Source: Candidatus Brocadiia bacterium (lineage in GTDB: Bacteria > Planctomycetota > PUPC01 > DSUN01). Taken from it: a stretch of DNA of 64,000 bases. Each line of letters opens with the position of its first letter. The first letter of the stretch is position 1. The position numbers and the translations under genes were made by a program. Shown here one piece after another: positions 1-64,000 of the stretch. A model generated the notes under the pieces. That model made no database searches. It was not told the DNA's origin and saw only the letters and a program-made list of their open reading frames with translations. Location: contig JBKHIY010000003.1 of NCBI GenBank assembly GCA_046538415.1, positions 4,143-68,142 of the forward strand, in the 5' to 3' direction.

Positions 1-2
1 AG

Positions 3-875
3 CACACCGGCGGGTGGGACGCGGCTGAGACCTTCGACCCCATGTTCTGCTCCGTGCGTATCGCCAGGGCCCTGGGGGTCGAGCCGCCGGCGCGCCAGGA
101 GCACATCATCCGCTACACGGCGGGCCAGCCCCTTCAATCCGAGCCCGGGCAGCGAACCGCCTACTCGAACTTCGGCTACTGCCTGCTGGGGCGGATCATC
201 GAGGCCGCCTGCGGCCAGCCCTACGAGGCCGCGGTCCGCCAGCACGTCCTGGCCCCCCTGGGGATCGAGGACATGCGGATCGGGCGGACCCTGCTCGCAG
301 GCCGGGCGGAGGGCGAGGTGACCTACTGCGCCGGCGACGGCTCGAAGGGGCCGGCGGTCCTGGGGCCGGAGCTGGGCCAGCCCGTGCCCCGGCCCTACGG
401 GGCCTGGTACCTGGAGGGATTCGACTCCCACGGCGGGTGGATCGGGAGCGCGGTGGACCTGGTGCGGTTCGCCGCGGAATTCGACGAGCCGTCGCGCAGC
501 GTGCTGCTGGGGCCGGCGAGCGTGCGGCGGATGTTCGCCCCGCCCCCCGGCCCCCCGGGCCGGAAGCCCGACGGGAGCCCAGCGACGTGCTACTACGCCT
601 GCGGCTGGCGCGTGCGCCGCGTGGGCGAGGGGCTCAACGCCTGGCACATGGGGCGGATCAGCGGCACCGCGGCCCTGCTCGTCCGCCGGCACGACGGGCT
701 CGACTGGGCCGTGCTGTTCAACCGCGACGCGGGGCCGGGAGGCGAGTTCCTGGCCGAGGCCATCGACCCCCTGGTGCACCGCGCCGTGGACGCCGTGGAG
801 GAGTGGCCCGACGACGACCTTTTCCCCTGTTACGGGCTGCGCCCCGCGGGCGCGGGACCCAGCGAGGAGCCGTGA
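3..875 (+). CDS. Serine hydrolase, beta-lactamase class C/AmpC-like family (5' truncated by window edge)
   Basis: Frame open from the window start (HTGGWD). Motifs PG..TAYSNFGYCLLGRIIE, PLGI.DM, GGWIGSAVDLVRF and WHMG.ISGT are typical of the beta-lactamase-related family. Confidence 0.85.
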   Translation, partial: HTGGWDAAETFDPMFCSVRIARALGVEPPARQEHIIRYTAGQPLQSEPGQRTAYSNFGYCLLGRIIEAACGQPYEAAVRQHVLAPLGIEDMRIGRTLLAGRAEGEVTYCAGDGSKGPAVLGPELGQPVPRPYGAWYLEGFDSHGGWIGSAVDLVRFAAEFDEPSRSVLLGPASVRRMFAPPPGPPGRKPDGSPATCYYACGWRVRRVGEGLNAWHMGRISGTAALLVRRHDGLDWAVLFNRDAGPGGEFLAEAIDPLVHRAVDAVEEWPDDDLFPCYGLRPAGAGPSEEP

Positions 876-880
876 AGCCC

Positions 881-1336
881 ATGGGCAGCCTCCGAGTGCG
901 CGCCGCGGGGCCCGCCGAGGCCGATACCATCGCCGAGCTCCAGCTCCGCCTGTGCCGCGAAAGCGAGGGCGTCGAGCTCGACCCGGCCACCGTGCGGCAG
1001 GGCGTGCGAGCCGCCCTCGACGACCCCGCCAAGGGGCGATACTGGGTGGCCGAGGAGGGCGGCCGCATCGTGGGCTGCCTGCTCGCCGTGCCCGAATGGA
1101 GCGACTGGCGGAACGCCACCGTCCTCTGGATCCACTCGCTCTACGTGGTGCCCGAGGCGCGCCGCCGCGGGGCCTTCAAGGCCCTCTACGCCCATCTCAA
1201 GCGCCAGGTCGAGCGCTCGCCCCAGCTCGCCGGCCTGCGCCTCTACGTCGACAAGCGCAACCGCCAGGCCCAGAAGGCCTACGAAGCCCTGGGCATGAGC
1301 CGCGAGCACTACCACCTCTACGAGTGGCTCAAGTGA
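881..1336 (+). CDS. GNAT family N-acetyltransferase
   Basis: ATG at 881, just after the upstream stop. Acetyl-CoA motif LYVVPEARRRGAF and N..AQKAYEALG. Confidence 0.88.
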   Translation: MGSLRVRAAGPAEADTIAELQLRLCRESEGVELDPATVRQGVRAALDDPAKGRYWVAEEGGRIVGCLLAVPEWSDWRNATVLWIHSLYVVPEARRRGAFKALYAHLKRQVERSPQLAGLRLYVDKRNRQAQKAYEALGMSREHYHLYEWLK

Positions 1337-1365
1337 CCGGCGTGCGCGAGGATCGGGAAACGTGC

Positions 1366-1393
1366 TTGACAGGGCGGCGGGAAGCCGTAATGT
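1366..1393 (+). promoter_or_regulatory. Sigma70-type promoter for the 1459-8850 operon
   Basis: TTGACA (1366-1371), 16 nt spacer, TAATGT (1388-1393). Confidence 0.55.
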
Positions 1394-1458
1394 AGGGCGC
1401 GGGGGCGGATACCCGAGTGGCCCCGAGGGGCGGCCACTCTCGGGCTGGGGCCGGCGCC

Positions 1459-3153
1459 ATGACCCATCGGGGGCATAAACACCGGGCCTGGGCGGCGGCG
1501 CTGGCGTTGGCCGCGGCCGCCGCGCAGCCCGCATCGCTCGCCTCACCCCTTCCGCAGCTTACTCCTGGCAAGACCACGCGTGCGGAGGTCCGCCAGCGGC
1601 TGGGCGAGCCCGCCGAGGGGCGAGGCACGCCCGCCGAGACGTTCGCCGACGTGCGGCCCGGCCTGGCCGCGGTCACGGTGTCGTACAACGAGGACGACAT
1701 CGTGCGGTGGGCCCGGCTGCGGCTGGCCAAGCAGATGCCGCCCGACGTGGCGGCGCTGCTCTTCGATACCACGTGCAGCCCCGAGCTGCGGCCCGGCCAT
1801 CCGCTCGAGGGGGAAGGGGAGGGCACCACGCTATCCTATGCCGGCGACGGCGTGCACCTCTACGTCCGCGAAGGCGTCGTGCGGGAAGTCGTGCTGGCTG
1901 CCCTGGAGCGCCCGGTGCGAGGGTCTCGGGTGGCCAGCGAGGAGCCCCCTGCCGAGGAGCCCGGTCGCGAGGAGGCCACTGCACCCATCTCGCCGTCGGC
2001 CATGGTGCCTCTGCCGCCCGACCTGCGGCCGCCGCAGGAGGAGCGGGAGCCCGAGAGGCCTGAGCCGCCGGCCGTGGCGCCGCCGCCGTTGCCCGACGTG
2101 CCGGGGCCGCCGCAGCCGCGGCCTGAGCCCGTGACGCCCGGCCCCTCGCGCGAGCCCCCGGCGGAGGAGGTGGCGACCGCGGTGCTGCTCAGGCCTCTGC
2201 GCCTGGCGGCGGGCGAGCCCCCGGCGTTCCTGGGCTTCGTGGTGGGGAAATCGAGCCATCGGGAGGCGGTCGCGGCGCTGGGCGAGCCGCGCTTCGTGAG
2301 CCGCCGCGCCGGGGGCGGCGCCCTCGCCGTCCACGACGGCCGGCCACTGGGCCTGCACGCCCTGGTGCTGGTGTGCGACGCCGCGGGGGGGATCGAGGAG
2401 GTGGAGCTTCAGTTCGCGCGGCCCGTCGAGCGGGACGAGGTGGCTGGGGCTCTGGGCTTGGGCGCGCCGGACATGGTGTCGGAGGCGGCGGGCGCCGCGG
2501 TGGACAGCTACGCGGAAAAGGGCGTGGAGGTGACGGTCCGGGGCGACGAGGCGACAGGCCTCCGCCTGGCCCGCTCCCGCGTTCTGTCGGCCGAGGCCGA
2601 GGTCGTGGCGGCGCTTCCTGAGCCGGAGGAGTCTCCGCCGGCCCCGCCCGAGAAGTCGCCCCCGCTGCCGCCGCCAGAGCCGGAGCCCGCGCCTGAGCCC
2701 CGGCCAGAGCCGGAGCCGGAACCGGCACCGGAACCGGAGCGTTTCCCGCCGCTCCGCGCCCCGGGGGTCCAGGTGCGGCGGGTATGGTGCGAGCACGGGG
2801 TGCAGGTCGGTGGTCGGCTGGGCATGGCGGTCAAGGCCCAGATACGGGCCGCCGGGCTGCGGGACCAGGTGCTGCGGGTCTCGGTGCGGTTTCGCCATCT
2901 GGACGGCCGGCCCGTCCTGGCCGCGCGGGGGGCCCCGCGGGGCTGTGCCGACCCGCGGGGACGGCTGTGCGTCACGGGCTCGGACAGGGTGCTCTACGAC
3001 CGGGCGGGGTGGGAGGCCTTCCAGGTCTTCGTGCCCTACGGCGCCATCGCGCTGCCCCGGGGGCGGGAGCACCAGGTGGTGGTGATGTTCGGGGCGCGGT
3101 GCGGCCGCCAGGCCCACACCCGCGAGGCGGGGTGCAAGCTGCGCCTGCCGTGA
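1459..3153 (+). CDS. Exported protein with two SmpA/BamE-like repeats, Pro/Glu-rich linkers and a C-terminal beta-sandwich domain
   Basis: Signal peptide (HRAWAAALALAAAAAQPA). Two related motifs LTPGKTTRAEVRQRLGEP and FVVGKSSHREAVAALGEP. (EP)n linker at about 2640-2740. ATG 1459 preferred over GTG 1417. Confidence 0.65.
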   Translation: MTHRGHKHRAWAAALALAAAAAQPASLASPLPQLTPGKTTRAEVRQRLGEPAEGRGTPAETFADVRPGLAAVTVSYNEDDIVRWARLRLAKQMPPDVAALLFDTTCSPELRPGHPLEGEGEGTTLSYAGDGVHLYVREGVVREVVLAALERPVRGSRVASEEPPAEEPGREEATAPISPSAMVPLPPDLRPPQEEREPERPEPPAVAPPPLPDVPGPPQPRPEPVTPGPSREPPAEEVATAVLLRPLRLAAGEPPAFLGFVVGKSSHREAVAALGEPRFVSRRAGGGALAVHDGRPLGLHALVLVCDAAGGIEEVELQFARPVERDEVAGALGLGAPDMVSEAAGAAVDSYAEKGVEVTVRGDEATGLRLARSRVLSAEAEVVAALPEPEESPPAPPEKSPPLPPPEPEPAPEPRPEPEPEPAPEPERFPPLRAPGVQVRRVWCEHGVQVGGRLGMAVKAQIRAAGLRDQVLRVSVRFRHLDGRPVLAARGAPRGCADPRGRLCVTGSDRVLYDRAGWEAFQVFVPYGAIALPRGREHQVVVMFGARCGRQAHTREAGCKLRLP

Positions 3154-3186
3154 GCCCGCGGCGGGCGCCTCACGGGACGGAGAGAG

Positions 3187-6100
3187 ATGACCGGAATGGC
3201 CCGACGACCCCTGCTGCGGCTCGCGGCGGCGTGCGCCCTGCTGGGCGCCGCCTGCGCCCGGGCCGGCGAGCGCGACGAGGAGGAGCGCCCGCCCACCATG
3301 GCGCTCCCGCTCTACGGCCTCGTGAGCGCCGCCCTCGAGCATCCCACGCGCACCGAGCTGGAGCGGGCCGCCGCCCTGGCCGAGACCCTCAACAAGACGC
3401 CCGTCGAGCAGCTCACCACCGACGACGTGGTGAAGCTCTACACCGAAGTACCCTACCAGCTCGTCCAGGAGCTGGCCGAGCACGGCATCAGCGTGGACGG
3501 GCGGCGGGTCCAGCTCGCCCAGGACCAGGCGGTGCAGCTCGCCGTCCTCCGCGATGCCATGATCAACGCGGTCTACGAGGAAATGGCCCGCGACTACGGG
3601 ATGGAGTTCACCCGCCTGGACTTCGGCAACAAGCTCAGCGGGGTCAAAAGCGACGTGGACCACACGGCCTACGCCGAGGACTTCGCGAAGCTGGAAGCCC
3701 AGGGGGTGGACATCCGGGCGGAGTTCGAGCGCCGCTTCCAGGCCCGATGGCAGGTGGCCATGGAGGCCTGCGACATCTGCATCCACAGCGGCAAGAACAG
3801 CGTGCCCGACTGGCGAGGGACGGAGGACGTGGTGGCCTTCGACGCCCGCATGGTGGAGGTCCTGCGGGGCCTGGCCGGCACCCCCGACGCCTACGACACC
3901 GAAGGCTCGTGGCGGATGCAGGTCGAGCAGCGCAGCGTCAAGGGCGCCGAGGCCGCCCAGGAGGCCTTCGAGCGCCTCCGCAACTTCGAGCGCGAGGTGG
4001 AAGGCGCCGACCTCACCCCCGACCAGCAGGCCGAGCTGGCTCGCCTGCGCCAGGACGCGGAGGGCAAGAACCCCTGCACCAGCTTCAAGCCCGACGGCCA
4101 GGGCGGCGTCCAGCTCAGCCGCGACGTCCATATCCTCCGCCACCTCTTCCAGGGGGTGAACACCGATGTCCTGCGGATGTACGCCTTCGACGCCGCGGTG
4201 AGCAACTACCTCTTCCACCTCCACTACGACGACAAGACGGTCCACACCAAGTACGTCCTCCGCTCCTTCGAGGAGGGGGTGAGCCTGCTGCGGCCCCTCC
4301 CCGCCGACGAGGGCCTCAAGCCCGTCGACTACATGAGGCTGAGCCCCGAGCAGCGCGACGCGCTCATCCGAGAGCTCTATCCCGACACCATCGAGCCCCT
4401 GCCCGGCCGGCCCCAGACCGCGGCCAAGGGCTTCAACCAGCTTCAGCGCAAACAGGTGCGCCTGGTGCTCGACGTCGCCGCCGCACTCCGCCAGAACCAC
4501 AAGCTGCCCCCCGAGAAGCAGCGGCCGGCCAGCGAAATCTGGCGGCCCCTCATGGACCACCTGCGCCAGCGCAGCAAGGCCAAGCACATCGCCGACGACG
4601 ACCTGATGCGAGCCGCCAAGCTCGAGTACAACCGCGCCTCCACCGAAGTCCTGGCCTGGAACAACTATCGCACCGCACGGGTCCGATACGTGGCCTGGCT
4701 GGAGCCCAAGCTGCTCAACGAGATGGACGTGCAGCTGCTGGGCAAGGTCGCTCCCGGCGTCACCCGGGAGAAGCTCCAGCACTCCGCCTTCTACGCCCTC
4801 AAGCGGGCCTTCGCCTACCTGCCCGAGGCCCACGTCAAGCGGATCATCGACGACGCCCCCCAGCGCTACCGCCGCGACCTGGAGACCCTGCGGGGCATCG
4901 TCCGCACCGAGATCGCTCGGTACGGCAGGATCAATCTCGACCCCGCCACCCGCAAGAGCATCCGCCAGCGCCTCGCCGAGGCCGCCGACGGCGTGAAGCG
5001 AACCTGGGCGCGGAAATACGACGACTTCTGGCACGCCGTGCGCAACCAGCACTACACCGACGAGGCCATCACCAAGCGGGTGTGGGACGAGGTGTACGAC
5101 TTCGCCGGCTACGAGAAGAAAATCGTCTACGACGACTTCAACGCCGATGCCCCCCGCTTGGTCGAACGCTGGAGCGCCTCGAAGGCCCTGGGCAACCTGG
5201 TGACCTCGGGCAACATCTCCTCCGCCCTCCAGGTGCTCCAGGTCTACCAGAAGGGCGGCTCCCGTTCCGAGGTCATCGCCGCCATCGTGTGGGAAGGGAT
5301 GTGCAACATCCCCGGCGTGGTGCACCTGGTGGCCCTCCGCGACGCCACCCACGGGCACTGGGGCGGGGTGCACTTCGTGCTCAGCAGCGCGGCATGCAAC
5401 GCCATCCGCAAGTACGCCGTGGAGCAGGGCATCGGCTGGGCGGCGCCCTTTGGGGCCAACATCCTGATCTACTTCACCATCGCCAAGACCGCCGTCCAGA
5501 TCATCGGCTACGAGGTCTTCGAGCCCCTCACCAACGACGCCGCCGACATGATGTACACCGGGCGGATCGGGCCGCCCGAGCCGCCCGAGGAGTTCACCGA
5601 CGACGACCAGACCCGCCTCGACTCCCTGGAGCGCCTCCTGGCCGACAAGCGGGAGCGGCTGATCCAGCCCGACCTCGCCCTGGACAGCCCCGAGGGCCGC
5701 AAGCTCATCGACGAGATGCGAGGCCTGGTGCGCAGCGCCCGCGAACTCAAGGCCAAGAAAACGGCCTGGGAGCAGTACCAGGAAGCCGCCCAACGCTGGC
5801 GGGCCGGCATCCTCCGCGCCGGGTGGACGGAGGCCCGCGAGGCCCAGACCTTCCACCCCATCCTCGGCCCGGACATCGAGCTCCAATTCTTCGTCGGCTC
5901 CCTCGACGGCGACAAGGGCGGGCCGGTGGACCTGAGGCCGAAGCCGCTGAACGCCGAGGAACTCGACCAGCTCGATTCCCTGTGCCGAAAGCTCGAAGGC
6001 CTGCGCACCGAGAGCCAGGGCCTCGCCCTGCCCCAGCGCATCGACCAGGTAGCCCGGCTCATGGACCAGATCGACACCCTCCGCGAACGCCACGCCGCCG

Positions 6101-7737
6101 GCCAGCGCGCCCGGCGCTACCTGGAGAAGATCCGCAGCGACCGCACGTGGGCCATCGAGGCCCGACGCCAGAACCTCTTCCGCCACCTCGACCCCCTGGT
6201 CCGCAAGCACATGGAGGCCGGCGGCCAGCCGCCCGAGAGCCAGGTGCCCCAGATGAGCGAAGCCCAGTCCGAGGCCTACTTCGGGGCCAAGGAGCAAGCG
6301 GCGGGCAAGGTGGTCGACCGATACGTCCACCAGTGGTTCGACCGCGAGCACCCCCAGACGCGCAGCCTCGCCGTGCACAAGGAGGCCCTGAAGCGCATCG
6401 TGCCCAGGATGCTGGCCGACTACCGGGCCTCCGAGAAGCTCACCCAGGACCTCCAGGAGTACTTCTGGGCCCAGGAGGAGGCCCGGCGGGCCCGCTTCGA
6501 GCAGCGCCGCCAGTTCCTCCGCACCCACGCCGCCAAGCAGGGGGTGAACGGCTTCCTCGAGCAGGGCCGCGAGGCGGCCGCCGACTACGGCCTGCTCGTG
6601 GCCACGCGGCGCACGCCGCACATGAAGCCCATCATCCGCCTCCAGGGCGTGGTCCGCGAGGAGGGCGAGGGGGAGGCGCAGCGGCGGATCCACTTCCGCG
6701 TCAAGGTCATCGCCTCCCCCATGCAGTATCCGCCGCCCTACCGCGTGGTCCTGAGGGCCAAGGGAGCGGGGGAAGCCGCCGGCGGGGCCAAGAAGCGCAC
6801 CCTCCTGGCCGACGTGCTGGACGCCAAGGGCAGCCGCGTGGGCACCGTCGAAGTGCCCGTGGTGCTCGAGAAGTTCGCCGAAAAGCAGCAGGTTGCCGAG
6901 GCCCACGAGTGGGTCCTGCCGCCCAAGCTGCTCGTCTCGCACAGCGACCGGCGCAGCGAGTGCTTCATCCGGGCCTCCCTGGCCGGCGCCCCGGTGGGCC
7001 ACCATCGCCTGGCGGTCGCCGTGGGGGGTCAGAGCTACACCCTCTTCGGCCAGTGCGAACGCCGGGGAAGCGTGGCCAACTTCGCCGGCACCGTGCCGCT
7101 GCCCAATGGCCCCGCCAAGATCACCCTGTCGATGCCCGGCGTGCCCCCGGAGTCCTTCACCGTCGAGCGCAAGCCCTACGTGCCGAAGCCGGGCAAGCTG
7201 GAGGCCGCCCAGAAGCGAGTCGCCGAGGCCAGGAAGAGCCTTGCGGAGGCGGACGAGGCGTTCAAGGCCCGCTGGGCCCTGGCGTTCGCCTGGGCCTGCG
7301 GCGGCCTCGCCACCGAGTATCGAGGCCGTGGCCAGTACGCCGAGGCCGTCGCCGTGCTGGGGGAGGGCCTGGACGCCCTTCCGCCGCCGGGCAGCAAGCA
7401 GTGCACCCATAGCAGCGAGCAGTGGCGCCGCAGCGCCCTGCACAGCAGCATCGACGCCGCCTGGCGGGCCGGCGACCTGGGGGCCCTGATGGCCGCTACG
7501 CGCCGCGCCATCGACACGCACAAGGCATCGGCCCGGTTCCGCCCCACGGGCCGCGAGAACCCCAAGGCCTACCTCGACCACGTCATCTCCACCATCGATT
7601 CGGCACTGCCCAAGATACTCTCGCTCGGGGGAGCGGCCCAAGCCAAAGCCCTGTGGGCGGAGAAGAAGAAGGCCGAGGCCGAGAAAAGCGGCCCCGACCC
7701 CGTGCCCGAGCCCCATCCCCAATGGGGGCCGGACTAG
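3187..7737 (+). CDS. Large exported multidomain protein (1516 aa) with N-terminal nucleotidyltransferase-like motif
   Basis: Strong GC3 codon bias. Signal peptide RRPLLRLAAACALLGAACARA. Motif DFG-x7-SDVD plus a downstream D-I-C strand. Central hydrophobic helices, coiled coil, then beta-rich and TPR-like C-terminus. Function is inferred. Confidence 0.7.
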   Translation: MTGMARRPLLRLAAACALLGAACARAGERDEEERPPTMALPLYGLVSAALEHPTRTELERAAALAETLNKTPVEQLTTDDVVKLYTEVPYQLVQELAEHGISVDGRRVQLAQDQAVQLAVLRDAMINAVYEEMARDYGMEFTRLDFGNKLSGVKSDVDHTAYAEDFAKLEAQGVDIRAEFERRFQARWQVAMEACDICIHSGKNSVPDWRGTEDVVAFDARMVEVLRGLAGTPDAYDTEGSWRMQVEQRSVKGAEAAQEAFERLRNFEREVEGADLTPDQQAELARLRQDAEGKNPCTSFKPDGQGGVQLSRDVHILRHLFQGVNTDVLRMYAFDAAVSNYLFHLHYDDKTVHTKYVLRSFEEGVSLLRPLPADEGLKPVDYMRLSPEQRDALIRELYPDTIEPLPGRPQTAAKGFNQLQRKQVRLVLDVAAALRQNHKLPPEKQRPASEIWRPLMDHLRQRSKAKHIADDDLMRAAKLEYNRASTEVLAWNNYRTARVRYVAWLEPKLLNEMDVQLLGKVAPGVTREKLQHSAFYALKRAFAYLPEAHVKRIIDDAPQRYRRDLETLRGIVRTEIARYGRINLDPATRKSIRQRLAEAADGVKRTWARKYDDFWHAVRNQHYTDEAITKRVWDEVYDFAGYEKKIVYDDFNADAPRLVERWSASKALGNLVTSGNISSALQVLQVYQKGGSRSEVIAAIVWEGMCNIPGVVHLVALRDATHGHWGGVHFVLSSAACNAIRKYAVEQGIGWAAPFGANILIYFTIAKTAVQIIGYEVFEPLTNDAADMMYTGRIGPPEPPEEFTDDDQTRLDSLERLLADKRERLIQPDLALDSPEGRKLIDEMRGLVRSARELKAKKTAWEQYQEAAQRWRAGILRAGWTEAREAQTFHPILGPDIELQFFVGSLDGDKGGPVDLRPKPLNAEELDQLDSLCRKLEGLRTESQGLALPQRIDQVARLMDQIDTLRERHAAGQRARRYLEKIRSDRTWAIEARRQNLFRHLDPLVRKHMEAGGQPPESQVPQMSEAQSEAYFGAKEQAAGKVVDRYVHQWFDREHPQTRSLAVHKEALKRIVPRMLADYRASEKLTQDLQEYFWAQEEARRARFEQRRQFLRTHAAKQGVNGFLEQGREAAADYGLLVATRRTPHMKPIIRLQGVVREEGEGEAQRRIHFRVKVIASPMQYPPPYRVVLRAKGAGEAAGGAKKRTLLADVLDAKGSRVGTVEVPVVLEKFAEKQQVAEAHEWVLPPKLLVSHSDRRSECFIRASLAGAPVGHHRLAVAVGGQSYTLFGQCERRGSVANFAGTVPLPNGPAKITLSMPGVPPESFTVERKPYVPKPGKLEAAQKRVAEARKSLAEADEAFKARWALAFAWACGGLATEYRGRGQYAEAVAVLGEGLDALPPPGSKQCTHSSEQWRRSALHSSIDAAWRAGDLGALMAATRRAIDTHKASARFRPTGRENPKAYLDHVISTIDSALPKILSLGGAAQAKALWAEKKKAEAEKSGPDPVPEPHPQWGPD

Positions 7738-7758
7738 GCCCAGGCGAGGAGCCCGAGG

Positions 7759-8850
7759 ATGAAGCGCTCCGTCCTGTTGCCCGCTCTCGCGCTGCTCGCC
7801 CTGGCGCCCGGCACGGCGCCGGCCGGCGGCCTGCTGGGCGCCGGGGACAAGCCCAAGCCCGTGACCCTCCGCTTCGTAACCCCGGAGAAGGGGCAGACCC
7901 TCAGCGGCCCGTTCGTCTTCCGGGTCCTGCTCAATGGCGGCCCGCCCGAGCCGCTCACCGTGCTGGTCAAGTGCTTCGGCGTCACCCACCACTTCCACAT
8001 CCCGGAGCGGATGTCGCTGCTGGGCGAGTTCCCCGACCAGGACCTCGAGGACGAGCTCTTCCCCGCCGCCCCCGGGCGCCACACCCTCGCCGTGTCGGTG
8101 TGGGCCAGGGACCGGGCCGACGCCCTGTTCGAGGCCGAGCTGGACTTCGAGCTCGAGAAGCCGGAGTCCATCGAGGAGGAGCTGGACGAGGTGCGCAAGG
8201 AGCTAGGGTACGCCTGGAAGCGGGTGGAGGACGGGCGGAAGAACGTGTGGCTGTGCGCCCGGTGGGTGCGCAACGGCTCCTCGCCGCCGGAGAAAAACCA
8301 GCAGGCCGCCGAGGGTCTCTACCGCGTGCGGGTGGAGGAGTTCTTCCGCCGCATCCAGGCCTACGTCAGGGTGGCGGAGATCTACGAGGGCAGCTTCCAG
8401 CCCGACCGTGCCCTCCGCGCCCTCAAGCTCGCCGAGGAGATCTTCGAGACCGAACGCGAAGAGGTCGGCGTCCACCCCGCCGGCGCCCGTGAGCCCTCGC
8501 TCTACGCCCCCGAGGACGTCTGCGAGCCGCCGGCCCATTTCGAGGGATTCGCCCGCTACTACACCCGCCGGGGCGATATCGAGGAAGCTATCCGCTTCCG
8601 CACGAAGATCGTCGCCTGGTACGAGGACCAGGCGGGCCGCGACGACCTCCCCGAGGACAAGCGCAAGCGCTGTCTGTGGCTCGCCGGCAGAGCCTACGGG
8701 GCAATGGGCCAGGCCTACATCCGCCTGCGCAACGACCTCGCCCGCTACGAGGAGTGCCTGGAGAAGGCCGAGAAGCTCCAGGGCCAGGGCTCCGCGCCGC
8801 GCCTCGAACGCCCGCTTGCCCCCCGCACCTACCGCCGCCAGCCGCAATAG
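7759..8850 (+). CDS. Exported hypothetical protein, Ig-like N-terminal domain plus TPR-like helical C-terminus
   Basis: RBS GAGGA. Signal peptide MKRSVLLPALALLALAPGTAPA. Beta pattern LRFVTPEKGQTLSG...GRHTLAVSV, then amphipathic helical repeats. Confidence 0.65.
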   Translation: MKRSVLLPALALLALAPGTAPAGGLLGAGDKPKPVTLRFVTPEKGQTLSGPFVFRVLLNGGPPEPLTVLVKCFGVTHHFHIPERMSLLGEFPDQDLEDELFPAAPGRHTLAVSVWARDRADALFEAELDFELEKPESIEEELDEVRKELGYAWKRVEDGRKNVWLCARWVRNGSSPPEKNQQAAEGLYRVRVEEFFRRIQAYVRVAEIYEGSFQPDRALRALKLAEEIFETEREEVGVHPAGAREPSLYAPEDVCEPPAHFEGFARYYTRRGDIEEAIRFRTKIVAWYEDQAGRDDLPEDKRKRCLWLAGRAYGAMGQAYIRLRNDLARYEECLEKAEKLQGQGSAPRLERPLAPRTYRRQPQ

Positions 8851-9029
8851 CTCGCTCGCCACGTGGCAGGCTTGCGATCCGCATCCCAGCGGACGCCGGC
8901 CGAAGAGAACCCGAACCGGGCTCTCGGGAGCCGCCGCAAGCGCCGGTCCATGGAAGGGGAACTCGCGAGCACAGAGGCACGCACAGCCCGAAGCCCCTGG
9001 CCGTGCCTATCGTGCGACTACCCGCGGTG

Positions 9030-10160
9030 TCACTTCGCCAGTTGGCGGATTCGCTCGGAGACGACGCGCAGGATGACCAGGCAGTGGTCGTTCTGGCCGG
9101 TCACGTAGAGGTAGCCGTCGCGGTACACGAGGTCGTGCCCGCTGTCCCTGCCGCCGGACAGCTCCTTCGTGAACCGCTCGCTGGCCAGCTTGGCCGGCTG
9201 GTCGGGCCGGCTCACGTCGACCGCTTCGACCGACTGTCCGCCGGCCAGGAAGACGACCTGCCCGGCAACCGTCAGCCCGTTGGGTCCCCATCCGTCGTGC
9301 GGCGCGAAGGGCAGCGAGGCGACCTGTCGCGGCGAGCGGGCCCCGCGGAGGTCGACGACGACCAGCCGCCCGCCTTCTCCCACGGTACTGGCCCCCACGA
9401 ACGCGTGGTGTCCAGACACCTGCACGCGATTCGCCCCCGCCAGCTCCTCGGTGGCGACCACGCCGGCGAGCTTCCACCGCGGGGACGGAAGAAGCCGCGG
9501 GGCACCCTTCTCGAAGACCCGAAACAAGGCGAGCTTGCCCGGTGTCCTGTCGCGGCCGAAGCGCTGCGGATCAGGCACCACGGCGTAGCCTGCGAACAGG
9601 TCCACGTCGTGCGGCCACGCGATGGCGTGCTCGGCGCGGACGTTCAGGACCCCGGCGAGGGAGGGCGCCGCGGGCTCGCGGATGTCGAACGCCACCAGGA
9701 AGCCGCCCTTGCTGGCCGCGAGGATCGTGTCGCCGCGGCGCGCCAGGCCGTTGATGCGAGAGAGCTGAGGGGGCCGTGAGAGCCGTTTCCCGAACACCGG
9801 ATGCTGCGCATCGCGCACGTCGACGGCGATGAAATCGTCGGTCCCCACGAACAGCCAGTCTCCGGCGGGCAGCACGGTCTCGGCATCGTGCAGCAGCTCC
9901 TCGTCGTGACGGTGCCATAGGAGCCGGGGATTTTGCGGCCGGGAGACGTCGACGATGGCGAGCGAGCCGCCCTTGCCCGGCACGAAAGCTCGCCCGCCCT
10001 GCAATTCGATATCGTGGGGGCGGTCGAAAGCCCTCTCGTGCACCAGCACGGAAACGACCGAGAAAGGCATCTGCTCGGCCATGGCGCGGCCGGACCCGCA
10101 TTGGGGGAGGCTCGCGATGGCGGGGATCAGCAACAGGAACGTACGTCGCGGGATCCCCAT
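9030..10160 (-). CDS. LVIVD-repeat beta-propeller protein with Tat-like signal
   Basis: Repeats LAIVDVSRPQNP, FIAVDVRDAQHP, LVAFDIREPAAP, LVVVDLRGARSP, VEAVDVSRPDQP. RRTFL near the N-terminus. RBS AGGAGG before ATG 10160. Confidence 0.8.
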   Translation of the reverse strand: MGIPRRTFLLLIPAIASLPQCGSGRAMAEQMPFSVVSVLVHERAFDRPHDIELQGGRAFVPGKGGSLAIVDVSRPQNPRLLWHRHDEELLHDAETVLPAGDWLFVGTDDFIAVDVRDAQHPVFGKRLSRPPQLSRINGLARRGDTILAASKGGFLVAFDIREPAAPSLAGVLNVRAEHAIAWPHDVDLFAGYAVVPDPQRFGRDRTPGKLALFRVFEKGAPRLLPSPRWKLAGVVATEELAGANRVQVSGHHAFVGASTVGEGGRLVVVDLRGARSPRQVASLPFAPHDGWGPNGLTVAGQVVFLAGGQSVEAVDVSRPDQPAKLASERFTKELSGGRDSGHDLVYRDGYLYVTGQNDHCLVILRVVSERIRQLAK

Positions 10161-10334
10161 GGCCTCCTGGCCTACGGTAGGGCAGTCGAGCACACTGTGG
10201 TCATCGCCGGGAAGAAACAGCCGCCCCGAGGGCAGCGGCGGGCCTGCTCGCAGACGGGCCTCGAAGCGCCTTGGAGGCCCGAGCAAGCCACGAACTGCGA
10301 GGGCCTGGAGCCATCTCGTGGCCCAAGCCCCCTG

Positions 10335-10412
10335 TGGTGACCCCGACGGGATTTGAACCCGTGTTTCAGGCTTGAAAGGCCTGTGTCCTAGGCCTGGCTG
10401 GACGACGGGGTC
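10335..10412 (-). tRNA. tRNA-Glu (anticodon TTC)
   Basis: Reverse complement GACCCCG...CAGGC-CTTTCAA-GCCTG...GGTTCAAATCC-CGTCGGGGTC-ACCA folds as a full cloverleaf with encoded CCA. Confidence 0.96.
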
Positions 10413-10416
10413 GGCG

Positions 10417-10489
10417 TGAGGGCGGGAGGATTCGAACCTCCGACCTACGGCTTAAAAAACCGTTGCTCTGCCGACTGAGCTACGCCCCC
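10417..10489 (-). tRNA. tRNA-Lys (anticodon TTT), CCA not encoded
   Basis: Reverse complement GGGGGCGTAGCTCAGTCGGCAGAGCA-ACGGT-TTTTTAA-GCCGT-AGGTCGGAGGTTCGAATCCTCC-CGCCCTC-A. Confidence 0.94.
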
Positions 10490-10508
10490 GTCTGCTTCCG
10501 CTGCCGGC

Positions 10509-10537
10509 AGTATAGCAGGTTCTGTGGGGCATGTGAA
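10509..10537 (-). promoter_or_regulatory. Sigma70-type promoter for tRNA-Lys/tRNA-Glu
   Basis: Minus strand TTCACA, 17 nt spacer ending TG-C, then TATACT, about 20 nt upstream of tRNA-Lys. Confidence 0.6.
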
Positions 10538-10568
10538 GCGCCTGGGTGGCAGCGGCGGGGCGGGGGAC

Positions 10569-11129
10569 TCACACTTCCATGATTTCCTGGGTCTTGCTCT
10601 CTACCGCCTGGTCGATGGTCTTCTCGTGCTCGTTGGTCATTTCCTGGATGTCGTCCTTGAGCCGGAAGGCGTCGTCTTCGGGCATGGTGCCGTCGCTTTT
10701 CTCCTGGTCGGCCTGCTTGTTGGCGTCGCGGCGGATGTTGCGGATGGCGATCTTGGCCTCTTCGGCGATGCTGTGGAGCTGGCTGACGAGCTTCTTGCGT
10801 CGCTCCTCGCTCAGTGCGGGGACGGTGACTCGGATGAGCTTGCCGTCGACGCTGGGGGTGAGGCCGAGCTGGCTGGTGAGGATGGCCTTGTTGACGGCGT
10901 CGACGGAGCTGGGGTCGTAGGGCTTGATGACGATGAGCTGGGGGTCGGGCACGCCGATGCTGGCGAGCTGCTTGAGGGGGGTCTGGGTGCCGTAGTATTC
11001 CACGCGCACGTTTTCCACGAGGCCGGGGGTGGCGCGGGAGCTTCGCACCGTGCGAAACTGCTCCTTGAGGTGCTGGACCGCCTTGTCCATCCGCTCGCTG
11101 GCGTCGAGGTAGATGTCGTCGTAGGGCAT
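10569..11129 (-). CDS. frr: Ribosome recycling factor
   Basis: VR..RATPGLVE.VRVEYYG..TPLKQLA, P.LSEERRK.LV, AIRNIRRDAN. Canonical position after pyrH. Confidence 0.97.
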   Translation of the reverse strand: MPYDDIYLDASERMDKAVQHLKEQFRTVRSSRATPGLVENVRVEYYGTQTPLKQLASIGVPDPQLIVIKPYDPSSVDAVNKAILTSQLGLTPSVDGKLIRVTVPALSEERRKKLVSQLHSIAEEAKIAIRNIRRDANKQADQEKSDGTMPEDDAFRLKDDIQEMTNEHEKTIDQAVESKTQEIMEV

Positions 11130-11144
11130 GGGGGGCCTCCGGGA

Positions 11145-11879
11145 TTAGTCGGCGTCGTTGGGCCGTGCGGAGACGAGGGTGCCGATGGGCTCGCCGCGGA
11201 TCACGCGCTCCACGTTGCCCGGCTGCATGAGGTTGAAGACCAGGATGGGCAGGTCGTTTTCGCGGCACAGGGCGATGGCCGTGGCGTCCATCACCCGCAG
11301 GTCGCGCTCCAGGCACTCCATGTAGTCGAGGTGCTCGTAGCGCCGGGCGTGGGGGTCGGTGAGGGGGTCGGCGGAGTAGACGCCGTCGACCTTGGTGCCC
11401 TTGAGCAGGATCTCGGCTCCGATCTCCGTGGCCCGCAGGGCGGCCGTGGTGTCGGTGGAGAAGTAGGGGTTGCCCGTGCCCGCGGCGAGGATCACCACGC
11501 GCCCCTTCTCCAGGTGGCGGATGGCCCGGCGGCGGATGTAGGGCTCGGCCACGTTGGCCATGGGGATGGCGGTCTGCACGCGGGTGACGACCTCGAGGGA
11601 CTCGAGGGCATCCATCAGGGCGAGGGCGTTGATCACCGTGGCCAGCATGCCCATGTAGTCGCCGGTGGTGCGGCTGATGCCCTCCCTGGCGACCATCTCG
11701 CCGCGGATGAAGTTCCCGCCGCCCACCACGATGGCCAAGTCGACGCCCATGCGGTTGACGTCGCGGCTCTGTTCGGCGATGGACATCAATTGCCGGTGGT
11801 CGATGCCCGTGTCGCCCTCGTTACAGAAGCCCTGGCCGCTGATCTTGAGGAGGACTCGCTTGTAGCGGGGGCCGGCCAC
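11145..11879 (-). CDS. pyrH: Uridylate kinase
   Basis: YKRVLLKISG, VVGGGNFIRG, DYMGMLATVINAL, GTGNPYFSTDT, TKVDGVY. Confidence 0.97.
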   Translation of the reverse strand: MAGPRYKRVLLKISGQGFCNEGDTGIDHRQLMSIAEQSRDVNRMGVDLAIVVGGGNFIRGEMVAREGISRTTGDYMGMLATVINALALMDALESLEVVTRVQTAIPMANVAEPYIRRRAIRHLEKGRVVILAAGTGNPYFSTDTTAALRATEIGAEILLKGTKVDGVYSADPLTDPHARRYEHLDYMECLERDLRVMDATAIALCRENDLPILVFNLMQPGNVERVIRGEPIGTLVSARPNDAD

Positions 11880-11885
11880 AGGCAG

Positions 11886-12473
11886 CTACTCCCCGATCTC
11901 CATGCGCACGAAGCGGCCCACGGTGATGTTCTCGCCCAGCTTGGCCACCATGGACTTCACCAGGTCGCCCACGGAGGTCTTGGGCTCCTTGACGAAGGGC
12001 TGCTCGAGCAGGCAGGCCTCTTTGTAGAAGGCGCCCAGCTTGCCCTCCACGATCTTGTCGATGGCCTGGGGTGGCTTGTCCTTGAACTGCTCGCGGTAGA
12101 TCTCGCGCTCTTTCTCCATGACCTCCTGGGGCACGTCCTCGGGCGCGGTGTAGATGGGCTTGGAGGCGGCGACCTGCATGCACAGGTCGCGGGCGAGCTG
12201 TCGGAACTCGTCGTTTCGGGCCACGAAGTCGGTCTCGCAGTTCAGCTCCACGAGCACGCCGATCTTGTGGTTGGAGTGGATGTAGGAGGAGATGATGCCT
12301 TCCTTGGTCTCGCGGCCGGCCTTTTTCTCGGCGGTGGCCAGGCCCTGCTTGCGGAGGTATTCGACGGCCTTCTCGATGTCGCCCTCGGTCTGCTCGAGGG
12401 CCTGCTTGCATTTCATCATGCCCAGGCCGGTCATCTCGCGGAGCTGCTTGACAAGCTGTGCGCCGATGGCCAT
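11886..12473 (-). CDS. tsf: Elongation factor Ts (short form, 195 aa)
   Basis: VKQLREMTG.GMM.CKQAL, ELNCETDFVARN, LLEQPFVK. Lies between rpsB and pyrH. Confidence 0.97.
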   Translation of the reverse strand: MAIGAQLVKQLREMTGLGMMKCKQALEQTEGDIEKAVEYLRKQGLATAEKKAGRETKEGIISSYIHSNHKIGVLVELNCETDFVARNDEFRQLARDLCMQVAASKPIYTAPEDVPQEVMEKEREIYREQFKDKPPQAIDKIVEGKLGAFYKEACLLEQPFVKEPKTSVGDLVKSMVAKLGENITVGRFVRMEIGE

Positions 12474-12532
12474 GGAGTCGTTCCCTCATTGTGGGCGTTC
12501 GGGTCGCGGATTCGCTGCGGGCCTGGCGGGGG

Positions 12533-13336
12533 CTACTCGCTGGCGTCGCCGGGCTCGGCCTCCTCGGTGGCCGCGGCGGCGGCGGGCTGCTGGGCGGCTT
12601 CGTCGGCCTCGGGGGGGGCCTGGGGCTGTTCCTCGTCGTCGGCGGCGGCCTGGCCCGCTTGGGCCCCCTGCTCGGCGGCTTCCGCGAGGGGCACGAGGAC
12701 CGCCTCGATGGAGCGAATGGAGTCGTCGTTGCAGGGCACGCAGATATCGATGTCCTGGGGGTCGCAGTCGGTGTCCATGAGTGCGACGATGGGGATGTGG
12801 AGCTTGACCGCTTCGCGGACGGCGATGCGGTCGCGGCGGGGGTCGACCACCACCATGGCGGCGGGGGGGCTGTCGAGGGAGCGCACGCCCTCCAGGTTGC
12901 GGAGGATCTTGCGCTTCTCCCGCTGGAGCATGGAGATCATCTTCTTGCTGAACTGATTGATCTCGCCCGTCTCTTCCAGCTGCTCCAGCTCTTCGAGGCG
13001 CTTGAGGCTGTGGCGCACCGTCTGGAAATTGGTGAGCATGCCGCCCAGCCAGCGGTCGGCCACGTAGGGGAAGCCGCGGGGGGCGACGTGCTCGCGGATG
13101 ATGGCCGCGGCCTGTCTCTTGGTGCCCACGAAGAGGATCGCCTCCCCTTCCGCCGCCAGGCGGCCGAGGAAGCGCTGGGCCTTGATGATGCCCCGCAACG
13201 TCTGCCGCAAGTCAATGATATGAATGCGGTTACGCTTGCCGAAGATGTAGGGGGACATCCGGGGGTTCCATCGGCTCGTCCGGTGGCCGTAGTGCACCCC
13301 GGCTTGCAGGAGTTCCTTCACCGAAATGGTGGCCAA
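12533..13336 (-). CDS. rpsB: 30S ribosomal protein S2
   Basis: LLQAGVHYGH..RWNPRM, FVGTKRQA, RWLGGMLTNF, NDDSIRSI. TTG start with RBS GGAGG. Acidic tail. Confidence 0.97.
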   Translation of the reverse strand: MATISVKELLQAGVHYGHRTSRWNPRMSPYIFGKRNRIHIIDLRQTLRGIIKAQRFLGRLAAEGEAILFVGTKRQAAAIIREHVAPRGFPYVADRWLGGMLTNFQTVRHSLKRLEELEQLEETGEINQFSKKMISMLQREKRKILRNLEGVRSLDSPPAAMVVVDPRRDRIAVREAVKLHIPIVALMDTDCDPQDIDICVPCNDDSIRSIEAVLVPLAEAAEQGAQAGQAAADDEEQPQAPPEADEAAQQPAAAAATEEAEPGDASE

Positions 13337-13406
13337 TCCTCGCCTCCACGAAACGCGTCAAGGGGGTCGCAGCGCCACGGTTCGCGCGCGATGCTCAGAA
13401 TATGGC

Positions 13407-13434
13407 ATTATACCCCAGCCACCACCCCGGTCAA
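13407..13434 (-). promoter_or_regulatory. Sigma70-type promoter of the rpsB operon
   Basis: Minus strand TTGACC, 16 nt spacer, TATAAT, preceded by an A-rich UP-like tract. Confidence 0.7.
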
Positions 13435-13568
13435 GGTTTTTTTGCCGCTCCCGGAGGCCGGCGCCCGCGGTGGCCCCTCGCCTCACTTGACGCCGCCGCC
13501 CGCCGGCGGCAACATGCTGGCCATGGCGCCGCATCCCTCGACCGCGCAGAAGCGAAAGGAGACCGGGC

Positions 13569-14384
13569 ATGAAGGTGGGGCTCAGCGCACTGGTGACGCC
13601 CAGGGAGTGGAGCTTCGGGCAGCTCGTCGCCGAGGCCAAGGCCGCGGGCTACGAGACCCTCGAGGTCGTGCCCCGTGAGAGCGGCGAACTGACCCTCGAT
13701 ACCCCCGAGGCCAAGCTCCAGGAGCTGGCCCGGCTCGCCGCCGACCAGGGCCTGGCCATCTGCTCCCTGTGCGGCAGCGGCGGCAAGCCGGCGGACCTGA
13801 TGACCAGCGACGAGGCGGCGCGCCAGGAAGGGCTCGAGACCGCCAGGGCCATGCTCCGCACGGCCAAAGCCCTGGGGGCCGACGCCGTGCTCCATACCCT
13901 GGGCGGGCGCCCCTCCCCCCAGCTCTACTACCACGTGGCCTATGCCAACGCCCTGCGCTCGCTCCAGGAGCTGGCCCCGTGCGCCGAGGAGCTGGGCGTG
14001 AGCCTGGCGGTGGAGTACGTGTGGAACGGCTTTCTGACCAGCCCGCTGGAGATGGCCCAGTTCCTCGACCAGGTGGCCAGTCCCCGGGTCGGCTTCTACT
14101 TCGATCCTGGGAACATGCGCATCTTCCACCACTCCGAGCACTGGGCTCGCATCTGCGGGCGCCACATCAAGAAGGTCCACGCCAAGGACTTCTCGTGGGA
14201 GGGCCGCGTGGTCCAGTGGCCGCCGCTGCTGGAGGGGGAGGTGAACTTCCCGGCCGTCATGCGGGAGCTGCGGGCCGCGGGCTACGACGACGCTCTGGTC
14301 TCCGAGGTGCCCCCTTCGGTCGCCTCCCTGGAGGCCACGGCCCAGGCCATCCGCAAGCTCATCGAGATGGGGCGCAAGGCCTGA
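13569..14384 (+). CDS. Sugar phosphate isomerase/epimerase (xylose isomerase-like TIM barrel)
   Basis: LAVEYVWN.FL.SP.E, YFDPGN, VHAKDF, G.VNFPAVM..L...GYD. RBS AAGGAG. Confidence 0.87.
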   Translation: MKVGLSALVTPREWSFGQLVAEAKAAGYETLEVVPRESGELTLDTPEAKLQELARLAADQGLAICSLCGSGGKPADLMTSDEAARQEGLETARAMLRTAKALGADAVLHTLGGRPSPQLYYHVAYANALRSLQELAPCAEELGVSLAVEYVWNGFLTSPLEMAQFLDQVASPRVGFYFDPGNMRIFHHSEHWARICGRHIKKVHAKDFSWEGRVVQWPPLLEGEVNFPAVMRELRAAGYDDALVSEVPPSVASLEATAQAIRKLIEMGRKA

Positions 14385-14489
14385 GGCCGGCGGGCCGTGG
14401 GGCGGCTGTGCAGGCGAGCGGGCATCGGGTATAATGTGGAATAGAAAGGACTTAAGGCCGCCCCTCAGCACCGTCCCCACGGCGATCCC

Positions 14490-15389
14490 ATGACCTCGCT
14501 CCTCCTCCGCGTGGCGCTCGCCCTGCTCGGCGGCACGGCGATCGAGGCCGGGCAGTGGACCATCCTGTCCGAGCGGGGCGAGAGCCCCGTCGCGGCCACC
14601 GTCGCCGAGCTCCTGCCCCGCGCCCAGCGCGACGCGGAGGCCAAGCTGGGCCTCCGCCTCACCCGCCGGGGCACCGTGGTGCTGTGCGCCACGCAGGAGA
14701 GCTTTCGCCGTTCCACCCCGGGGGTCGACCACCGCCACACGCTGGGGGTGGCCTACCCGGGGCGCTGCGTGATTTACCTCAACTGCCAGCTCATCGAGAG
14801 CTCGCCGCTCGAGAGTCTGGCCATCACCCTGCGCCACGAGATGAGCCACGTGCTGGTGGGCGAGGTGCGTCGCCGCGGCCAGGTGGCCGTGCCCCGGTGG
14901 TTCGACGAGGGGGTGGCGGTATGGAGTGCGGGCAAGGTGCCTCGCTACGACCCGGGGCACTTCGAGCGGGCGGTGGCCGCGGGGGCCTTGCGGCCCCTTT
15001 CCGAGCTCTCGTCCCGTTTCCCCGCGGACCCGGTCGAGCGGGCCATCGCCTACGAGCAGAGCGAGAGCTTCGTGCGCCACGTGGTGGACCGGCACGGGGA
15101 GGAGGCCATCCGTCGCATTCTCCGTGCCGCGGCGCAGGGAATGGAGTTCGCCGCCGCGTTCGAGCACGTCGTGGGCGAGGACCTGGCGACGGCGGAGGAG
15201 GAGTGGCTGGACGAGCTGCGCCCGCGGTGGCGATGGGTGAGCTGGCTGTTCCACTCCGTCTCGCTGTTCATGCTCATGAGCCTGCTCGCCCTGGTGGCCT
15301 TCTGGGTCTACTGGCGCCGGCGGCGGCGGAAGTACCGGGAGTGGGAGCTGGAGGAGTGGGCCCGCGGCGGCTGCGACGAGGGCTGGTGA
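14490..15389 (+). CDS. Peptidase MA-like (gluzincin) membrane-anchored metallopeptidase
   Basis: HEMSH (HExxH), VPRWFDEGVA, AYEQS. Signal peptide and C-terminal TM helix followed by RRRRRK. Confidence 0.82.
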   Translation: MTSLLLRVALALLGGTAIEAGQWTILSERGESPVAATVAELLPRAQRDAEAKLGLRLTRRGTVVLCATQESFRRSTPGVDHRHTLGVAYPGRCVIYLNCQLIESSPLESLAITLRHEMSHVLVGEVRRRGQVAVPRWFDEGVAVWSAGKVPRYDPGHFERAVAAGALRPLSELSSRFPADPVERAIAYEQSESFVRHVVDRHGEEAIRRILRAAAQGMEFAAAFEHVVGEDLATAEEEWLDELRPRWRWVSWLFHSVSLFMLMSLLALVAFWVYWRRRRRKYREWELEEWARGGCDEGW

Positions 15390-15401
15390 GGCGGCTGTGG
15401 C

Positions 15402-15430
15402 TTGCGCAGGGGGTGGGGGATGAGTATAAT
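15402..15430 (+). promoter_or_regulatory. Sigma70-type promoter upstream of response regulator and tRNA-Leu
   Basis: TTGCGC, 17 nt spacer, TATAAT. Confidence 0.62.
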
Positions 15431-15481
15431 ACAGCATACTCCCGCACGCTTGGGGCACGGCCGGAATGACGGGAGGGTATC

Positions 15482-15868
15482 GTGGCCAGGATTCTGGTCG
15501 TCGACGACGACGAAGACATTCTCTTGTTCATCGAGTCCGCCCTCGAGGGCCAGGGCCATGTGGTCACGGGGGCCGTGTCGGCCTACGAGGCCCTGGAGTA
15601 TCTTCGGCAGGCGCCGGCGGACCTGATTATTCTGGACCTGCGGATGCCGGGGATGACGGGGCTGGACTTTCTGGATTGCCTTCGCAAGCGCCACGGGCGC
15701 CTGCCAATCGTGGTCTACTCGTCCTACCCGTCGTTGTCGAACGACTTCGCGGTGTGGGATTCCCACGTGGTGGGGGTGCTCACCAAGCCGGCGGCCGTGG
15801 AGGAGTTGGTCTCCACGGTGAAGCAGGCTCTGGAGACGGCGGGCAAGGCCCGCCCGGGAAGCCCCTAG
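15482..15868 (+). CDS. Single-domain response regulator (receiver only)
   Basis: ILVVDDD, DLIILDLRMPGMTG, LTKP. No output domain. Confidence 0.92.
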   Translation: MARILVVDDDEDILLFIESALEGQGHVVTGAVSAYEALEYLRQAPADLIILDLRMPGMTGLDFLDCLRKRHGRLPIVVYSSYPSLSNDFAVWDSHVVGVLTKPAAVEELVSTVKQALETAGKARPGSP

Positions 15869-15875
15869 CCCCGGC

Positions 15876-15960
15876 GCGAGAGTGGCGGAATTGGCAGACG
15901 CGCAGGACTTAGGATCCTGTGCCTTCGGGCGTGGGGGTTCGAGTCCCCCCTCTCGCACCA
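15876..15960 (+). tRNA. tRNA-Leu (anticodon TAG)
   Basis: GCGAGAGTGGCGGAATTGGCAGACGCG-CAGGA-CTTAGGA-TCCTG, long variable arm, GGGGGTTCGAGTCCCCC-CTCTCGC-ACCA. Confidence 0.97.
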
Positions 15961-16244
15961 GCGCCCCCGTGGGGTGCGACTTTTCCCACGTCGCCGTGTG
16001 AGCCCTTCCGCGCGGGCGAGGCCCCAGAGGGCGGCTCGACCGCGCATTGCTGCGGCCCGAGGGGCCGCGACCGACCAGCCCAGGACCCGCTTCAGGCGGG
16101 AGGCGGCTGGGGGTGGACCTCGGTCCCCGTCTTCGACCCTCTGCCAGGCCATCTGACGGGGAACGGCGACGAGGCCATTGCACGGCGAGGCCCGGGCGCC
16201 GTGCGCCCGGGCCCGCAGAGGAAACCACAGCCACGGAGACCCCG

Positions 16245-17489
16245 ATGGACATCCGGCAGACGGCCTCGAGCGCCCGACAGTGCGCCGCTCGCCTGGCCAC
16301 CGCACCGACCGAGAGCAAGAACGCGGCCCTCCACGCCATGGCCGACCTGCTGGCCGAGCGGCGGGCCGAGGTGCTGGCGGCCAACGAGGAGGACATGGCG
16401 GCCGCGGCGGACGAGGGGCTCGGGGAGCATCTGGTCAGCCGCTTGCGCTTCGGCGAGGCCAAGATCGAGTCGCGCATCCGGTGCCTGGGCAAGATCGCGG
16501 CGCTGCCCGACCCCGTGGGCCAGACCTACGCCACCGACCGCCGTCCCAACGGGCTCGAAGTGGCCAGGATGCGCGTGCCCCTGGGGGTGATCCTCATGAT
16601 CTACGAGGCCCGGCCCCACGTGACCGTCAACGGCGGCGCCTTCTGCCTCAAGGCGGGCAACGCCGCCATCCTGCGGGGCGGCTCGGAGGCCCGCCGGTGC
16701 AACGAGCTGCTCGGGCGGCTCTGGCAGGAGGCCCTTGCCCAGGCCGGCCTCCCGTCCCAGGCGGTCCAGGTGGTCAGCGGCTCCCACGAGGAGATCGGCC
16801 AGATGCTCTCGCTGGACGAGCATATCGACCTGGTGATCCCCCGGGGCGGCAAGAAGCTCATCCGGGCGGTGTGCGAGCAGTCGCGCATCCCCGTCATCAA
16901 GCACTACGCCGGCGTGTGCCACGTCTACCTCGACGAGGGCTCGGACCTGGAGCGCGGCCTCGCCGTCGCCCTGGACTCCAAGACCCTCATGCCCGAGGTC
17001 TGCAACGCCATGGAAACCCTCCTCGTCGCCAGGGCCCTGGAGGGGCACCTGCCGCGCATCGTCGAGGCCTTCCGCGATGCGGGGGTCGAGGTGCGCGGCG
17101 ACGAGCGGGTGCGCGCCGCGGTGGGCGACGTGAGCCCCGCCAGCGACGAGAACTGGACGAACGAGTACCTGGACATGGTGGTCTCCGTGGGCGTGGTGGA
17201 CGACGTGGGCGGGGCCATCGCCCACATCAACGCCAAGGGCTCGCACCACACCGACGCCATCGTCACGGACAGCGAGTCGCGGGCCCGCCGCTTCGTGCGC
17301 GAGGTGGACTCGGGGGTGGTACTGGTGAATGCCTCCACCATGTTCTGCGACGGCGAGTCGCTGGGCATGGGAGCCGAGATCGGGATTTCCACGGACAAGC
17401 TGCACGCCCGCGGCCCCATGGGCCTGTGCGAGCTGACCACCTACAAGTTCGTCATCCGCGGCGAAGGCCACGTGATGGGCTCGAGCTAG
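16245..17489 (+). CDS. proA: Gamma-glutamyl phosphate reductase
   Basis: RVPLGVILMIYEARP.VT, GNAAILRGGSEA, IPRGG, catalytic CNAMETLLV, GAEIGISTDKLHARGPMG. RBS GGAG before ATG 16245. Confidence 0.94.
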   Translation: MDIRQTASSARQCAARLATAPTESKNAALHAMADLLAERRAEVLAANEEDMAAAADEGLGEHLVSRLRFGEAKIESRIRCLGKIAALPDPVGQTYATDRRPNGLEVARMRVPLGVILMIYEARPHVTVNGGAFCLKAGNAAILRGGSEARRCNELLGRLWQEALAQAGLPSQAVQVVSGSHEEIGQMLSLDEHIDLVIPRGGKKLIRAVCEQSRIPVIKHYAGVCHVYLDEGSDLERGLAVALDSKTLMPEVCNAMETLLVARALEGHLPRIVEAFRDAGVEVRGDERVRAAVGDVSPASDENWTNEYLDMVVSVGVVDDVGGAIAHINAKGSHHTDAIVTDSESRARRFVREVDSGVVLVNASTMFCDGESLGMGAEIGISTDKLHARGPMGLCELTTYKFVIRGEGHVMGSS

Positions 17490-17544
17490 GCACGCCGCGC
17501 CGGCGGACCACGCGGGGCCTCCCGGCCCCTGGGAAAGGAGCTGT

Positions 17545-18906
17545 ATGGAGCGCATCGTCAGGCATTTCGTCGACGGCTTCGAGGACGCGACCGCCAGCCG
17601 CGGGGAAGCCAAGCGGCGGGTGGGCTCGGAACTGAAGTTCCCCATCGTCAACGCTCGCGGCGAAGCGGCACCCCGCGAGGCGGTGGCCGCACTGTGGGCC
17701 TTTCTGGAGGAACGCGGCTGGCAGCCGGTGGCCGACAAGCTCACCGGCAAGGTCGTGGGGGCCCGCAAGCGCGGCCCGCAGAACGACACCCTGGCCTCCT
17801 GCGAGACGGGCTACTGCAAGACCGAGTTCTCGCTCGCCCACGTGGCCAATCTCCACGAGCTCGACGACGTGGTGGGCGAGCTGCGAGAGAGCCTCCGCGA
17901 CTTCTCCGACCGGGAGGGCGTCTACTTCCTGGGCTACGGCATCCAGCCCGTCACCCCGCCCAGCAAGCGCCTGCTGATCAAGAAGGGGCGCACCGCCTTC
18001 TGGGGCAAGGTCTTCAAGTCCAATCGCAAGATCGACCCCAGCGACGGCGACGACGTCCACCTGTTCACCATCAATGCCTCCAGCCAGGTGCACATCGACG
18101 TGTGCGGGGACAACGCCATCGGCGCGGTCAACACCTTCAACGGCCTCACCGCGGCCCAGATCGCCCTCACCGCCGACTCCAGCGTGTGGCAGGACCGCGT
18201 GGACCCCGACTACAAGTGCGTGTGCGAGATGTTCTGGGACTGGTGGATGCCCCAGGGCAACCGGGTGGGCGTGCCCCCCCATCCGTTCCGGGACATGGAG
18301 CACTACGTGCACACCATCGCCCGCCTCCGCCCCATCTACGTTAAGCGGGACGGCAAGCCGGTGGGCGTGATGGGCTACAAGACCTTCGCCGAATACTACC
18401 AGGCCGGCGAGAAGGCCCTGGGCACCGACGCCCGGGGCAACACCGTGCCTCTGCGGCCCTGCGACGAGGACATCGACCAGCACGGGACCTTCTACTGGTA
18501 CAACGCCCGCATCTCCCGCTACTATACGCTGGAGAACCGGGTGAACGACCAGCAGCCGCCCGACGACCTGATGTGCGTGCCCGCTCTCACCCTGGGCCTC
18601 GCCGCCGCCCTCCCCGAGGCCCGCCAGGTCGTGGAGGACTACCCCTGGGAAGAGCTCCGCGCCGCGCGGGCGAAGGCCTGCGAGCAAGCCCTCGATGCCA
18701 CCGCCGGCGGGCTCGAAGTCCACGAGCTGGCCCGCCGCATGCTGGAAGTCGCCCAGGGCGGGCTCCAGCGGCGGCGGCTGGGCGAAGAGCGCTACCTGGC
18801 ACCCCTATGGCAGCGGCTGGAGGACCGCCGATGCCCCGCCGACGACGCCGCGGAGCAGTTCCGCGCCGGAGGAGCCGAGCAACTGGTCCGGGCCCGAAGG
18901 CTGTGA
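17545..18906 (+). CDS. Glutamate-cysteine ligase family 2 (GCS2/GshA/EgtA-like) protein, divergent
   Basis: Spaced motifs VGSELKF, SCETG...EFS, GYGIQP, SSQVHID, ALTADS, LENRVNDQQP and C-terminal E..YLAPL...CPAD match the carboxylate-amine ligase fold. Confidence 0.75.
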   Translation: MERIVRHFVDGFEDATASRGEAKRRVGSELKFPIVNARGEAAPREAVAALWAFLEERGWQPVADKLTGKVVGARKRGPQNDTLASCETGYCKTEFSLAHVANLHELDDVVGELRESLRDFSDREGVYFLGYGIQPVTPPSKRLLIKKGRTAFWGKVFKSNRKIDPSDGDDVHLFTINASSQVHIDVCGDNAIGAVNTFNGLTAAQIALTADSSVWQDRVDPDYKCVCEMFWDWWMPQGNRVGVPPHPFRDMEHYVHTIARLRPIYVKRDGKPVGVMGYKTFAEYYQAGEKALGTDARGNTVPLRPCDEDIDQHGTFYWYNARISRYYTLENRVNDQQPPDDLMCVPALTLGLAAALPEARQVVEDYPWEELRAARAKACEQALDATAGGLEVHELARRMLEVAQGGLQRRRLGEERYLAPLWQRLEDRRCPADDAAEQFRAGGAEQLVRARRL

Positions 18907-18931
18907 AGCCCCCTACCCGAAAGGAGCAAGC

Positions 18932-20401
18932 GTGAGCACCACGCAACCGTCCGAGAAGAAGGCCCGGCAGCTCGCCGGCTCCCCCTACAAGCCCCTCGCT
19001 GATGCCGACCTGCGGCGCATCGCCGAGGCCGCCTTCGAGGTGCTCGAGAAATCCGGGCTGGCCGTCTACACCCCGCGAGGCTTCCAGGCATTCAAGGACG
19101 CGGGCGCCGACGTGGACCCCGAGACGCGCACCGTCAGGCTCCCCCGCTCCCTGGTCGAGGACGCCGTCGACTCCAACCCCTCGTCCATCACCCTCTATGC
19201 CCGCGACGAGGTCCATCACGCGGTGCTGGAGGGCAACCGCGTGCACTACGGCACGGGGGGCACGGCCCTCTACGTGCTCGACCCCGACACCGGGGAGCGA
19301 CGTCCCTCGACCAACCAGGACGTGGCTCTGAACGCCCGCCTGGCCGACCGGCTGGACAACATCCACGTGTTCACCATCAACGTGTTCCCCAACGAGGTGA
19401 AGGACCGGGATGCCATCGACGCCAACCGCTTCTTCCACTCGCTGGACCACACGACGAAGCACGTGATGGGCGGGGTCTACTCGCTCGACGGCTGCCGCCA
19501 GGTGGTGGCCATGGCGGAGCGGGTGGCCGGGGGTGCGGAGGCCCTTCGCCAGCGGCCCTTCGTCTCCTTCATCACCCTGATCATCAGCCCCTTCAAGATC
19601 GACGAGCACTACGGGGAGATGACCTGCTTCTTCGCCGAGAAGGGCCTCCCCGTGGTGGTGCCCACGGAGCCCATCTGCGGCACCACCTCGCCGGTGACCC
19701 TGGCGGGCAACGTGCTCACCCACATCGCCGAGACCCTGGGCGGCATCGCCATGGTCCAGTGCGTGCGCAAGGGCGCCCCGGGCATCTGCGGCAGCGTGGG
19801 CTCCACGTGCGACCTGCGCACCATGGACCACCTGGGCGGCCCCGTGGAGCGGGGCCTGATCCACGCCGCCGTCTCCCAGCTCGCCCAGCACTTCGGCATC
19901 CCGCTCTACTCCACGGCGGGCACCTCCGACGCCAAGGAGGTGGACATCCAGGCCGCCTACGAGAGCGCCGCCATCAACCTCCTGGTCGCCATGTCCGGCG
20001 CCAACTACATCCACGACGCGGCCGGGCTCATGGAGGCCGACCTCACCGTCGCCTACGAAAAGCTGGTGATGGACGACGAAATCCTGGGCATGTGCGACCG
20101 CGTGCTCCGGGGCATCGAGGTCACCGACGAGTCCCTGGCCCTCGACCTCATCGTGGGCAAGGGGCCGGGCAAGGACTTCCTGGCCGAGGAGCACACCGTG
20201 CGTCACATGCGCGGGGAGTTCTTCCTACCCCGCCTGGCCAATCGCAAGAAGCGCGACCAGTGGCGCCAGGACGACTCCGCCCTCGCCCGGGCCAAGGCCT
20301 TCGTGGCCGAGACCCGGGCCGGCGACTACCCGAGCTGCCTCGACGCCGACGTGCGGCGCCAGATTCTCGAGCAGCTCCCCCACATCCAGGCCGAGGCGTG
20401 A
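18932..20401 (+). CDS. Trimethylamine methyltransferase (MttB) superfamily protein, non-pyrrolysine, copy 1
   Basis: YKPL...I.EAAFEVLEKSG, YGTGG, TTKHVMG, GTTSPVTLAG, SDAKEVDIQAAYE, HDAAGLME, DDEILGM. No in-frame TAG. GTG start with RBS AAGGAG. Confidence 0.9.
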   Translation: MSTTQPSEKKARQLAGSPYKPLADADLRRIAEAAFEVLEKSGLAVYTPRGFQAFKDAGADVDPETRTVRLPRSLVEDAVDSNPSSITLYARDEVHHAVLEGNRVHYGTGGTALYVLDPDTGERRPSTNQDVALNARLADRLDNIHVFTINVFPNEVKDRDAIDANRFFHSLDHTTKHVMGGVYSLDGCRQVVAMAERVAGGAEALRQRPFVSFITLIISPFKIDEHYGEMTCFFAEKGLPVVVPTEPICGTTSPVTLAGNVLTHIAETLGGIAMVQCVRKGAPGICGSVGSTCDLRTMDHLGGPVERGLIHAAVSQLAQHFGIPLYSTAGTSDAKEVDIQAAYESAAINLLVAMSGANYIHDAAGLMEADLTVAYEKLVMDDEILGMCDRVLRGIEVTDESLALDLIVGKGPGKDFLAEEHTVRHMRGEFFLPRLANRKKRDQWRQDDSALARAKAFVAETRAGDYPSCLDADVRRQILEQLPHIQAEA

Positions 20402-20406
20402 CGCCC

Positions 20407-21711
20407 ATGGGACTCGCAGCCGAAGAAGGCGGACGGCAGGCCGAAGGCCAGCTCCCCGCCAGCGAAGAGCTCCTCGATGGAGCCCAGCAGCCGCTCGACC
20501 TGCCGCCGGGGCTCCTCGACGAGCAGGTCGCCTTCCCCACCGTGTTCGTCGACACCGGCCGGCTGGCCCTACGCGAGGCCCGGCCGGCCGACTGCCAGCG
20601 GGTGAACGAAGCCCTGGCGGAGGCCTTCGACCGCGTGCACCCCGGCCCCGTGGCGGGCCAGGCCCTGCTCAAGGTGCACATCGGCGAGCCCCGCTGCGCC
20701 ACCCGCATGCGGCCCGAGCACGCCGTTGCTAGCGCCCGGTTCCTCCGCGACCGGGGGGCCTCCGGCGTGGTGGCGGGGGACACTACCGTGGCCTACACCG
20801 GCCCCCGGGGACACCGCCGCAACCCCGTCGGCGACGCCAGCACCTACCTGGCCCTGGCCCGCGAGCACGGCTGGGCGAAGGACGGGCCCGCGGGGGTGCC
20901 CTTCGTAGTGCTCGACCGCCCCTCGACGGCGCTGGCGGGGGCCTTCGAGTTCGGGCCGGCGGAGGAGCGGAGGTGGATTTCGGGGGTCGAGCGGTTCGGC
21001 GATTTCTACCTGGCGGGCGGGTTCGGGGCGGCGGACTTCGTGGTCAACCATGCCCACCTGACCCTCCACGGGCTGGCGGGCGTGGCGGGCTGCGTGAAGA
21101 GCCTGGCCATGGGCTGCACGTCGCTGCCGGGCAAGCTGCGCATGCACCAGTCGCTCTTCCCCCGCTTCGACGAGGACAAGTGTGTGCTCTGCGGGCAGTG
21201 CGTGGAGAGCTGTCCCGCCGAGGCGCTCCACCTGCCGGAGGGGGCCGCTCGCCCGGTGGTGGACAAGGACGCGTGCATCGGCTGCGGCGAGTGTGTGGCC
21301 GTGTGCGCCGTGCGCCGCGGCGCCGTGCGCCTGAGGGGCGAGACCATCACCAACTGGCAGCGGGGCATGGCCACCCTCGGTGAGCGGATGACCGACTACG
21401 CCCTGGGCCTGATGAACGGCACGTGGCGCTCGACCATCCACGTGCTCCATCTCTACGCCGTGACCCCCCTGTGCGACTGTCTGAACACGTCCCAGACCCC
21501 TATGGTGGGCCGCGACGTGGGCTTCCTGGTGGGCAAGAACCCCTTCGCCATCGACCTCCTGGGGGCCCGCAAGCTCATCGAGGTGCTCCAGGCCGAGGGC
21601 CAGGACGTGGAGGACCCGCAGCTCCACTCCGCACAGAAGGCCGCGGCCTACGCCGCCAGGGCCTACGCCGTGCTCCAGAACACCCCGATGGAGACCATAG
21701 ACGCTTCCTAA
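20407..21711 (+). CDS. DUF362 family protein with 2x[4Fe-4S] ferredoxin domain
   Basis: KVHIGE, DTTVAY.G.R, H.TLHGLAGVAGCVKSLAMGC....GK, CVLCGQCVESCP, CIGCGECVAVC, TPLCDC. Confidence 0.82.
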   Translation: MGLAAEEGGRQAEGQLPASEELLDGAQQPLDLPPGLLDEQVAFPTVFVDTGRLALREARPADCQRVNEALAEAFDRVHPGPVAGQALLKVHIGEPRCATRMRPEHAVASARFLRDRGASGVVAGDTTVAYTGPRGHRRNPVGDASTYLALAREHGWAKDGPAGVPFVVLDRPSTALAGAFEFGPAEERRWISGVERFGDFYLAGGFGAADFVVNHAHLTLHGLAGVAGCVKSLAMGCTSLPGKLRMHQSLFPRFDEDKCVLCGQCVESCPAEALHLPEGAARPVVDKDACIGCGECVAVCAVRRGAVRLRGETITNWQRGMATLGERMTDYALGLMNGTWRSTIHVLHLYAVTPLCDCLNTSQTPMVGRDVGFLVGKNPFAIDLLGARKLIEVLQAEGQDVEDPQLHSAQKAAAYAARAYAVLQNTPMETIDAS

Positions 21712-21768
21712 CCACGCGGCGGGCCGGGGGGAGGGCGGACGCCGCGAGCCACTGAGAAGGAGAAGTCG

Positions 21769-23250
21769 ATGTCCGAGAAGCAGCGAGAAGGCGTGGTGGT
21801 GACCCCTTACTGCCGACTGTCCGAGGCCCAGGTGGGGCTGGTGGACGGCGTCTCCCGCGACCTCCTCCAGGACCCCGGCTTCCTGTGCTACAACGCGCAG
21901 GCGGCCGAGGTGTTCCAGAAGGCGGGGGCCACGGTCGAGGAGGAGAGCGGCTGCGTGCGCGTCCGCCTCCCCGGGGCCGTGCTGGACAAGGCCCTGGAGA
22001 GCGCCCCCTCGAAGATCGTGCTGGGGGCCCGCGAGCCCGACAACCGGCTGATCCTCGACGCCGCCGAGCCCCGCGTGCGCTTCGGCAGCGGCTCCGAGAC
22101 CAACGTGTGGCTGGAGGTGGGCTTCGAGGGCGCCGTGCCCACGTTCACCCGCCGCGACGGCTCCATCCAGCGGCTGTGCGCCGCCGCCCACCTGTGCGAG
22201 AACCTGGAGAACCTCGACTTCTTCATCCGCTGCGTGAACATTCGAGACCCCGAGGTCAACGAGACGAACAAGGACGTCAATAAGTACCTGGCCAGCCTGA
22301 ACAACATCACCAAGCACGTGCAGGCGGGGCTCACCAGCCTGGAGGCCTTGGACGACGTGGTCCAGCTGGGCCACATCGTGGCCGGGGGCGCGGAGGCCTT
22401 CGAGAAGAACCCCGTGCTGTCGTTCATCGCCTGCGTGTTCAAGAGCCCCCTCCAGATGGTGGACGACACGGCGTCGAAGGTGATCGAGGTGGCCGAGCGC
22501 CGCCTGCCCTTGGTCATCTCCAGCTCCCCCATGGGCGGGGCCACGGCGCCCTTCGACGAGTTCGGCATGGTGGCCCAGATCAACGCCGAGCTCCTGGCCG
22601 GCGTGGCCCTCACCCAGCTCGTCCGCCCGGGCACGCCAGTCCTCTACGGCAGCGTGCCCGTGCGCACCCGGCTGGACAACCTGAACGACATGTACGGAGC
22701 CCCGGAGTTCAACCACTACAACCTGGACTGCACGCAGATGGCCCGCTACTACGGCCTGCCCTGCTACTCCACGGCGGGAGTGGGCGACAGCGAGGTGCCG
22801 GGCATCCAGGCCACCGTGGAGAAGCTCCTCACCTATCTGTCGGTGCCCACGGGCGGAGCCCAGTATATCCACTACGCCTTCGGCCTCCTCGAGCGCACCA
22901 ACATGTTCTGCCCCGAGCAGGCGGTGATGGACGACGCCCACATCGGGATGGTCAAGCACACCCTCAAGGACCCGCCCGTATCGGAAGACCGGCGCGACGA
23001 AATCCTGGCCATGGTGCGCGAGGTGATGCAGACCGACCACAGGACCTACATGTACCACCTGCCCCTGCCCTCGCGGGAGCACGTCTACGCCTGCTACCCC
23101 CTGGAGGACGACGAGGGCGACGCCCTGATGGCCGCCCACAAGCGCTACAAGGAAATCATGGACCTGCCCCGCAAGCCCCTGCCCAAGGACGTGCAGGAGG
23201 AAATCCAGGCCAAGGTGCCCAACGTCCTGCCTCAGACCCTCACCGCATAG
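21769..23250 (+). CDS. MttB superfamily methyltransferase, non-pyrrolysine, divergent copy 2
   Basis: RFGSGS, ITKHVQ, SPMGGATAP, NAELLAGVALTQLVRPGTPVLYG, YSTAG, HYAFGLLE, EQAVMDD. RBS AAGGAG. Confidence 0.87.
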   Translation: MSEKQREGVVVTPYCRLSEAQVGLVDGVSRDLLQDPGFLCYNAQAAEVFQKAGATVEEESGCVRVRLPGAVLDKALESAPSKIVLGAREPDNRLILDAAEPRVRFGSGSETNVWLEVGFEGAVPTFTRRDGSIQRLCAAAHLCENLENLDFFIRCVNIRDPEVNETNKDVNKYLASLNNITKHVQAGLTSLEALDDVVQLGHIVAGGAEAFEKNPVLSFIACVFKSPLQMVDDTASKVIEVAERRLPLVISSSPMGGATAPFDEFGMVAQINAELLAGVALTQLVRPGTPVLYGSVPVRTRLDNLNDMYGAPEFNHYNLDCTQMARYYGLPCYSTAGVGDSEVPGIQATVEKLLTYLSVPTGGAQYIHYAFGLLERTNMFCPEQAVMDDAHIGMVKHTLKDPPVSEDRRDEILAMVREVMQTDHRTYMYHLPLPSREHVYACYPLEDDEGDALMAAHKRYKEIMDLPRKPLPKDVQEEIQAKVPNVLPQTLTA

Positions 23251-23263
23251 AAGGAGGTCACAG

Positions 23264-24559
23264 ATGGTCGAGCTGAAGCCTCAAGAGCAGATGGAAGCCT
23301 ACACCGAAGCTGTCAAGAGCGGCCTCTACGCCAAGCGGTCGGGCCTGGTGGGCAAGTACGACAACGTGCGCAAGTACTGGGAGGACGAGATCACCCGCGA
23401 GTTCCTCCGCCCCCACCTGCGCAAGCTCATCGAGCGCAGCCGCGAGCGCATGCGACGGGTGCGTATCCTCGACCTGGGCTGTGGCAGCGCCGACGGCTTC
23501 GAGCTCCTGGCCGGCATCCGAAACCGCGACGCCGACCTCCAGACCGACGAGGTCGAGCTCCTCACCCCCGAAGTCCTCGGCCTCTACAAGGGAGTGGACC
23601 TCAATCAGGACCTCCTCGACCAGGCGCGGGGCATCTACGGCGGCAATCCCAAGATGACCTTCGGACAGGCCGACTTCACCCAGGAGCTGCCCCTGGACGA
23701 CGACGAGAAGCCCTACGACCTCTACTTCACCTCCTTCGGCACCTTCTCGCACCACAACCAGGACGAGACCGCGGTGCGCCTCCTGGCCGACATCGCACGC
23801 AAGGTCGAACACTACTGCATCATCATGTGCGATTGGCTGGGACGCTACTCCTACGAGTGGCAGACCCTGTGGACCAACGACCTGTCCGAAAACCGCAATA
23901 TGGACTACGTCGTCTCCTACATCTACGAGAAGGAGGAGCGGGAGCGGCGGCGCGACGAACTCCAGCATCTCACCCTCCGCCTGATGAGCCGCCAGGAAGC
24001 CGACTCCATCGTCGAACGCGCCTCCAAGGAGGCCGGCGTGCCCATCAAGCCCCTGGTCTACTTCGACCGCTCCACCTTCACCGGGCGGCACATGGACACC
24101 GGCGACTATAACCCCGGCGCCCAGCCCATCCGCCGGGCCGTCAACTCCCTCCACGAGGCCAACGTGCGGACCGACCTCGATACCCTCCTCGTCGACTACG
24201 TGCCCAAGGCCGGCTTCGACTTCATCAACGACTACTTCGAGCATCTCCAGATGTGCTGGAACACCCTGGTGGGCCACAGCGACGAGCTGCTCCACCTGTT
24301 CCACGACGGGCGGGGCGAGTTCCTCGAGGAGCCCGAGCCGGTGCCCGCCAGCTACCCCGCGGCCCTCCGCGACATGATGCATCGGATGCGCAAGGTGGTC
24401 GAGGGGATCGGGTGGCTGCGCGTGGGCCTGCCCCGGGAGAACATCATCGAGCCCCAGCTCGGCTACGCCCTTCGCGAGCTGGTCATGCGTCTCCAGCAGG
24501 GCCAGGGCTGCGCCCACGGCCTGGTGGGCATCTTCGAGATCGACAAGACCGCCAGCTAG
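23264..24559 (+). CDS. Class I SAM-dependent methyltransferase, substrate unknown
   Basis: Motif I ILDLGCGSADG, YKGVDLNQDLL, QADF, YDLYFTSFGTFSH. RBS AAGGAGG. Confidence 0.82.
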   Translation: MVELKPQEQMEAYTEAVKSGLYAKRSGLVGKYDNVRKYWEDEITREFLRPHLRKLIERSRERMRRVRILDLGCGSADGFELLAGIRNRDADLQTDEVELLTPEVLGLYKGVDLNQDLLDQARGIYGGNPKMTFGQADFTQELPLDDDEKPYDLYFTSFGTFSHHNQDETAVRLLADIARKVEHYCIIMCDWLGRYSYEWQTLWTNDLSENRNMDYVVSYIYEKEERERRRDELQHLTLRLMSRQEADSIVERASKEAGVPIKPLVYFDRSTFTGRHMDTGDYNPGAQPIRRAVNSLHEANVRTDLDTLLVDYVPKAGFDFINDYFEHLQMCWNTLVGHSDELLHLFHDGRGEFLEEPEPVPASYPAALRDMMHRMRKVVEGIGWLRVGLPRENIIEPQLGYALRELVMRLQQGQGCAHGLVGIFEIDKTAS

Positions 24560-24574
24560 CCCCGGAGGCGCGGC

Positions 24575-25612
24575 GTGATCACCTTCGAGAAAGTCTCCAA
24601 GACCTACGCCGGCGGCGTGCAAGCCGTCCGCGAGCTGAGCCTGGAAGTCCAGGAGGGCGAAACCGTCGTCCTCCTGGGCACCAGCGGCTCGGGCAAGACC
24701 ACCACGCTGAAGATGGTCAATCGCCTCATCGAGCCCTCGGGGGGGCGGATTCTCATCGATCAGACCGACATCATGGACCAGAACCCCATCGAGCTGCGGC
24801 GCAGCATCGGCTACGCCATCCAGCACATCGGCCTGTTCCCCCACATGACCATCGGCGAGAACATCGCGGTGGTGCCCAAGCTGGTGGGCTGGGCCGGCGA
24901 GGACATCGCCGAGCGGGTGGACAAGCTGCTGGCCATGGTGGGCCTGGAGCCCGAGCAGTTCCGCGACCGCTACCCCAACCAGCTCAGCGGGGGGCAGCGC
25001 CAGCGCGTGGGGGTAGCCCGCTCCCTGGCCGCCGACCCGCCCATCGTGCTCATGGACGAGCCCTTCGGGGCCCTCGACCCCATCACCCGGGAGCAGCTCC
25101 AGGGCGAGTTCATCGAGCTGGAGTCGCAGATCCAGAAGACCATTCTGTTCGTGACCCACGACGTGTTCGAAGCGGTGCGGATGGGCGACCGCATCGCGCT
25201 GCTCGACGAGGGGCGCCTCCAGCAGCTCGCCACCCCGGCCGACCTGGTGGAAAGCCCGGCCAACGAGTTCGTCGACCACTTCCTCGGCCAGCACCGCTTC
25301 CAGCTCTCCCTGCTCACCCGCACCATCGAGTCGGTCGTGAGCCGCAAAGAGGGCAAGGAGGAAGGGAAGGCAGTGGCGGAGCTTCCGGAGCCGCGCCTCA
25401 GCGCCCTGAGCCCGCTGATCGACGGGCTCGATGCGTTCAAGCGCTCGGGCGCCGAGCGCCTGCCCGTCTTCAAGGGCAAGCAGCGCATCGGCCAGCTCAC
25501 CAAGCAGCGCCTGGTCGACGAAATCGCGGCCGTCTTCGGCGAGACGGCGGAGGAGGGGGAGCGCCCAGCCCCCGCTCGCCAGGCCCGGGAGGAAGGGGAG
25601 GGGACGCCATGA
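24575..25612 (+). CDS. Osmoprotectant (glycine betaine/carnitine/choline) ABC transporter ATPase, OpuCA/OsmV-like
   Basis: Walker A GTSGSGKTT, GYAIQHIGLFPHMT, LSGGQRQRVG, LMDEPFGALDPITR. Degenerate CBS-like tail. Confidence 0.93.
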   Translation: MITFEKVSKTYAGGVQAVRELSLEVQEGETVVLLGTSGSGKTTTLKMVNRLIEPSGGRILIDQTDIMDQNPIELRRSIGYAIQHIGLFPHMTIGENIAVVPKLVGWAGEDIAERVDKLLAMVGLEPEQFRDRYPNQLSGGQRQRVGVARSLAADPPIVLMDEPFGALDPITREQLQGEFIELESQIQKTILFVTHDVFEAVRMGDRIALLDEGRLQQLATPADLVESPANEFVDHFLGQHRFQLSLLTRTIESVVSRKEGKEEGKAVAELPEPRLSALSPLIDGLDAFKRSGAERLPVFKGKQRIGQLTKQRLVDEIAAVFGETAEEGERPAPARQAREEGEGTP

Positions 25613-27210
25613 AACCCAAGCCGCGCCACATCGCGATTGCCCTCGTCCTGGCTGCCCTGGTGGGTGCCGGCGTGTGGTACGGCCGCCGCCCGGTGGCCGA
25701 CGTACGGCCCGCCTTCAGCTCGGAGTTCAGCGATGGGCCGCGCAGCTGGCGGGGCTTGTGCCAGCGCTACGGCTTCCGGTTCCACACCCAGCCCCTCACG
25801 CTGGAGGCGGAGGAGCGCTTCAGACGCCTTGCCGAGGGGGAGGTGGACGTGATCGACGGGGCCTCGACGGACGGTCGGATCGCGGCCCTGGACCTGGTGT
25901 CGCTGAGCGACGACCGGGGCTACTTCGCGGGCTCCAAGCCCCTGCCCGTGGTGCGCCCCGCCCTGCTCGACCAGCAGCCGTGCGTGAAGAGGGTGCTGGA
26001 CGAGCTGACCTACGCGCTCACCGCGCAGGCGTTCCAGCGGCTCTCCTACCAGGTGCGGTCCGAGGGCCGGTCCCCCGAGCAGGCCGTGGGCGCGTGGCTC
26101 GACGACGCGCTGTCGCTCCGCCAGGAAGGCAAGGAGGAAGCTGCGGGACGCATCGTCGTGGGCCAGACCACGGCCCCCGACCAGGACCTCCTGGCCGAGG
26201 CGGTGGCAGAGGCCCTGGCCCGCGGCACGGCGCTGGAGGTGGAGCACAAGCGCGGCCTGGCCGACGCCCAGGCGTGTGTGGACGCCCTGGGGGCCGGGCG
26301 GGTGGACGTGGCCGTGCTGTGCACGGGGCGCGTGCTCCGCAACGTCCTGGGCCGCGAGACGGGCCAGGGGCTGGGCGAGGACGTCTACGACGTGGCCGCC
26401 GCGCTCGACGAGCAGTACGGCCTGCGGTGCCTGGAGCCCTTCGAAGTGACCCTCACGCGCACGCTGATCATGCGGGAGAAGCAGGCGAAGCGCCGGGGCA
26501 TCGAGTCGGTCTCCGACCTGGCGGAGCGCCAGCGCAGCCGCTTCGACGTGTTCTTCTCGAAGCACGGCGCGGAGATGCTCAGCAAGACCTACGAGCACCT
26601 GTATCTGACGTTTTTCGCCATGGTGCTGGCCACGGGCATCGCGCTGCCGCTGGGCATCTACCTGAGCAAGACTCGTTACGAGCGGCTGGCCTTCGCGATG
26701 ATGAGCGCCGCGGGCATGATCCAGACGGTGCCCAGCCTGGCGCTCATCGCTCTCATCGTGCTGGTTTTCGCCCTGGTGGCCCTGCCCACCATCGGCACTG
26801 CCCCGGCCGTCACGGCCCTGGTGCTCTACGCCCTGCTGCCCATCCTGCGCAACACCTACACCAGCATTCGCCAGGTGGACCCCGCCATCGTGGAGGTGGC
26901 CCGGGGGATGGGGATGCGCCCCTCGCAGGTGCTCTTCCAGGTGGAACTGCCGCTGTCCCTGCCGGTGATCATGGCCGGCATCCGCATCTCCACCGTGTGG
27001 ACCATCGGCATCGCCACCCTGGTGGGGCTCATCGGCGCCGGCGGCCTGGGCGACCTGATCATCCGGGGGCTGCGGAACTTCAAGCTCGACTACGTCTTCG
27101 CGGGCACCATTCCCGCGGCCGCACTCGCCCTGGTGCTCGACACCCTGCTGGGATGGACCGAGAAGTGGCTCACCCCAGAGGGCCTTCGCTCCCAACGACA
27201 GACCCCATGA
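25609..27210 (+). CDS. Osmoprotectant ABC permease fused to an N-terminal degenerate substrate-binding domain
   Basis: ATGA overlap with the ATPase stop. N-terminal TM anchor, OpuAC/OpuCC-like domain (EVDVIDG.STDGRI), then permease QTVPSLAL, LYALLPILRNTY, EVARGMGM, IGAGGLG. Confidence 0.87.
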   Translation: MKPKPRHIAIALVLAALVGAGVWYGRRPVADVRPAFSSEFSDGPRSWRGLCQRYGFRFHTQPLTLEAEERFRRLAEGEVDVIDGASTDGRIAALDLVSLSDDRGYFAGSKPLPVVRPALLDQQPCVKRVLDELTYALTAQAFQRLSYQVRSEGRSPEQAVGAWLDDALSLRQEGKEEAAGRIVVGQTTAPDQDLLAEAVAEALARGTALEVEHKRGLADAQACVDALGAGRVDVAVLCTGRVLRNVLGRETGQGLGEDVYDVAAALDEQYGLRCLEPFEVTLTRTLIMREKQAKRRGIESVSDLAERQRSRFDVFFSKHGAEMLSKTYEHLYLTFFAMVLATGIALPLGIYLSKTRYERLAFAMMSAAGMIQTVPSLALIALIVLVFALVALPTIGTAPAVTALVLYALLPILRNTYTSIRQVDPAIVEVARGMGMRPSQVLFQVELPLSLPVIMAGIRISTVWTIGIATLVGLIGAGGLGDLIIRGLRNFKLDYVFAGTIPAAALALVLDTLLGWTEKWLTPEGLRSQRQTP

Positions 27211-27235
27211 CGCTACGCACAAGGAGGAGTCCATC

Positions 27236-28300
27236 ATGACAAACCGCCAGCGACTACTGGTATTCATCGGCGTGGTCGTGGTCGTCGGGATCCTCCTGGT
27301 GCTCGGCCCCCGGTTGATACCCCGGCGCCAGGAGCGCGGCCAGCGCGAGCAGGAGGCCCGCGGCGAGCAGCGGGCCGGAGCCGAGAAGGGCGACCAGGAG
27401 GACGGCGGCGAGACGAAGCCGGCCAAGATATCCCAAGGGCCCCTCAAGGCCGCCTTCGACGCCGAGTTCCTCACCCGCCCCGACGGCTACCAGGGGATGG
27501 TCGAGCACTACGGCTTCCGCTTCCCCGAGGAGCCGAGGCAGATGGACCCCGGCCTGATGTACAAGGCCTGCGCCGACGGCGACGTGGACGTGATCGACGC
27601 CTTCGCCACCGACGGGCGGATCCCCGCCTACGAGCTCCAGATCCTGGAGGACGACAAGGGCTTCTTCCCCCCCTACTACGCGGCCCCGCTGGTCCGGGCC
27701 TCCGTCATCGAGCAGCATTCCAAGGCCGAGAGCGTGCTCAACCGCCTCGCCGGCCGCATGTCCAACCGCCAGATGCGCAGGCTCAACTACCGCGTCGACG
27801 AGAAGGGGCGCGAGCCCCGCGACGTGGCCCGCGAGTTCCTCATCAGCCAGGGCCTCCTCGAGCGGGAGGCCCAGCCCGGCGGGGGCACCGAGGGCCCGGT
27901 GACCGTGGGCAGCAAGCATTTCACCGAGCAGGAAATCCTCGGCGAGATGATGGCCCTCATGCTCGAATACCACACCGACCTTCAGGTGAACCGCCGGCTC
28001 AACCTGGGCGGGACCATGATCTGCTTCAACGCCCTGAAGGCCGGCGACCTCGGCCTCTACGCCGAGTACACCGGCACGGGGCTGGTGAACATCCTCAAGC
28101 GCGATGTCATCGCAGACCCCGACAAAGCCTACGAGAAGGTCAAGACCGAATTCAAGGAGAGGTACGACCTGGTGTGGCTCAAGCCCTTCGGCTTCAACAA
28201 CACCTACACCCTCACCATGCGCCGCGGGCAAGCCGAGGCGCTGGGCATCGAGACCATCTCCGACCTCGCTGAGTACATTAACCGCCGACGCAGCGACTAG
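27236..28300 (+). CDS. Osmoprotectant ABC substrate-binding protein (OpuCC/OsmX-like), circularly permuted
   Basis: N-terminal TM anchor. EFLTRPDG, MDPGLMY, DAFATDGRI and DDKGFFPPY come before VGSKHFTEQ, NLGGT, EYTGT, FGFNNTY and TISDL. Confidence 0.9.
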   Translation: MTNRQRLLVFIGVVVVVGILLVLGPRLIPRRQERGQREQEARGEQRAGAEKGDQEDGGETKPAKISQGPLKAAFDAEFLTRPDGYQGMVEHYGFRFPEEPRQMDPGLMYKACADGDVDVIDAFATDGRIPAYELQILEDDKGFFPPYYAAPLVRASVIEQHSKAESVLNRLAGRMSNRQMRRLNYRVDEKGREPRDVAREFLISQGLLEREAQPGGGTEGPVTVGSKHFTEQEILGEMMALMLEYHTDLQVNRRLNLGGTMICFNALKAGDLGLYAEYTGTGLVNILKRDVIADPDKAYEKVKTEFKERYDLVWLKPFGFNNTYTLTMRRGQAEALGIETISDLAEYINRRRSD

Positions 28301-28388
28301 CGCCGCGGGGCGGCGACCGCCGGGCGTCGCTACCGGGCGTCTCGGCGAGGGCCTCTCGCTGCGGCCGGTAGGTGAGGACCCGCGTGCC

Positions 28389-29000
28389 ATGCGCGAGCTG
28401 ATCGGCGCCGCCATTCCGTTTCTCGCCATCCTCAACCCCTTCGCCCTGTGCCTCTACCTGGTGGGGAAGATGGACGAGCTGGACACGCGCAGCTTCCGCA
28501 CGGTCCTGCTCAAGGCCTCGGTGCTGTCCCTCGCCGTTTTCGCCCTGTTTGCTGCCGCGGGCGACAGGTTGCTGGTCGAGGTGCTGGGCATCCACACGGA
28601 GGCGATGCGCATCTTCGGGGGCGTGATCTTCTTCGCCGTGGGCTACGGCTACGCCACGCGCGGATTCCAGGAGACGGTGCTCCTGCGGGGCAGCCTGGAC
28701 GATCTGCCCTCGGAGATCGCCGTGCCCTTCATGATCGGGGCGGGCACCATCACCCAGTCCGTCCTCCTGGGCAAGAGCTACTCCCTGGGCCTCGCCCTGG
28801 CCGTGATCGTCCTGAGCATGGCCCTCACCGTGGCCGCCGTGGTGTGCTTCAAAGTCATCCGCGACCGGGTGAAGGCCGCCCACGAGGCCGTCTTCGACCG
28901 GTATGTGAATATCCTCTCGCGGCTCAAGGGCCTGTTGATCGGGGCGATTTCCACGGATATGGTCGTCACCAGCCTGCGGGAGATGTGGCTGGGGAGCTGA
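28389..29000 (+). CDS. MarC family integral membrane protein
   Basis: FLAILNPF, LGI...AMRIFGGVIFF, AVPFMIGAGTIT. Six hydrophobic segments. Confidence 0.85.
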   Translation: MRELIGAAIPFLAILNPFALCLYLVGKMDELDTRSFRTVLLKASVLSLAVFALFAAAGDRLLVEVLGIHTEAMRIFGGVIFFAVGYGYATRGFQETVLLRGSLDDLPSEIAVPFMIGAGTITQSVLLGKSYSLGLALAVIVLSMALTVAAVVCFKVIRDRVKAAHEAVFDRYVNILSRLKGLLIGAISTDMVVTSLREMWLGS

Positions 29001-29041
29001 GGGCCGCTCCGCCGCGCGTCCAGCACAGAAGGAGAGAGCCC

Positions 29042-30361
29042 ATGAGACGCCGATGCCAGCCCTGGCTGTTTCGTGCCCTGTTCGCCGTGGTGGTTCTGCT
29101 CGGAGCTTCCTGCGGCCCGTGGGCGGGGGCCGCGGCCCTCGCCGGCGAGCCGCCGCCCGCGGAGGCCGAGGCCGCCAGCCCGGAGGAGGGCGGGGACGTC
29201 GCCGAGCTCGACATCGCCGAGCATCTTCCGCAGTGGGCGCAGGGGGAGTTCGTGGGCATCGCCGCGTGGCAATACATCGCCTGCTTCCTGCTCATCCTGC
29301 TCGGTCTGGTGGCCAGGAAGGTCTCGGACCACGTGGTGGAGACGCGGCTGGTGCCGCTGCTCCGCCGCACGCGCTACGAGGCCCTACCTCTGCTGGCCGA
29401 GGCGGCGAGCCGCCCTGCGGGCTACCTGCTGCTGCTGCTCGGCCTGTTCGCGGCGCTGGCGGTGCTGGGGCTGCCCCGCGAGCCCGACGTTCGAGGCTTC
29501 GCCTTCGGGGCCATCAAGATCCTGGTGGCCATCGACGTCATTTGGTTCCTCTTCCGGGCGGTGAACGTGGGCGAGCGGTACCTGGAGAAGCTGGCGGGGC
29601 GGAGCGAATCGAAGCTCGACGACCAGCTGGTGCCCGTGATCCGCAAGGCGCTCAAGGCCACCATCGCGGTCATCGGCTTCGTGTGGGTGGTCCAGCTCCT
29701 GGGCTACCGCGTCTCCAGCCTCCTGGCCGCCCTGGGCATCGGCGGCCTGGCCGTGGCCCTGGCTCTCCAGGACACGCTGGGCAACTTCTTCGGCTCGGTG
29801 TTCATCTTCCTCGACCGCCCCTTCGCGGTGGGCGACTGGATCAAGGTCGAGGGCGTGGAGGGGATCGTGGAGGACATCGGCTTCCGCTCCACCCGCATCC
29901 GCACCTGGCCGGCCACCCTGGTCTCCATCCCCAACAAGACCGTCGCTTCGTCCACGGTGGACAACTGGTCGCGGATGCCCAAGCGCCGCGTGATGCAGAC
30001 GGTGGGCGTGACCTACGAGACCACGGCCGACCAGATGGAGGCCGCGGTGGATGGGATTCGCCAGGTCGTGGAGGGCGACGAGGGGGTGGACAAGGAGTTC
30101 ATCGTGGTCCGCTTCACCGACTTCGGCGACTCCAGCCTCAACATCCTGGTCTACTACTTCACCACCGCCATCCCCTTCGCCGACCATACCGCCACCAAGC
30201 AGCGCATCAACCTCGCCATCATGCGGTTCCTGCGGGGCATGGGCCTCTCCATCGCCTTCCCCACCCAGACCCTCTACTTCGAGGGTCCGGTGGCGGAGAG
30301 CGTGGCCGAGGGAATCGGCCAACTGGGGCAGCAGCGGCCGGCCGACCGCGAGGAGTCGTGA
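29042..30361 (+). CDS. Small-conductance mechanosensitive channel, MscS family (YnaI-like)
   Basis: LLAALGIGGLAVALALQDTLGNFFG, DRPFAVGDWI, VEDIGFRSTRIRT, IPN, IAFPTQTL. Confidence 0.93.
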   Translation: MRRRCQPWLFRALFAVVVLLGASCGPWAGAAALAGEPPPAEAEAASPEEGGDVAELDIAEHLPQWAQGEFVGIAAWQYIACFLLILLGLVARKVSDHVVETRLVPLLRRTRYEALPLLAEAASRPAGYLLLLLGLFAALAVLGLPREPDVRGFAFGAIKILVAIDVIWFLFRAVNVGERYLEKLAGRSESKLDDQLVPVIRKALKATIAVIGFVWVVQLLGYRVSSLLAALGIGGLAVALALQDTLGNFFGSVFIFLDRPFAVGDWIKVEGVEGIVEDIGFRSTRIRTWPATLVSIPNKTVASSTVDNWSRMPKRRVMQTVGVTYETTADQMEAAVDGIRQVVEGDEGVDKEFIVVRFTDFGDSSLNILVYYFTTAIPFADHTATKQRINLAIMRFLRGMGLSIAFPTQTLYFEGPVAESVAEGIGQLGQQRPADREES

Positions 30362-30371
30362 GGGACGCGCC

Positions 30372-31910
30372 ATGGCCGTCGGCGATGCATCGCAGCCGAG
30401 CCGCCGGCAGTTCCTGGCCCGCCTGGGCGCTACGGCGGGCCTCCTGGAGGCCACGGCAATGAGCCTTCCCCCACGGCTGCGAGCCGCCGAGGCGAGGCCC
30501 CCGCGGCCCAACTTCGTCCTCTTCTTCACCGACGACCAGGGCTACAACGACGTCGGCTGCTTCGGCTCGCCCGACATCCGAACGCCCAACTTCGACCGCA
30601 TGGCCCGCCAAGGCATTCGGCTCACCAGCTTTTACGCCCAGGCCGTCTGCGGCCCCTCCCGCGCCGCGCTGATGACCGGATGCTATCCCATCCGGGTGGC
30701 CGAGCCGGGAAACACCAAGGGCCAGCACACCATCCTCCACCCCCGGGAGGTCACCATTGGCGAAGTGCTCCAGGATGCCGGCTACGCCACGGCGCTCATC
30801 GGCAAGTGGCACCTGGCGGGGGGCCGCAGGCCACACTACCCGCCCGAGCTGATGCCCAACGCCCAGGGCTTCGACTATTTCTTCGGCACCCCCTTGCACA
30901 ACGGCACCACCCGCACCGTGGACGGCGGCTCCTTCCGCACCCAGCGGATGCGCAACAACCAGGTGCTCGACGACTTCCTCGACCAGGACGAGATGAACCA
31001 GCTCACCGCGACCTACACCCGGGAGGCCTGTCAGTTCATCCGCGAGCATCGCCGCCGGCCCTTCTTCCTCTACCTGGCCCACAACATGCCCCACGTGCCC
31101 CTCGGCGTGTCCGACGCCTTCCGGGGCCGTTCCGCGCGGGGGCGCTACGGCGACGTCATCGAGGAGCTCGACTGGTCCCTCGGCCAGATCCTCCGCACCC
31201 TCGAGGAGCTGGGCCTGGACGAGAAGACCCTCGTGCTGTTCACGTCCGACAACGGGCCGTGGGTGGAGAAGCACCTGGCGGGCAAGGGCGGGAAGGACGC
31301 TTACTACGGCTCCGCAGAACCCCTGCGGGGCAGCAAGATGATGACCTGGGACGGCGGCCCGCGGGTGCCCGGCGTCGCCCGGTGGCCGGGCCGCATCCCC
31401 GGCGGACAGGTCAGCGACGAGGTCGTCACCACCCTCGACGTGCTGCCCACCTTCGCCCGGCTCGCCGGCGCCCGCGTGCCCGGCGACCGGATCATCGACG
31501 GGCGCGACGTGTGGCCCATCCTCGGCGGCCAGGCGGGCGCCGAGAGCCCCCGCGAGGCCTTCTACTTCTACTGCTACACCCACCTCCAGGCGGTGCGCAG
31601 CGGCCGGTGGAAGCTCGTCCTTCCCCGGCCCGTCCGTCCGCCCTGGTGCGGCTGGTCGGCCCGGATGGTGGACGCGGTCGAGGAGCTCAGGCTCCACGAC
31701 CTGGGGGCCGACATCGCCGAGCAGCACAACGTCGCCGACCAGCATCCCCGCGTGGTGGCCCGGCTCATGGGGCTCATCGAGGCCGCTCGCCAGGACCTCG
31801 GCGACTACGACCGGGTGGGCCAGGGCGCACGCTTCTTCGACCCTGGGCCCAAGCGACCGGACGTGGACTTTTGGAAGCGGCGCAGGCCCCGCGCCGCGGG
31901 TGGGGAATAG
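30372..31910 (+). CDS. Tat-exported sulfatase (arylsulfatase A-like)
   Basis: SRRQFL Tat motif, PNFVLFFTDDQG, CGPSRAALMTG (CxPxR), IGKWHL, FTSDNGP. Confidence 0.93.
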   Translation: MAVGDASQPSRRQFLARLGATAGLLEATAMSLPPRLRAAEARPPRPNFVLFFTDDQGYNDVGCFGSPDIRTPNFDRMARQGIRLTSFYAQAVCGPSRAALMTGCYPIRVAEPGNTKGQHTILHPREVTIGEVLQDAGYATALIGKWHLAGGRRPHYPPELMPNAQGFDYFFGTPLHNGTTRTVDGGSFRTQRMRNNQVLDDFLDQDEMNQLTATYTREACQFIREHRRRPFFLYLAHNMPHVPLGVSDAFRGRSARGRYGDVIEELDWSLGQILRTLEELGLDEKTLVLFTSDNGPWVEKHLAGKGGKDAYYGSAEPLRGSKMMTWDGGPRVPGVARWPGRIPGGQVSDEVVTTLDVLPTFARLAGARVPGDRIIDGRDVWPILGGQAGAESPREAFYFYCYTHLQAVRSGRWKLVLPRPVRPPWCGWSARMVDAVEELRLHDLGADIAEQHNVADQHPRVVARLMGLIEAARQDLGDYDRVGQGARFFDPGPKRPDVDFWKRRRPRAAGGE

Positions 31911-31944
31911 GGCCGCGGGAGCCGCGGCGGGCTGGCGAGGCAGC

Positions 31945-32763
31945 CTATTCCTCGGGCATGTAGATGACGCGCAGGCCGGCGTCGCCGTCCTCCCGCTCCG
32001 CCGCATGCGCCCTGCGGTTGGCGGAGCGGGCGCTATCGGCCTTGTAGTACCAGGAGCCCCCGCGCAGGACTCGGCCCGTGCCCTCCGAGGGTCCCTGAGG
32101 GTCGATCTTCTTGGCGCCGGCGTAGGAGAAGGCGTAGTAGTCCTCGCACAACTCCCAGACGTTCCCGCTCATGTCGTAGAGGCCCCAGTCGTTGGGCTCG
32201 AGCTGGCCCACCTCGTTGGTGCCCTCGTCGCGCTTGTAGACCCAGGCGCAGGCGGGGTCGAACTCGTCGCCCCAGTAGAAGCGGGTGGTGGTGCCCGCCC
32301 GACAGGCGTACTCCCATTCGGCCTCCGTGGGGAGGCGATAGGAGCCGCTGGGGTCCATCTCGGAGAGCTTGGCGCAGAAGGCCTTGGCGTCGTTCCACGA
32401 GACCATCTCGACGGGGCGGTTGTCGCCCTCGAAGCGGGAGGGGTTGCGGCCCACCACCTTGCCGTACTGGGCCTGGGTGACCTCGTGGACGCCCATGTAG
32501 AAGGGCTTGGAGATGGTCACCTCGTGGGCCGGCGCCTCGTCGGCCTCCCCCTCGTCGGTGCCCATGGTGAAGGTGCCGGCTTCGATGCGGCGGAACTTCA
32601 TGCCGATGCTGTTGGTCACCACTTCTCCCTCGTGCTCGGTCTCCACGGCTTCGACGGTCTCGACCTTCTTGCCCGCCGCCTCGTCGTCGCCGCCGCAGGA
32701 GACCAGAAGCGATGCCGCCAGCACGGCCAAGAGCCCGCTCGCCCATCGGATGCGATGTTGCAC
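31945..32763 (-). CDS. Formylglycine-generating-enzyme (SUMF1/FGE-sulfatase) domain lipoprotein
   Basis: Lipobox LVSC. FTMG, EVTQAQY, RLPTEAEWEYACRAG, PNDWGLYDMSGNVWE, RGGSW. Catalytic Cys pair absent. Confidence 0.88.
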   Translation of the reverse strand: MQHRIRWASGLLAVLAASLLVSCGGDDEAAGKKVETVEAVETEHEGEVVTNSIGMKFRRIEAGTFTMGTDEGEADEAPAHEVTISKPFYMGVHEVTQAQYGKVVGRNPSRFEGDNRPVEMVSWNDAKAFCAKLSEMDPSGSYRLPTEAEWEYACRAGTTTRFYWGDEFDPACAWVYKRDEGTNEVGQLEPNDWGLYDMSGNVWELCEDYYAFSYAGAKKIDPQGPSEGTGRVLRGGSWYYKADSARSANRRAHAAEREDGDAGLRVIYMPEE

Positions 32764-32991
32764 CTGGAAACCCCCTAGCCTAGACTCTGCGCTCGTACCT
32801 CGGCCGTCTCACCCGTGAGTGCGGAGCGCGGCCACACGTGCCTCACGCCCCCCTCTATACCAGGAAGCGGGCGGATCGTCAAGGGCCCGCCCCCCATGGC
32901 CGCGATTGACCGCGCTGCGCGGAAGCGGTATCCTGAGCCCCCTGCGAGGGGCGGGCCAGCTCTCCGTGGCTGCGATGAGAAGGAGATCGCC

Positions 32992-33933
32992 GTGAAAACG
33001 TTCGAATCGCTGCTCGATCTCGTGGCCGACCAGCCCACCTGCCGCCTGTCCGTGGCCGCGGCCCAGGACCATACGGTGCTGGCGGCGGTGCGCGACGCCG
33101 AGGAGCGCGGGCTGGTGGAGGCGGCGCTGTTCGGCGACCGGGAGGGCATCCGCGCCGCGGCGGAGCGGGCCGCATACCGCCTCCGGGAGGGCCAGGTGGT
33201 CCACGAGCCCGACCCCGTGCGGGCCGCCCGGGGCGCGGTGGCCCTGGCCTCGAGCGGGGAGGCGGACATGGTGATGAAGGGCTACATCCACACCGACGAC
33301 TTCCTGCGGGCCATCCTGGACAAGGAGCGGGGCCTGCGCACGGGCTCCATCATGAGCCACGTGTTCATCGCCGAGAGCCGCCAGCTCGACCGCCTGACGT
33401 TCATCACCGACGGGGCGATGAACATCGCGCCCGACCTGGAGCAGAAGGCGGCCATCCTGCTCAACGCCGTGCACATCGCCCGCGCCTTCGGCATCCAGCG
33501 CCCCAAGGTGGCCGCCCTGGCCGCGGTGGAGCTGGTCAACCCCCTGATGCCCGCCACGCTCGATGCCGCGGCCCTGGCCGAGATGAGCCGCAGGCGCCAG
33601 TTCTCCGTGCCCTGCGAGGTGGACGGCCCCTTCGCCCTGGACAACGCGGTGAGCGAGCTGGCCGCCAGGCACAAGGGCATCAGCGGCTCGGTGGCCGGCT
33701 GGGCGGACATCCTGCTGGTGCCCAGCATCGAGGCGGGCAACGTCCTGGCCAAGGCCCTGGTCTACCTGGGCGGATGCCGGCAGGCGGGGCTCCTGCTGGG
33801 GGCCCGGGTGCCCGTGGTGCTCACCAGCCGGGCCGACACGGCGGAGAGCAAGCTCCTGTCCATCGCTTCCGCGGTGTTCACCATCAACCTCGGCCGCGAC
33901 CTGTGGCTCAAGGTGGGCAAGGTCCACTACTGA
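32992..33933 (+). CDS. Phosphate acetyl/butyryltransferase (PTA/PTB family)
   Basis: MKGYIHT, MSHVF, TDGAMNIAP, PKVAALAAVE, VDGPFALDNAVS, LVPSIEAGN.LAK, LTSRAD. GTG 32992 with RBS AAGGAG. Confidence 0.9.
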   Translation: MKTFESLLDLVADQPTCRLSVAAAQDHTVLAAVRDAEERGLVEAALFGDREGIRAAAERAAYRLREGQVVHEPDPVRAARGAVALASSGEADMVMKGYIHTDDFLRAILDKERGLRTGSIMSHVFIAESRQLDRLTFITDGAMNIAPDLEQKAAILLNAVHIARAFGIQRPKVAALAAVELVNPLMPATLDAAALAEMSRRRQFSVPCEVDGPFALDNAVSELAARHKGISGSVAGWADILLVPSIEAGNVLAKALVYLGGCRQAGLLLGARVPVVLTSRADTAESKLLSIASAVFTINLGRDLWLKVGKVHY

Positions 33934-33970
33934 GATTCACGAACGCACACAGGGGACCGGCGGTTGACCC

Positions 33971-33999
33971 TTGACGCGCGGTGATCGGCCCCTTAAGAT
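33971..33999 (+). promoter_or_regulatory. Sigma70-type promoter for the ATP-citrate lyase-like genes
   Basis: TTGACG, 17 nt spacer, TAAGAT. Confidence 0.6.
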
Positions 34000-34095
34000 G
34001 CGGACCGCGCGGGCAGGCGCTCCCACCGTGGCGGCGCGCCGGCGTGGGTCCGAGGCTCGAACCGTGCACCCGCAGCGATGGAGGCGGATGTCGCC

Positions 34096-35343
34096 ATGGC
34101 CCTCCAGATCACCGAGCTGACCTTCCTGAACCAGCTGGCCCACCGGTTCGACCTCCCGGTGCCCGAGCACCTGGAGGCGGGGGCGTCGCGGCGCGCCATC
34201 CGCGAGGCCCTGGCCCGGTGGGGCGGCAAGGGGGTGGTGAAGGCCGACGTGATGGCCGGCGGCCGGGGCAAGGCGGGCGCCGTGAAGGTGGTGGAGGACC
34301 CGCAGGAGGCCGCGGCCGAGCTCCGTCGCCTGGCCACCGCCAAGGTGCAGGGCATGGAGGCCCGCAGCGCCTACCTCACGCAGTTCATCCCCGCCGAGCT
34401 CCAGATCTACTCCGCCATCACCTACGACTCCCGCTTCCTCGGCCCCTCGCTCACGGTCTCCATGAAAGGCAGCGTGGACATCGAGTCGGTGGGCCCCGAG
34501 GACAAGCGCACCATCCCCGTGGACGTCTTCAAGGGCCTGGACGCCTACCAGGCGTCGCAGCTTCTGGGCGAGCTGGGCTGCCCGCAGCGCCTGATCTCCA
34601 TCATGTCGCGGACCCTGGTGAGCTTCTGGGACATGTTCATCTCCACGGGCATGCGGATGTGCGAGGTGAACCCCTGGCGGCTGGGGCCCGACGACAGGCC
34701 CTACGCCTGCGACTTCAAGGCCGTCTTCGACGCCGCCAACTACAAGGTCAAGGAGGCCGACCTGCGGTTCCCCGAGTACCCGGAGAACGTCACGGAGTTC
34801 GAGGAGGAGATGGCCGCCTGGGACGCGGCCAGCTACCGGGGCCAGGCCCACGTGTGCGAGCTGGGAGGCGACCTGGTGCTGCCCATCCTCTTCGGCGGGG
34901 GAGCCAGCACCATCGCGGCCGAGACCCTGGAGGTGGCCGGGGGGAGGCCCATCTTCCTCTCCGACTTCGGGGGCAATCCCCCCTACGAGCGGATGTACGG
35001 CACCGCCGAGCGCTGCTTCCGCCACCACCTGGCCGGCGCCTCGACCCTCTTGATCCTGGGCGGCAAGGCCAACAACACGCTGATCGACGTGACCTTCCAG
35101 GCCATCGCCGATGCCCTGGTCGACTACTTCGAGCAGCAGGGGCGGGTGGAGGTACCGGTGATCATCGGGCGGGGCGGGCCGCGCATCGTGCCTGGCTTCA
35201 TCGGGATGCGCGAGGCCCTCGAGTCGCTGCGCCTGCCCTATGTGATCTTCGGCCACGACACCCCCATCACCCTGGTGGCGGAGTACGCCGCCCGGCTGGG
35301 GCAATTCGTCGAAAGCCGCAAGGAGGCCCACCATGCGGGCTAG
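34096..35343 (+). CDS. aclB: ATP-citrate lyase beta subunit-like (ATP-grasp plus citrate-binding domain)
   Basis: VVKAD..AGGRGKAG.V, EVNP, FGGGAS, DFGGNP, GGKANNT (cf. GGIANFT), GRGGP. RBS GGAGG favours ATG 34096 over 34078. Confidence 0.75.
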   Translation: MALQITELTFLNQLAHRFDLPVPEHLEAGASRRAIREALARWGGKGVVKADVMAGGRGKAGAVKVVEDPQEAAAELRRLATAKVQGMEARSAYLTQFIPAELQIYSAITYDSRFLGPSLTVSMKGSVDIESVGPEDKRTIPVDVFKGLDAYQASQLLGELGCPQRLISIMSRTLVSFWDMFISTGMRMCEVNPWRLGPDDRPYACDFKAVFDAANYKVKEADLRFPEYPENVTEFEEEMAAWDAASYRGQAHVCELGGDLVLPILFGGGASTIAAETLEVAGGRPIFLSDFGGNPPYERMYGTAERCFRHHLAGASTLLILGGKANNTLIDVTFQAIADALVDYFEQQGRVEVPVIIGRGGPRIVPGFIGMREALESLRLPYVIFGHDTPITLVAEYAARLGQFVESRKEAHHAG

Positions 35344-37423
35344 GAAGCTCTCCGGACTGCTCAAGAAGGACGACCGCGTGGCGGTGAGCAACATCACCGG
35401 GCGCGAGGCCTCCAAGGTCACCGCCGTCTCCCAGCGCTACTGCGGCAACATCGTGGGCGGATGGGCCCTGGGCAAGAAGGGGCAGACTATCGAGGTGCCG
35501 GGCAAGGAGCCCGTGCCCGTGTTCCCCACCTGCCGCGACCTTTACGCCCGCCTGCCCAAGGGCGAGCATCCCAACAAGGTGGTCATCTACTCCCCGCCCG
35601 AGGCCGTCTACGGCGAGGTCAAGGAGGCCATCCAGCACGGCGGCAAGCGCCTTCAGACCCTGTTCATCATCACCGAAAACGTCTCCATCGAGGTGACCGC
35701 CAAGATCCAAAAGATCGCCCACGAGGCCAACGTCGACGTGGTGGGCTGCAACACCCTGGGGGTGGTCAACGCCCACGAGCAGGTGCGCGTGGGAGCCGTG
35801 GGCGGCGAGGACCCCGAGGAGACCTTCAAGCCCGGCAGCGCCACCATCATCTCCAACTCGGGCAACATGGTGAACACCATGGCCAGCTACATGCTGGCCG
35901 CGGGCATCGGCGCCCACTTCGGGATCTCCACGGGCAAGGACGTCCTGATCCTCACCCCCCTGGTGGAGTTCCTCAAGCTCGCCTCCCGCAGCGAGGGGAC
36001 CCGCCTGGTGGTCCTCTACGTCGAGCCGGGGGGCCTCTACGAGCACCACGCCATCGAGTGGATGCGGCGGACCGGCTTCGACAAGCCGGTCCTCGTCTAC
36101 GTGGCGGGCAGCCTGATGGAGGGCCGGCGGGTGTCGCTGGGCCACGCGGGGGCGGTGGTGGAGGGCCGGGGCACCAGCGCCAGCGGGAAGATGGCCGCCT
36201 TCGACGACTACTTCGGCCTGGGGCCCTTCGACCCCGACGAGCCGCCCGGCGAGGACGCGGCGGAGAAGCTGCGGCGAGGCATCCGCGTGACCACGCTCCA
36301 CCATCTGCCCGCCGCCGCCATGGCCATCTACGAGGCGCTGGGCTGGGAGCGCGACTTCCCCGTCCGCCACCAGTTGCGGCTCAACCCCTGGTTCCTCAAC
36401 TACCGCTACCTGCGCGACGAGCTTCCCGGGCCGCTGCTGCTGCGCGAGGGCCAGATCCCGGAGCCCTACCGCTCCCAGTTCGCCCAGCGGATGAAGGTTA
36501 CGGTGGGCCTCCTGGCCTCGCGCCGCGACATGCGCCACGCCTCCCACGCCTCGTCGCTGGACGCGGCGGGGCAGCGCGTCTACGGCTACCCCCTCACCGA
36601 GCTGATGGCCAGCCGCTCGTTCGGCGAGGCGGTGATCCTCTACTGGACGGGCGAGCTGCCGCGCCACGACTTCGAGCCGCGGCTGGTGGAGATGTGCCTC
36701 ACCGCCTCGCTGACCAACGGCCCGGGCACCATCTCCGCCCAGGGAGCCAAGCTCTCCGCCTCGGCGGGCAACGCGCCCAACACCGGGATGATCGCCACAC
36801 TGGCCTCCATCGGCACCGTGCACGGGGGAAACGGCCGCCAGGGAGTGCGATACCTCCTGAGCATCTTCCGGGACCGCGACCTTGCCGACCCCTACGACCC
36901 CGACCCGCCCTTCGACCTCGCCGAGCTGGCCCGCCAGACGGCCGACGAATTCAAGGAGGCCAAGGACGCGGCCAAGGAATCGGGGGTGGAGTACGAGCGC
37001 ATCCCCTGCCTCGGCCACCCCATCTTCAACGACAAGGCGGTCAACTACGACCCCCGGGAGCGGGTCATCGCCCAGGCCCTCCGCGACGCGGGCCGCAGAA
37101 ACGTGTTCCTCGACTTCTACCACCACCTGGCCCACGCCCTCTACGAGGTGGGCGTGGCGCGCCGCGTGTGGGCGGTGAACATGGACGCGGCCCTGGCTTC
37201 GGTGTGGCTGGGGATCTGCTGGGAGGCCCTGATGGACAAGCGGATCACCCTTCGGCGGGTGGAGGATTGCGCCTTCCTGGGCTTCGCTCTGGGGCGGGCC
37301 GCGGGGGGAGCCGCCGAGTTCCTCGACCACCAGGACCACGGCACGCCGATGGACATGCGGGTGCCCACCTCGGAGTGCCGCTCCCTGACCCGCCCTCGCG
37401 ACCTTCCGCCACGTCCGCAATAG
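35333..37423 (+). CDS. aclA: ATP-citrate lyase alpha subunit-like (CoA-binding, CoA-ligase and citryl-CoA lyase domains)
   Basis: VGCNTLG, SNSGNM, phospho-His motif GHAGA, then citrate-synthase-like C-terminal domain HGG, LGHP, DPRE, NMDAA, LGRAAG. Overlaps the aclB stop. Confidence 0.78.
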   Translation: MRARKLSGLLKKDDRVAVSNITGREASKVTAVSQRYCGNIVGGWALGKKGQTIEVPGKEPVPVFPTCRDLYARLPKGEHPNKVVIYSPPEAVYGEVKEAIQHGGKRLQTLFIITENVSIEVTAKIQKIAHEANVDVVGCNTLGVVNAHEQVRVGAVGGEDPEETFKPGSATIISNSGNMVNTMASYMLAAGIGAHFGISTGKDVLILTPLVEFLKLASRSEGTRLVVLYVEPGGLYEHHAIEWMRRTGFDKPVLVYVAGSLMEGRRVSLGHAGAVVEGRGTSASGKMAAFDDYFGLGPFDPDEPPGEDAAEKLRRGIRVTTLHHLPAAAMAIYEALGWERDFPVRHQLRLNPWFLNYRYLRDELPGPLLLREGQIPEPYRSQFAQRMKVTVGLLASRRDMRHASHASSLDAAGQRVYGYPLTELMASRSFGEAVILYWTGELPRHDFEPRLVEMCLTASLTNGPGTISAQGAKLSASAGNAPNTGMIATLASIGTVHGGNGRQGVRYLLSIFRDRDLADPYDPDPPFDLAELARQTADEFKEAKDAAKESGVEYERIPCLGHPIFNDKAVNYDPRERVIAQALRDAGRRNVFLDFYHHLAHALYEVGVARRVWAVNMDAALASVWLGICWEALMDKRITLRRVEDCAFLGFALGRAAGGAAEFLDHQDHGTPMDMRVPTSECRSLTRPRDLPPRPQ

Positions 37424-37444
37424 GAGACCGGGCCGGAGGGAGGG

Positions 37445-38923
37445 TCAGTCGAGGAGGATGCTGAATCTCTTTCGGATTTCGCGGTCCAGGTCCTGGGGCA
37501 GCGGCTCGCGGGGCGCGGCGGAGGGGCCGTTGCTGAGGATGTCGCGCACCCTCTCCCGGGCCTTCTCGTTGATGCCCTCCATGCCCAGGCTCTCCCAGGT
37601 CTCGCGGTCGCTGCGGTCGGCCAGCATGGGCTCCAGGTACTCGGTGCGCACGAAGCGCACGGTGTGCTCGGAGGCCAGGTAGTTGCCCTGGGGGGCCATC
37701 TCCTCGATGACGTCGTAGGCCAGGGTATCCTCGTCGACCTCGATGCCCCGGACGGCGCGGAGGGCCATCCCCAGGATCTCGTTGTCGATCACCAGCTGCT
37801 CGTAGTTGATGGTGAGCAGGGACTCGAGCATGCCGGCGGCGTGGTGGATGATGTTCGAGCCGGACAGGGCGCACTGGAGGATGGCGAAGCACTTCTCGTA
37901 GACGGCCTGGATGTCGGGGATCTTGGCCTCGGTGATCCCCGCCGAGTTGTAGTTGGGCACGCGGATGTACTGGGATAGCTGGGCGATGGCCGCGTTCATC
38001 ATCCCGAACTCCACCCCGCCCCCGACGTAGCGCAGGCGCCGCATGTCGGCCATGGACGGAATGCCCCCGTAGATCACCGGCGCCCCGGGGCGGACCATCT
38101 GGGTGAAGACCACCCCCGCCAGCTCCTCGGCGTGGAGCTGGACGAGCGTGCCCGCCAGGGTCACCGGCGAGGTGGCGCCGGCCATGGGCGCCGAGGAGAG
38201 GGCCACCGGCACGCCGCTGCGCACCACCTCCAGAAGGGTGCGGGTGCCGTCGGGGTCGAAGTTCAGGGGGCTGTTCATCCAGCTCACGATGACGGTGAAC
38301 AGGGGGCCTGCCTGGAAGGCCTCTTTCGAACCGGCGAGCAGGCCGCCCAGTTCCACCACGTTCTTCGCCCCCTCGGGGGTATAGGCGGCGCCCATCACGT
38401 GCTTCGTGGTGTTGGCCAGGGAGGCGTAGAACTCGTTGACCGCCCGGTCCTCGTCGGGCACGTCCTGGGCGGAGCAGGGCCGGACGAAGAAGTGGACGTT
38501 GGGGAGGGCCTCCACCAGCCGGGCCATGTCGGCGATGTCCTGCAAGCGGCTGGCTCGGACCTTCTGGGTTTCGAGGTCCTCGACTTTCACGGCGGCGCCG
38601 CCGGTGCCGAAGTGGGTGCGCCGGCCGCCGGCGTCCAGGTGGTGCTCGGCCTTCCTCCCGCAGAGGGTCACGCTGGAGGGGGCCATTCGCAGGGCCTTCT
38701 CCACGATCCCCGACTTCATCCTCACCCGCCCGTCGGCGGGGTCCACCCGGGCTCCCTTGGCGGCGAGGATTTCCCGGGCCTCCTCGAGGTCCACGCGCAC
38801 CCCCACCTGGTCGAGCACCCGCAGGGAGGTTTCGTGGATGCGGCCGATGTGGTCGCGGCTCAGGGGGCGGTACTGGCCTCCGACGAGGCCCTTGCCCGGG
38901 CCGTTGGCGTCTTGGGCGGCCAT
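37445..38923 (-). CDS. MttB superfamily methyltransferase, non-pyrrolysine, copy 3
   Basis: GGQYRPLS, IHETSLRVLDQVG, FGTGG, TTKHVMG, AGATSPVTLAG, EAKIPDIQAVYE, HHAAGMLE. No in-frame TAG. Confidence 0.92.
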   Translation of the reverse strand: MAAQDANGPGKGLVGGQYRPLSRDHIGRIHETSLRVLDQVGVRVDLEEAREILAAKGARVDPADGRVRMKSGIVEKALRMAPSSVTLCGRKAEHHLDAGGRRTHFGTGGAAVKVEDLETQKVRASRLQDIADMARLVEALPNVHFFVRPCSAQDVPDEDRAVNEFYASLANTTKHVMGAAYTPEGAKNVVELGGLLAGSKEAFQAGPLFTVIVSWMNSPLNFDPDGTRTLLEVVRSGVPVALSSAPMAGATSPVTLAGTLVQLHAEELAGVVFTQMVRPGAPVIYGGIPSMADMRRLRYVGGGVEFGMMNAAIAQLSQYIRVPNYNSAGITEAKIPDIQAVYEKCFAILQCALSGSNIIHHAAGMLESLLTINYEQLVIDNEILGMALRAVRGIEVDEDTLAYDVIEEMAPQGNYLASEHTVRFVRTEYLEPMLADRSDRETWESLGMEGINEKARERVRDILSNGPSAAPREPLPQDLDREIRKRFSILLD

Positions 38924-38976
38924 GGGGGATGCCTCTCAGGGGGAAGGGAGGGGAGGAGGGTGGCGGGAGCTGGGGG

Positions 38977-40059
38977 TCACAGCGAGACGACGGCCCGGGT
39001 GATGCCTCCTTGCTGCTGCCACTGCTGGATGACGTCGTTGACTTCTTCGAGGGAGATGAGCCTGGAGATGAGCTTCACCAGGTCGAGGCGTCGCCTTCCC
39101 CCGACCAGGGCCATCAGCTTGTGGATTTCGTCGGGGAGGTTGCCGCAGCTCCCGGTGAAGCGCTTCTCGAACACCCCCACTTCGTCGTGGGGCTGGATCT
39201 TGATGGGGCGGTCGTAGGTGGCGACGACGATGAGCTGGCCCCCGGGGCAGGTGCTCTGGAGGGTGACGATGGTCTCGTTGGAGCCCGTGTCGGTGACCCC
39301 CGCGGTGTCGAAGACCACGTCGGCGCCTTCCCCGCCGGTGACCTCCTTGATCTCCTCCACGGGGTCGTCGCGGGTGCTGTTGATGGTCACGTCGGCGCCC
39401 AGCTCGCGGGCCAGGAGGAGGAGCTTGTCGCTTCGGTCCACGGCGATGATGGGGTAGGCTCCGGAGACCTCGCGAGCGAGGTGCAGGAGGCTCATCCCCA
39501 CGCCGCCCGTGCCCCACACCACGATGCTGTCGCCCACGGCGATGCGGGCGATGCGCAGGGCGTGGTAGGCGGTGGCCACGGCGCAGCCCAGGATGGCTCC
39601 CTCGGGGAAAGTGACGTTGGTCGACATGGGGATCATGTTCCGGGCCGGCACCTTGACGTATTCGGCGAGGCCGCCGTCGACGTCGCGGCCGAACATCAGC
39701 TGGTTGTGGCAGAAGTTGTAGCGCTCCCTCAGGCAGGCCCGGCATTCGCCACAGTAGATCACGTTGTGGACGGCCACCCGGTCGCCGGGCTTGAACACCG
39801 GGAGCTGGAGGCGCCCGCTGCTCACGGAGCGGCCCACGGCCTCCACCACGCCGGAGATCTCGTGGCCCAGGGTGATGGGCAGGCGGCTGACCTTGGCCGT
39901 GCCTCGCAGGTGGTGGAGGTCGGTGCCGCAGATACCGCAGGCCCGCACCTTGACCACGGCCTGGTTGTCGTCCTTCTCGTCGTTGTCGTCGATCTCCGGC
40001 GCGGGGATGTCCTGGAGCTCCATGGGCCGGCCGATTTCCACCATCCTGAGCGCTTTCAT
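38977..40059 (-). CDS. Zinc-dependent alcohol dehydrogenase (MDR family)
   Basis: CGICGTDLH, LGHE, CGECRAC...C, LGCAVAT, GTGGVG. Start MKALRM at 40059. Confidence 0.92.
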   Translation of the reverse strand: MKALRMVEIGRPMELQDIPAPEIDDNDEKDDNQAVVKVRACGICGTDLHHLRGTAKVSRLPITLGHEISGVVEAVGRSVSSGRLQLPVFKPGDRVAVHNVIYCGECRACLRERYNFCHNQLMFGRDVDGGLAEYVKVPARNMIPMSTNVTFPEGAILGCAVATAYHALRIARIAVGDSIVVWGTGGVGMSLLHLAREVSGAYPIIAVDRSDKLLLLARELGADVTINSTRDDPVEEIKEVTGGEGADVVFDTAGVTDTGSNETIVTLQSTCPGGQLIVVATYDRPIKIQPHDEVGVFEKRFTGSCGNLPDEIHKLMALVGGRRRLDLVKLISRLISLEEVNDVIQQWQQQGGITRAVVSL

Positions 40060-40262
40060 CGCCTCTCTCCCGCCGGTGCGCAGGCTGGACAGGTTGGCCC
40101 GAGGCCGGGTTCGCCTACGGGGAAGTTGTCGTTGGGGGGATGCTGGGAGCAAGTACGGGGACGAGGCAGGAGCCCGGCTTCCCGTCGCAGCGGCCATCCC
40201 TCGCAGGCGCACCGTTGCCAAACAGCAGGGCTGCCGCGTGCCCTTCGGCCAACTCCCTGGGG

Positions 40263-40291
40263 AATATACTCGGACGGTGGCGCGTTTTCAA
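40263..40291 (-). promoter_or_regulatory. Sigma70-type promoter for ADH-mttB, giving a leader of about 200 nt
   Basis: Minus strand TTGAAA, 17 nt spacer, TATATT, within an AT-rich patch (40260-40312). Confidence 0.6.
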
Positions 40292-40328
40292 GTTCTTGTC
40301 AGAAAAAAGTTTACCCCGTGCGGGCCTC

Positions 40329-42170
40329 TCACCGGGCATCGAGGCCCAGCTCCTGGAGCTTGGCTGGCGTAGGCAGCCCCCGCTCGTCCCATCCTCGGCA
40401 GGGGTAGTACTCCCTGAGCATCCGCTCCAGGTCGGGCAGGCAGCCGGCGGCCCCTCCCGTCTCGCGGGGGAGGGTGCGCAGGCGGGCCGGGAGGGTATCG
40501 TCGGCCCGGCTCACGCCCAAGCTCGCGTTGTAGAGGCGCTTGAGGTTGAACGCCCGCTCGCCGGCCCGCATCAGCTCGCCGAGATCGATGTCCCACCCGG
40601 TCACCGCGTTGAGCAGCTCGAGCAGGTGATGGGGCTGGACGCCGCCGTAAAGCGAGAACTTGCAAATCTTTAGGGCATCGAACAGGCACATGAGGTCCTG
40701 GAGGCTGGCCACCATCGCCGCCTTGCCCTCCTCGGTATGGGGCGGGGGGCAGCGGTGATAGCCCAGTTCGGGCAGGTTGATCCAGCCTTCGAGCGGGTGG
40801 GAGAAGGCCTGGAGGTGGCAGGCGCCGCGGTTCGAGGTGGCGTAGCCCAGGGCGAGGCTGAAGAAGGCCCGGGGGTCGTGGGCGGGAAGCTCCATCCCCT
40901 TGACCTCCATGGCGAACTGGCGGGCCTCGCCGCCCAGCCGCTCGGCGGCCCGGCGGACCCCCTCGCCGAGCAGTCGCCCCAGGCCTCGCCGCTGGCCGAT
41001 CCGCCGTACCAGCTCGACCAGGGCCTCCGCGTTGCCCCACCTGAGGTCCAGCCCGTCGGCGTCGCCGGGCGAGAGCAGCCCCCGCTCCGCGGCCTCCATG
41101 GCGAAGGCCACCGCCGAGCCCGCGGATATGGTGTCCATGCCATACTGATTGCACAACTGGTTGGCCATCTCGACCGCTCCCAGGTCGTCCACCAGGCACA
41201 GCGAGCCCAGGGTGCCCACGCTCTCGTACTCCGCGGCCGCACCGTCCACCCCCTGGTAAGGCCCTTCGGTGATCTTGACGGACTTCCCGCAGGCGATGGG
41301 GCAAGTCTTGCACGCGTAGTTCCCGGCGAACAGGGTACGCCGCATCCTGATGCCCGACAGGCGCGTGGCCCCTTGGGGCCATGCGGAGCCCCGCCAGTTT
41401 TTCAGCGGCAGGTCGCCCAGCTCGTCGAGGAGCTCGGTGGAGCCGCTGGTGCCGAACTCGGTGAGGAAACGGGTCTGGAGCCTGATGGCCGGGCTGAGGG
41501 CCTTGGCGGCCGCCTCGAGCGCCTCGGGCCGGGCCACGGGGGTCTTCTGGCTGCCGTGGACGACGACGGCCTTGAGCCTCTTGGCGCCCATCACGGCGCC
41601 CAGGCCGCCCCGGCCGCCCGCCCGCGCCCGCTTGCCGCCGTGCATCACGGAGGCGTAGCGCACCAGGGCCTCGCCCGCCGGCCCGATGCAAGCCACGGAG
41701 GCCTTCTCGGAGGTCTGGTCCTTGAGAGCGGGGGCCGCGGCGTAGGTGTCGGTGCCCCACAGGGCCTCGGCGTCGCGGGCCTCCGCCTCGCCGTCGTGGA
41801 CCCAGAGGTAAACGGGGCTGGCGGCCTGGCCGACAACGATCAGCCCGTCGTAGCCGGCCTTCTTGAGGCCCGTGCCCCAGGCCCCGCCGACGTCGGCCTC
41901 GCCCCAGATGCCCGTGAGGGGCGAGCGGCTGACGATGGCGTGGCGGCTGCTGGTGGGGATGCGGGTGCCCGTGAAGGGGCCGGTGAGGAAGATCAGCGGG
42001 TTGGCGGGCGAGAGGGGCTCCGGCCGGTCGGGGGCCCGCTGGTGGAGGAGCCACGCTCCGAGGCCGCTGCCCCCGATGAAGCGCCGCGCCGCCGCCTCGT
42101 CCAGGGGCACGTCGGCGGTCGTGCCGGCGGTGAGATCGACCTCCAGGAGCTTCCCGGCGTAGCCGTGCAT
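40329..42170 (-). CDS. aor: Aldehyde:ferredoxin oxidoreductase (tungstopterin, AOR family)
   Basis: GYAGKLLEVDLT, SPLTG, CIGPAGE, AGRGGLGAVMGAKRLKA, C..CPIAC, EYE, GMDTIS, NRGACH. Confidence 0.92.
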   Translation of the reverse strand: MHGYAGKLLEVDLTAGTTADVPLDEAAARRFIGGSGLGAWLLHQRAPDRPEPLSPANPLIFLTGPFTGTRIPTSSRHAIVSRSPLTGIWGEADVGGAWGTGLKKAGYDGLIVVGQAASPVYLWVHDGEAEARDAEALWGTDTYAAAPALKDQTSEKASVACIGPAGEALVRYASVMHGGKRARAGGRGGLGAVMGAKRLKAVVVHGSQKTPVARPEALEAAAKALSPAIRLQTRFLTEFGTSGSTELLDELGDLPLKNWRGSAWPQGATRLSGIRMRRTLFAGNYACKTCPIACGKSVKITEGPYQGVDGAAAEYESVGTLGSLCLVDDLGAVEMANQLCNQYGMDTISAGSAVAFAMEAAERGLLSPGDADGLDLRWGNAEALVELVRRIGQRRGLGRLLGEGVRRAAERLGGEARQFAMEVKGMELPAHDPRAFFSLALGYATSNRGACHLQAFSHPLEGWINLPELGYHRCPPPHTEEGKAAMVASLQDLMCLFDALKICKFSLYGGVQPHHLLELLNAVTGWDIDLGELMRAGERAFNLKRLYNASLGVSRADDTLPARLRTLPRETGGAAGCLPDLERMLREYYPCRGWDERGLPTPAKLQELGLDAR

Positions 42171-42228
42171 CGGTGGTGCCTCTCTCGGTGAGTGTGCTCG
42201 TGTGTCGTGCCCGCGGCGCGGAGGCGGC

Positions 42229-43611
42229 TCAGTCGCCGGCCCGCAGGATGCGCAGCGCAGTGTCCTGGGCGTAGGGCGGGGAATCGAGCCGTCGCTCGCC
42301 GCCGGGGTGGCGGAAGGTCTCCGACCTGTCGACCTCGCCGGTCCGGGTGTTCACCCACTCGGCCTCGTAGGCTCCTGCGGGCAGCTCGATGCGGAGGCTG
42401 GCCTCCCGCCCCCCGCGCAGGTAGAGGGCGTATTGCTTCCCCGGCTCGGCCAGGACCCGCGCGGTGGCCTTCTCGGGCACGCCGCCCTTGACGATCTCGT
42501 CGTGGGGGGCCATCCGCACGAAGTCGAAGCCCTCGATGAACCGCTTGAGGATAGCCAGCTGCCGGCGCAGCGTGCGGCCCCCGCCGCCGGGGGCCCGGGG
42601 CTTGGCCGAGCCGTCCTCGTGGTCGGGGGTGAAGGAGTAGTCGAGATTGCTGTAGATGGCGCCGCCGGCGACGAGGAAGTCCCAGCCCTCGGCGCGGTAG
42701 ATGAAGTCGCTGTGGCCCTTGAAGCCCGTTTCGTCGTCGGCGATGACCTTCTCCAGGCCGTAGTTCATGGCCACGGTGTCGGGCGGGGTGGCGTAGTGGA
42801 AGTTGAAGATGGAGACGGCGGGATGGGGGTTGCGGACCTTCTTCTTGCCGTTGGCGATGTTCTGGGCGATGAGGTGCTTGTGGGGGAAGCTCTTCTCGGC
42901 GTCCACGATGGCGTCGATGATGCGATGCTGCCAGCGGAGGCTCACGCCGCCGAAGTAGGGCTCGTTGCACACCTCGTAGGTGAGGTTGTCGACGTCGCGG
43001 AGCTCGGCCACCACCTTGCGCACCAGGGCCTCGTGGGCCGCGAGCAGCTTCTTGTGCTTGAGGGTATAGACCTCGGTGCGGGGGCAGGCGCCGATGCCGT
43101 TGACGTTGTTGGCCGCGTTCATGGGGCTCAGTCGCCACATCTCGTCCTTGTAGAAGGGGCAGAAGAGGACGAACTCGACGACGATGCCCCGACGCCCGGC
43201 CTGGGCGAGAAAGTCCTTCAGACGCTCGAAGTAGGCCTCGTCGTAGCGGGTGAGGTCGAACTTGTTGCCTCCGTTGGCGTAGCCCGGCTGGTCGCTGCGG
43301 GCCCAGGGGCAGACGAGCCGGCCGGACTTGGGAGCCAGGGGATTGCCCTTGATGCCGAAGGACTTGGCGGATTCGCAATACACGCCGCTGAAGGTGCGCG
43401 TGAGGTTCAGCCCGTGGGCCTGGAGCTCGTCGAGGTAGGGCAGGTAGTCGAAATCGAGGTTCAGCACGGCCCCGTAGTGCTCGCCCGAGGTGACCAGCAC
43501 GGTGGGCTTGCCCCGCCAGGCCAGGTAGTGGGGGTTCTGCGGGTGGAGGGCGATGGGCGCCGCCCCCTCGGCCTGCGACGCGGCGAGCAGGGCCAGGAGC
43601 AGGGGACTCAT
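42229..43611 (-). CDS. Exported glycoside hydrolase-like protein (clan GH-A TIM barrel) with C-terminal beta domain
   Basis: Signal peptide. FDLTRYDEAYFERL, GIVVEFVLF, YEVCNEP (acid/base-like), DDETG (nucleophile-like), W.NTRTG tail. Confidence 0.65.
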   Translation of the reverse strand: MSPLLLALLAASQAEGAAPIALHPQNPHYLAWRGKPTVLVTSGEHYGAVLNLDFDYLPYLDELQAHGLNLTRTFSGVYCESAKSFGIKGNPLAPKSGRLVCPWARSDQPGYANGGNKFDLTRYDEAYFERLKDFLAQAGRRGIVVEFVLFCPFYKDEMWRLSPMNAANNVNGIGACPRTEVYTLKHKKLLAAHEALVRKVVAELRDVDNLTYEVCNEPYFGGVSLRWQHRIIDAIVDAEKSFPHKHLIAQNIANGKKKVRNPHPAVSIFNFHYATPPDTVAMNYGLEKVIADDETGFKGHSDFIYRAEGWDFLVAGGAIYSNLDYSFTPDHEDGSAKPRAPGGGGRTLRRQLAILKRFIEGFDFVRMAPHDEIVKGGVPEKATARVLAEPGKQYALYLRGGREASLRIELPAGAYEAEWVNTRTGEVDRSETFRHPGGERRLDSPPYAQDTALRILRAGD

Positions 43612-43655
43612 GGGATTTCTCTCCTCGTCTCGGACCGGCTCTCGCGGCGGGCCGC

Positions 43656-44420
43656 CTACGGGGCCTCCCAGTAGCGCTGGCTGGCGATGGCCGCGAGGGC
43701 CTGGCTGGTGTAGGCGCCGCTCTTCCAGTTGCGCCGCAGGCGCGCCAGGGTGCCCAGCATGGCCCAGGAGTGGCGGAGGGGCCTCACCGTGGACTCCCCC
43801 TGGCGAAGCAGGCGCACGGGGATGCGGCGGATCTCGAGGTTGTACTTCAGCGCGATGTAGAGCAGCTCCACGTCGCCGCCGAACCCGCTGTCGGTGAGCA
43901 GGGGAAAAAGGGCCTCCGCCACGTCGGCACGAAAGCCCTTGAGCCCGCACTGCGAATCGGGCACGCCCCCCGTCACCAGCAGCCGCACGGCCTGGCGGAA
44001 CAGCCACATGGTGAGCCGCCGCAGGGCCGGCAGCTCCTCCCGGTAGCGCGAATCGGGCAGCGTGCGGTCGCCGATCACCAGGTGGAAGCCCCGCTCGTTC
44101 ACCAGGTGCTCGATGTAGGTGATGGCCGCGTGGTCGAAGGGCACGTCGGCGTCGGTGAACACCCGGCACGAGCCCCGCGCCGCCGCCATGCCGTCGCCCA
44201 GCGCGGCGAACTTCCCCCGGTTCTCCTCCGAGGCGACCACCCGCACCCGCTCCGAGGCCAGCTCCCGCATCACCGCCGCCGAGCCGTCCGTGCTTCCGTC
44301 GTCCGCCAGCACGATCTCGTAGGACAGCCCGCGGCCGTCGAGGAACTCCTGGAGCCCGCGCACGCTCTCCTCGATGAACGCCGCGGCGTTGTAGACGGGG
44401 ACCACCACCGAGAGGTTCAC
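43656..44420 (-). CDS. Glycosyltransferase family 2 (polyprenyl-phosphate sugar synthase-like)
   Basis: LSVVVPVYN, DDGSTDGS, NRGK, FTDAD, DSQCGLKGF, DVELL. GTG start overlaps the upstream stop. Confidence 0.9.
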   Translation of the reverse strand: MNLSVVVPVYNAAAFIEESVRGLQEFLDGRGLSYEIVLADDGSTDGSAAVMRELASERVRVVASEENRGKFAALGDGMAAARGSCRVFTDADVPFDHAAITYIEHLVNERGFHLVIGDRTLPDSRYREELPALRRLTMWLFRQAVRLLVTGGVPDSQCGLKGFRADVAEALFPLLTDSGFGGDVELLYIALKYNLEIRRIPVRLLRQGESTVRPLRHSWAMLGTLARLRRNWKSGAYTSQALAAIASQRYWEAP

Positions 44421-45184
44421 GACGCCCTCCCTGCGATGGCGAAAAGCAGGTTGCCCAGCGGCTGGCCCAGGCGCCACTCCAGCCGGTCGAGCCGCTCGGC
44501 CAGCCGCCACGACAGCAGGGCCGCGAACGGCGCCAGGCCGCAGAAACGGCCGTAGCGGGCCGCCGCCAGGCCCGCCTCGCCCAGAGCCCGCTCCAGGCGT
44601 CGGCGGGTGAACCGCGTGACGTGCTGGCCGTGGCGCATGGGCGGGGACAGGCGCAACAAGTCCATCGTTGCTTCCACGGCGGGCCACAGGCTGTGGACGT
44701 TGGGGGTGGTGAGCAGCAAGCGGCCGCGGGGCGCGAGCAGGCGGCCCAGGCGGCGCAGCAGGTCCACCACCTGCTCGGCGACCAGGTGCTCGACCACCTC
44801 CATGCACACTACCAGGTCGAAGCTCTCGTCCGCAAAGTCCAGCTCGCCGAGCCGCCCATGGTGGAAGCGAAGGCCCTGTCGGGCGAAGCGCTGGCGAGCG
44901 AAGCGGATGGCCGCATCGTTGCTGTCCACGGCGTCCACGTCGGCCCCTTGCTCGGCCAGGAAGTGGGCGACCACGCCGGAGCCGCAGCCCGCATCGAGGG
45001 CTCGCCAGCCGGGCTGGGGCGGCACCGTGCGGCCCACCAGCTCGAGCTTGCGCTGGTGCCAGAAGCGCTGGACGGCGGGGCCTTCGGTCAGCGCTCGCCA
45101 CTGGTAGTCGCCGGGGATGGCCACGGGGTCGCCGGTCCGCCACCCCGGCCTGGCGTTCGGTGCTGCGTGGGGGCTCTGGGCCAT
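44417..45184 (-). CDS. Class I SAM-dependent methyltransferase
   Basis: ALDAGCGSG, FDLVVCMEVVEHL, LAPRGRLLLTTPN. Confidence 0.88.
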   Translation of the reverse strand: MAQSPHAAPNARPGWRTGDPVAIPGDYQWRALTEGPAVQRFWHQRKLELVGRTVPPQPGWRALDAGCGSGVVAHFLAEQGADVDAVDSNDAAIRFARQRFARQGLRFHHGRLGELDFADESFDLVVCMEVVEHLVAEQVVDLLRRLGRLLAPRGRLLLTTPNVHSLWPAVEATMDLLRLSPPMRHGQHVTRFTRRRLERALGEAGLAAARYGRFCGLAPFAALLSWRLAERLDRLEWRLGQPLGNLLFAIAGRAS

Positions 45185-45201
45185 GAGGCGTCGCACCGCG
45201 G

Positions 45202-47508
45202 CTAGGGCTCGGGCACGGGCTCGAGGTGGACCTGGCGGATCGGCTCGCCGCCGCGGGGCAGGGCGATACCGTCCACGAACTGGGTATCCACGATCACCTG
45301 CCCCGCCTCCCAGGCCCACGTGGGCAGGAGCCCGTCGGCGGGCAGGTACCACAGGGTCAGCGGCTCGCCATCGCGGCGGGCCAGGCGGAGCACCACCGCC
45401 AGGTCGGCCTCCGTCGCCGCCTCGCAGCGCCAGTAGAGGGTCAGCCTGGCCCGCGTGCCCGCTTGCGCGGCGTCGTAGCCCACCAGGGTGGCGAAGCCGC
45501 CCAGGGTCCTGCCCACACGGTACCGCGGCGTGGGCTCGGCGTCAAGCGTGTAGCCTGCCGCCAGGCCGCGGTCCGGGGCCGACCGCTCGAAGACCAGGAA
45601 GCCCTCCCTGGCGAACACCGCGGCGTAGCGGTCCGAGCGGAGCAGCCGGTTTCGCCAGGCGGCCACCCGGGGCAGGCCCTCCCACGCGTCGCGGAGGTCG
45701 AGCACCATGTAGTCCGCCTCCGTCCAGTGCTTGCCCGAGACGTAGAGGGCCTCCTGGTCGGTGAAGTGGGCGCCCAGGCGGCAGGTGGTCCACAGGCTGC
45801 CCGAGCGGGGCGTGAGCCGCCGAATCTCCTCCACCACTTCCGCTCGGGGCGAGACCTCGAAATGCCGCCAGGGCACCGTGCGCACGAAGAAAAAACAGCC
45901 CGCCAGGCCCGCCGACGCCAGGGCACCCAGCGCCGCGGCGCGCACCAGCCGTGCCGCGTCGGGCCGCCAGCGGGGCCGCAGCCGCCCCGCCAGGCGCGGC
46001 CCCCAGCGCCCCAGGTTCCCCAGCCCGCAGACCGCCGCCAGGTAGAGGCCGGGCAGGGCGGGCGACTGGGCGCCCACCCAGATCACGTGCTTGCCGAAAT
46101 AGCGGGCCATGGCCAGGATCGCGAAGCTCGCCCCCCACACGACCGCCGCCGACGCACTGAGCAGCGGCAGGCACAGCAGCGGCACCGCCAGGTGGAGGAG
46201 CAGGAAGAGCTTCGGCCGCTCGCCCAGCACCGTGCGCAGGAAGTCGCCGGGGCGGCGCACCACGTTCCACAGCACCTCGCCCGCACTGTCCCCGAACCGC
46301 GAGAGCAGCGGCGTGAAGTCGTAGGCCTGCCCGAACACGTACGGCACCGCCACCCGCGTGACGAACACGTAGTAGCCCGCCCCCAGGGCCACGGTCGCGC
46401 CCGCCAGGCCCCAGCGGCGGTGGCGGACCGCCACGTAGACGCCCAGCATCACCACGATGGGCGCCGCCGTCTCCTTCGTCAGGAGGGCCAGCACCAGGAA
46501 CAGGAAGTACCACGGCACCCGCCGCCGCTCCAGGAACACCACGGCCCACAACACCAGCGCGGGCAGCAGCGCCATGGGGCGGAAGCCGTAGTCCGCGGGC
46601 AGGTTCACGAACGCCGTGGTGGGCGCCACCAGGTAGGCGACCGCCAGGCACCACGCCGCCAGCCGGTCCCTGACCACCGATTGGCCAAGGAGATACACCG
46701 CCACGCCGCCGCTCGCGAGGGCCACCGACTGGAGGACGAACAGCGTCTCGTGGGCGGGCCACAGGCGGTAGAGGTACGACAGCGGCGCCAGGATCAGGAA
46801 GCAGTGGGCGTGCAGCGCCACGCCCGTCGCCTCCCAGTGCGTCCGCAAGCCCTCGCCCCGGCTCGCCTGGAAGAGCGCCTCGGCGAACATCCCCGAGTCG
46901 GGGAAGCCCAGCCGCAGAGCCCAATACTGGCGCAGCAGCAGCGCCGAGAAGAACGCCGCATACCCCGCGCTCAGGACCACCACGCTCCAGGCCGAGAACG
47001 CCGCCCGCGTGGCCCGGCGCCCCGGCCCGATGCCCGCCACGTAGCCGCCCGCCCCCACGCACAGGCCCACGCACAAGATCATCAGGAACACCGGCCCCAG
47101 CGTGAGCGGGAGCCCCAGGAAGTGGTGGGCGGGCACCGCCAAGAGCAGGATCAGCGGGTAGAACGCCGGCGCCGCCTTGGCCAGCGCCTGCCGCCAGGCC
47201 CGGCCCTCGCGACGCACCAGCACGCCGGCCAGGGCCAGCCAGCCGCCGCCCACCAGGGCGCCCCACAGGGCCGCGAACTCCGCCAGGTGGGGGAAGGCCA
47301 GGGTACGGCTCGCCCACGCGGGGACGTACTCGTTCCCGCCCGAGAAGTCCTCCTCGACGTAGTAGAGGTGGTAGTCGCCGGCCTCCCCGCGGAAGTAGAA
47401 GGCGAAGCCCAGCGCCGCCGAGGCCATGGCCAGCACCACCAGGCACGCCGGCAGCAGCAGCGATGGGGAGGGGGAACAGGCAGGGGGAAGGTGGGACCTC
47501 TCGCTCAT
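45202..47508 (-). CDS. DUF2079 family polytopic membrane protein (GT-C-like)
   Basis: Many TM helices. DSGMF.EAL, H...IL.PL..LY, LQSVALASG, LLTKE. Periplasmic C-terminal LTLYW...W..GQVIVD domain. Confidence 0.72.
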   Translation of the reverse strand: MSERSHLPPACSPSPSLLLPACLVVLAMASAALGFAFYFRGEAGDYHLYYVEEDFSGGNEYVPAWASRTLAFPHLAEFAALWGALVGGGWLALAGVLVRREGRAWRQALAKAAPAFYPLILLLAVPAHHFLGLPLTLGPVFLMILCVGLCVGAGGYVAGIGPGRRATRAAFSAWSVVVLSAGYAAFFSALLLRQYWALRLGFPDSGMFAEALFQASRGEGLRTHWEATGVALHAHCFLILAPLSYLYRLWPAHETLFVLQSVALASGGVAVYLLGQSVVRDRLAAWCLAVAYLVAPTTAFVNLPADYGFRPMALLPALVLWAVVFLERRRVPWYFLFLVLALLTKETAAPIVVMLGVYVAVRHRRWGLAGATVALGAGYYVFVTRVAVPYVFGQAYDFTPLLSRFGDSAGEVLWNVVRRPGDFLRTVLGERPKLFLLLHLAVPLLCLPLLSASAAVVWGASFAILAMARYFGKHVIWVGAQSPALPGLYLAAVCGLGNLGRWGPRLAGRLRPRWRPDAARLVRAAALGALASAGLAGCFFFVRTVPWRHFEVSPRAEVVEEIRRLTPRSGSLWTTCRLGAHFTDQEALYVSGKHWTEADYMVLDLRDAWEGLPRVAAWRNRLLRSDRYAAVFAREGFLVFERSAPDRGLAAGYTLDAEPTPRYRVGRTLGGFATLVGYDAAQAGTRARLTLYWRCEAATEADLAVVLRLARRDGEPLTLWYLPADGLLPTWAWEAGQVIVDTQFVDGIALPRGGEPIRQVHLEPVPEP

Positions 47509-47610
47509 CCAGCACCCTCGCCGCCGAAACGGTCGCGCCGGGCCGGGCGCCCCTCGCGCGGCGCCTGGCACGCTCCACCGGAACTCACCCGTCCCCCGAC
47601 GGGCCCCCGC

Positions 47611-48768
47611 TCAGAACGTGCCGTCCACGTCCATGGTCTCCCCCGCGGCTTCTTTCTGGTAGGTGGAGGCGGCGGCTCGCTCCTGGAGCTTCTCGTAGAA
47701 GAGGTCCTCGTCCACGGGCAGCTCCACCCACGAGTCGGACCACGCGGAGAGGAGCATGGCGTTGGAGAGCTGGAGGCTCTTGATGCCCTCCTGGCCGGGA
47801 GCCACGAGCTGGCCCCCCTTGCTGATGGCGTCGATCCACTTCTGGGTCACTTCGCGGTGGCCTCCGCCCCCTCCCCGAACGGGCACGTCGCACTTCCAGC
47901 ACTCGGGCTTTCCGAAGCCGCCCTTGTATTTGCGGAGGAACTGGTCGGCGGGCACGCGGTTGCGCCAGAAGGTCAGGCCGTCGCCCTCGACGACCACCTT
48001 GCCCCGGTCGCCGGTGACCTCCAGGCGGTTGGTGCCGGGGGCTTCGCCGGTGGTGGTGAGGAACAGGCCGGTGGCCCCGTTCTCGTATTCCACGTAGGCG
48101 GTCACGTCGTCCTCGACCTCGATGTCGTGGTATTTCCCGAAGTAGCAGAATGCCCTGACGCGCCGGGGCATGCCGCAGGTCCACTGCCAGAGGTCGAGGT
48201 TGTGGGGGCACTGGTTGATGAGCACGCCGCCGCCCTCGCCGGCCCAGGTGGCCCGCCAGCCCCCGGAGTCGTAGTAGCTCTGGGAGCGGAACCAGCTGGT
48301 GATGATCCAGTTGGTGCGGCGGATCTCGCCCAGCTCCCCGCCGTCCACCAGCTCCTTGAGCTTCTGGTAGATGGGGCGGGTGCGCTGGTTGAACATGAGG
48401 GCGAAGACCTTGCCGCTTCGCTCCGCCGCCTCGTTCATCTCCCGTACCTGCCTGGTGTAGACGCCCGCCGGCTTCTCGCTGAGCACGTGGAGCCCCCGCT
48501 CGAAGGCCTGCACGGCGATGGGAGGGTGATCGTAATGGGGCGTGGCGATGACCACCGCGTCCACGGCCTCGGAGTCCAGGAGGGCCTCCGCGCGGTCGAA
48601 CCGCGCGACGTCCTCGCCCAGGGCCTCCTTCGCCCACTCGAGCCGGGCGGGGTTGATGTCGCACACCGCGGTCAGCTCCGCCCCGTCCACTTCCCCGGCC
48701 TGGAGATACCTCGCGTGGTGGCTGCCCATGCCGCCGATGCCCACGATGCCCACCCGCACGCTGTCCAT
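47611..48768 (-). CDS. Gfo/Idh/MocA family oxidoreductase
   Basis: VGIVGIGGMG, IATPHYDH, HVLSEKP, GGGVLINQCPHNLD, EVEDD. RBS AAGGAGG. Confidence 0.92.
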   Translation of the reverse strand: MDSVRVGIVGIGGMGSHHARYLQAGEVDGAELTAVCDINPARLEWAKEALGEDVARFDRAEALLDSEAVDAVVIATPHYDHPPIAVQAFERGLHVLSEKPAGVYTRQVREMNEAAERSGKVFALMFNQRTRPIYQKLKELVDGGELGEIRRTNWIITSWFRSQSYYDSGGWRATWAGEGGGVLINQCPHNLDLWQWTCGMPRRVRAFCYFGKYHDIEVEDDVTAYVEYENGATGLFLTTTGEAPGTNRLEVTGDRGKVVVEGDGLTFWRNRVPADQFLRKYKGGFGKPECWKCDVPVRGGGGGHREVTQKWIDAISKGGQLVAPGQEGIKSLQLSNAMLLSAWSDSWVELPVDEDLFYEKLQERAAASTYQKEAAGETMDVDGTF

Positions 48769-49188
48769 CCCGCTGTCCTCCTTCGGGGCTACAGGGACCT
48801 GGGGGGCAGGCATTCTAGCACAAGCGCGGCACGCATGCGAGTGGCCCGCGCCTCTCTCCTCCGAGGCCCTCTGACCGCCCGGGTAGGGCCGGAGGCCCCA
48901 GCCAGGGGGCCGGGGCGGCTCCGGGCCAGGCGGGAGAGCCTTCCCCGAGGCAAGTGCCACGTTCCACTGCGTCGCTCTACGGGGCTGCTAGGGGCCTTCT
49001 CGGGCAGATTTGCGCGCTAGGTCTCCTGGGTCGCGCCCGGCTGCTAGCGTGGCTAGGACGGCATTCTCGGGCGTCTGATTTTTCGGACTTGTAAGGCTAT
49101 ACGTGATAAGGCCTTATGGAGGCCCTCCGGGGCCGATCGAGGCCCAAATCGACGTAAGTCAAGGTCGGGGCCGCCCGGCCGCGGGAGG

Positions 49189-51102
49189 CTACTGGCCCTC
49201 CTCCTCGACGATGAGCAGGCGGGGGGTGTCGATGGTGGGCACCTCGACGGTGAGCGCCTCGGGCCGGCGCTCGACCACGCGGGGGGCCAGGTCGCGGTCG
49301 GCCAGGGGGTCGTAGTAGCGCAGCGAGCACCGCGGGCCATCGAGGGGCCGGAGGGTCACGCGATAGGTCACCTCGGCCAGGTCCTCGATGGGGTAGGTGG
49401 GCGACATCACGTAGACGGCGAAGACGAACTTCCCCTCGGAGACCTGGAAGGGCAGGAGGGCGAAGAGCTCGCGGTAGGTGAGCGTGGGCTTGCCCTCGGG
49501 CATTTCGAACACCTTGCGCTCCTCGCCCAGCTTGACCACCTCGACGCCGAACTGGCGAGGCCGCTCGACCGGCTCCGCTCCCTCGAAGACCTCCACCGTG
49601 CGCCGCAGGGCGAGAAGGGCCGGGGACAGCCACGCCTCGACCTCGTCGCTCGGCGGCGGGGCCTTCAGCCCGCGGCAGCGGGCGAGCATCAGCCCCATCC
49701 CGTGGTTGTGCTTCTCGGGGCCGGACTGGAACACGGTGATGCGGCTGAGCCCCTTGTTGAGCCAGAAGAGGATGGCCCGGACGAGGAATTTCTCCTTGAG
49801 GCGGAGGGACTCCTCCTCGCCCTCCACCCCCGCCTCGGCGGGCACGATGCCGTGCTCGGTGATGTAGTGGTGGAAGACCTCCGTGCCCGGGGGCCGGCGG
49901 GAGAGCCGCTTGTCGGGCCGCAGGAGGTGCATCAGCGATTCGCACTGGATGAAGGTATGCGCCCAGCCCTCGGCGAAGCACACCCGGTAGTCGGGGCAGT
50001 GGCCCTCCAGGCAGCGCCAGGGCTGGTGGGGGGCCTGCTCGCGCTCGGGCAGCTTGCGCCAGCCGGTGCCGTAGGGATGGTAGCTCTGCCCGTCGGTGCC
50101 GGGGGGAAGCTGCTCGATGGGGGTGTGGAAGAAGGTGGTGTTCGACCAGCCCCAGATGCAGCGGGTGCCCGGGAACTGCCGCTCGACCATCTCGATGATC
50201 CGCCGCGAGACCTCCCAGGCGTGGCCCCCGGGGCGGAGGAAGTCCTTCTCGAACTCCACGTGGCCCGGCCAGTAGGCGTTGATGCCGTGGCCGCCCATGA
50301 AGTGGGAGCCGAAGCTCAGCTCGTTCCAGATCTCGACCTCGATGCCCACCCCCTCCTCCTTGGCGATGGCGCAAATGGCCCGCGCGTAGTCCACCCAGCC
50401 GCGAGCCAGGTGCTCGAACTGCGGGGTGCCCACGGGATGGGCGGGCAGGTAGTGGAGGTCCACGCAGTGGACCTGCTGGCCCTTCTCGAGGGCCTTGGGC
50501 AGGGGCTTGGAGAGCCGGACCGTGCGGGAGGCGCGGTCGATCTCGGTGAACAGCACCTCTCCCGCCCAGTAGGTCGTGAGGTTGGCCAGGCCGGCGTGGA
50601 CGGGGCGGAATCCCTCGACCGAGTCGAGGGTCAGCTCGGTGGCGCCCTTGGGCGCCTCGCGGGCCACCCGGCGCTGCCACGACTTCATGGCGCAGGGATA
50701 GCCGTGATGGGCGTTGAGCAGCACGATGGGGGTGATGCCCAGCTTGCCGCAGGCCCTCAGCACCTCGCGGTAGCGCTTCTGCTGGCCAGGGGCGATGGTC
50801 TTGGCCTCGGGGTCGTAGCTGCCGAGGGGCTGCTCCCAGCGCAAGCAGCGGAAGCCGGCCTCGGCCAGGAGCCCGAGCTGGGCCTCGATGCTGCCGCCGT
50901 GGTGGTGGTAGCAGATGCCGATGCCGGACAGGAGGTCGGCGGCGGGCCGGGTCTCCAGGAATCCCCGCCAGGGCTGCTTGACGTGGCTGTGCTTGGGCCA
51001 GGGCACCTCCAGCTGGCTGGGGTCCACGTAGGGCTTGACGGGCAGCTCCCCGGCGAGCGCCGGACCGGCGAGCACGGCGAGGGCGAGGGCCACGCGTTCC
51101 AT
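49189..51102 (-). CDS. Exported hypothetical protein, glycoside hydrolase-like TIM barrel with an inserted beta domain
   Basis: Signal peptide MERVALALAVLAGPALA. EAGFRCLRWE, EIWNEL, SYHPY and YITEHG resemble clan GH-A motifs. Confidence 0.6.
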   Translation of the reverse strand: MERVALALAVLAGPALAGELPVKPYVDPSQLEVPWPKHSHVKQPWRGFLETRPAADLLSGIGICYHHHGGSIEAQLGLLAEAGFRCLRWEQPLGSYDPEAKTIAPGQQKRYREVLRACGKLGITPIVLLNAHHGYPCAMKSWQRRVAREAPKGATELTLDSVEGFRPVHAGLANLTTYWAGEVLFTEIDRASRTVRLSKPLPKALEKGQQVHCVDLHYLPAHPVGTPQFEHLARGWVDYARAICAIAKEEGVGIEVEIWNELSFGSHFMGGHGINAYWPGHVEFEKDFLRPGGHAWEVSRRIIEMVERQFPGTRCIWGWSNTTFFHTPIEQLPPGTDGQSYHPYGTGWRKLPEREQAPHQPWRCLEGHCPDYRVCFAEGWAHTFIQCESLMHLLRPDKRLSRRPPGTEVFHHYITEHGIVPAEAGVEGEEESLRLKEKFLVRAILFWLNKGLSRITVFQSGPEKHNHGMGLMLARCRGLKAPPPSDEVEAWLSPALLALRRTVEVFEGAEPVERPRQFGVEVVKLGEERKVFEMPEGKPTLTYRELFALLPFQVSEGKFVFAVYVMSPTYPIEDLAEVTYRVTLRPLDGPRCSLRYYDPLADRDLAPRVVERRPEALTVEVPTIDTPRLLIVEEEGQ

Positions 51103-51211
51103 GGCGGCTCCAACAGACCCGGCGCGAGAGAGGGGGCCGCCCCTGCGGCGGCCAGCGAAGCCGATCCTACAGCGGCGGTGGGCGGGGGTCAAGCTCTGGC
51201 CAGGCGCACGG

Positions 51212-51240
51212 TTGCAATTGCCGCGTCGATGGCCTATCAT
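51212..51240 (+). promoter_or_regulatory. Sigma70-type promoter for the aldo/keto reductase
   Basis: TTGCAA, 17 nt spacer, TATCAT. Confidence 0.6.
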
Positions 51241-51291
51241 AGATACGAAGCTTGTAGGGGGAGCGTGCTCCAACAAGAAGGAGGCGCGGGA

Positions 51292-52380
51292 ATGGCGGAG
51301 GAGAAGCTCACCCGACGGAAGTTCGTGCGCGACTCGGCCGCGGCAGCGGCGGGGGTCGCCGCGGGAGCCGCGGCGGCACAGGCCGCCCAGGCCGACACGA
51401 GCAAGATCCTGAACTACAACGAGAAGATGGCGTACCGCCCCTGCGGGAAGACCGGCCTGATGGTCTCCGCGGTGTGCCTGGGCGGCCACTGGAAGCGCAT
51501 CGACAAGATGGTGCCCGGGGTGTTCAAGGGCCGGGGCTGGCTGAGCGCCGACCTCGCCAACCCAGGGTTCCAGGAGAACCGCCGCGACGTGGTCAGCCGT
51601 TGCATCGACGTGGGCATCAACTACATCGACGCCTGCACCATCCAGGAGGTCAAGGCCTACTCCCAGGCCCTCAAGGGCCGACGCGACAAGATGTACGTGG
51701 GATGCTCCTGGTACCAGCGCGAGCTGCGCAACGGCAAGTACCGCAAGAAGGAGAAGCTCCTGGAGACCCTCGACTGGGGGCTCAAGGACTCCGGGATCGA
51801 GTACGCCGACCTGTGGCGGATCACCATGCACGAGCGCTCCAGCCGCCACAGCAAGGCCGAGGTGGAGGAGATGATGGAGGCCCTGGCCGCGGCCAAGAAG
51901 ACCGGGAAGGTGCGCTTCACCGGCTTCTCCTCCCACGACCGCGACCACATCAAGTGGATGATCGAGACCTATCCCGAGGTGGTCGACATCATCGTCACCC
52001 CCTATACCGCGCGCACCAAGAGGCTCCCCGGTCATAGCCTCTTCGATACCCTCGAGAAACACCAGGTGGGCTTCTTCGGCATCAAGCCCTTCTCCTCCAA
52101 CTCCTTGTTCAAGGGCGACTCTACGCCGGACAATCCCCACGCGGAGAGGGACGACCGGATGGCGCGGCTCACCATCCGCTACATCCTCTGCAACCCGGTC
52201 ATCACCGCCCCCATCCCAGGGATGATCAACCCCCACCAGGTGGACAACGTGGCCAAGGCCGTCCAGGAGCGCCGCGAGCTCGACCGCGCCGAGCTCAAGG
52301 AACTCCAGGAGGCCACCGACGAGGCGTGGGCCAACCTCCCGCCCGACTACCAGTGGCTCAAGGACTGGGAGTGGGTCTAG
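51292..52380 (+). CDS. Tat-signal aldo/keto reductase family protein
   Basis: LTRRKFV Tat motif, YRPCGKTGLMVSAVCLGG, GINYID, GKVRFTGFSSH, IPGM. RBS AAGGAGG. Confidence 0.85.
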   Translation: MAEEKLTRRKFVRDSAAAAAGVAAGAAAAQAAQADTSKILNYNEKMAYRPCGKTGLMVSAVCLGGHWKRIDKMVPGVFKGRGWLSADLANPGFQENRRDVVSRCIDVGINYIDACTIQEVKAYSQALKGRRDKMYVGCSWYQRELRNGKYRKKEKLLETLDWGLKDSGIEYADLWRITMHERSSRHSKAEVEEMMEALAAAKKTGKVRFTGFSSHDRDHIKWMIETYPEVVDIIVTPYTARTKRLPGHSLFDTLEKHQVGFFGIKPFSSNSLFKGDSTPDNPHAERDDRMARLTIRYILCNPVITAPIPGMINPHQVDNVAKAVQERRELDRAELKELQEATDEAWANLPPDYQWLKDWEWV

Positions 52381-52531
52381 ACCCGCGTACCGCGGCGGGG
52401 GGCTCCCCTCGCCGACGCATCGAGAGCACACAAGACCGTTCGCCCGGCGGCCCCCGCTCGAGGGGCCGCCGGGCGCCCACCAGCCCAGCCGTCCCGCTCG
52501 GGCACTATCACCAGCGACGAAGGGGTGCACT

Positions 52532-53035
52532 TTGAGACACTGCGTCCTGGGCCTTGTCGCAGGCGTACTCGCCCTCGCCGTCGGCTGCCGGTGGCTTCCC
52601 CCCCGCGAGGAGCCCCTGCTCCTCGAAGAGCTCGACGAAGGCCCCCAGGCCCAGCCCGCCCTCATGGCCGACAACAGCCGCTGCTTCGTGTGCCACATGA
52701 ACTACGCCGACGAAGAGCTCACCGTCACCCACCAGCGCGCCAACGTGGGGTGCACCTCCTGCCACGGCATGTGCGACGACCACTGCTCCGACGAAGCTCA
52801 CCTCACACCGCCCGACATCATGTACCGCCGAGGGAAGATCAACCCGGCCTGCATGAAGTGCCACCCGGCCAAAGACCTCCAGGAGGCGAAAGAACATCAG
52901 CCCCTCCTCGCCGACCCGGACGCCGCCAACCAGGTGTGCACCGACTGCCACGGCGACCATGGGCTGGAGACCCGCCAGGTGCGGTGGGACAAGGAGACGG
53001 GCAAGCTCCTGCCCCAGGACCAGGCGACACCCTAG
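52532..53035 (+). CDS. Tetraheme c-type cytochrome lipoprotein
   Basis: Four CxxCH motifs (CFVCH, CTSCH, CMKCH, CTDCH). Lipobox AVGC. TTG start. Confidence 0.85.
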   Translation: MRHCVLGLVAGVLALAVGCRWLPPREEPLLLEELDEGPQAQPALMADNSRCFVCHMNYADEELTVTHQRANVGCTSCHGMCDDHCSDEAHLTPPDIMYRRGKINPACMKCHPAKDLQEAKEHQPLLADPDAANQVCTDCHGDHGLETRQVRWDKETGKLLPQDQATP

Positions 53036-53060
53036 TGGACTAGCAGACAGGCGAGGCGCC

Positions 53061-54473
53061 ATGGCCGAGACCACGCGCACCGATTTCCTCCGTACTGTCG
53101 GCTCCGCCGCCGCCTTCGCCCTCCTGGGCCGCCAAGCCCCCGCCCAGCGCCGCGACCGCCCCAACATCCTCTTCTTCTTCCCCGACCAGCACCGCTACGA
53201 CTGGATCGGCGAGGGCTCCGATATCCCGGTGCGCACGCCTAACATCGACCTGCTGGGCCGTCGGGGCGTGCGGTTTCGCAACTGCCTCACCCCATCGCCA
53301 CTGTGCGCTCCCGCACGCGCCTGCCTGGCCGCCGGCAAGCACTATCCGCGGTGCGGGGTGAAGAACAACGGCGAAGACTACCCCCTCGACCAGGCCACCT
53401 TCTACGCCCTGCTCCGCGACGCCGGCTACCACGTGCTGGGCTGCGGCAAGTTCGACCTCCACAAGGCCACCCGCGACTGGGGCCTCGACGGCAAGCGCCT
53501 GGTGCGCCAGTGGGGATTCTCCGACGGCATCGACAACGCGGGGAAGTGGGACGCCATCGGCAGCGGCTCCAGGAATCCCAAGGACCCCTACATGCACTTC
53601 CTCCAGCAGAAAGGGCTCCTGGAGACCCACGTGGCCGACTTCCGCAAGCGGCGGAGCAAGGCCGCCACCCACCCCACGCCGCTGCCCGAGGAGGCCTACT
53701 GCGACAACTGGATCGCCCGAAACGGCCTCCAGCTTCTCGACCGCGTGCCCAGGGGCAAGCCCTGGTTCCTCCAGGTGAACTTCGCCGGCCCGCACAGCCC
53801 GTGGGACGTGACCCGGCGGATGGCCCAGCTCTACCGGGGCGTGGACTTCCCGCAGCCCAACCGCTGTCCCAAGTTCGCCCCCAGCACCCACGTGAGGATT
53901 CGCCGCAACTACGCCGCGATGGTCGAGAACATCGACCGCTGGCTGGGCATCTACATGGAATGGCTCGCCCGCCGCGGCGAGCTGGGCCGCACGCTCGTGG
54001 TCTTCAGCAGCGACCACGGCGAGATGCTCGGCGACCACGGGCGCTGGGGCAAGAGCGTGCCCTACCACCCCTCCGTGGCCGTGCCCCTGGCCGTGGCCGG
54101 CCCGGGCGCGGAGGCCATCGGGGCCAGCGACGCCCTGGTGAGCGTGACCGACCTGGCCGCCACGTTCCTCGACGCCGCGGGAGTGCCCGTCCCCGAAGCC
54201 ATGGACAGCCGATCGCTGGTGCCCGTGCTCACCGGCCGGGCCGAATCCCACCGCCAGCATCTCCGCTCCGGCCTGAACGCCTGGCGGCTAGTCTTCGACG
54301 GGCGCTACAAGCTCGTCGCCGGCTTCCCCGTCCCGCGCCGGAAAGGCCGGGAGGCCGCGGAGGCCCCGCCGCTGCTCTTCGACCTGGAGGCGGACCCGCT
54401 GGAGAACGAGAACGTCGCCGAGAAACAGCCCCGGACCGTCGCCCGCCTGGCCCCCCTGCTCTGGCCCGCCTAG
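53061..54473 (+). CDS. Sulfatase (choline-sulfatase-like subfamily)
   Basis: PNILFFFPDQHR, CAPAR (CxPxR), GKFDL, FAGPHSPWD, SDHGEMLGDHG, LFDL..DP.E. Degenerate Tat-like TRTDFL. Confidence 0.88.
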   Translation: MAETTRTDFLRTVGSAAAFALLGRQAPAQRRDRPNILFFFPDQHRYDWIGEGSDIPVRTPNIDLLGRRGVRFRNCLTPSPLCAPARACLAAGKHYPRCGVKNNGEDYPLDQATFYALLRDAGYHVLGCGKFDLHKATRDWGLDGKRLVRQWGFSDGIDNAGKWDAIGSGSRNPKDPYMHFLQQKGLLETHVADFRKRRSKAATHPTPLPEEAYCDNWIARNGLQLLDRVPRGKPWFLQVNFAGPHSPWDVTRRMAQLYRGVDFPQPNRCPKFAPSTHVRIRRNYAAMVENIDRWLGIYMEWLARRGELGRTLVVFSSDHGEMLGDHGRWGKSVPYHPSVAVPLAVAGPGAEAIGASDALVSVTDLAATFLDAAGVPVPEAMDSRSLVPVLTGRAESHRQHLRSGLNAWRLVFDGRYKLVAGFPVPRRKGREAAEAPPLLFDLEADPLENENVAEKQPRTVARLAPLLWPA

Positions 54474-54564
54474 CGGCCCCGGCGCGGTGTGGGGGCCTGG
54501 TCGCCGCGGTCTGCCCCCCAGAATTCGCCGCAACCGCGGCTTCAGGGCCTCTCGGCCGCTTGCG

Positions 54565-54593
54565 TTGACTCCGCGCGAGGGGTGGGTTAGGAT
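54565..54593 (+). promoter_or_regulatory. Sigma70-type promoter
   Basis: TTGACT, 17 nt spacer, TAGGAT, upstream of the Zn-ribbon gene. Confidence 0.6.
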
Positions 54594-54626
54594 GGTGCGG
54601 GGCCGCGGGGGCGAAGGAGAGGTGCC

Positions 54627-55022
54627 ATGGGGTCTCGCTACAAGTTCTCGTGCACGTGCGGACAGCATTTGGTGGCCCGGGAGAGCATGGCGGGCACGGC
54701 GGTCAAGTGTCCCGTTTGCCTCGGCGAGGTCCGCATCCCCCGCTCTGGCGAGACCATCGACGAGTCGCAGTACGAGAAGACGGAGCGCTACGCCCTGGTG
54801 TGCGCCTGCGGCCAGCGCATCCTGGTCAAGGCCGCGGCGGCGGGCAAGCAGGTTCATTGCCCCACCTGTGCGAAGCGGATGCAGATTCCGCCCCTCGCTG
54901 CCCTTCGCGGGAAAGAGACACGAGCCCTGGAGACGCCCCGAATGGCCCGCGACCAGATCCACACCGAGGACCTGCTCCTGCTCGTCGACGACGAGGAGGG
55001 GCCGGGCACCGAGATCAGCTAG
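54627..55022 (+). CDS. Small tandem Zn-ribbon protein
   Basis: Two CxCG-x15-CPxC units (CTCG..CPVC, CACG..CPTC) and an acidic tail. RBS AAGGAG. Confidence 0.75.
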   Translation: MGSRYKFSCTCGQHLVARESMAGTAVKCPVCLGEVRIPRSGETIDESQYEKTERYALVCACGQRILVKAAAAGKQVHCPTCAKRMQIPPLAALRGKETRALETPRMARDQIHTEDLLLLVDDEEGPGTEIS

Positions 55023-55052
55023 CCCCACGCTCCGTGCGGAAAGGACAGGGAC

Positions 55053-56180
55053 ATGGAGCAGCGGCCCGAGCCGGAGAGCATCTGGTCGGTGTTCTCCAAC
55101 CGCTGGGCGAAGCTGGTCGTCGCCCTGGTGTACCTCTTCCTCCTGGGCTGGGTGGTCTACTTCCTGCGCCGCATCCTCGTGCCCTTCGCTCTTGCCATGG
55201 TGGTGGCCTATATCCTCCACCCCCTCGTGTGCTGGCTGGAGGCCAGGCTGCGCTGGCCGCGGGTCGCCGTGGTGTTGGTGCTGATGAGCGTCTTCACCGT
55301 CCTGGTCCTGGCCTCCCTGGCGCTGGGCGTCTACTACACGGTTCAGCAAGTGGAGCAGATGGTGCCCGCGGCCAAGGAGGCCATCCGGGCCAGCCAGGAG
55401 CGCGGCGGGCTGTGGGGCAAGGTGGAGGCGGCGGTGGAGACCATCCCGGCCCAGATTCGCCTCGAGGCCGAAAAGGTTATCGAGGACCTGCCCAACACCA
55501 TCCGCCAGAACCTCCGCGGGATCTTCACCTCCGTGGCCCGTGGCGTGGGAGCCGTGGCCGGGGCCCTCCTGCGGGTGGTGCTGGGCATCTTCAGCTTCGT
55601 CCTCTTCTTCGTCGTCGCCGGCTACCTGCTCATCGACCTGCCCGCCATCGCCCGGGCCCTCAAGGACCTCCTCCCGCGCCGCCACAAGGGCACCATCCTG
55701 TGGGTGGCCCACCGCATCAACCGCGACATCCACGCCTTCTTCCGCGGCCAGGTGCTGGTGGCCCTGGCCCTGGCGGCGATGTACTCGGCGGGCCTGGTGG
55801 CCCTGGGGGTGGACTTCGCGCTGCTGATTGGGGTGGCCGCGGGCCTGGCCAACATCGTGCCCTACCTGGGCATCGCGGTGGGGCTGGTGCCGGCGCTGCT
55901 CTTCTCGGTGGTGCCCTACGTGGGGGTGTGGAAGCCGCTGGGGGTGTGGGCCGCGTTCGTGATCGCGCAGAACGTGGAGGGCTTCCTGCTCACCCCTAAG
56001 ATCGTGGGCCGCCAGGTGGGTCTCAACCCGGTGGCGGTCATCCTGGCTATCCTGGTGTTCGGCAAGATCTTCGGTTTCCTGGGCGTGATCTTCGCCGTTC
56101 CCCTCGCCGCCGTGATCAAGGTGCTGCTCAGCGAGTTGGCCGCCTACTACAAGCGATTGCAGAACCGCGCCGGCCCATGA
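55053..56180 (+). CDS. AI-2E family transporter
   Basis: PFALAMVVAYILHP, FFRGQ, NIVPYLG, QNVEGFLLTPKIVG..VGLNP, FGFLGVIFAVP. Confidence 0.92.
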   Translation: MEQRPEPESIWSVFSNRWAKLVVALVYLFLLGWVVYFLRRILVPFALAMVVAYILHPLVCWLEARLRWPRVAVVLVLMSVFTVLVLASLALGVYYTVQQVEQMVPAAKEAIRASQERGGLWGKVEAAVETIPAQIRLEAEKVIEDLPNTIRQNLRGIFTSVARGVGAVAGALLRVVLGIFSFVLFFVVAGYLLIDLPAIARALKDLLPRRHKGTILWVAHRINRDIHAFFRGQVLVALALAAMYSAGLVALGVDFALLIGVAAGLANIVPYLGIAVGLVPALLFSVVPYVGVWKPLGVWAAFVIAQNVEGFLLTPKIVGRQVGLNPVAVILAILVFGKIFGFLGVIFAVPLAAVIKVLLSELAAYYKRLQNRAGP

Positions 56181-56917
56181 TCTGCGACGCGCACGTCCAT
56201 CTGAAGCATGGCGACGCCGCGCGCACCGAGTACTCCCCCGATACCATCGTGCGGACCATGGATGCCGTGGGGATCGACCGCTCGGTGGTCTTCGCCATGG
56301 CCACCACCACGCGCCGGTCGATCCAGATGGCCGAGGCCGCGGTGGGCCGCTTCCCCGACCGCCTGATCCCCTACGTCTACGCGCTGCCGAGCTACGAACG
56401 GCGGGTGGTGGACGAGCTCGCCGAGGCGCTCTGCGAGCGCGGCTTTCGGGGCATCAAGCTCCACGCCGGCGAGTGCCGGCTGGCCGGCTACGTGGTGGAC
56501 CCCGTCTTCGAGCTGGCCCGGCGCTGCGGCGCCCCGTGTCTGGTGGATTTCGCGGGGGACAGCGCGGCGGCGGAGCGCCTCGCGGCCAGGTTTCCCCAGA
56601 CGACGATCCTTGTCGCCCATCTGGGGAAGTACCTGTGCACCGACGGGCGGCTCCTCGACCGCTTCATCTCGCTCGCGGCGCCGTACCCGAACATGTATCT
56701 GGACGTCAGCGGCGTGGCGGCGCCGGCGAAGATCGCCGAGGCCGTGGCGCGGGTCGGCTCGAAGCGGGTCGTCTGGGGCAGCGACGGCCCGCACGAGGCC
56801 CCCGACACGGTGGGCTTCGCGCGCCGCGAGCTGGCGAAGGTCGAGGCCCTGGGGCTGAGCGAGGACGAGAAGGCGGACCTGCTCGGAGCCGCCATCGCGG
56901 GCCTCTTGGGGCTATAG
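56177..56917 (+). CDS. Amidohydrolase family protein (amidohydro_2)
   Basis: DAHVH, RGIKLH, AHLG, YLDVS, WGSDGP. ATGA overlap with the upstream gene. Confidence 0.87.
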   Translation: MICDAHVHLKHGDAARTEYSPDTIVRTMDAVGIDRSVVFAMATTTRRSIQMAEAAVGRFPDRLIPYVYALPSYERRVVDELAEALCERGFRGIKLHAGECRLAGYVVDPVFELARRCGAPCLVDFAGDSAAAERLAARFPQTTILVAHLGKYLCTDGRLLDRFISLAAPYPNMYLDVSGVAAPAKIAEAVARVGSKRVVWGSDGPHEAPDTVGFARRELAKVEALGLSEDEKADLLGAAIAGLLGL

Positions 56918-56978
56918 GAGGCCCGTGGCGCAAGGTGGCGGGAGGCCGCGCCGCCCTGGCCACGAGGGGCACGGGCCT

Positions 56979-59789
56979 TCAGCGGCTCGAGGAGTAGAGG
57001 GTGCGGCAGGGGCCACCGTGGGTCCCCGGCGGCTCCTTGGGGGTGAGGGTGCTGGCGCTGATGCGGACCCGCGAGACCATGATGCCGCAGTCCCACGACC
57101 AGATGGCCACGCGGTTGCCCCTCAGGGGGTCGGGGTCGGTGTAGGTGAGCACGCGGGAGCCGTCGATCCAGAGGTTGAGGGTGTTCCCGCGCTTCTCGGC
57201 CTTGATGTAGAACCAGCGGCGGTGGATGCCGGAGCTGGCGGGGATGGTCATCCCCGAGCGGGCCACGGGCTTGCCGTTGCGGGTGATGGCGGTCGCCGAG
57301 TTGTCCCACCCGCCGAAGAGGAAGCCGTAGCCGGTGTCCAGGTGCTGGCCGTCGGCGCAGAGGACGACGTTGAAGTCGCGGGTGTACTTCTGGTAGTTGC
57401 CCCCGCCCAGGGAGCTGTCCATCTTGGGCCCCACGGCGAACTCCACGCTCACGTCGCCCTCGAAGCCGTACTTGTTCCACAAGGCGGCCAGGCGCGAGGA
57501 GTCGGGCACCCCGGAGAAGAAGGACCAGCGGGGGTCGCACTCCCAGCGGCTGGTGACCTCCCAGGTGCCCGCGGCGGGCCGCCAGTCGCGGGGCGCTCGG
57601 CCGAAGGTGTAGACCTTCACGTGGTCCGAGAAGGCCGTCACGTCGTCCTTGCGCACCGCCAGGTTGTGCGTGGCGAAGGCCACTCGGCAGCCCTCTAGCG
57701 GCTGGGGGTCGCGGTAGCCCAGCACCACCCGCCCGTCCACCGAGGCCACCACGTGGCGGCCGATGCGGCGGAAGCGGAGGGCGTGTACGGGGCCTTGCGC
57801 CCCCAGCGTGGCGCTCTCGACCACGCGGCCCTGGCGGCTGATGGTCGCCCGCCAGGGCCGCCGCTCCTGTCCCCGGCTGGGCCAGGCGAGGGCGAAATTG
57901 TAGCCGGAGCGCACGCTGTCGGTCGATTCGGCGCCCAGGACCAGGCGGCAGGCGTGGGGCGCGCCGTCGCCGGCCGCCGCCTCGGCCACCCGGGCGTCGA
58001 GCCGCGCTTCGAGCGTGACGTCGCCGAAGAAGTCCGCCCGGTGCCATTGCACGTCGAAGGCCTGGCCCTCCACCCGCTCCTGGGTCGCGTACCAGTCGCT
58101 GGTGGCGCCGGCCCAGGTCTTCATGGTCAGCTCGCGCTCGAAGACCTTGTGGGTGGGCACCCGCTCGGGCGCCTGGGGGAGGGCCACGCGGGTGCTGCGG
58201 AACGCCAGGCCGTCCACCCCCGCGGCGTAGAGCCCGATCTTGCCGCTGGGCAGGTCGGTAACTCGGGCGCTGACGACCACGCGGCCATCGACCCTGCCCT
58301 GGACCACGGTATGGGTCCACACCAGCTCCAGGCGATGGCGCTCTCCCGCCTGGCTACGCGGGGCCTCCCGGGCATCGAGGTCTACCCGCTCGCCGTCGAC
58401 CAGGGCGACCAGCCGGGCCGTGCCGCGGGCCGGCCGCCAGGCGAACAGCGCGTGGTTCATCTCGTCCTGGTAGCGGGCCACCAGGCCCAGCTCGCTGCCG
58501 TCCTCGAGCTGGGCGGGGAGCTGGACCTCGGCGGCGACCGAGCAGTCGGGCCACTCGTGGCCCGTGGCGATGGCCTTGGCCGGCTCGTCGGTCGTGGCTA
58601 CCAGGGCGTGGCCCGGGCCCTCGCTCTGGCGGGTCCAGGTGCCGCGCAGCGGCCGCCACCGACCGGCCACCTCCGTCGCGAAGTCCTCGTCCAGGGCCCG
58701 CAGGGTGTGCACCTCCACGTCGTCGAAGCGGGCGTGATGGGGCACGGGGACGGCGGAGTAGAGCCCCACCTTGCCGAAGGCCGCCTGCGGGTCGGTGACG
58801 GCGAAGACCTCTCGCCCGTCGATGGCCACCCGGATCCGAGGGCCTGCCACCTGGGCCTCCAGCTCGTACCACACCCCCGGCTGGTAGCCCCCGGGGGCCT
58901 CGGCCACGACGGCATGGCTCCCGCGACGGCGGCGCACGAGCTGCTTGCGGCCCCGCTGGCCGCCGGCGCCCTCGTCGGCGTTCCAGCGAAAGAGCCAGTA
59001 GTTATCCGCGTCCTGGTAGTAGAAGTAGATGCCCACGTCCTCGGTGCTATCCGAGGCGCTGGCCACGCGGAAGCGATAGCTGTCCCAGAAGGGCTCGCCG
59101 CGCAGAGCCGTGGCGCCGGGCGCCCCGGGGGCCGAGGCCCCCTCGAAGTGGAAGGGGTTGCTGGAGAGGCTGGGGTTGCGCTTGCCGGCCAGCCGCCAGG
59201 CCCCGTCCACCACCTCCCAGGCTCCGCTTTCCGAGGCGCTGCGCATGAAGCCGTCCTCGAGCAGAAACGGCTCGCAGGGCTGGAGGGAGCGGAACTTCAC
59301 GGTGGCCGAGCCGTCCCGCACGCCGGCACCGATCCGGCCCCCGTGGAAGGTGGCGTCCTCGGCGCGGGCGATGGCCAGGCCGTCCACGACCACCTCGATG
59401 AGCGCATCGCGGCGCTTCACCACCACGCGGCTGTCCTTGCCGCCTCCTAGGGCCTCGCCGGGCACGCTCGTCAGCTCGGTCTCGAAGCCGAACTGGACTT
59501 TCCCGACCCGCACCGCCTCCGGCCCCAACTCCACGAAGTAGTAGTTCTTGGGGTCCTGGACGTCGAGCAGTAGCCGGACGTTCGGCTTGGAGTCCTTGTG
59601 AGGCGCGACCATGAAGGCCATGTTGTAGCGGCGGGCCGACGGTCCCTCGTGGAGCTGGTAGCCGTAGGCTTCCCAGGCGGCCTGAGGCCGCTCGGGGGTC
59701 GAGGCCGCGGGGCGCAGGCGGGTGGCGGCATAGTAGGCGCCGGCGCCGACGGCGGCGGCGATGGCCACGATGATGAGCAGTTTCTTCAT
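56979..59789 (-). CDS. Membrane-anchored protein with repeated LamG/ConA-like (DUF1080-like) beta-sandwich domains
   Basis: N-terminal TM anchor. About five repeats of the pattern G.W...W.D...QD..NYY...V.VDG......D.....G.IG. Confidence 0.62.
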   Translation of the reverse strand: MKKLLIIVAIAAAVGAGAYYAATRLRPAASTPERPQAAWEAYGYQLHEGPSARRYNMAFMVAPHKDSKPNVRLLLDVQDPKNYYFVELGPEAVRVGKVQFGFETELTSVPGEALGGGKDSRVVVKRRDALIEVVVDGLAIARAEDATFHGGRIGAGVRDGSATVKFRSLQPCEPFLLEDGFMRSASESGAWEVVDGAWRLAGKRNPSLSSNPFHFEGASAPGAPGATALRGEPFWDSYRFRVASASDSTEDVGIYFYYQDADNYWLFRWNADEGAGGQRGRKQLVRRRRGSHAVVAEAPGGYQPGVWYELEAQVAGPRIRVAIDGREVFAVTDPQAAFGKVGLYSAVPVPHHARFDDVEVHTLRALDEDFATEVAGRWRPLRGTWTRQSEGPGHALVATTDEPAKAIATGHEWPDCSVAAEVQLPAQLEDGSELGLVARYQDEMNHALFAWRPARGTARLVALVDGERVDLDAREAPRSQAGERHRLELVWTHTVVQGRVDGRVVVSARVTDLPSGKIGLYAAGVDGLAFRSTRVALPQAPERVPTHKVFERELTMKTWAGATSDWYATQERVEGQAFDVQWHRADFFGDVTLEARLDARVAEAAAGDGAPHACRLVLGAESTDSVRSGYNFALAWPSRGQERRPWRATISRQGRVVESATLGAQGPVHALRFRRIGRHVVASVDGRVVLGYRDPQPLEGCRVAFATHNLAVRKDDVTAFSDHVKVYTFGRAPRDWRPAAGTWEVTSRWECDPRWSFFSGVPDSSRLAALWNKYGFEGDVSVEFAVGPKMDSSLGGGNYQKYTRDFNVVLCADGQHLDTGYGFLFGGWDNSATAITRNGKPVARSGMTIPASSGIHRRWFYIKAEKRGNTLNLWIDGSRVLTYTDPDPLRGNRVAIWSWDCGIMVSRVRISASTLTPKEPPGTHGGPCRTLYSSSR

Positions 59790-59882
59790 CGAGGTGGACC
59801 TTGTAGGGACGAGCTCGCGAGCCTCTGAGCGGGTCGGGCCAGCAAGGTGCCAGGCCAGGCCCCGCAGGGCGCTTCTCCGCCC

Positions 59883-59911
59883 ATGGTATCCCCGAGCGCG
59901 CGGGGAGTCAA
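59883..59911 (-). promoter_or_regulatory. Sigma70-type promoter (leftward of a divergent pair)
   Basis: Minus strand TTGACT, 17 nt spacer, TACCAT. Confidence 0.6.
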
Positions 59912-59971
59912 GCAGGCCTCCGGGGGCCAATGAGGCCCCTTCCCGGGCCGCGCGGAAAAATCATTTTTTGC

Positions 59972-60000
59972 TTGACAAGACAGGGGCCGAATGGTACCAT
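59972..60000 (+). promoter_or_regulatory. Strong sigma70-type promoter (rightward of a divergent pair)
   Basis: A/T tract AAAAATCATTTTTT, then TTGACA, 17 nt spacer ending TG-G, then TACCAT. Confidence 0.7.
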
Positions 60001-60117
60001 CTCCCAACCGTCGAGGGCACGGGTGTCGTTGCCCTTGGAGGAGTGCGTCGGCTAGCGTGGAGGCCGGCCACCGTAATGGTTGGGACATATTTGTCCCCGT
60101 TCTACAAAGGAGGAGCC

Positions 60118-60327
60118 ATGTTTCGGAAGTGGCTAGTCACAGCCATCGTGAGTGGGTTCCTCGCAGCAGGCCTCACCGGAGGCCTCGTTGGCTGCGGCAA
60201 GAAAGACACTGACAAGAAGAAGACCGTCGACAAGGACAAGGACAAGAGGGGCAAGGACAAAGACAAGGACAAGGACAAGGACAAGGACAAGGATAAGGAC
60301 AAGGACAAGGGCGCCGTGACCAAGTAG
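60118..60327 (+). CDS. Small lipoprotein with (Asp-Lys)n low-complexity body, 69 aa
   Basis: RBS AAGGAGGAG. Signal peptide ending in lipobox LVGC. Mature part almost entirely K and D. Confidence 0.75.
   Translation: MFRKWLVTAIVSGFLAAGLTGGLVGCGKKDTDKKKTVDKDKDKRGKDKDKDKDKDKDKDKDKDKGAVTK
60229..60309 (+). repeat. In-frame hexanucleotide tandem repeat (GACAAG)n
   Basis: 3 units, a 9 nt interruption (RGK), then 9 units, two of which carry synonymous changes (GACAAA, GATAAG). Confidence 0.92.
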
Positions 60328-60353
60328 CGCCGCCCTCCCTGTCCCATCCTTGA

Positions 60354-60478
60354 TCGGCTAGCGCTTGCCATCGGCTGTGGCGGCACGCCGCCTGGCCGAT
60401 GGCAAGAGACTCCTGCTGCGGCGCCGTCCTTGGGCGGCGCGTGGAGAAACGACCAGACCGTGGTCGGTGGCTAGCCGA
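60354..60478. other. Candidate structured RNA or palindromic element (four-way junction)
   Basis: Closing stem TCGGCTAGC/GCTAGCCGA encloses three hairpins, including the perfect 12 bp CTTGCCATCGGC/GCCGATGGCAAG. Confidence 0.4.
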
Positions 60479-60693
60479 GGCCGGGCCTCTTCCAACCGCC
60501 CGGCAGCGCGGTTCGACACTGGGCCACCGACCCGTTGTCGAAACGCGGGCAGGGGCCCGACGTCGCGAAGGTGGCGTCGGGCCTCTCCCTTATCTCCTTG
60601 CAGCTACAGAAGTTCCAAGGGAGATGCCCCGCGGCATCTCCTTCCTTTGGCCCCACCCGTAGCGGGGGGCGAACGACAGACGCGAAGGACGGG

Positions 60694-63600
60694 ATGGAGT
60701 CCCTGGTCTCCCGTCTGGAGGGCGACGCGCGGTTCCGTCGCCTGCTCCACCGCCTCTCCTCCGGCGGCCCCGCCGTCGCCGGGGGGCTGTGGGGATCCTC
60801 TGTCGCTTTTTTCCTGGCTACCCTCGCCCGTCACGCCCCTGGCCCCCTCGTTGCCGTCGTGCCGTCCGTCGACGATGCGGACCGGCTTTTCGAAGACCTC
60901 TGCCTGTTCGCCGACGCTCCACCCGCGCTCTTCCCCGCCTGGGAGACGGCGCCTGGCGAGGAGCCCTTCCCCAGTCACCTCCAGGCCCAGCGCCTGGCGG
61001 TCGTCCGCCGCCTCGACCCCGCCTCCGACCAGGCGACGCCGGGGCTGATCGTGGCGCCCGTCCATGCCCTCCTCCAGCCTGTGCCCAGCACCGGTGCCGT
61101 GGCCGGCGGCACGCTCGAGTTGCGGGTGGGCGAGCGGCATCGGCTCGAGGCCCTGGCCGAGTGGCTGGTGGACCGGGGGCTGGAGCGGGTGGCCATGGTG
61201 GAGGAGGTGGGGCAGTTCAGCGTGCGGGGCGGCATCCTGGACGTGCACGCGCTGGCGGCCACAAGTCCTTATCGCATCGAGTTTTTCGGCGACGAGGTGG
61301 AGTCCGTCCGCACCTTCGACATCGAGACGCAGCGCTCGGAGGCGAAGCTGGAGAGCTGCGACATTGTGGCCCTGCCCAGCCGCCAGGTCGCCCAGGCGAC
61401 CGAGGAGGGCTCCCGCTCGCTCGCCCACCTCTTGCCCGCCGAGAGCTGGGTGGCCCTCCACGAGCCGTTGACCATCCAGGAGCGCGCCGAGGCCGCCCCG
61501 GAGCAGCTCGGCGAAGGCCTAGTGGGCTACGATAGCCTCTACGCCGCGTGGTCCCGCCTGCCCTGCCTCCACACCTATGCCCTGGCCACGGCGGAGGGGA
61601 AGGAAGGGGCCTCGTTCGACGTCCACTCCACCCAGGGCTTCGGGGGCGGGCTGGCGGGCATCTGCGAAGAGCTCGACCGCCTGGCCCGGGCCAACGACCC
61701 GGTCGCGATCTTCTGCAACAACGTAGGAGAGCGGGAGCGGCTCGAGGAGTTGCTGGCCGACGCCGACTTCCCGCACCTCGAGCGCCTCCAGTACCGCGAG
61801 GGCTTCCTGTCCGCGGGCTTCGAGTTCGCCGAGCTGGGCTTCGCCTGCGTCGGCCATCACGAGATCTTCAACCGCTACTCCCAGCGTCGGCGCCCGCGGC
61901 GGCGGCCCACCGCGCCCATCGAGAGCTTCGTCGAGCTCCAGCGCGGCGACTACGTGGTGCACGTGACCCACGGCATCGCCCGCTACCTGGGCATGGAGCG
62001 GCTGAACCGTCGGGGCGAGCTGGAGGACTTCCTGGCCCTCCAGTTCGCCGAGGGCGTCAAGCTCTACGTCCCCGCCACGAAGATCGAGCTGGTCCAGAAA
62101 TACGTGGGCTCCTTCCGGGCCAAGCCCACCCTCTCCAAGCTGGGGGGCACCCGCTGGCAGGCCCGCAAGGAGGCCGTGCGAGAGGCGGTGCGCGACCTGG
62201 CCCAGGACCTCCTCCACGTCCAGGCCCTGCGGGAGCGGATGTCGGGCATCTCCTTTCCGGCCGACGACGAGCTGGTCGCCGAGTTCGAGCACGCCTTCCT
62301 CTACGAGGAGACCCCCGACCAGCTCGAGGCGGGAGCGCAGATCAAGAGCGACATGGAGAAGCCCCGCCCCATGGACCGCCTGCTGTGCGGCGACGTGGGC
62401 TACGGGAAGACCGAGCTGGCCATGCGAGGGGCCTTCAAGGCCGTGGTGGCGGGCAAGCAGGTGGCCGTGCTCGTGCCCACCACCGTGCTCGCCCAGCAGC
62501 ACTATCGCACCTTCACCGAGCGCTTCGCCGACTATCCCGTGCTGGTCGAGGTCCTCAGCCGCTTCAAGACCCGCGCCGAGCAGCGGGAGACGCTGCGCCG
62601 GGCCGCCGAGGGCGGGGTGGACATCCTCATCGGCACCCATCGCCTCCTGTCCGGCGACGTCCGCTTCCGCGACCTGGGGCTCCTGATCATCGACGAGGAG
62701 CAGCGCTTCGGCGTCGAGCACAAGGAGCGCCTCAAGCGCCTGCGGGCCACGGTGGACATCCTGACCATGACCGCCACCCCCATTCCCCGCACCCTCCACA
62801 TGGCCCTCCTGGGCATCCGCGACATCTCCGCACTCGAGACCCCGCCCCAGGACCGCCTGGCCATCCGCACCCGGGTGTGCCGGCCCGACGCACGCCTGGT
62901 CCGCAGCGCCATCCTTCGCGAGCTGGGCCGCGATGGCCAGGTCTTCTTCGTCCACAACCGCGTCTACAACATCGACGAGGTGGCCGCCAACCTCCGCGAG
63001 GTGGTGCCCGAGGCCCGCCTGGTCGTGGCCCACGGCCAGATGAACGAGCACGAACTGGAGCGCCGCATGAGCCAGTTCGTCGATGGCCAGGCCGACATCC
63101 TGGTCTCCACCACCATCATCGAGTCGGGCCTCGACATCCCCCGGGCCAACACCATGTTCGTCAACCGCGCCGACATGTTCGGCCTCGCCGACCTCCATCA
63201 GCTCCGGGGGCGCATCGGGCGCTACAAGCACCGCGCCTATGCCTACTTCCTCGTTCCCGACGACCGCCCCGTCACCCCCAAGGCCCTCCATCGCCTGAAG
63301 GCCATCGAGGAGTTCAACGAGCTGGGCGCCGGCTTCCGCATCGCACTCCGCGACCTCGAAATCCGCGGCGCCGGCAACATCCTGGGCTACGAGCAGCACG
63401 GGCACATCGCCGCCGTCGGCTACGACCTCTACTGCCGACTCCTCGAAGCCTCGGTCAAGGAACTCCGTAACGAGCCCGTCCACGAGCGTATCGACGTGGA
63501 CGTGGACATCGACCTCAACCCCTACCTGCCCGCCGACTACGTGCCCGACGACCGCCAGCGGATGGAGATCTACCGCAAGCTCGCCCGCGCCCAGACCCAC

Positions 63601-63909
63601 GAGCAGCTCGCCCTGGTGGGCGAGGAGATGCGCGACCGCTTCGGAGCCCCGCCCGAGCCCGCGGCCAGGCTGCTGGCCCGTCACGAGCTCCGCATCCACC
63701 TCGAGCCCTACAAGGTCACCACCATGGCCCGTCGCCGCGGCTACCTGCTGCTCCGCTACCTCGACGAGGCCCGGCTCCGCGAGCGTTTCGCCGCCGCGCC
63801 CCCCCGCCTGCGAGTCATCGACGACCGCACCGCCCACCTCCTGCTGCCGCACGGCCTGGAGGCCCCGACCGCCATCGTCGACCACCTGCGGGAGCTGTTT
63901 GGCGCGTGA
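60694..63909 (+). CDS. mfd: Transcription-repair coupling factor
   Basis: GQFSVRGGILD, GDYVVHVTHGI, CGDVGYGKTE, DEEQRFGV, TATPIPRTL, QLRGRIGR, RDLEIRGAGNILG, TRCF tail. Confidence 0.97.
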   Translation: MESLVSRLEGDARFRRLLHRLSSGGPAVAGGLWGSSVAFFLATLARHAPGPLVAVVPSVDDADRLFEDLCLFADAPPALFPAWETAPGEEPFPSHLQAQRLAVVRRLDPASDQATPGLIVAPVHALLQPVPSTGAVAGGTLELRVGERHRLEALAEWLVDRGLERVAMVEEVGQFSVRGGILDVHALAATSPYRIEFFGDEVESVRTFDIETQRSEAKLESCDIVALPSRQVAQATEEGSRSLAHLLPAESWVALHEPLTIQERAEAAPEQLGEGLVGYDSLYAAWSRLPCLHTYALATAEGKEGASFDVHSTQGFGGGLAGICEELDRLARANDPVAIFCNNVGERERLEELLADADFPHLERLQYREGFLSAGFEFAELGFACVGHHEIFNRYSQRRRPRRRPTAPIESFVELQRGDYVVHVTHGIARYLGMERLNRRGELEDFLALQFAEGVKLYVPATKIELVQKYVGSFRAKPTLSKLGGTRWQARKEAVREAVRDLAQDLLHVQALRERMSGISFPADDELVAEFEHAFLYEETPDQLEAGAQIKSDMEKPRPMDRLLCGDVGYGKTELAMRGAFKAVVAGKQVAVLVPTTVLAQQHYRTFTERFADYPVLVEVLSRFKTRAEQRETLRRAAEGGVDILIGTHRLLSGDVRFRDLGLLIIDEEQRFGVEHKERLKRLRATVDILTMTATPIPRTLHMALLGIRDISALETPPQDRLAIRTRVCRPDARLVRSAILRELGRDGQVFFVHNRVYNIDEVAANLREVVPEARLVVAHGQMNEHELERRMSQFVDGQADILVSTTIIESGLDIPRANTMFVNRADMFGLADLHQLRGRIGRYKHRAYAYFLVPDDRPVTPKALHRLKAIEEFNELGAGFRIALRDLEIRGAGNILGYEQHGHIAAVGYDLYCRLLEASVKELRNEPVHERIDVDVDIDLNPYLPADYVPDDRQRMEIYRKLARAQTHEQLALVGEEMRDRFGAPPEPAARLLARHELRIHLEPYKVTTMARRRGYLLLRYLDEARLRERFAAAPPRLRVIDDRTAHLLLPHGLEAPTAIVDHLRELFGA

Positions 63910-64000
63910 GGGCGTTCGGGCATTCAGAGATGGCTTGACAGGGAGGGTAATCATGCACATCATAGCGTGGGCCCTGGGTACTTCCCTCGTAAAGGAAGCG

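What the first reader, a model, noticed from the sequence alone, without database searches (positions are those of the whole stretch)
16245..30361. Candidate undescribed N-methyl-osmolyte system: proA - GCS2 - mttB - DUF362 - mttB - SAM MTase - Opu ABC - marC - mscS
Seen: eleven co-oriented genes with gaps of -4 to 88 nt. Established: Opu-type ABC systems import quaternary-amine osmolytes, MscS releases them, ProA interconverts gamma-glutamyl phosphate and glutamate semialdehyde, and non-Pyl MttB enzymes (MtgB, MtpB, MtcB) demethylate glycine betaine, proline betaine or carnitine onto a corrinoid. I know of no characterised pathway combining these parts. Two models (inference). (A) Biosynthesis: the GCS2 homologue plus ProA make the proline precursor, and the SAM MTase plus MttB pair N-methylate it to a betaine osmolyte. 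(B) Catabolism: imported proline betaine is demethylated twice, once per MttB, and ProA plus the GCS2 homologue run in reverse to give glutamate and ATP. MscS and a SAM-consuming enzyme favour model A.
Basis: partly seen in the sequence, partly recalled or inferred. Interest (0 to 1): 0.82.

Follow-up and report, generated by a model that had tools for sequence, protein, structure and literature searches.

The report
Conserved methyl-amine solute gene cluster
Many uncultured anaerobic bacteria from salty sediments and mats share a gene cluster that joins two vitamin-B12-type methyl-transfer enzymes, a SAM methyltransferase, a betaine-type importer and one of two interchangeable helper modules, and it probably makes or remodels a methylated nitrogen solute by a route nobody has described.

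Summary
In detail: eleven co-oriented genes at 16245-30361 with gaps of -4 to 88 nt. The cluster is conserved. In 80 related loci from at least nine phyla (all MAGs), MttB2 directly precedes the MTase in 71 of 71 testable loci, MttB1 is present in 50 of 53, and an Opu ABC system in 45 of 59. MarC (15 of 59) and MscS (3 of 59) are optional. proA plus the GCL-like ligase is one of two mutually exclusive accessory modules. The other is an AsnB-type amidotransferase, which also occurs fused to the MTase. The cluster's ProA is a second, dedicated paralogue. Both MttBs lack the arginine conserved in all characterised family members (invariant Tyr instead), which argues against glycine betaine, proline betaine or carnitine as substrates. 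Corrinoid protein, RamA activase and pterin methyltransferase lie elsewhere in this genome and inside the cluster in divergent relatives. Distant MTase relatives form MarR-MTase-AsnB-Opu modules without any MttB. Best reading (confidence 0.4): synthesis or conversion of an N-methylated solute, with the MttB/corrinoid unit linking it to imported non-acidic quaternary amines and the C1/SAM pool. Substrate, product and direction are unknown. I found no description in print.

The parts
15876..15960 (+). tRNA-Leu(TAG) directly upstream of the cluster (context, possible old insertion point)
   Evidence: ARAGORN and Rfam. No att-like repeat and normal tetranucleotide composition.
16245..17489 (+). 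ProA paralogue (gamma-glutamyl-phosphate reductase type), a dedicated second copy
   Evidence: NF001221 532 bits, TIGR00407 434 bits. A second proA on C208 is 50% identical. Paired with the GCL-like gene in 26 loci.
17545..18906 (+). GCL-like ATP-dependent carboxylate-amine ligase (distant plant-type glutamate-cysteine ligase fold)
   Evidence: Model pLDDT 84.7; Foldseek 2gwc TM 0.79-0.82 at 20% identity. Sequence scores are below the family cut-offs. 425 homologues. Single copy in this genome.
18932..20401 (+). MttB1, non-pyrrolysine MttB-family corrinoid methyltransferase with an acidic pocket
   Evidence: PF06253 320 bits; 218 bits to MtgB 2qne/9yce. Pocket residues G110, Y326, H361, D362, D370 invariant in 60 of 60 sequences.
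20398..21711 (+). DUF362 protein with an inserted 2x[4Fe-4S] ferredoxin domain (optional, type-P loci only)
   Evidence: PF04015 70 bits plus Fer4 families. Present in 13 of 80 loci, and in 10 of 18 well-flanked type-P loci.
21769..23250 (+). MttB2, divergent non-pyrrolysine MttB-family methyltransferase, always directly upstream of the MTase
   Evidence: PF06253 195 bits. Pocket residues Y333, H368, Y369, T377 invariant in 72 of 72 sequences. Directly upstream of the MTase in 71 of 71 testable loci.
23264..24559 (+). 431-aa class I SAM-dependent methyltransferase of a compact uncharacterised family
   Evidence: Methyltransf_25 28 bits. Invariant D70, G72, C73, G74. Class I fold with only weak PDB matches. 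71-78% identity across phyla. 320 representative clusters; AsnB, Usp and corrinoid-protein fusions.
24575..25612 (+). Betaine/choline-type ABC transporter ATPase
   Evidence: TIGR01186 proV 320 bits (cut-off 326.6), PF00005.
25609..27210 (+). Fused OpuAC-type binding domain plus permease
   Evidence: PF04069 116 bits and PF00528 85 bits in the frame of ORF 24253-27210; ATG at 25609.
27236..28300 (+). Second, free substrate-binding protein of OpuBC/OpuCC/EgtUC type, lobes circularly permuted
   Evidence: PF04069 220 bits. About 260 bits to choline/acetylcholine sensor scaffolds, 180-195 bits to OpuCC, OpuBC and EgtUC; query residues 211-347 align to the chains' N-terminal part and 73-208 to their C-terminal part.
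28389..29000 (+). MarC-family membrane protein (optional)
   Evidence: PF01914 58 bits; present in 15 of 59 testable loci.
29042..30361 (+). MscS-type mechanosensitive channel (rarely linked)
   Evidence: PF00924, PF21082 and PF21088; present in 3 of 59 testable loci.

Best explanation
This is a conserved, horizontally spread module of anaerobic bacteria from saline, anoxic habitats that makes or converts an N-methylated nitrogen solute. SHOWN: an invariant trio (MttB1, MttB2, SAM methyltransferase); usually an OpuB/C-type ABC importer; and one of two mutually exclusive ATP-dependent carboxylate-modifying modules (ProA paralogue plus GCL-like ligase as here, or AsnB-type amidotransferases). 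The corrinoid protein, pterin-binding methyltransferase and activase lie elsewhere in this genome and inside the cluster in divergent relatives. INFERRED: the MTase and the accessory module form the biosynthetic part. The MTase methylates an amino-acid-derived skeleton using SAM. AsnB (giving an amide) or GCL-like plus ProA2 (giving an acyl-phosphate, then an aldehyde) removes the charge of a distal carboxylate. The two MttBs, working with the corrinoid protein, connect this chemistry to imported non-acidic quaternary amines (choline-like) and to the C1 pool. The most likely route strips methyl groups from those amines and hands them, through the corrinoid protein of a split methionine synthase or through methyl-THF, to methionine and SAM. 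The Opu system imports the methyl donor or recaptures the product. Substrate, product and the direction of the MttB steps are not established.
For: Synteny: MttB2 directly upstream of the MTase in 71 of 71 loci, MttB1 in 50 of 53, Opu in 45 of 59 (on the 80 best of 182 matching species genomes). Exclusivity: 27 loci have proA/GCL-like, 36 have AsnB, none has both. At genome level, 0 of 15 type-A genomes match the GCL-like protein and 16 type-P genomes give only distant AsnB-family hits. The core is the same in both types: the MTase tree interleaves them with at least 6 forced switches, and the pocket residues are invariant. AsnB and the MTase share a pathway: fusions P0276, P0280 and P0357. 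MTase + AsnB + Opu stands alone without any MttB in L184, L186 and L190. Corrinoid link: a corrinoid protein follows MttB1 in L038 and L041 and sits between MttB2 and the MTase in L185, L187 and L188, with a pterin MT, RamA or a MetH-activation homologue alongside. Small corrinoid proteins are in 30 of 30 genomes and RamA in 31 of 31, against 1 of 14 controls. Relay precedent: MtgBCDE (PMC12478193, abstract and discussion read). A homocysteine methyltransferase domain is in 27 of 30 cluster genomes, on the same contig within about 6 kb of a corrinoid protein in 6 of them. Non-acidic substrate: the Arg312 equivalent is Tyr in MttB1, MttB2 and MttB3 (PMC13080624 sections 4 and 9). Salt context: Usp-MTase fusion; NhaA and Na_H_Exchanger next to MttB-free MTase genes; MscS here; the locus is held by runs labelled microbial mat and hypersaline lake.
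Against: No substrate or product has been identified, and no aminotransferase, decarboxylase or other skeleton-defining enzyme recurs in the loci. Every characterised MttB-family enzyme is catabolic, and an adjacent importer plus a MarR regulator is also the usual layout of a catabolic operon. The window's own MAG (85% complete) shows no homocysteine methyltransferase domain and no MetE, so the relay to SAM cannot be traced in this genome. Only 5 of 12 well-flanked type-A loci carry Opu. The MttB-free modules use MTases only 31-33% identical to this one and may do something else. ProA2 still scores as a canonical ProA, so it may simply make glutamate semialdehyde. All genomes are MAGs, so binning errors and gaps are possible. 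102 of the 182 matching genomes were not seen.
Confidence: 0.4

Rival explanations
1. Pure catabolism. The Opu system imports a quaternary amine. MttB1 and MttB2 demethylate it onto the corrinoid protein, and the methyl group goes to THF for energy or carbon. The MTase and the accessory module process the carbon skeleton or are only co-regulated.
For: All characterised MttB-family members are demethylases (PMC13080624; PMC12478193 discussion). Complete demethylation sets (MttB, corrinoid protein, pterin MT, RamA) occur in L187, L185 and L188. RamA is in 31 of 31 genomes. An importer is adjacent in 45 of 59 loci. MarR regulators are in 14 loci. A third MttB with an alcohol dehydrogenase and an aldehyde oxidoreductase lies in the window.
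Against: It gives no role to an invariant SAM-consuming MTase. AsnB chemistry is irreversible and biosynthetic, and AsnB is fused to the MTase. MTase + AsnB + Opu modules exist without any MttB. 0 of 80 orthologous loci carry the pterin MT or RamA. Several well-flanked loci have no importer.
Confidence: 0.25
2. Hybrid trimethylation (a general form of the first reader's model A). MttB1 and MttB2 run in reverse as methyl-corrinoid-dependent N-methylases for the first two methylations of an amine, drawing on methyl-THF through the pterin MT. The SAM MTase performs the energetically uphill quaternisation.
For: Two MttBs plus one MTase give three methyl groups. The MttB1 pocket has Asp at two positions and lacks the aromatic pair and the Arg of MtgB, which would suit a protonated primary or secondary amine. 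The order MttB2-CoP-MTase and one corrinoid-MTase fusion fragment fit a shared substrate. Methyl-THF to corrinoid is an established physiological direction (MetH and acetogen MeTr; recalled). A bidirectional corrinoid methyltransferase, MtgD, is reported (PMC12478193 abstract).
Against: No MttB-family enzyme is known to work as an N-methylase. My search for a reverse reaction found nothing. The aromatic pair is also missing from characterised demethylases (PMC13080624 section 4). The adjacent importer is not explained.
Confidence: 0.12
3. A co-regulated osmostress island of biochemically independent modules: solute import (Opu), release (MscS), a feedback-free route to a neutral amino-acid solute (GCL-like plus ProA2 to proline, or AsnB to an amide), and a separate quaternary-amine unit.
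For: Accessory genes come and go: MarC in 15 of 59 loci, MscS in 3 of 59, DUF362 in 13 of 80. ProA2 scores as a true ProA, and proC is present in the genome. Dedicated osmostress proline operons are known in Bacillus (recalled).
Against: AsnB-MTase fusions and strict exclusivity of the two modules at genome level indicate one pathway. The trio's order is invariant.
Confidence: 0.12
4. The MTase is a SAM-dependent reductive-methylation reactivase for the corrinoid protein, analogous to the AdoMet domain of MetH, with the DUF362 ferredoxin as electron donor.
For: Fragment P0292 joins the end of a corrinoid protein directly to the MTase, the same domain order as Cob-AdoMet in MetH. A corrinoid protein is adjacent to the MTase in L185, L187 and L188.
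Against: RamA is present in 31 of 31 genomes. L185 and L188 already carry a separate MetH-activation-domain homologue, and L187 a RamA. MTase + AsnB modules exist with no corrinoid protein. The AsnB fusions are unexplained. P0292 is a single fragment.
Confidence: 0.05

Closest known systems
MtgB/MtgC/MtgA with RamA, and the Eubacterium limosum enzymes MtpB, MtcB, MtyB and MthB (non-pyrrolysine MttB systems)
   Same: PF06253 TIM-barrel enzymes without pyrrolysine. They depend on a small corrinoid protein, a pterin-binding methyltransferase and a RamA-type activase, all of which are present in these genomes and inside the cluster in L185, L187 and L188.
   Different: The Arg312 equivalent is Tyr, and the glycine-betaine motif is absent. 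Two paralogues are always paired with a SAM MTase and with an AsnB or ProA/GCL-like module. In 78 of the 80 orthologous loci no corrinoid protein is in the cluster, and in none are the pterin MT or RamA.
MtgBCDE of Ruegeria pomeroyi (PMC12478193; abstract and discussion read)
   Same: A modular layout in which one corrinoid protein links an MttB-family demethylase to THF and to homocysteine methylation. Stand-alone homocysteine methyltransferase modules lie near corrinoid proteins in cluster-bearing genomes.
   Different: That system is aerobic, specific for glycine betaine and catabolic. It has no dedicated SAM MTase, no AsnB or ProA/GCL-like module and no second MttB paralogue in fixed order.
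SAM-dependent betaine synthesis by glycine/sarcosine and sarcosine/dimethylglycine N-methyltransferases (recalled)
   Same: Class I SAM methyltransferases that build a quaternary ammonium solute in halophiles, often near betaine transporters.
   Different: No detectable sequence relation: the PDB profile search gave no methyltransferase hit, and glycine N-methyltransferase is only a weak fold match at TM 0.23. This protein is 431 aa with a roughly 200-aa helical extension and belongs to a separate compact family.
NAGGN synthesis by asnO-ngg, and osmostress proline synthesis by proH-proJ-proA in Bacilli (both recalled)
   Same: Dedicated AsnB-type amidotransferase, or a second ProA-route copy, used to turn acidic amino acids into net-neutral solutes under salt stress.
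   Different: No Ngg, ProJ or ProH homologues are linked here. The kinase role would fall to a GCL-fold protein, and the modules are tied to methyl-transfer enzymes.
OpuB/OpuC/OpuF/EgtU-type ABC importers
   Same: OpuAC-family binding domains, a binding domain fused to the permease, and a ProV-like ATPase.
   Different: The free binding protein has its two lobes in swapped order relative to the solved structures. There are two binding domains per system. The ligand is unknown.

Membership tests
MttB superfamily (PF06253), non-pyrrolysine branch | Full-length PF06253 match above the gathering score | tested here: met
   MttB1 320 bits, MttB2 195 bits, MttB3 399 bits, cut-off 25.
MttB superfamily (PF06253), non-pyrrolysine branch | No in-frame UAG; an ordinary residue at the pyrrolysine position | tested here: met
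   The ORFs are uninterrupted. The position aligned to X334 of 7xcl is V in MttB2 (direct alignment) and T in MttB1 (via MtgB); S or T across MttB1 orthologues.
Characterised acidic quaternary-amine methyltransferases (MtgB, MtpB, MtcB, MtyB, MthB) | Conserved Arg312 (MtgB numbering) that pairs with the substrate's acidic group | tested here: not met
   Tyr in MttB1 (60 of 60), MttB2 (72 of 72) and MttB3. The rule comes from PMC13080624 sections 4 and 9; its Fig. S3 alignment is a supplement I could not see.
MtgB (glycine betaine:corrinoid methyltransferase) | Binding motif Y97, R312, H348, F356 | tested here: not met
   MttB1 has G/Y/D/D, MttB2 S/Y/Y/T, MttB3 G/Y/H/L.
Corrinoid-dependent three-component methyltransferase system | Cognate corrinoid protein, activase and methyl-corrinoid:acceptor methyltransferase available | tested here: met
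   Own genome: corrinoid proteins of 211 and 213 aa, two RamA copies, two pterin MT homologues. These parts are inside the cluster in L038, L041, L185, L187 and L188. Enzyme activity was not testable.
Glutamate-cysteine ligase, plant type (TIGR01436 / Pfam GCS2) | Family score above the curated cut-off | tested here: not met
   TIGR01436 45 bits vs 463; PF04107 13 bits vs 21.
Glutamate-cysteine ligase, plant type (TIGR01436 / Pfam GCS2) | Whole-length GCL fold | tested here: met
   Foldseek 2gwc: E 2.8e-18, TM 0.79-0.82, 20% identity; model pLDDT 84.7.
Glutamate-cysteine ligase, plant type (TIGR01436 / Pfam GCS2) | Ligates cysteine to glutamate (glutathione pathway) | not testable with these tools
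Its constant partner is a ProA paralogue (26 loci), not a glutathione synthetase.
ProA, gamma-glutamyl-phosphate reductase (TIGR00407 / NF001221) | Score above the equivalog cut-off | tested here: met
   NF001221 532 bits vs 289; TIGR00407 434 bits vs 317.
ProA, gamma-glutamyl-phosphate reductase (TIGR00407 / NF001221) | Housekeeping role: single copy, working with ProB | tested here: not met
   This is a second copy here and in 5 of 5 other type-P genomes, each of which also has one proB elsewhere. proB is never adjacent to it.
Class I SAM-dependent methyltransferases | Rossmann fold with a glycine-rich SAM motif | tested here: met
   Invariant D70, G72, C73, G74. Foldseek probability 1.00 to many SAM methyltransferases. 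Methyltransf_25 28 bits vs 27.
Known betaine-forming N-methyltransferases (GSMT/SDMT, EgtD, PMT) | Detectable sequence or close structural relation | tested here: not met
   The profile search against PDB sequences found no methyltransferase. The best fold matches have TM of at most 0.36 normalised to the query. No Pfam Methyltransf_33 hit.
OpuB/OpuC-type compatible-solute ABC importer | ProV-like ATPase, BPD_transp_1 permease, OpuAC binding domain | tested here: met
   The ATPase scores 320 bits against the subfamily cut-off of 326.6, so it is marginally below.
OpuB/OpuC-type compatible-solute ABC importer | Aromatic cage that binds a trimethylammonium head group | not tested
   I did not map the cage residues. 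Only overall similarity to choline, carnitine, betaine and ergothioneine binders is shown.
MscS mechanosensitive channel | The three MS_channel domains | tested here: met
   PF21088, PF00924 and PF21082.

The most novel reading that the evidence does not exclude
A hybrid corrinoid/SAM trimethylation route to a compatible solute that has not been described. MttB1 and MttB2 run backwards as methyl-corrinoid-dependent N-methylases, fed from methyl-THF or from imported choline-like donors, for the first two methylations of a glutamate-type skeleton. The SAM MTase performs the uphill quaternisation. The distal carboxylate is then neutralised either by AsnB (giving a glutamine-betaine-like amide) or by GCL-like plus ProA2 (giving an aldehyde or alcohol betaine). 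This would be the first biosynthetic role for the MttB superfamily and would explain why two MttBs and one MTase always travel together.
Probability: 0.12. Interest if true: 0.9.

Novelty: new variant of a known kind. Interest (0 to 1): 0.7.

Why it matters
Thousands of non-pyrrolysine MttB homologues have no known substrate. These two subfamilies are the first I can point to that have lost the arginine shared by every characterised member, which implies a new substrate class: non-acidic methylammonium compounds. The cluster also defines an uncharacterised, strongly conserved methyltransferase family (71-78% identity across phyla) whose gene fusions tie it to an amidotransferase, a stress protein and a corrinoid protein. 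If the solute-synthesis reading is right, it would show how uncultured anaerobic Planctomycetota, Spirochaetota, Kiritimatiellota, Latescibacterota and others cope with salt, and it would link osmolyte turnover, vitamin B12 demand and methyl-group flow in hypersaline mats and sediments, which are sources of methylamine-driven methane. It is directly testable, because the MttB-free MarR-MTase-AsnB-Opu modules are small enough for heterologous expression.

Tried and rejected
The GCL-like protein as a replacement for a missing ProB: rejected. The own MAG lacks proB, but 5 of 5 other type-P genomes have it.

The cluster proA as the housekeeping gene: rejected.

The MttBs as glycine betaine or proline betaine enzymes: rejected on pocket residues.

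Pyrrolysine enzymes: rejected. There is no in-frame TAG. The PYLIS_3 hit in L187 lies in a gene with Met at that position (read with TAG=O), so it reflects coding-sequence homology only.

RiPP or natural-product cluster (AsnB, rSAM-SPASM and B12-rSAM neighbours): set aside, because those neighbours occur in only 4-8 loci.

Recently inserted island at the tRNA-Leu: no att repeat and normal composition.

Sigma-54 promoter: 17 matches in the window against 22 expected by chance, and none upstream of proA.

Promoter and terminator scan: no + strand terminator-like site inside the cluster, but the counts are at chance level.

Riboswitches: none in the window or in 8 loci at gathering threshold.

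Complex prediction on MttB2 + MTase: no verdict, so it is evidence neither way.

The look-up of sequencing runs: no RNA holder listed. Run X6 holds only a 0.05 share, which is not evidence.

Metagenome scan with fusion protein P0276: it was swamped by a generic asparagine-synthetase motif. None of the 80 loci matched the MTase half and none held cluster genes.

Profile of the MTase family against PDB sequences: no meaningful hit.

Literature: four full-text searches found no description of this gene combination or of a reverse MttB reaction.

Gaps inside the clusters: no recurrent aminotransferase or decarboxylase.

Supplementary figures S2 and S3 of PMC13080624 (alignments of family members) could not be seen. 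The Arg312 rule is taken from the paper's main text.

Full report
OBSERVATION. The window has about 70% GC, so I picked real frames by third-position GC, refined the starts and named the genes with Pfam and NCBIfam. The eleven + strand genes are:
- ProA (16245-17489; NF001221 532 bits).
- A 453-aa GCL-like protein (17545-18906).
- MttB1 (18932-20401; PF06253 320 bits).
- A DUF362 protein with two 4Fe-4S motifs (20398-21711).
- MttB2 (21769-23250; 195 bits).
- A 431-aa class I methyltransferase (23264-24559).
- A ProV-like ATPase (24575-25612).
- A fused OpuAC-domain/permease (25609-27210).
- A free OpuAC-type binding protein (27236-28300).
- MarC (28389-29000).
- MscS (29042-30361).

A sulfatase follows MscS after 10 nt, and a tRNA-Leu(TAG) lies just upstream of proA. 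I found no + strand terminator-like site inside the cluster, though that scan is at chance level.

CONSERVATION. The MTase has more than 1,500 homologues. The best 120 are 71-78% identical, and the few that carry a source name are labelled Planctomycetota, Phycisphaerae, Armatimonadia, Poribacteria or Spirochaetota. The GCL-like protein has 425 homologues. A scan of one genome per species found relatives of the MTase in 182 genomes. The 80 best-scoring loci were returned, all MAGs, labelled Planctomycetota, Latescibacterota, Spirochaetota, Kiritimatiellota, Chloroflexota (Anaerolineales), Hydrogenedentota, Fibrobacterota, Lentisphaerota, Verrucomicrobiota and Gemmatimonadota.

I counted co-occurrence only in loci with enough flanking sequence:
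- MttB2 lies directly upstream of the MTase in 71 of 71.
- MttB1 is present in 50 of 53.
- Opu genes are present in 45 of 59.
- MarC is present in 15 of 59.
- MscS is present in 3 of 59.

In a sample of 401 genomes from the window's phylum, 20 carry the MTase family (9 of 243 high-quality genomes). That patchy spread, together with an MTase tree that cuts across taxonomy, points to horizontal transfer. The locus itself is held by runs labelled microbial mat and hypersaline lake metagenome. One of those runs may be the source sample, and the runs holding half or more of the sampled words all belong to one study.

TWO INTERCHANGEABLE ACCESSORY MODULES. All-against-all clustering of the ORFs in the 80 loci revealed a neighbour that my window-derived queries had missed: an AsnB-type amidotransferase of about 505 aa (GATase_7 + Asn_synthase).
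- Of the 80 loci, 27 carry proA/GCL-like (type P), 36 carry AsnB (type A), and none carries both. Among 31 loci with at least 7 kb on both sides, 18 are type P, 12 are type A and 1 has neither.
- The exclusivity holds at genome level. None of 15 type-A genomes matches the GCL-like protein at E <= 1e-10. The 16 type-P genomes give only distant, partial AsnB-family hits of 28-37% identity, and 3 of them give none.
- The two types interleave on the MTase tree, with at least 6 switches forced by well-supported branches (quick IQ-TREE).
- The MttB pocket residues are identical in both types. The core therefore handles the same molecule or molecules whichever module accompanies it.
- The AsnB-like proteins come in several N-terminal forms: 16 of 43 start MCG or VCG and so keep the catalytic Cys, 13 start MAG or MAA, 8 start MSG, and 6 have unclear starts. 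In the three two-copy loci where both N-termini are readable, there is one Cys form and one Ala form.

THE ProA/GCL-LIKE PAIR. The window's genome has a second proA on contig C208 (516 bits; 50% identical to the cluster copy). Its neighbours are PhoH and HDIG genes, not proB. The genome has proC but no detectable proB (the MAG is 85% complete). Five of five other type-P genomes have one proB and two proA genes, the weaker-scoring one (425-447 bits) resembling the cluster copy. So the cluster's ProA is a dedicated paralogue, and the GCL-like protein is not filling in for a lost ProB. The GCL-like model (pLDDT 84.7) superposes over its whole length on plant glutamate-cysteine ligase (2gwc; TM 0.79-0.82; 20% identity), although its sequence scores are far below the family cut-offs. 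It follows from established GCL chemistry (recalled) that such an enzyme makes an enzyme-bound gamma-glutamyl phosphate, which is the substrate class of ProA. Whether this protein releases or channels an acyl phosphate, or ligates an amine, is unknown.

THE MttB PAIR. Neither gene has an in-frame TAG. I aligned both to MtgB (9yce/2qne) using the residue-by-residue output, with an offset of 2 between the paper's numbering and the chain numbering. The glycine-betaine-binding residues Y97, R312, H348 and F356 (PMC13080624 abstract) correspond to G/Y/D/D in MttB1, S/Y/Y/T in MttB2 and G/Y/H/L in the window's third MttB. The main text of that paper (sections 4 and 9) states that R312 is conserved in all characterised members (MtgB, MtcB, MtpB, MthB, MtyB) and that all their substrates are acidic quaternary amines. 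Here the equivalent residue is Tyr in 60 of 60 MttB1 and 72 of 72 MttB2 orthologues, and the two Asp residues of MttB1 are also invariant. I infer that the substrates are not acidic betaines. They could be non-acidic methylammonium compounds or, if the enzymes run in reverse, protonated amines.

THE CORRINOID MACHINERY EXISTS.
- The genome encodes two small corrinoid proteins. One (211 aa) is at C162:76261-76896, on the window's contig but about 8 kb past its end. The other (213 aa) is on C161 next to a URO-D/MtaA-like gene.
- It also encodes two RamA-type activases, two pterin-binding methyltransferase homologues and a MetH-activation-domain homologue.
- Small corrinoid proteins are present in 30 of 30 cluster genomes sampled. 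RamA is present in 31 of 31, against 1 of 14 control genomes.
- In L038 and L041 a corrinoid protein follows MttB1 directly. It is 56% identical to the C162 copy, against 39-42% for the C161 copy.
- More divergent clusters are complete. L187 reads MarR, Opu, AsnB, pterin MT, MttB2, CoP, MTase, CoP, RamA, an unknown ORF, MttB1. L188 reads proA, GCL-like, DUF362, MetH-activation-like, MttB1, pterin MT, MttB2, CoP, MTase, Opu. L185 is similar.
- None of the 80 orthologous loci carries the pterin MT or RamA.

THE METHYLTRANSFERASE.
- It has the class I SAM motif (invariant D70, G72, C73, G74) and the class I fold. It has no close structural or sequence relative of known function.
- Its family is compact: 320 representative clusters in 1.84 billion proteins.
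- Fusions are informative. P0276, P0280 and fragment P0357 are AsnB-MTase fusions whose N-terminal half is 47% identical to a cluster AsnB. P0306 is a universal-stress-protein-MTase fusion. Fragment P0292 runs from the C-terminal end of a corrinoid protein straight into the MTase.
- Distant family members (31-33% identical) sit in MarR-MTase-AsnB-Opu modules with no MttB or corrinoid protein (L184 and L186; L190 has the same order without a MarR hit), or beside NhaA and a Na+/H+ exchanger (L183, L184).
- MTase + AsnB + importer is therefore a self-standing unit, and the MttB/corrinoid unit is an addition to it.

MECHANISM. Shown: the gene content, its conservation, the exclusivity of the two accessory modules, the fusions, the altered pockets and the availability of corrinoid partners. 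Inferred: because AsnB chemistry is irreversible and AsnB is fused to the MTase, the MTase and the accessory module are biosynthetic. Both accessory modules activate a carboxylate with ATP, AsnB turning it into an amide and GCL-like plus ProA2 into an acyl phosphate and then an aldehyde. I therefore propose that they neutralise a distal carboxylate of the same methylated, amino-acid-derived skeleton.

The MttB pair would link this pathway to methyl supply. The conservative version has every enzyme running in its known direction. Imported non-acidic quaternary amines are demethylated onto the corrinoid protein, and the methyl groups pass to THF, or to homocysteine and then SAM. MtgBCDE is a precedent for that layout (PMC12478193). 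A homocysteine methyltransferase domain is present in 27 of 30 cluster genomes, and in 6 of them it lies on the same contig within about 6 kb of a corrinoid protein. Against this, the window's own MAG shows neither that domain nor MetE. The bolder version has the MttBs working in reverse as N-methylases. I rate the biosynthesis/conversion reading at 0.4, pure catabolism at 0.25, reverse-MttB hybrid trimethylation at 0.12, an island of independent co-regulated modules at 0.12, and a SAM-dependent corrinoid reactivase at 0.05.

NOVELTY. Four full-text searches found no description of this gene combination. The parts belong to known kinds, but the combination, the Arg-less MttB subfamilies and the MTase family are undescribed, so I file it as a new variant of a known kind.

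LIMITS.
- All genomes are MAGs.
- Only 80 of the 182 matching genomes were seen, and flanks stop at 10 kb.
- The tree is a quick search.
- P0292 is a single fragment.
- Supplementary alignments of PMC13080624 were not available.

Noticed in passing
window 37445-42170 (- strand): A third non-pyrrolysine MttB (37445-38923; PF06253 399 bits) sits in a row with a Zn-dependent alcohol dehydrogenase (38977-40221) and an aldehyde:ferredoxin oxidoreductase (40329-42170). It also has Tyr at the Arg312 position but keeps the His348 equivalent. An MttB3-ADH pair also lies next to the cluster in L024. This may be an alcohol- or aldehyde-type (choline-like) methylammonium pathway.
   Followed up: partly
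window 30372-32763: A sulfatase (30372-31910, +) starts 10 nt after mscS, and a formylglycine-generating enzyme gene lies convergent to it (31945-32763, -). It scores only 99 bits against choline-sulfatase TIGR03417 (cut-off 433). A sulfatase is near the cluster in only 3 of 80 loci.
   Followed up: partly
window 27236-28300: The free OpuAC-type binding protein is circularly permuted relative to the solved OpuBC/OpuCC/EgtUC structures: query residues 211-347 match their N-terminal lobe and residues 73-208 their C-terminal lobe.
   Followed up: no
G000 whole genome (85% complete MAG): No proB above the cut-off, no MetH-type homocysteine domain (PF02574) and no MetE (PF01717) were found. Either they fall in the unassembled 15%, or proline and methionine synthesis are unusual in this organism.
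   Followed up: partly
G000:C161:2197-5354 (L010): A second corrinoid protein (213 aa) lies next to a URO-D/MtaA-like methyltransferase and a Zn-dependent alcohol dehydrogenase. This is a separate corrinoid methyl-transfer unit of unknown substrate.
   Followed up: no
Cluster-bearing genomes G023:C179, G018:C34, G007:C92, G021:C126, G010:C237, G002:C11: Homocysteine S-methyltransferase modules in open frames of about 290-360 aa lie next to, or within about 6 kb of, small corrinoid proteins. This is the layout of a split methionine synthase and resembles MtgBCDE.
   Followed up: partly
L187:1545-1644 (-): An Rfam PYLIS_3 hit (67 bits) falls inside an MttB1-like gene that has no in-frame TAG and has Met at the pyrrolysine position. 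The element model is evidently matching homologous coding sequence.
   Followed up: yes
window 32815-37423: A phosphotransacetylase-like gene (32815-33933) and two genes resembling ATP-citrate lyase or succinyl-CoA ligase (34078-35343 and 35333-37423) follow the cluster. I did not examine them further.
   Followed up: no
L030, L037, L045, L051, L066, L075, L077, L081: A B12-binding radical SAM gene and/or a radical SAM-SPASM gene recur next to type-A clusters, and in Spirochaetota loci an unannotated 376-aa ORF recurs as well. Their role is unknown.
   Followed up: no
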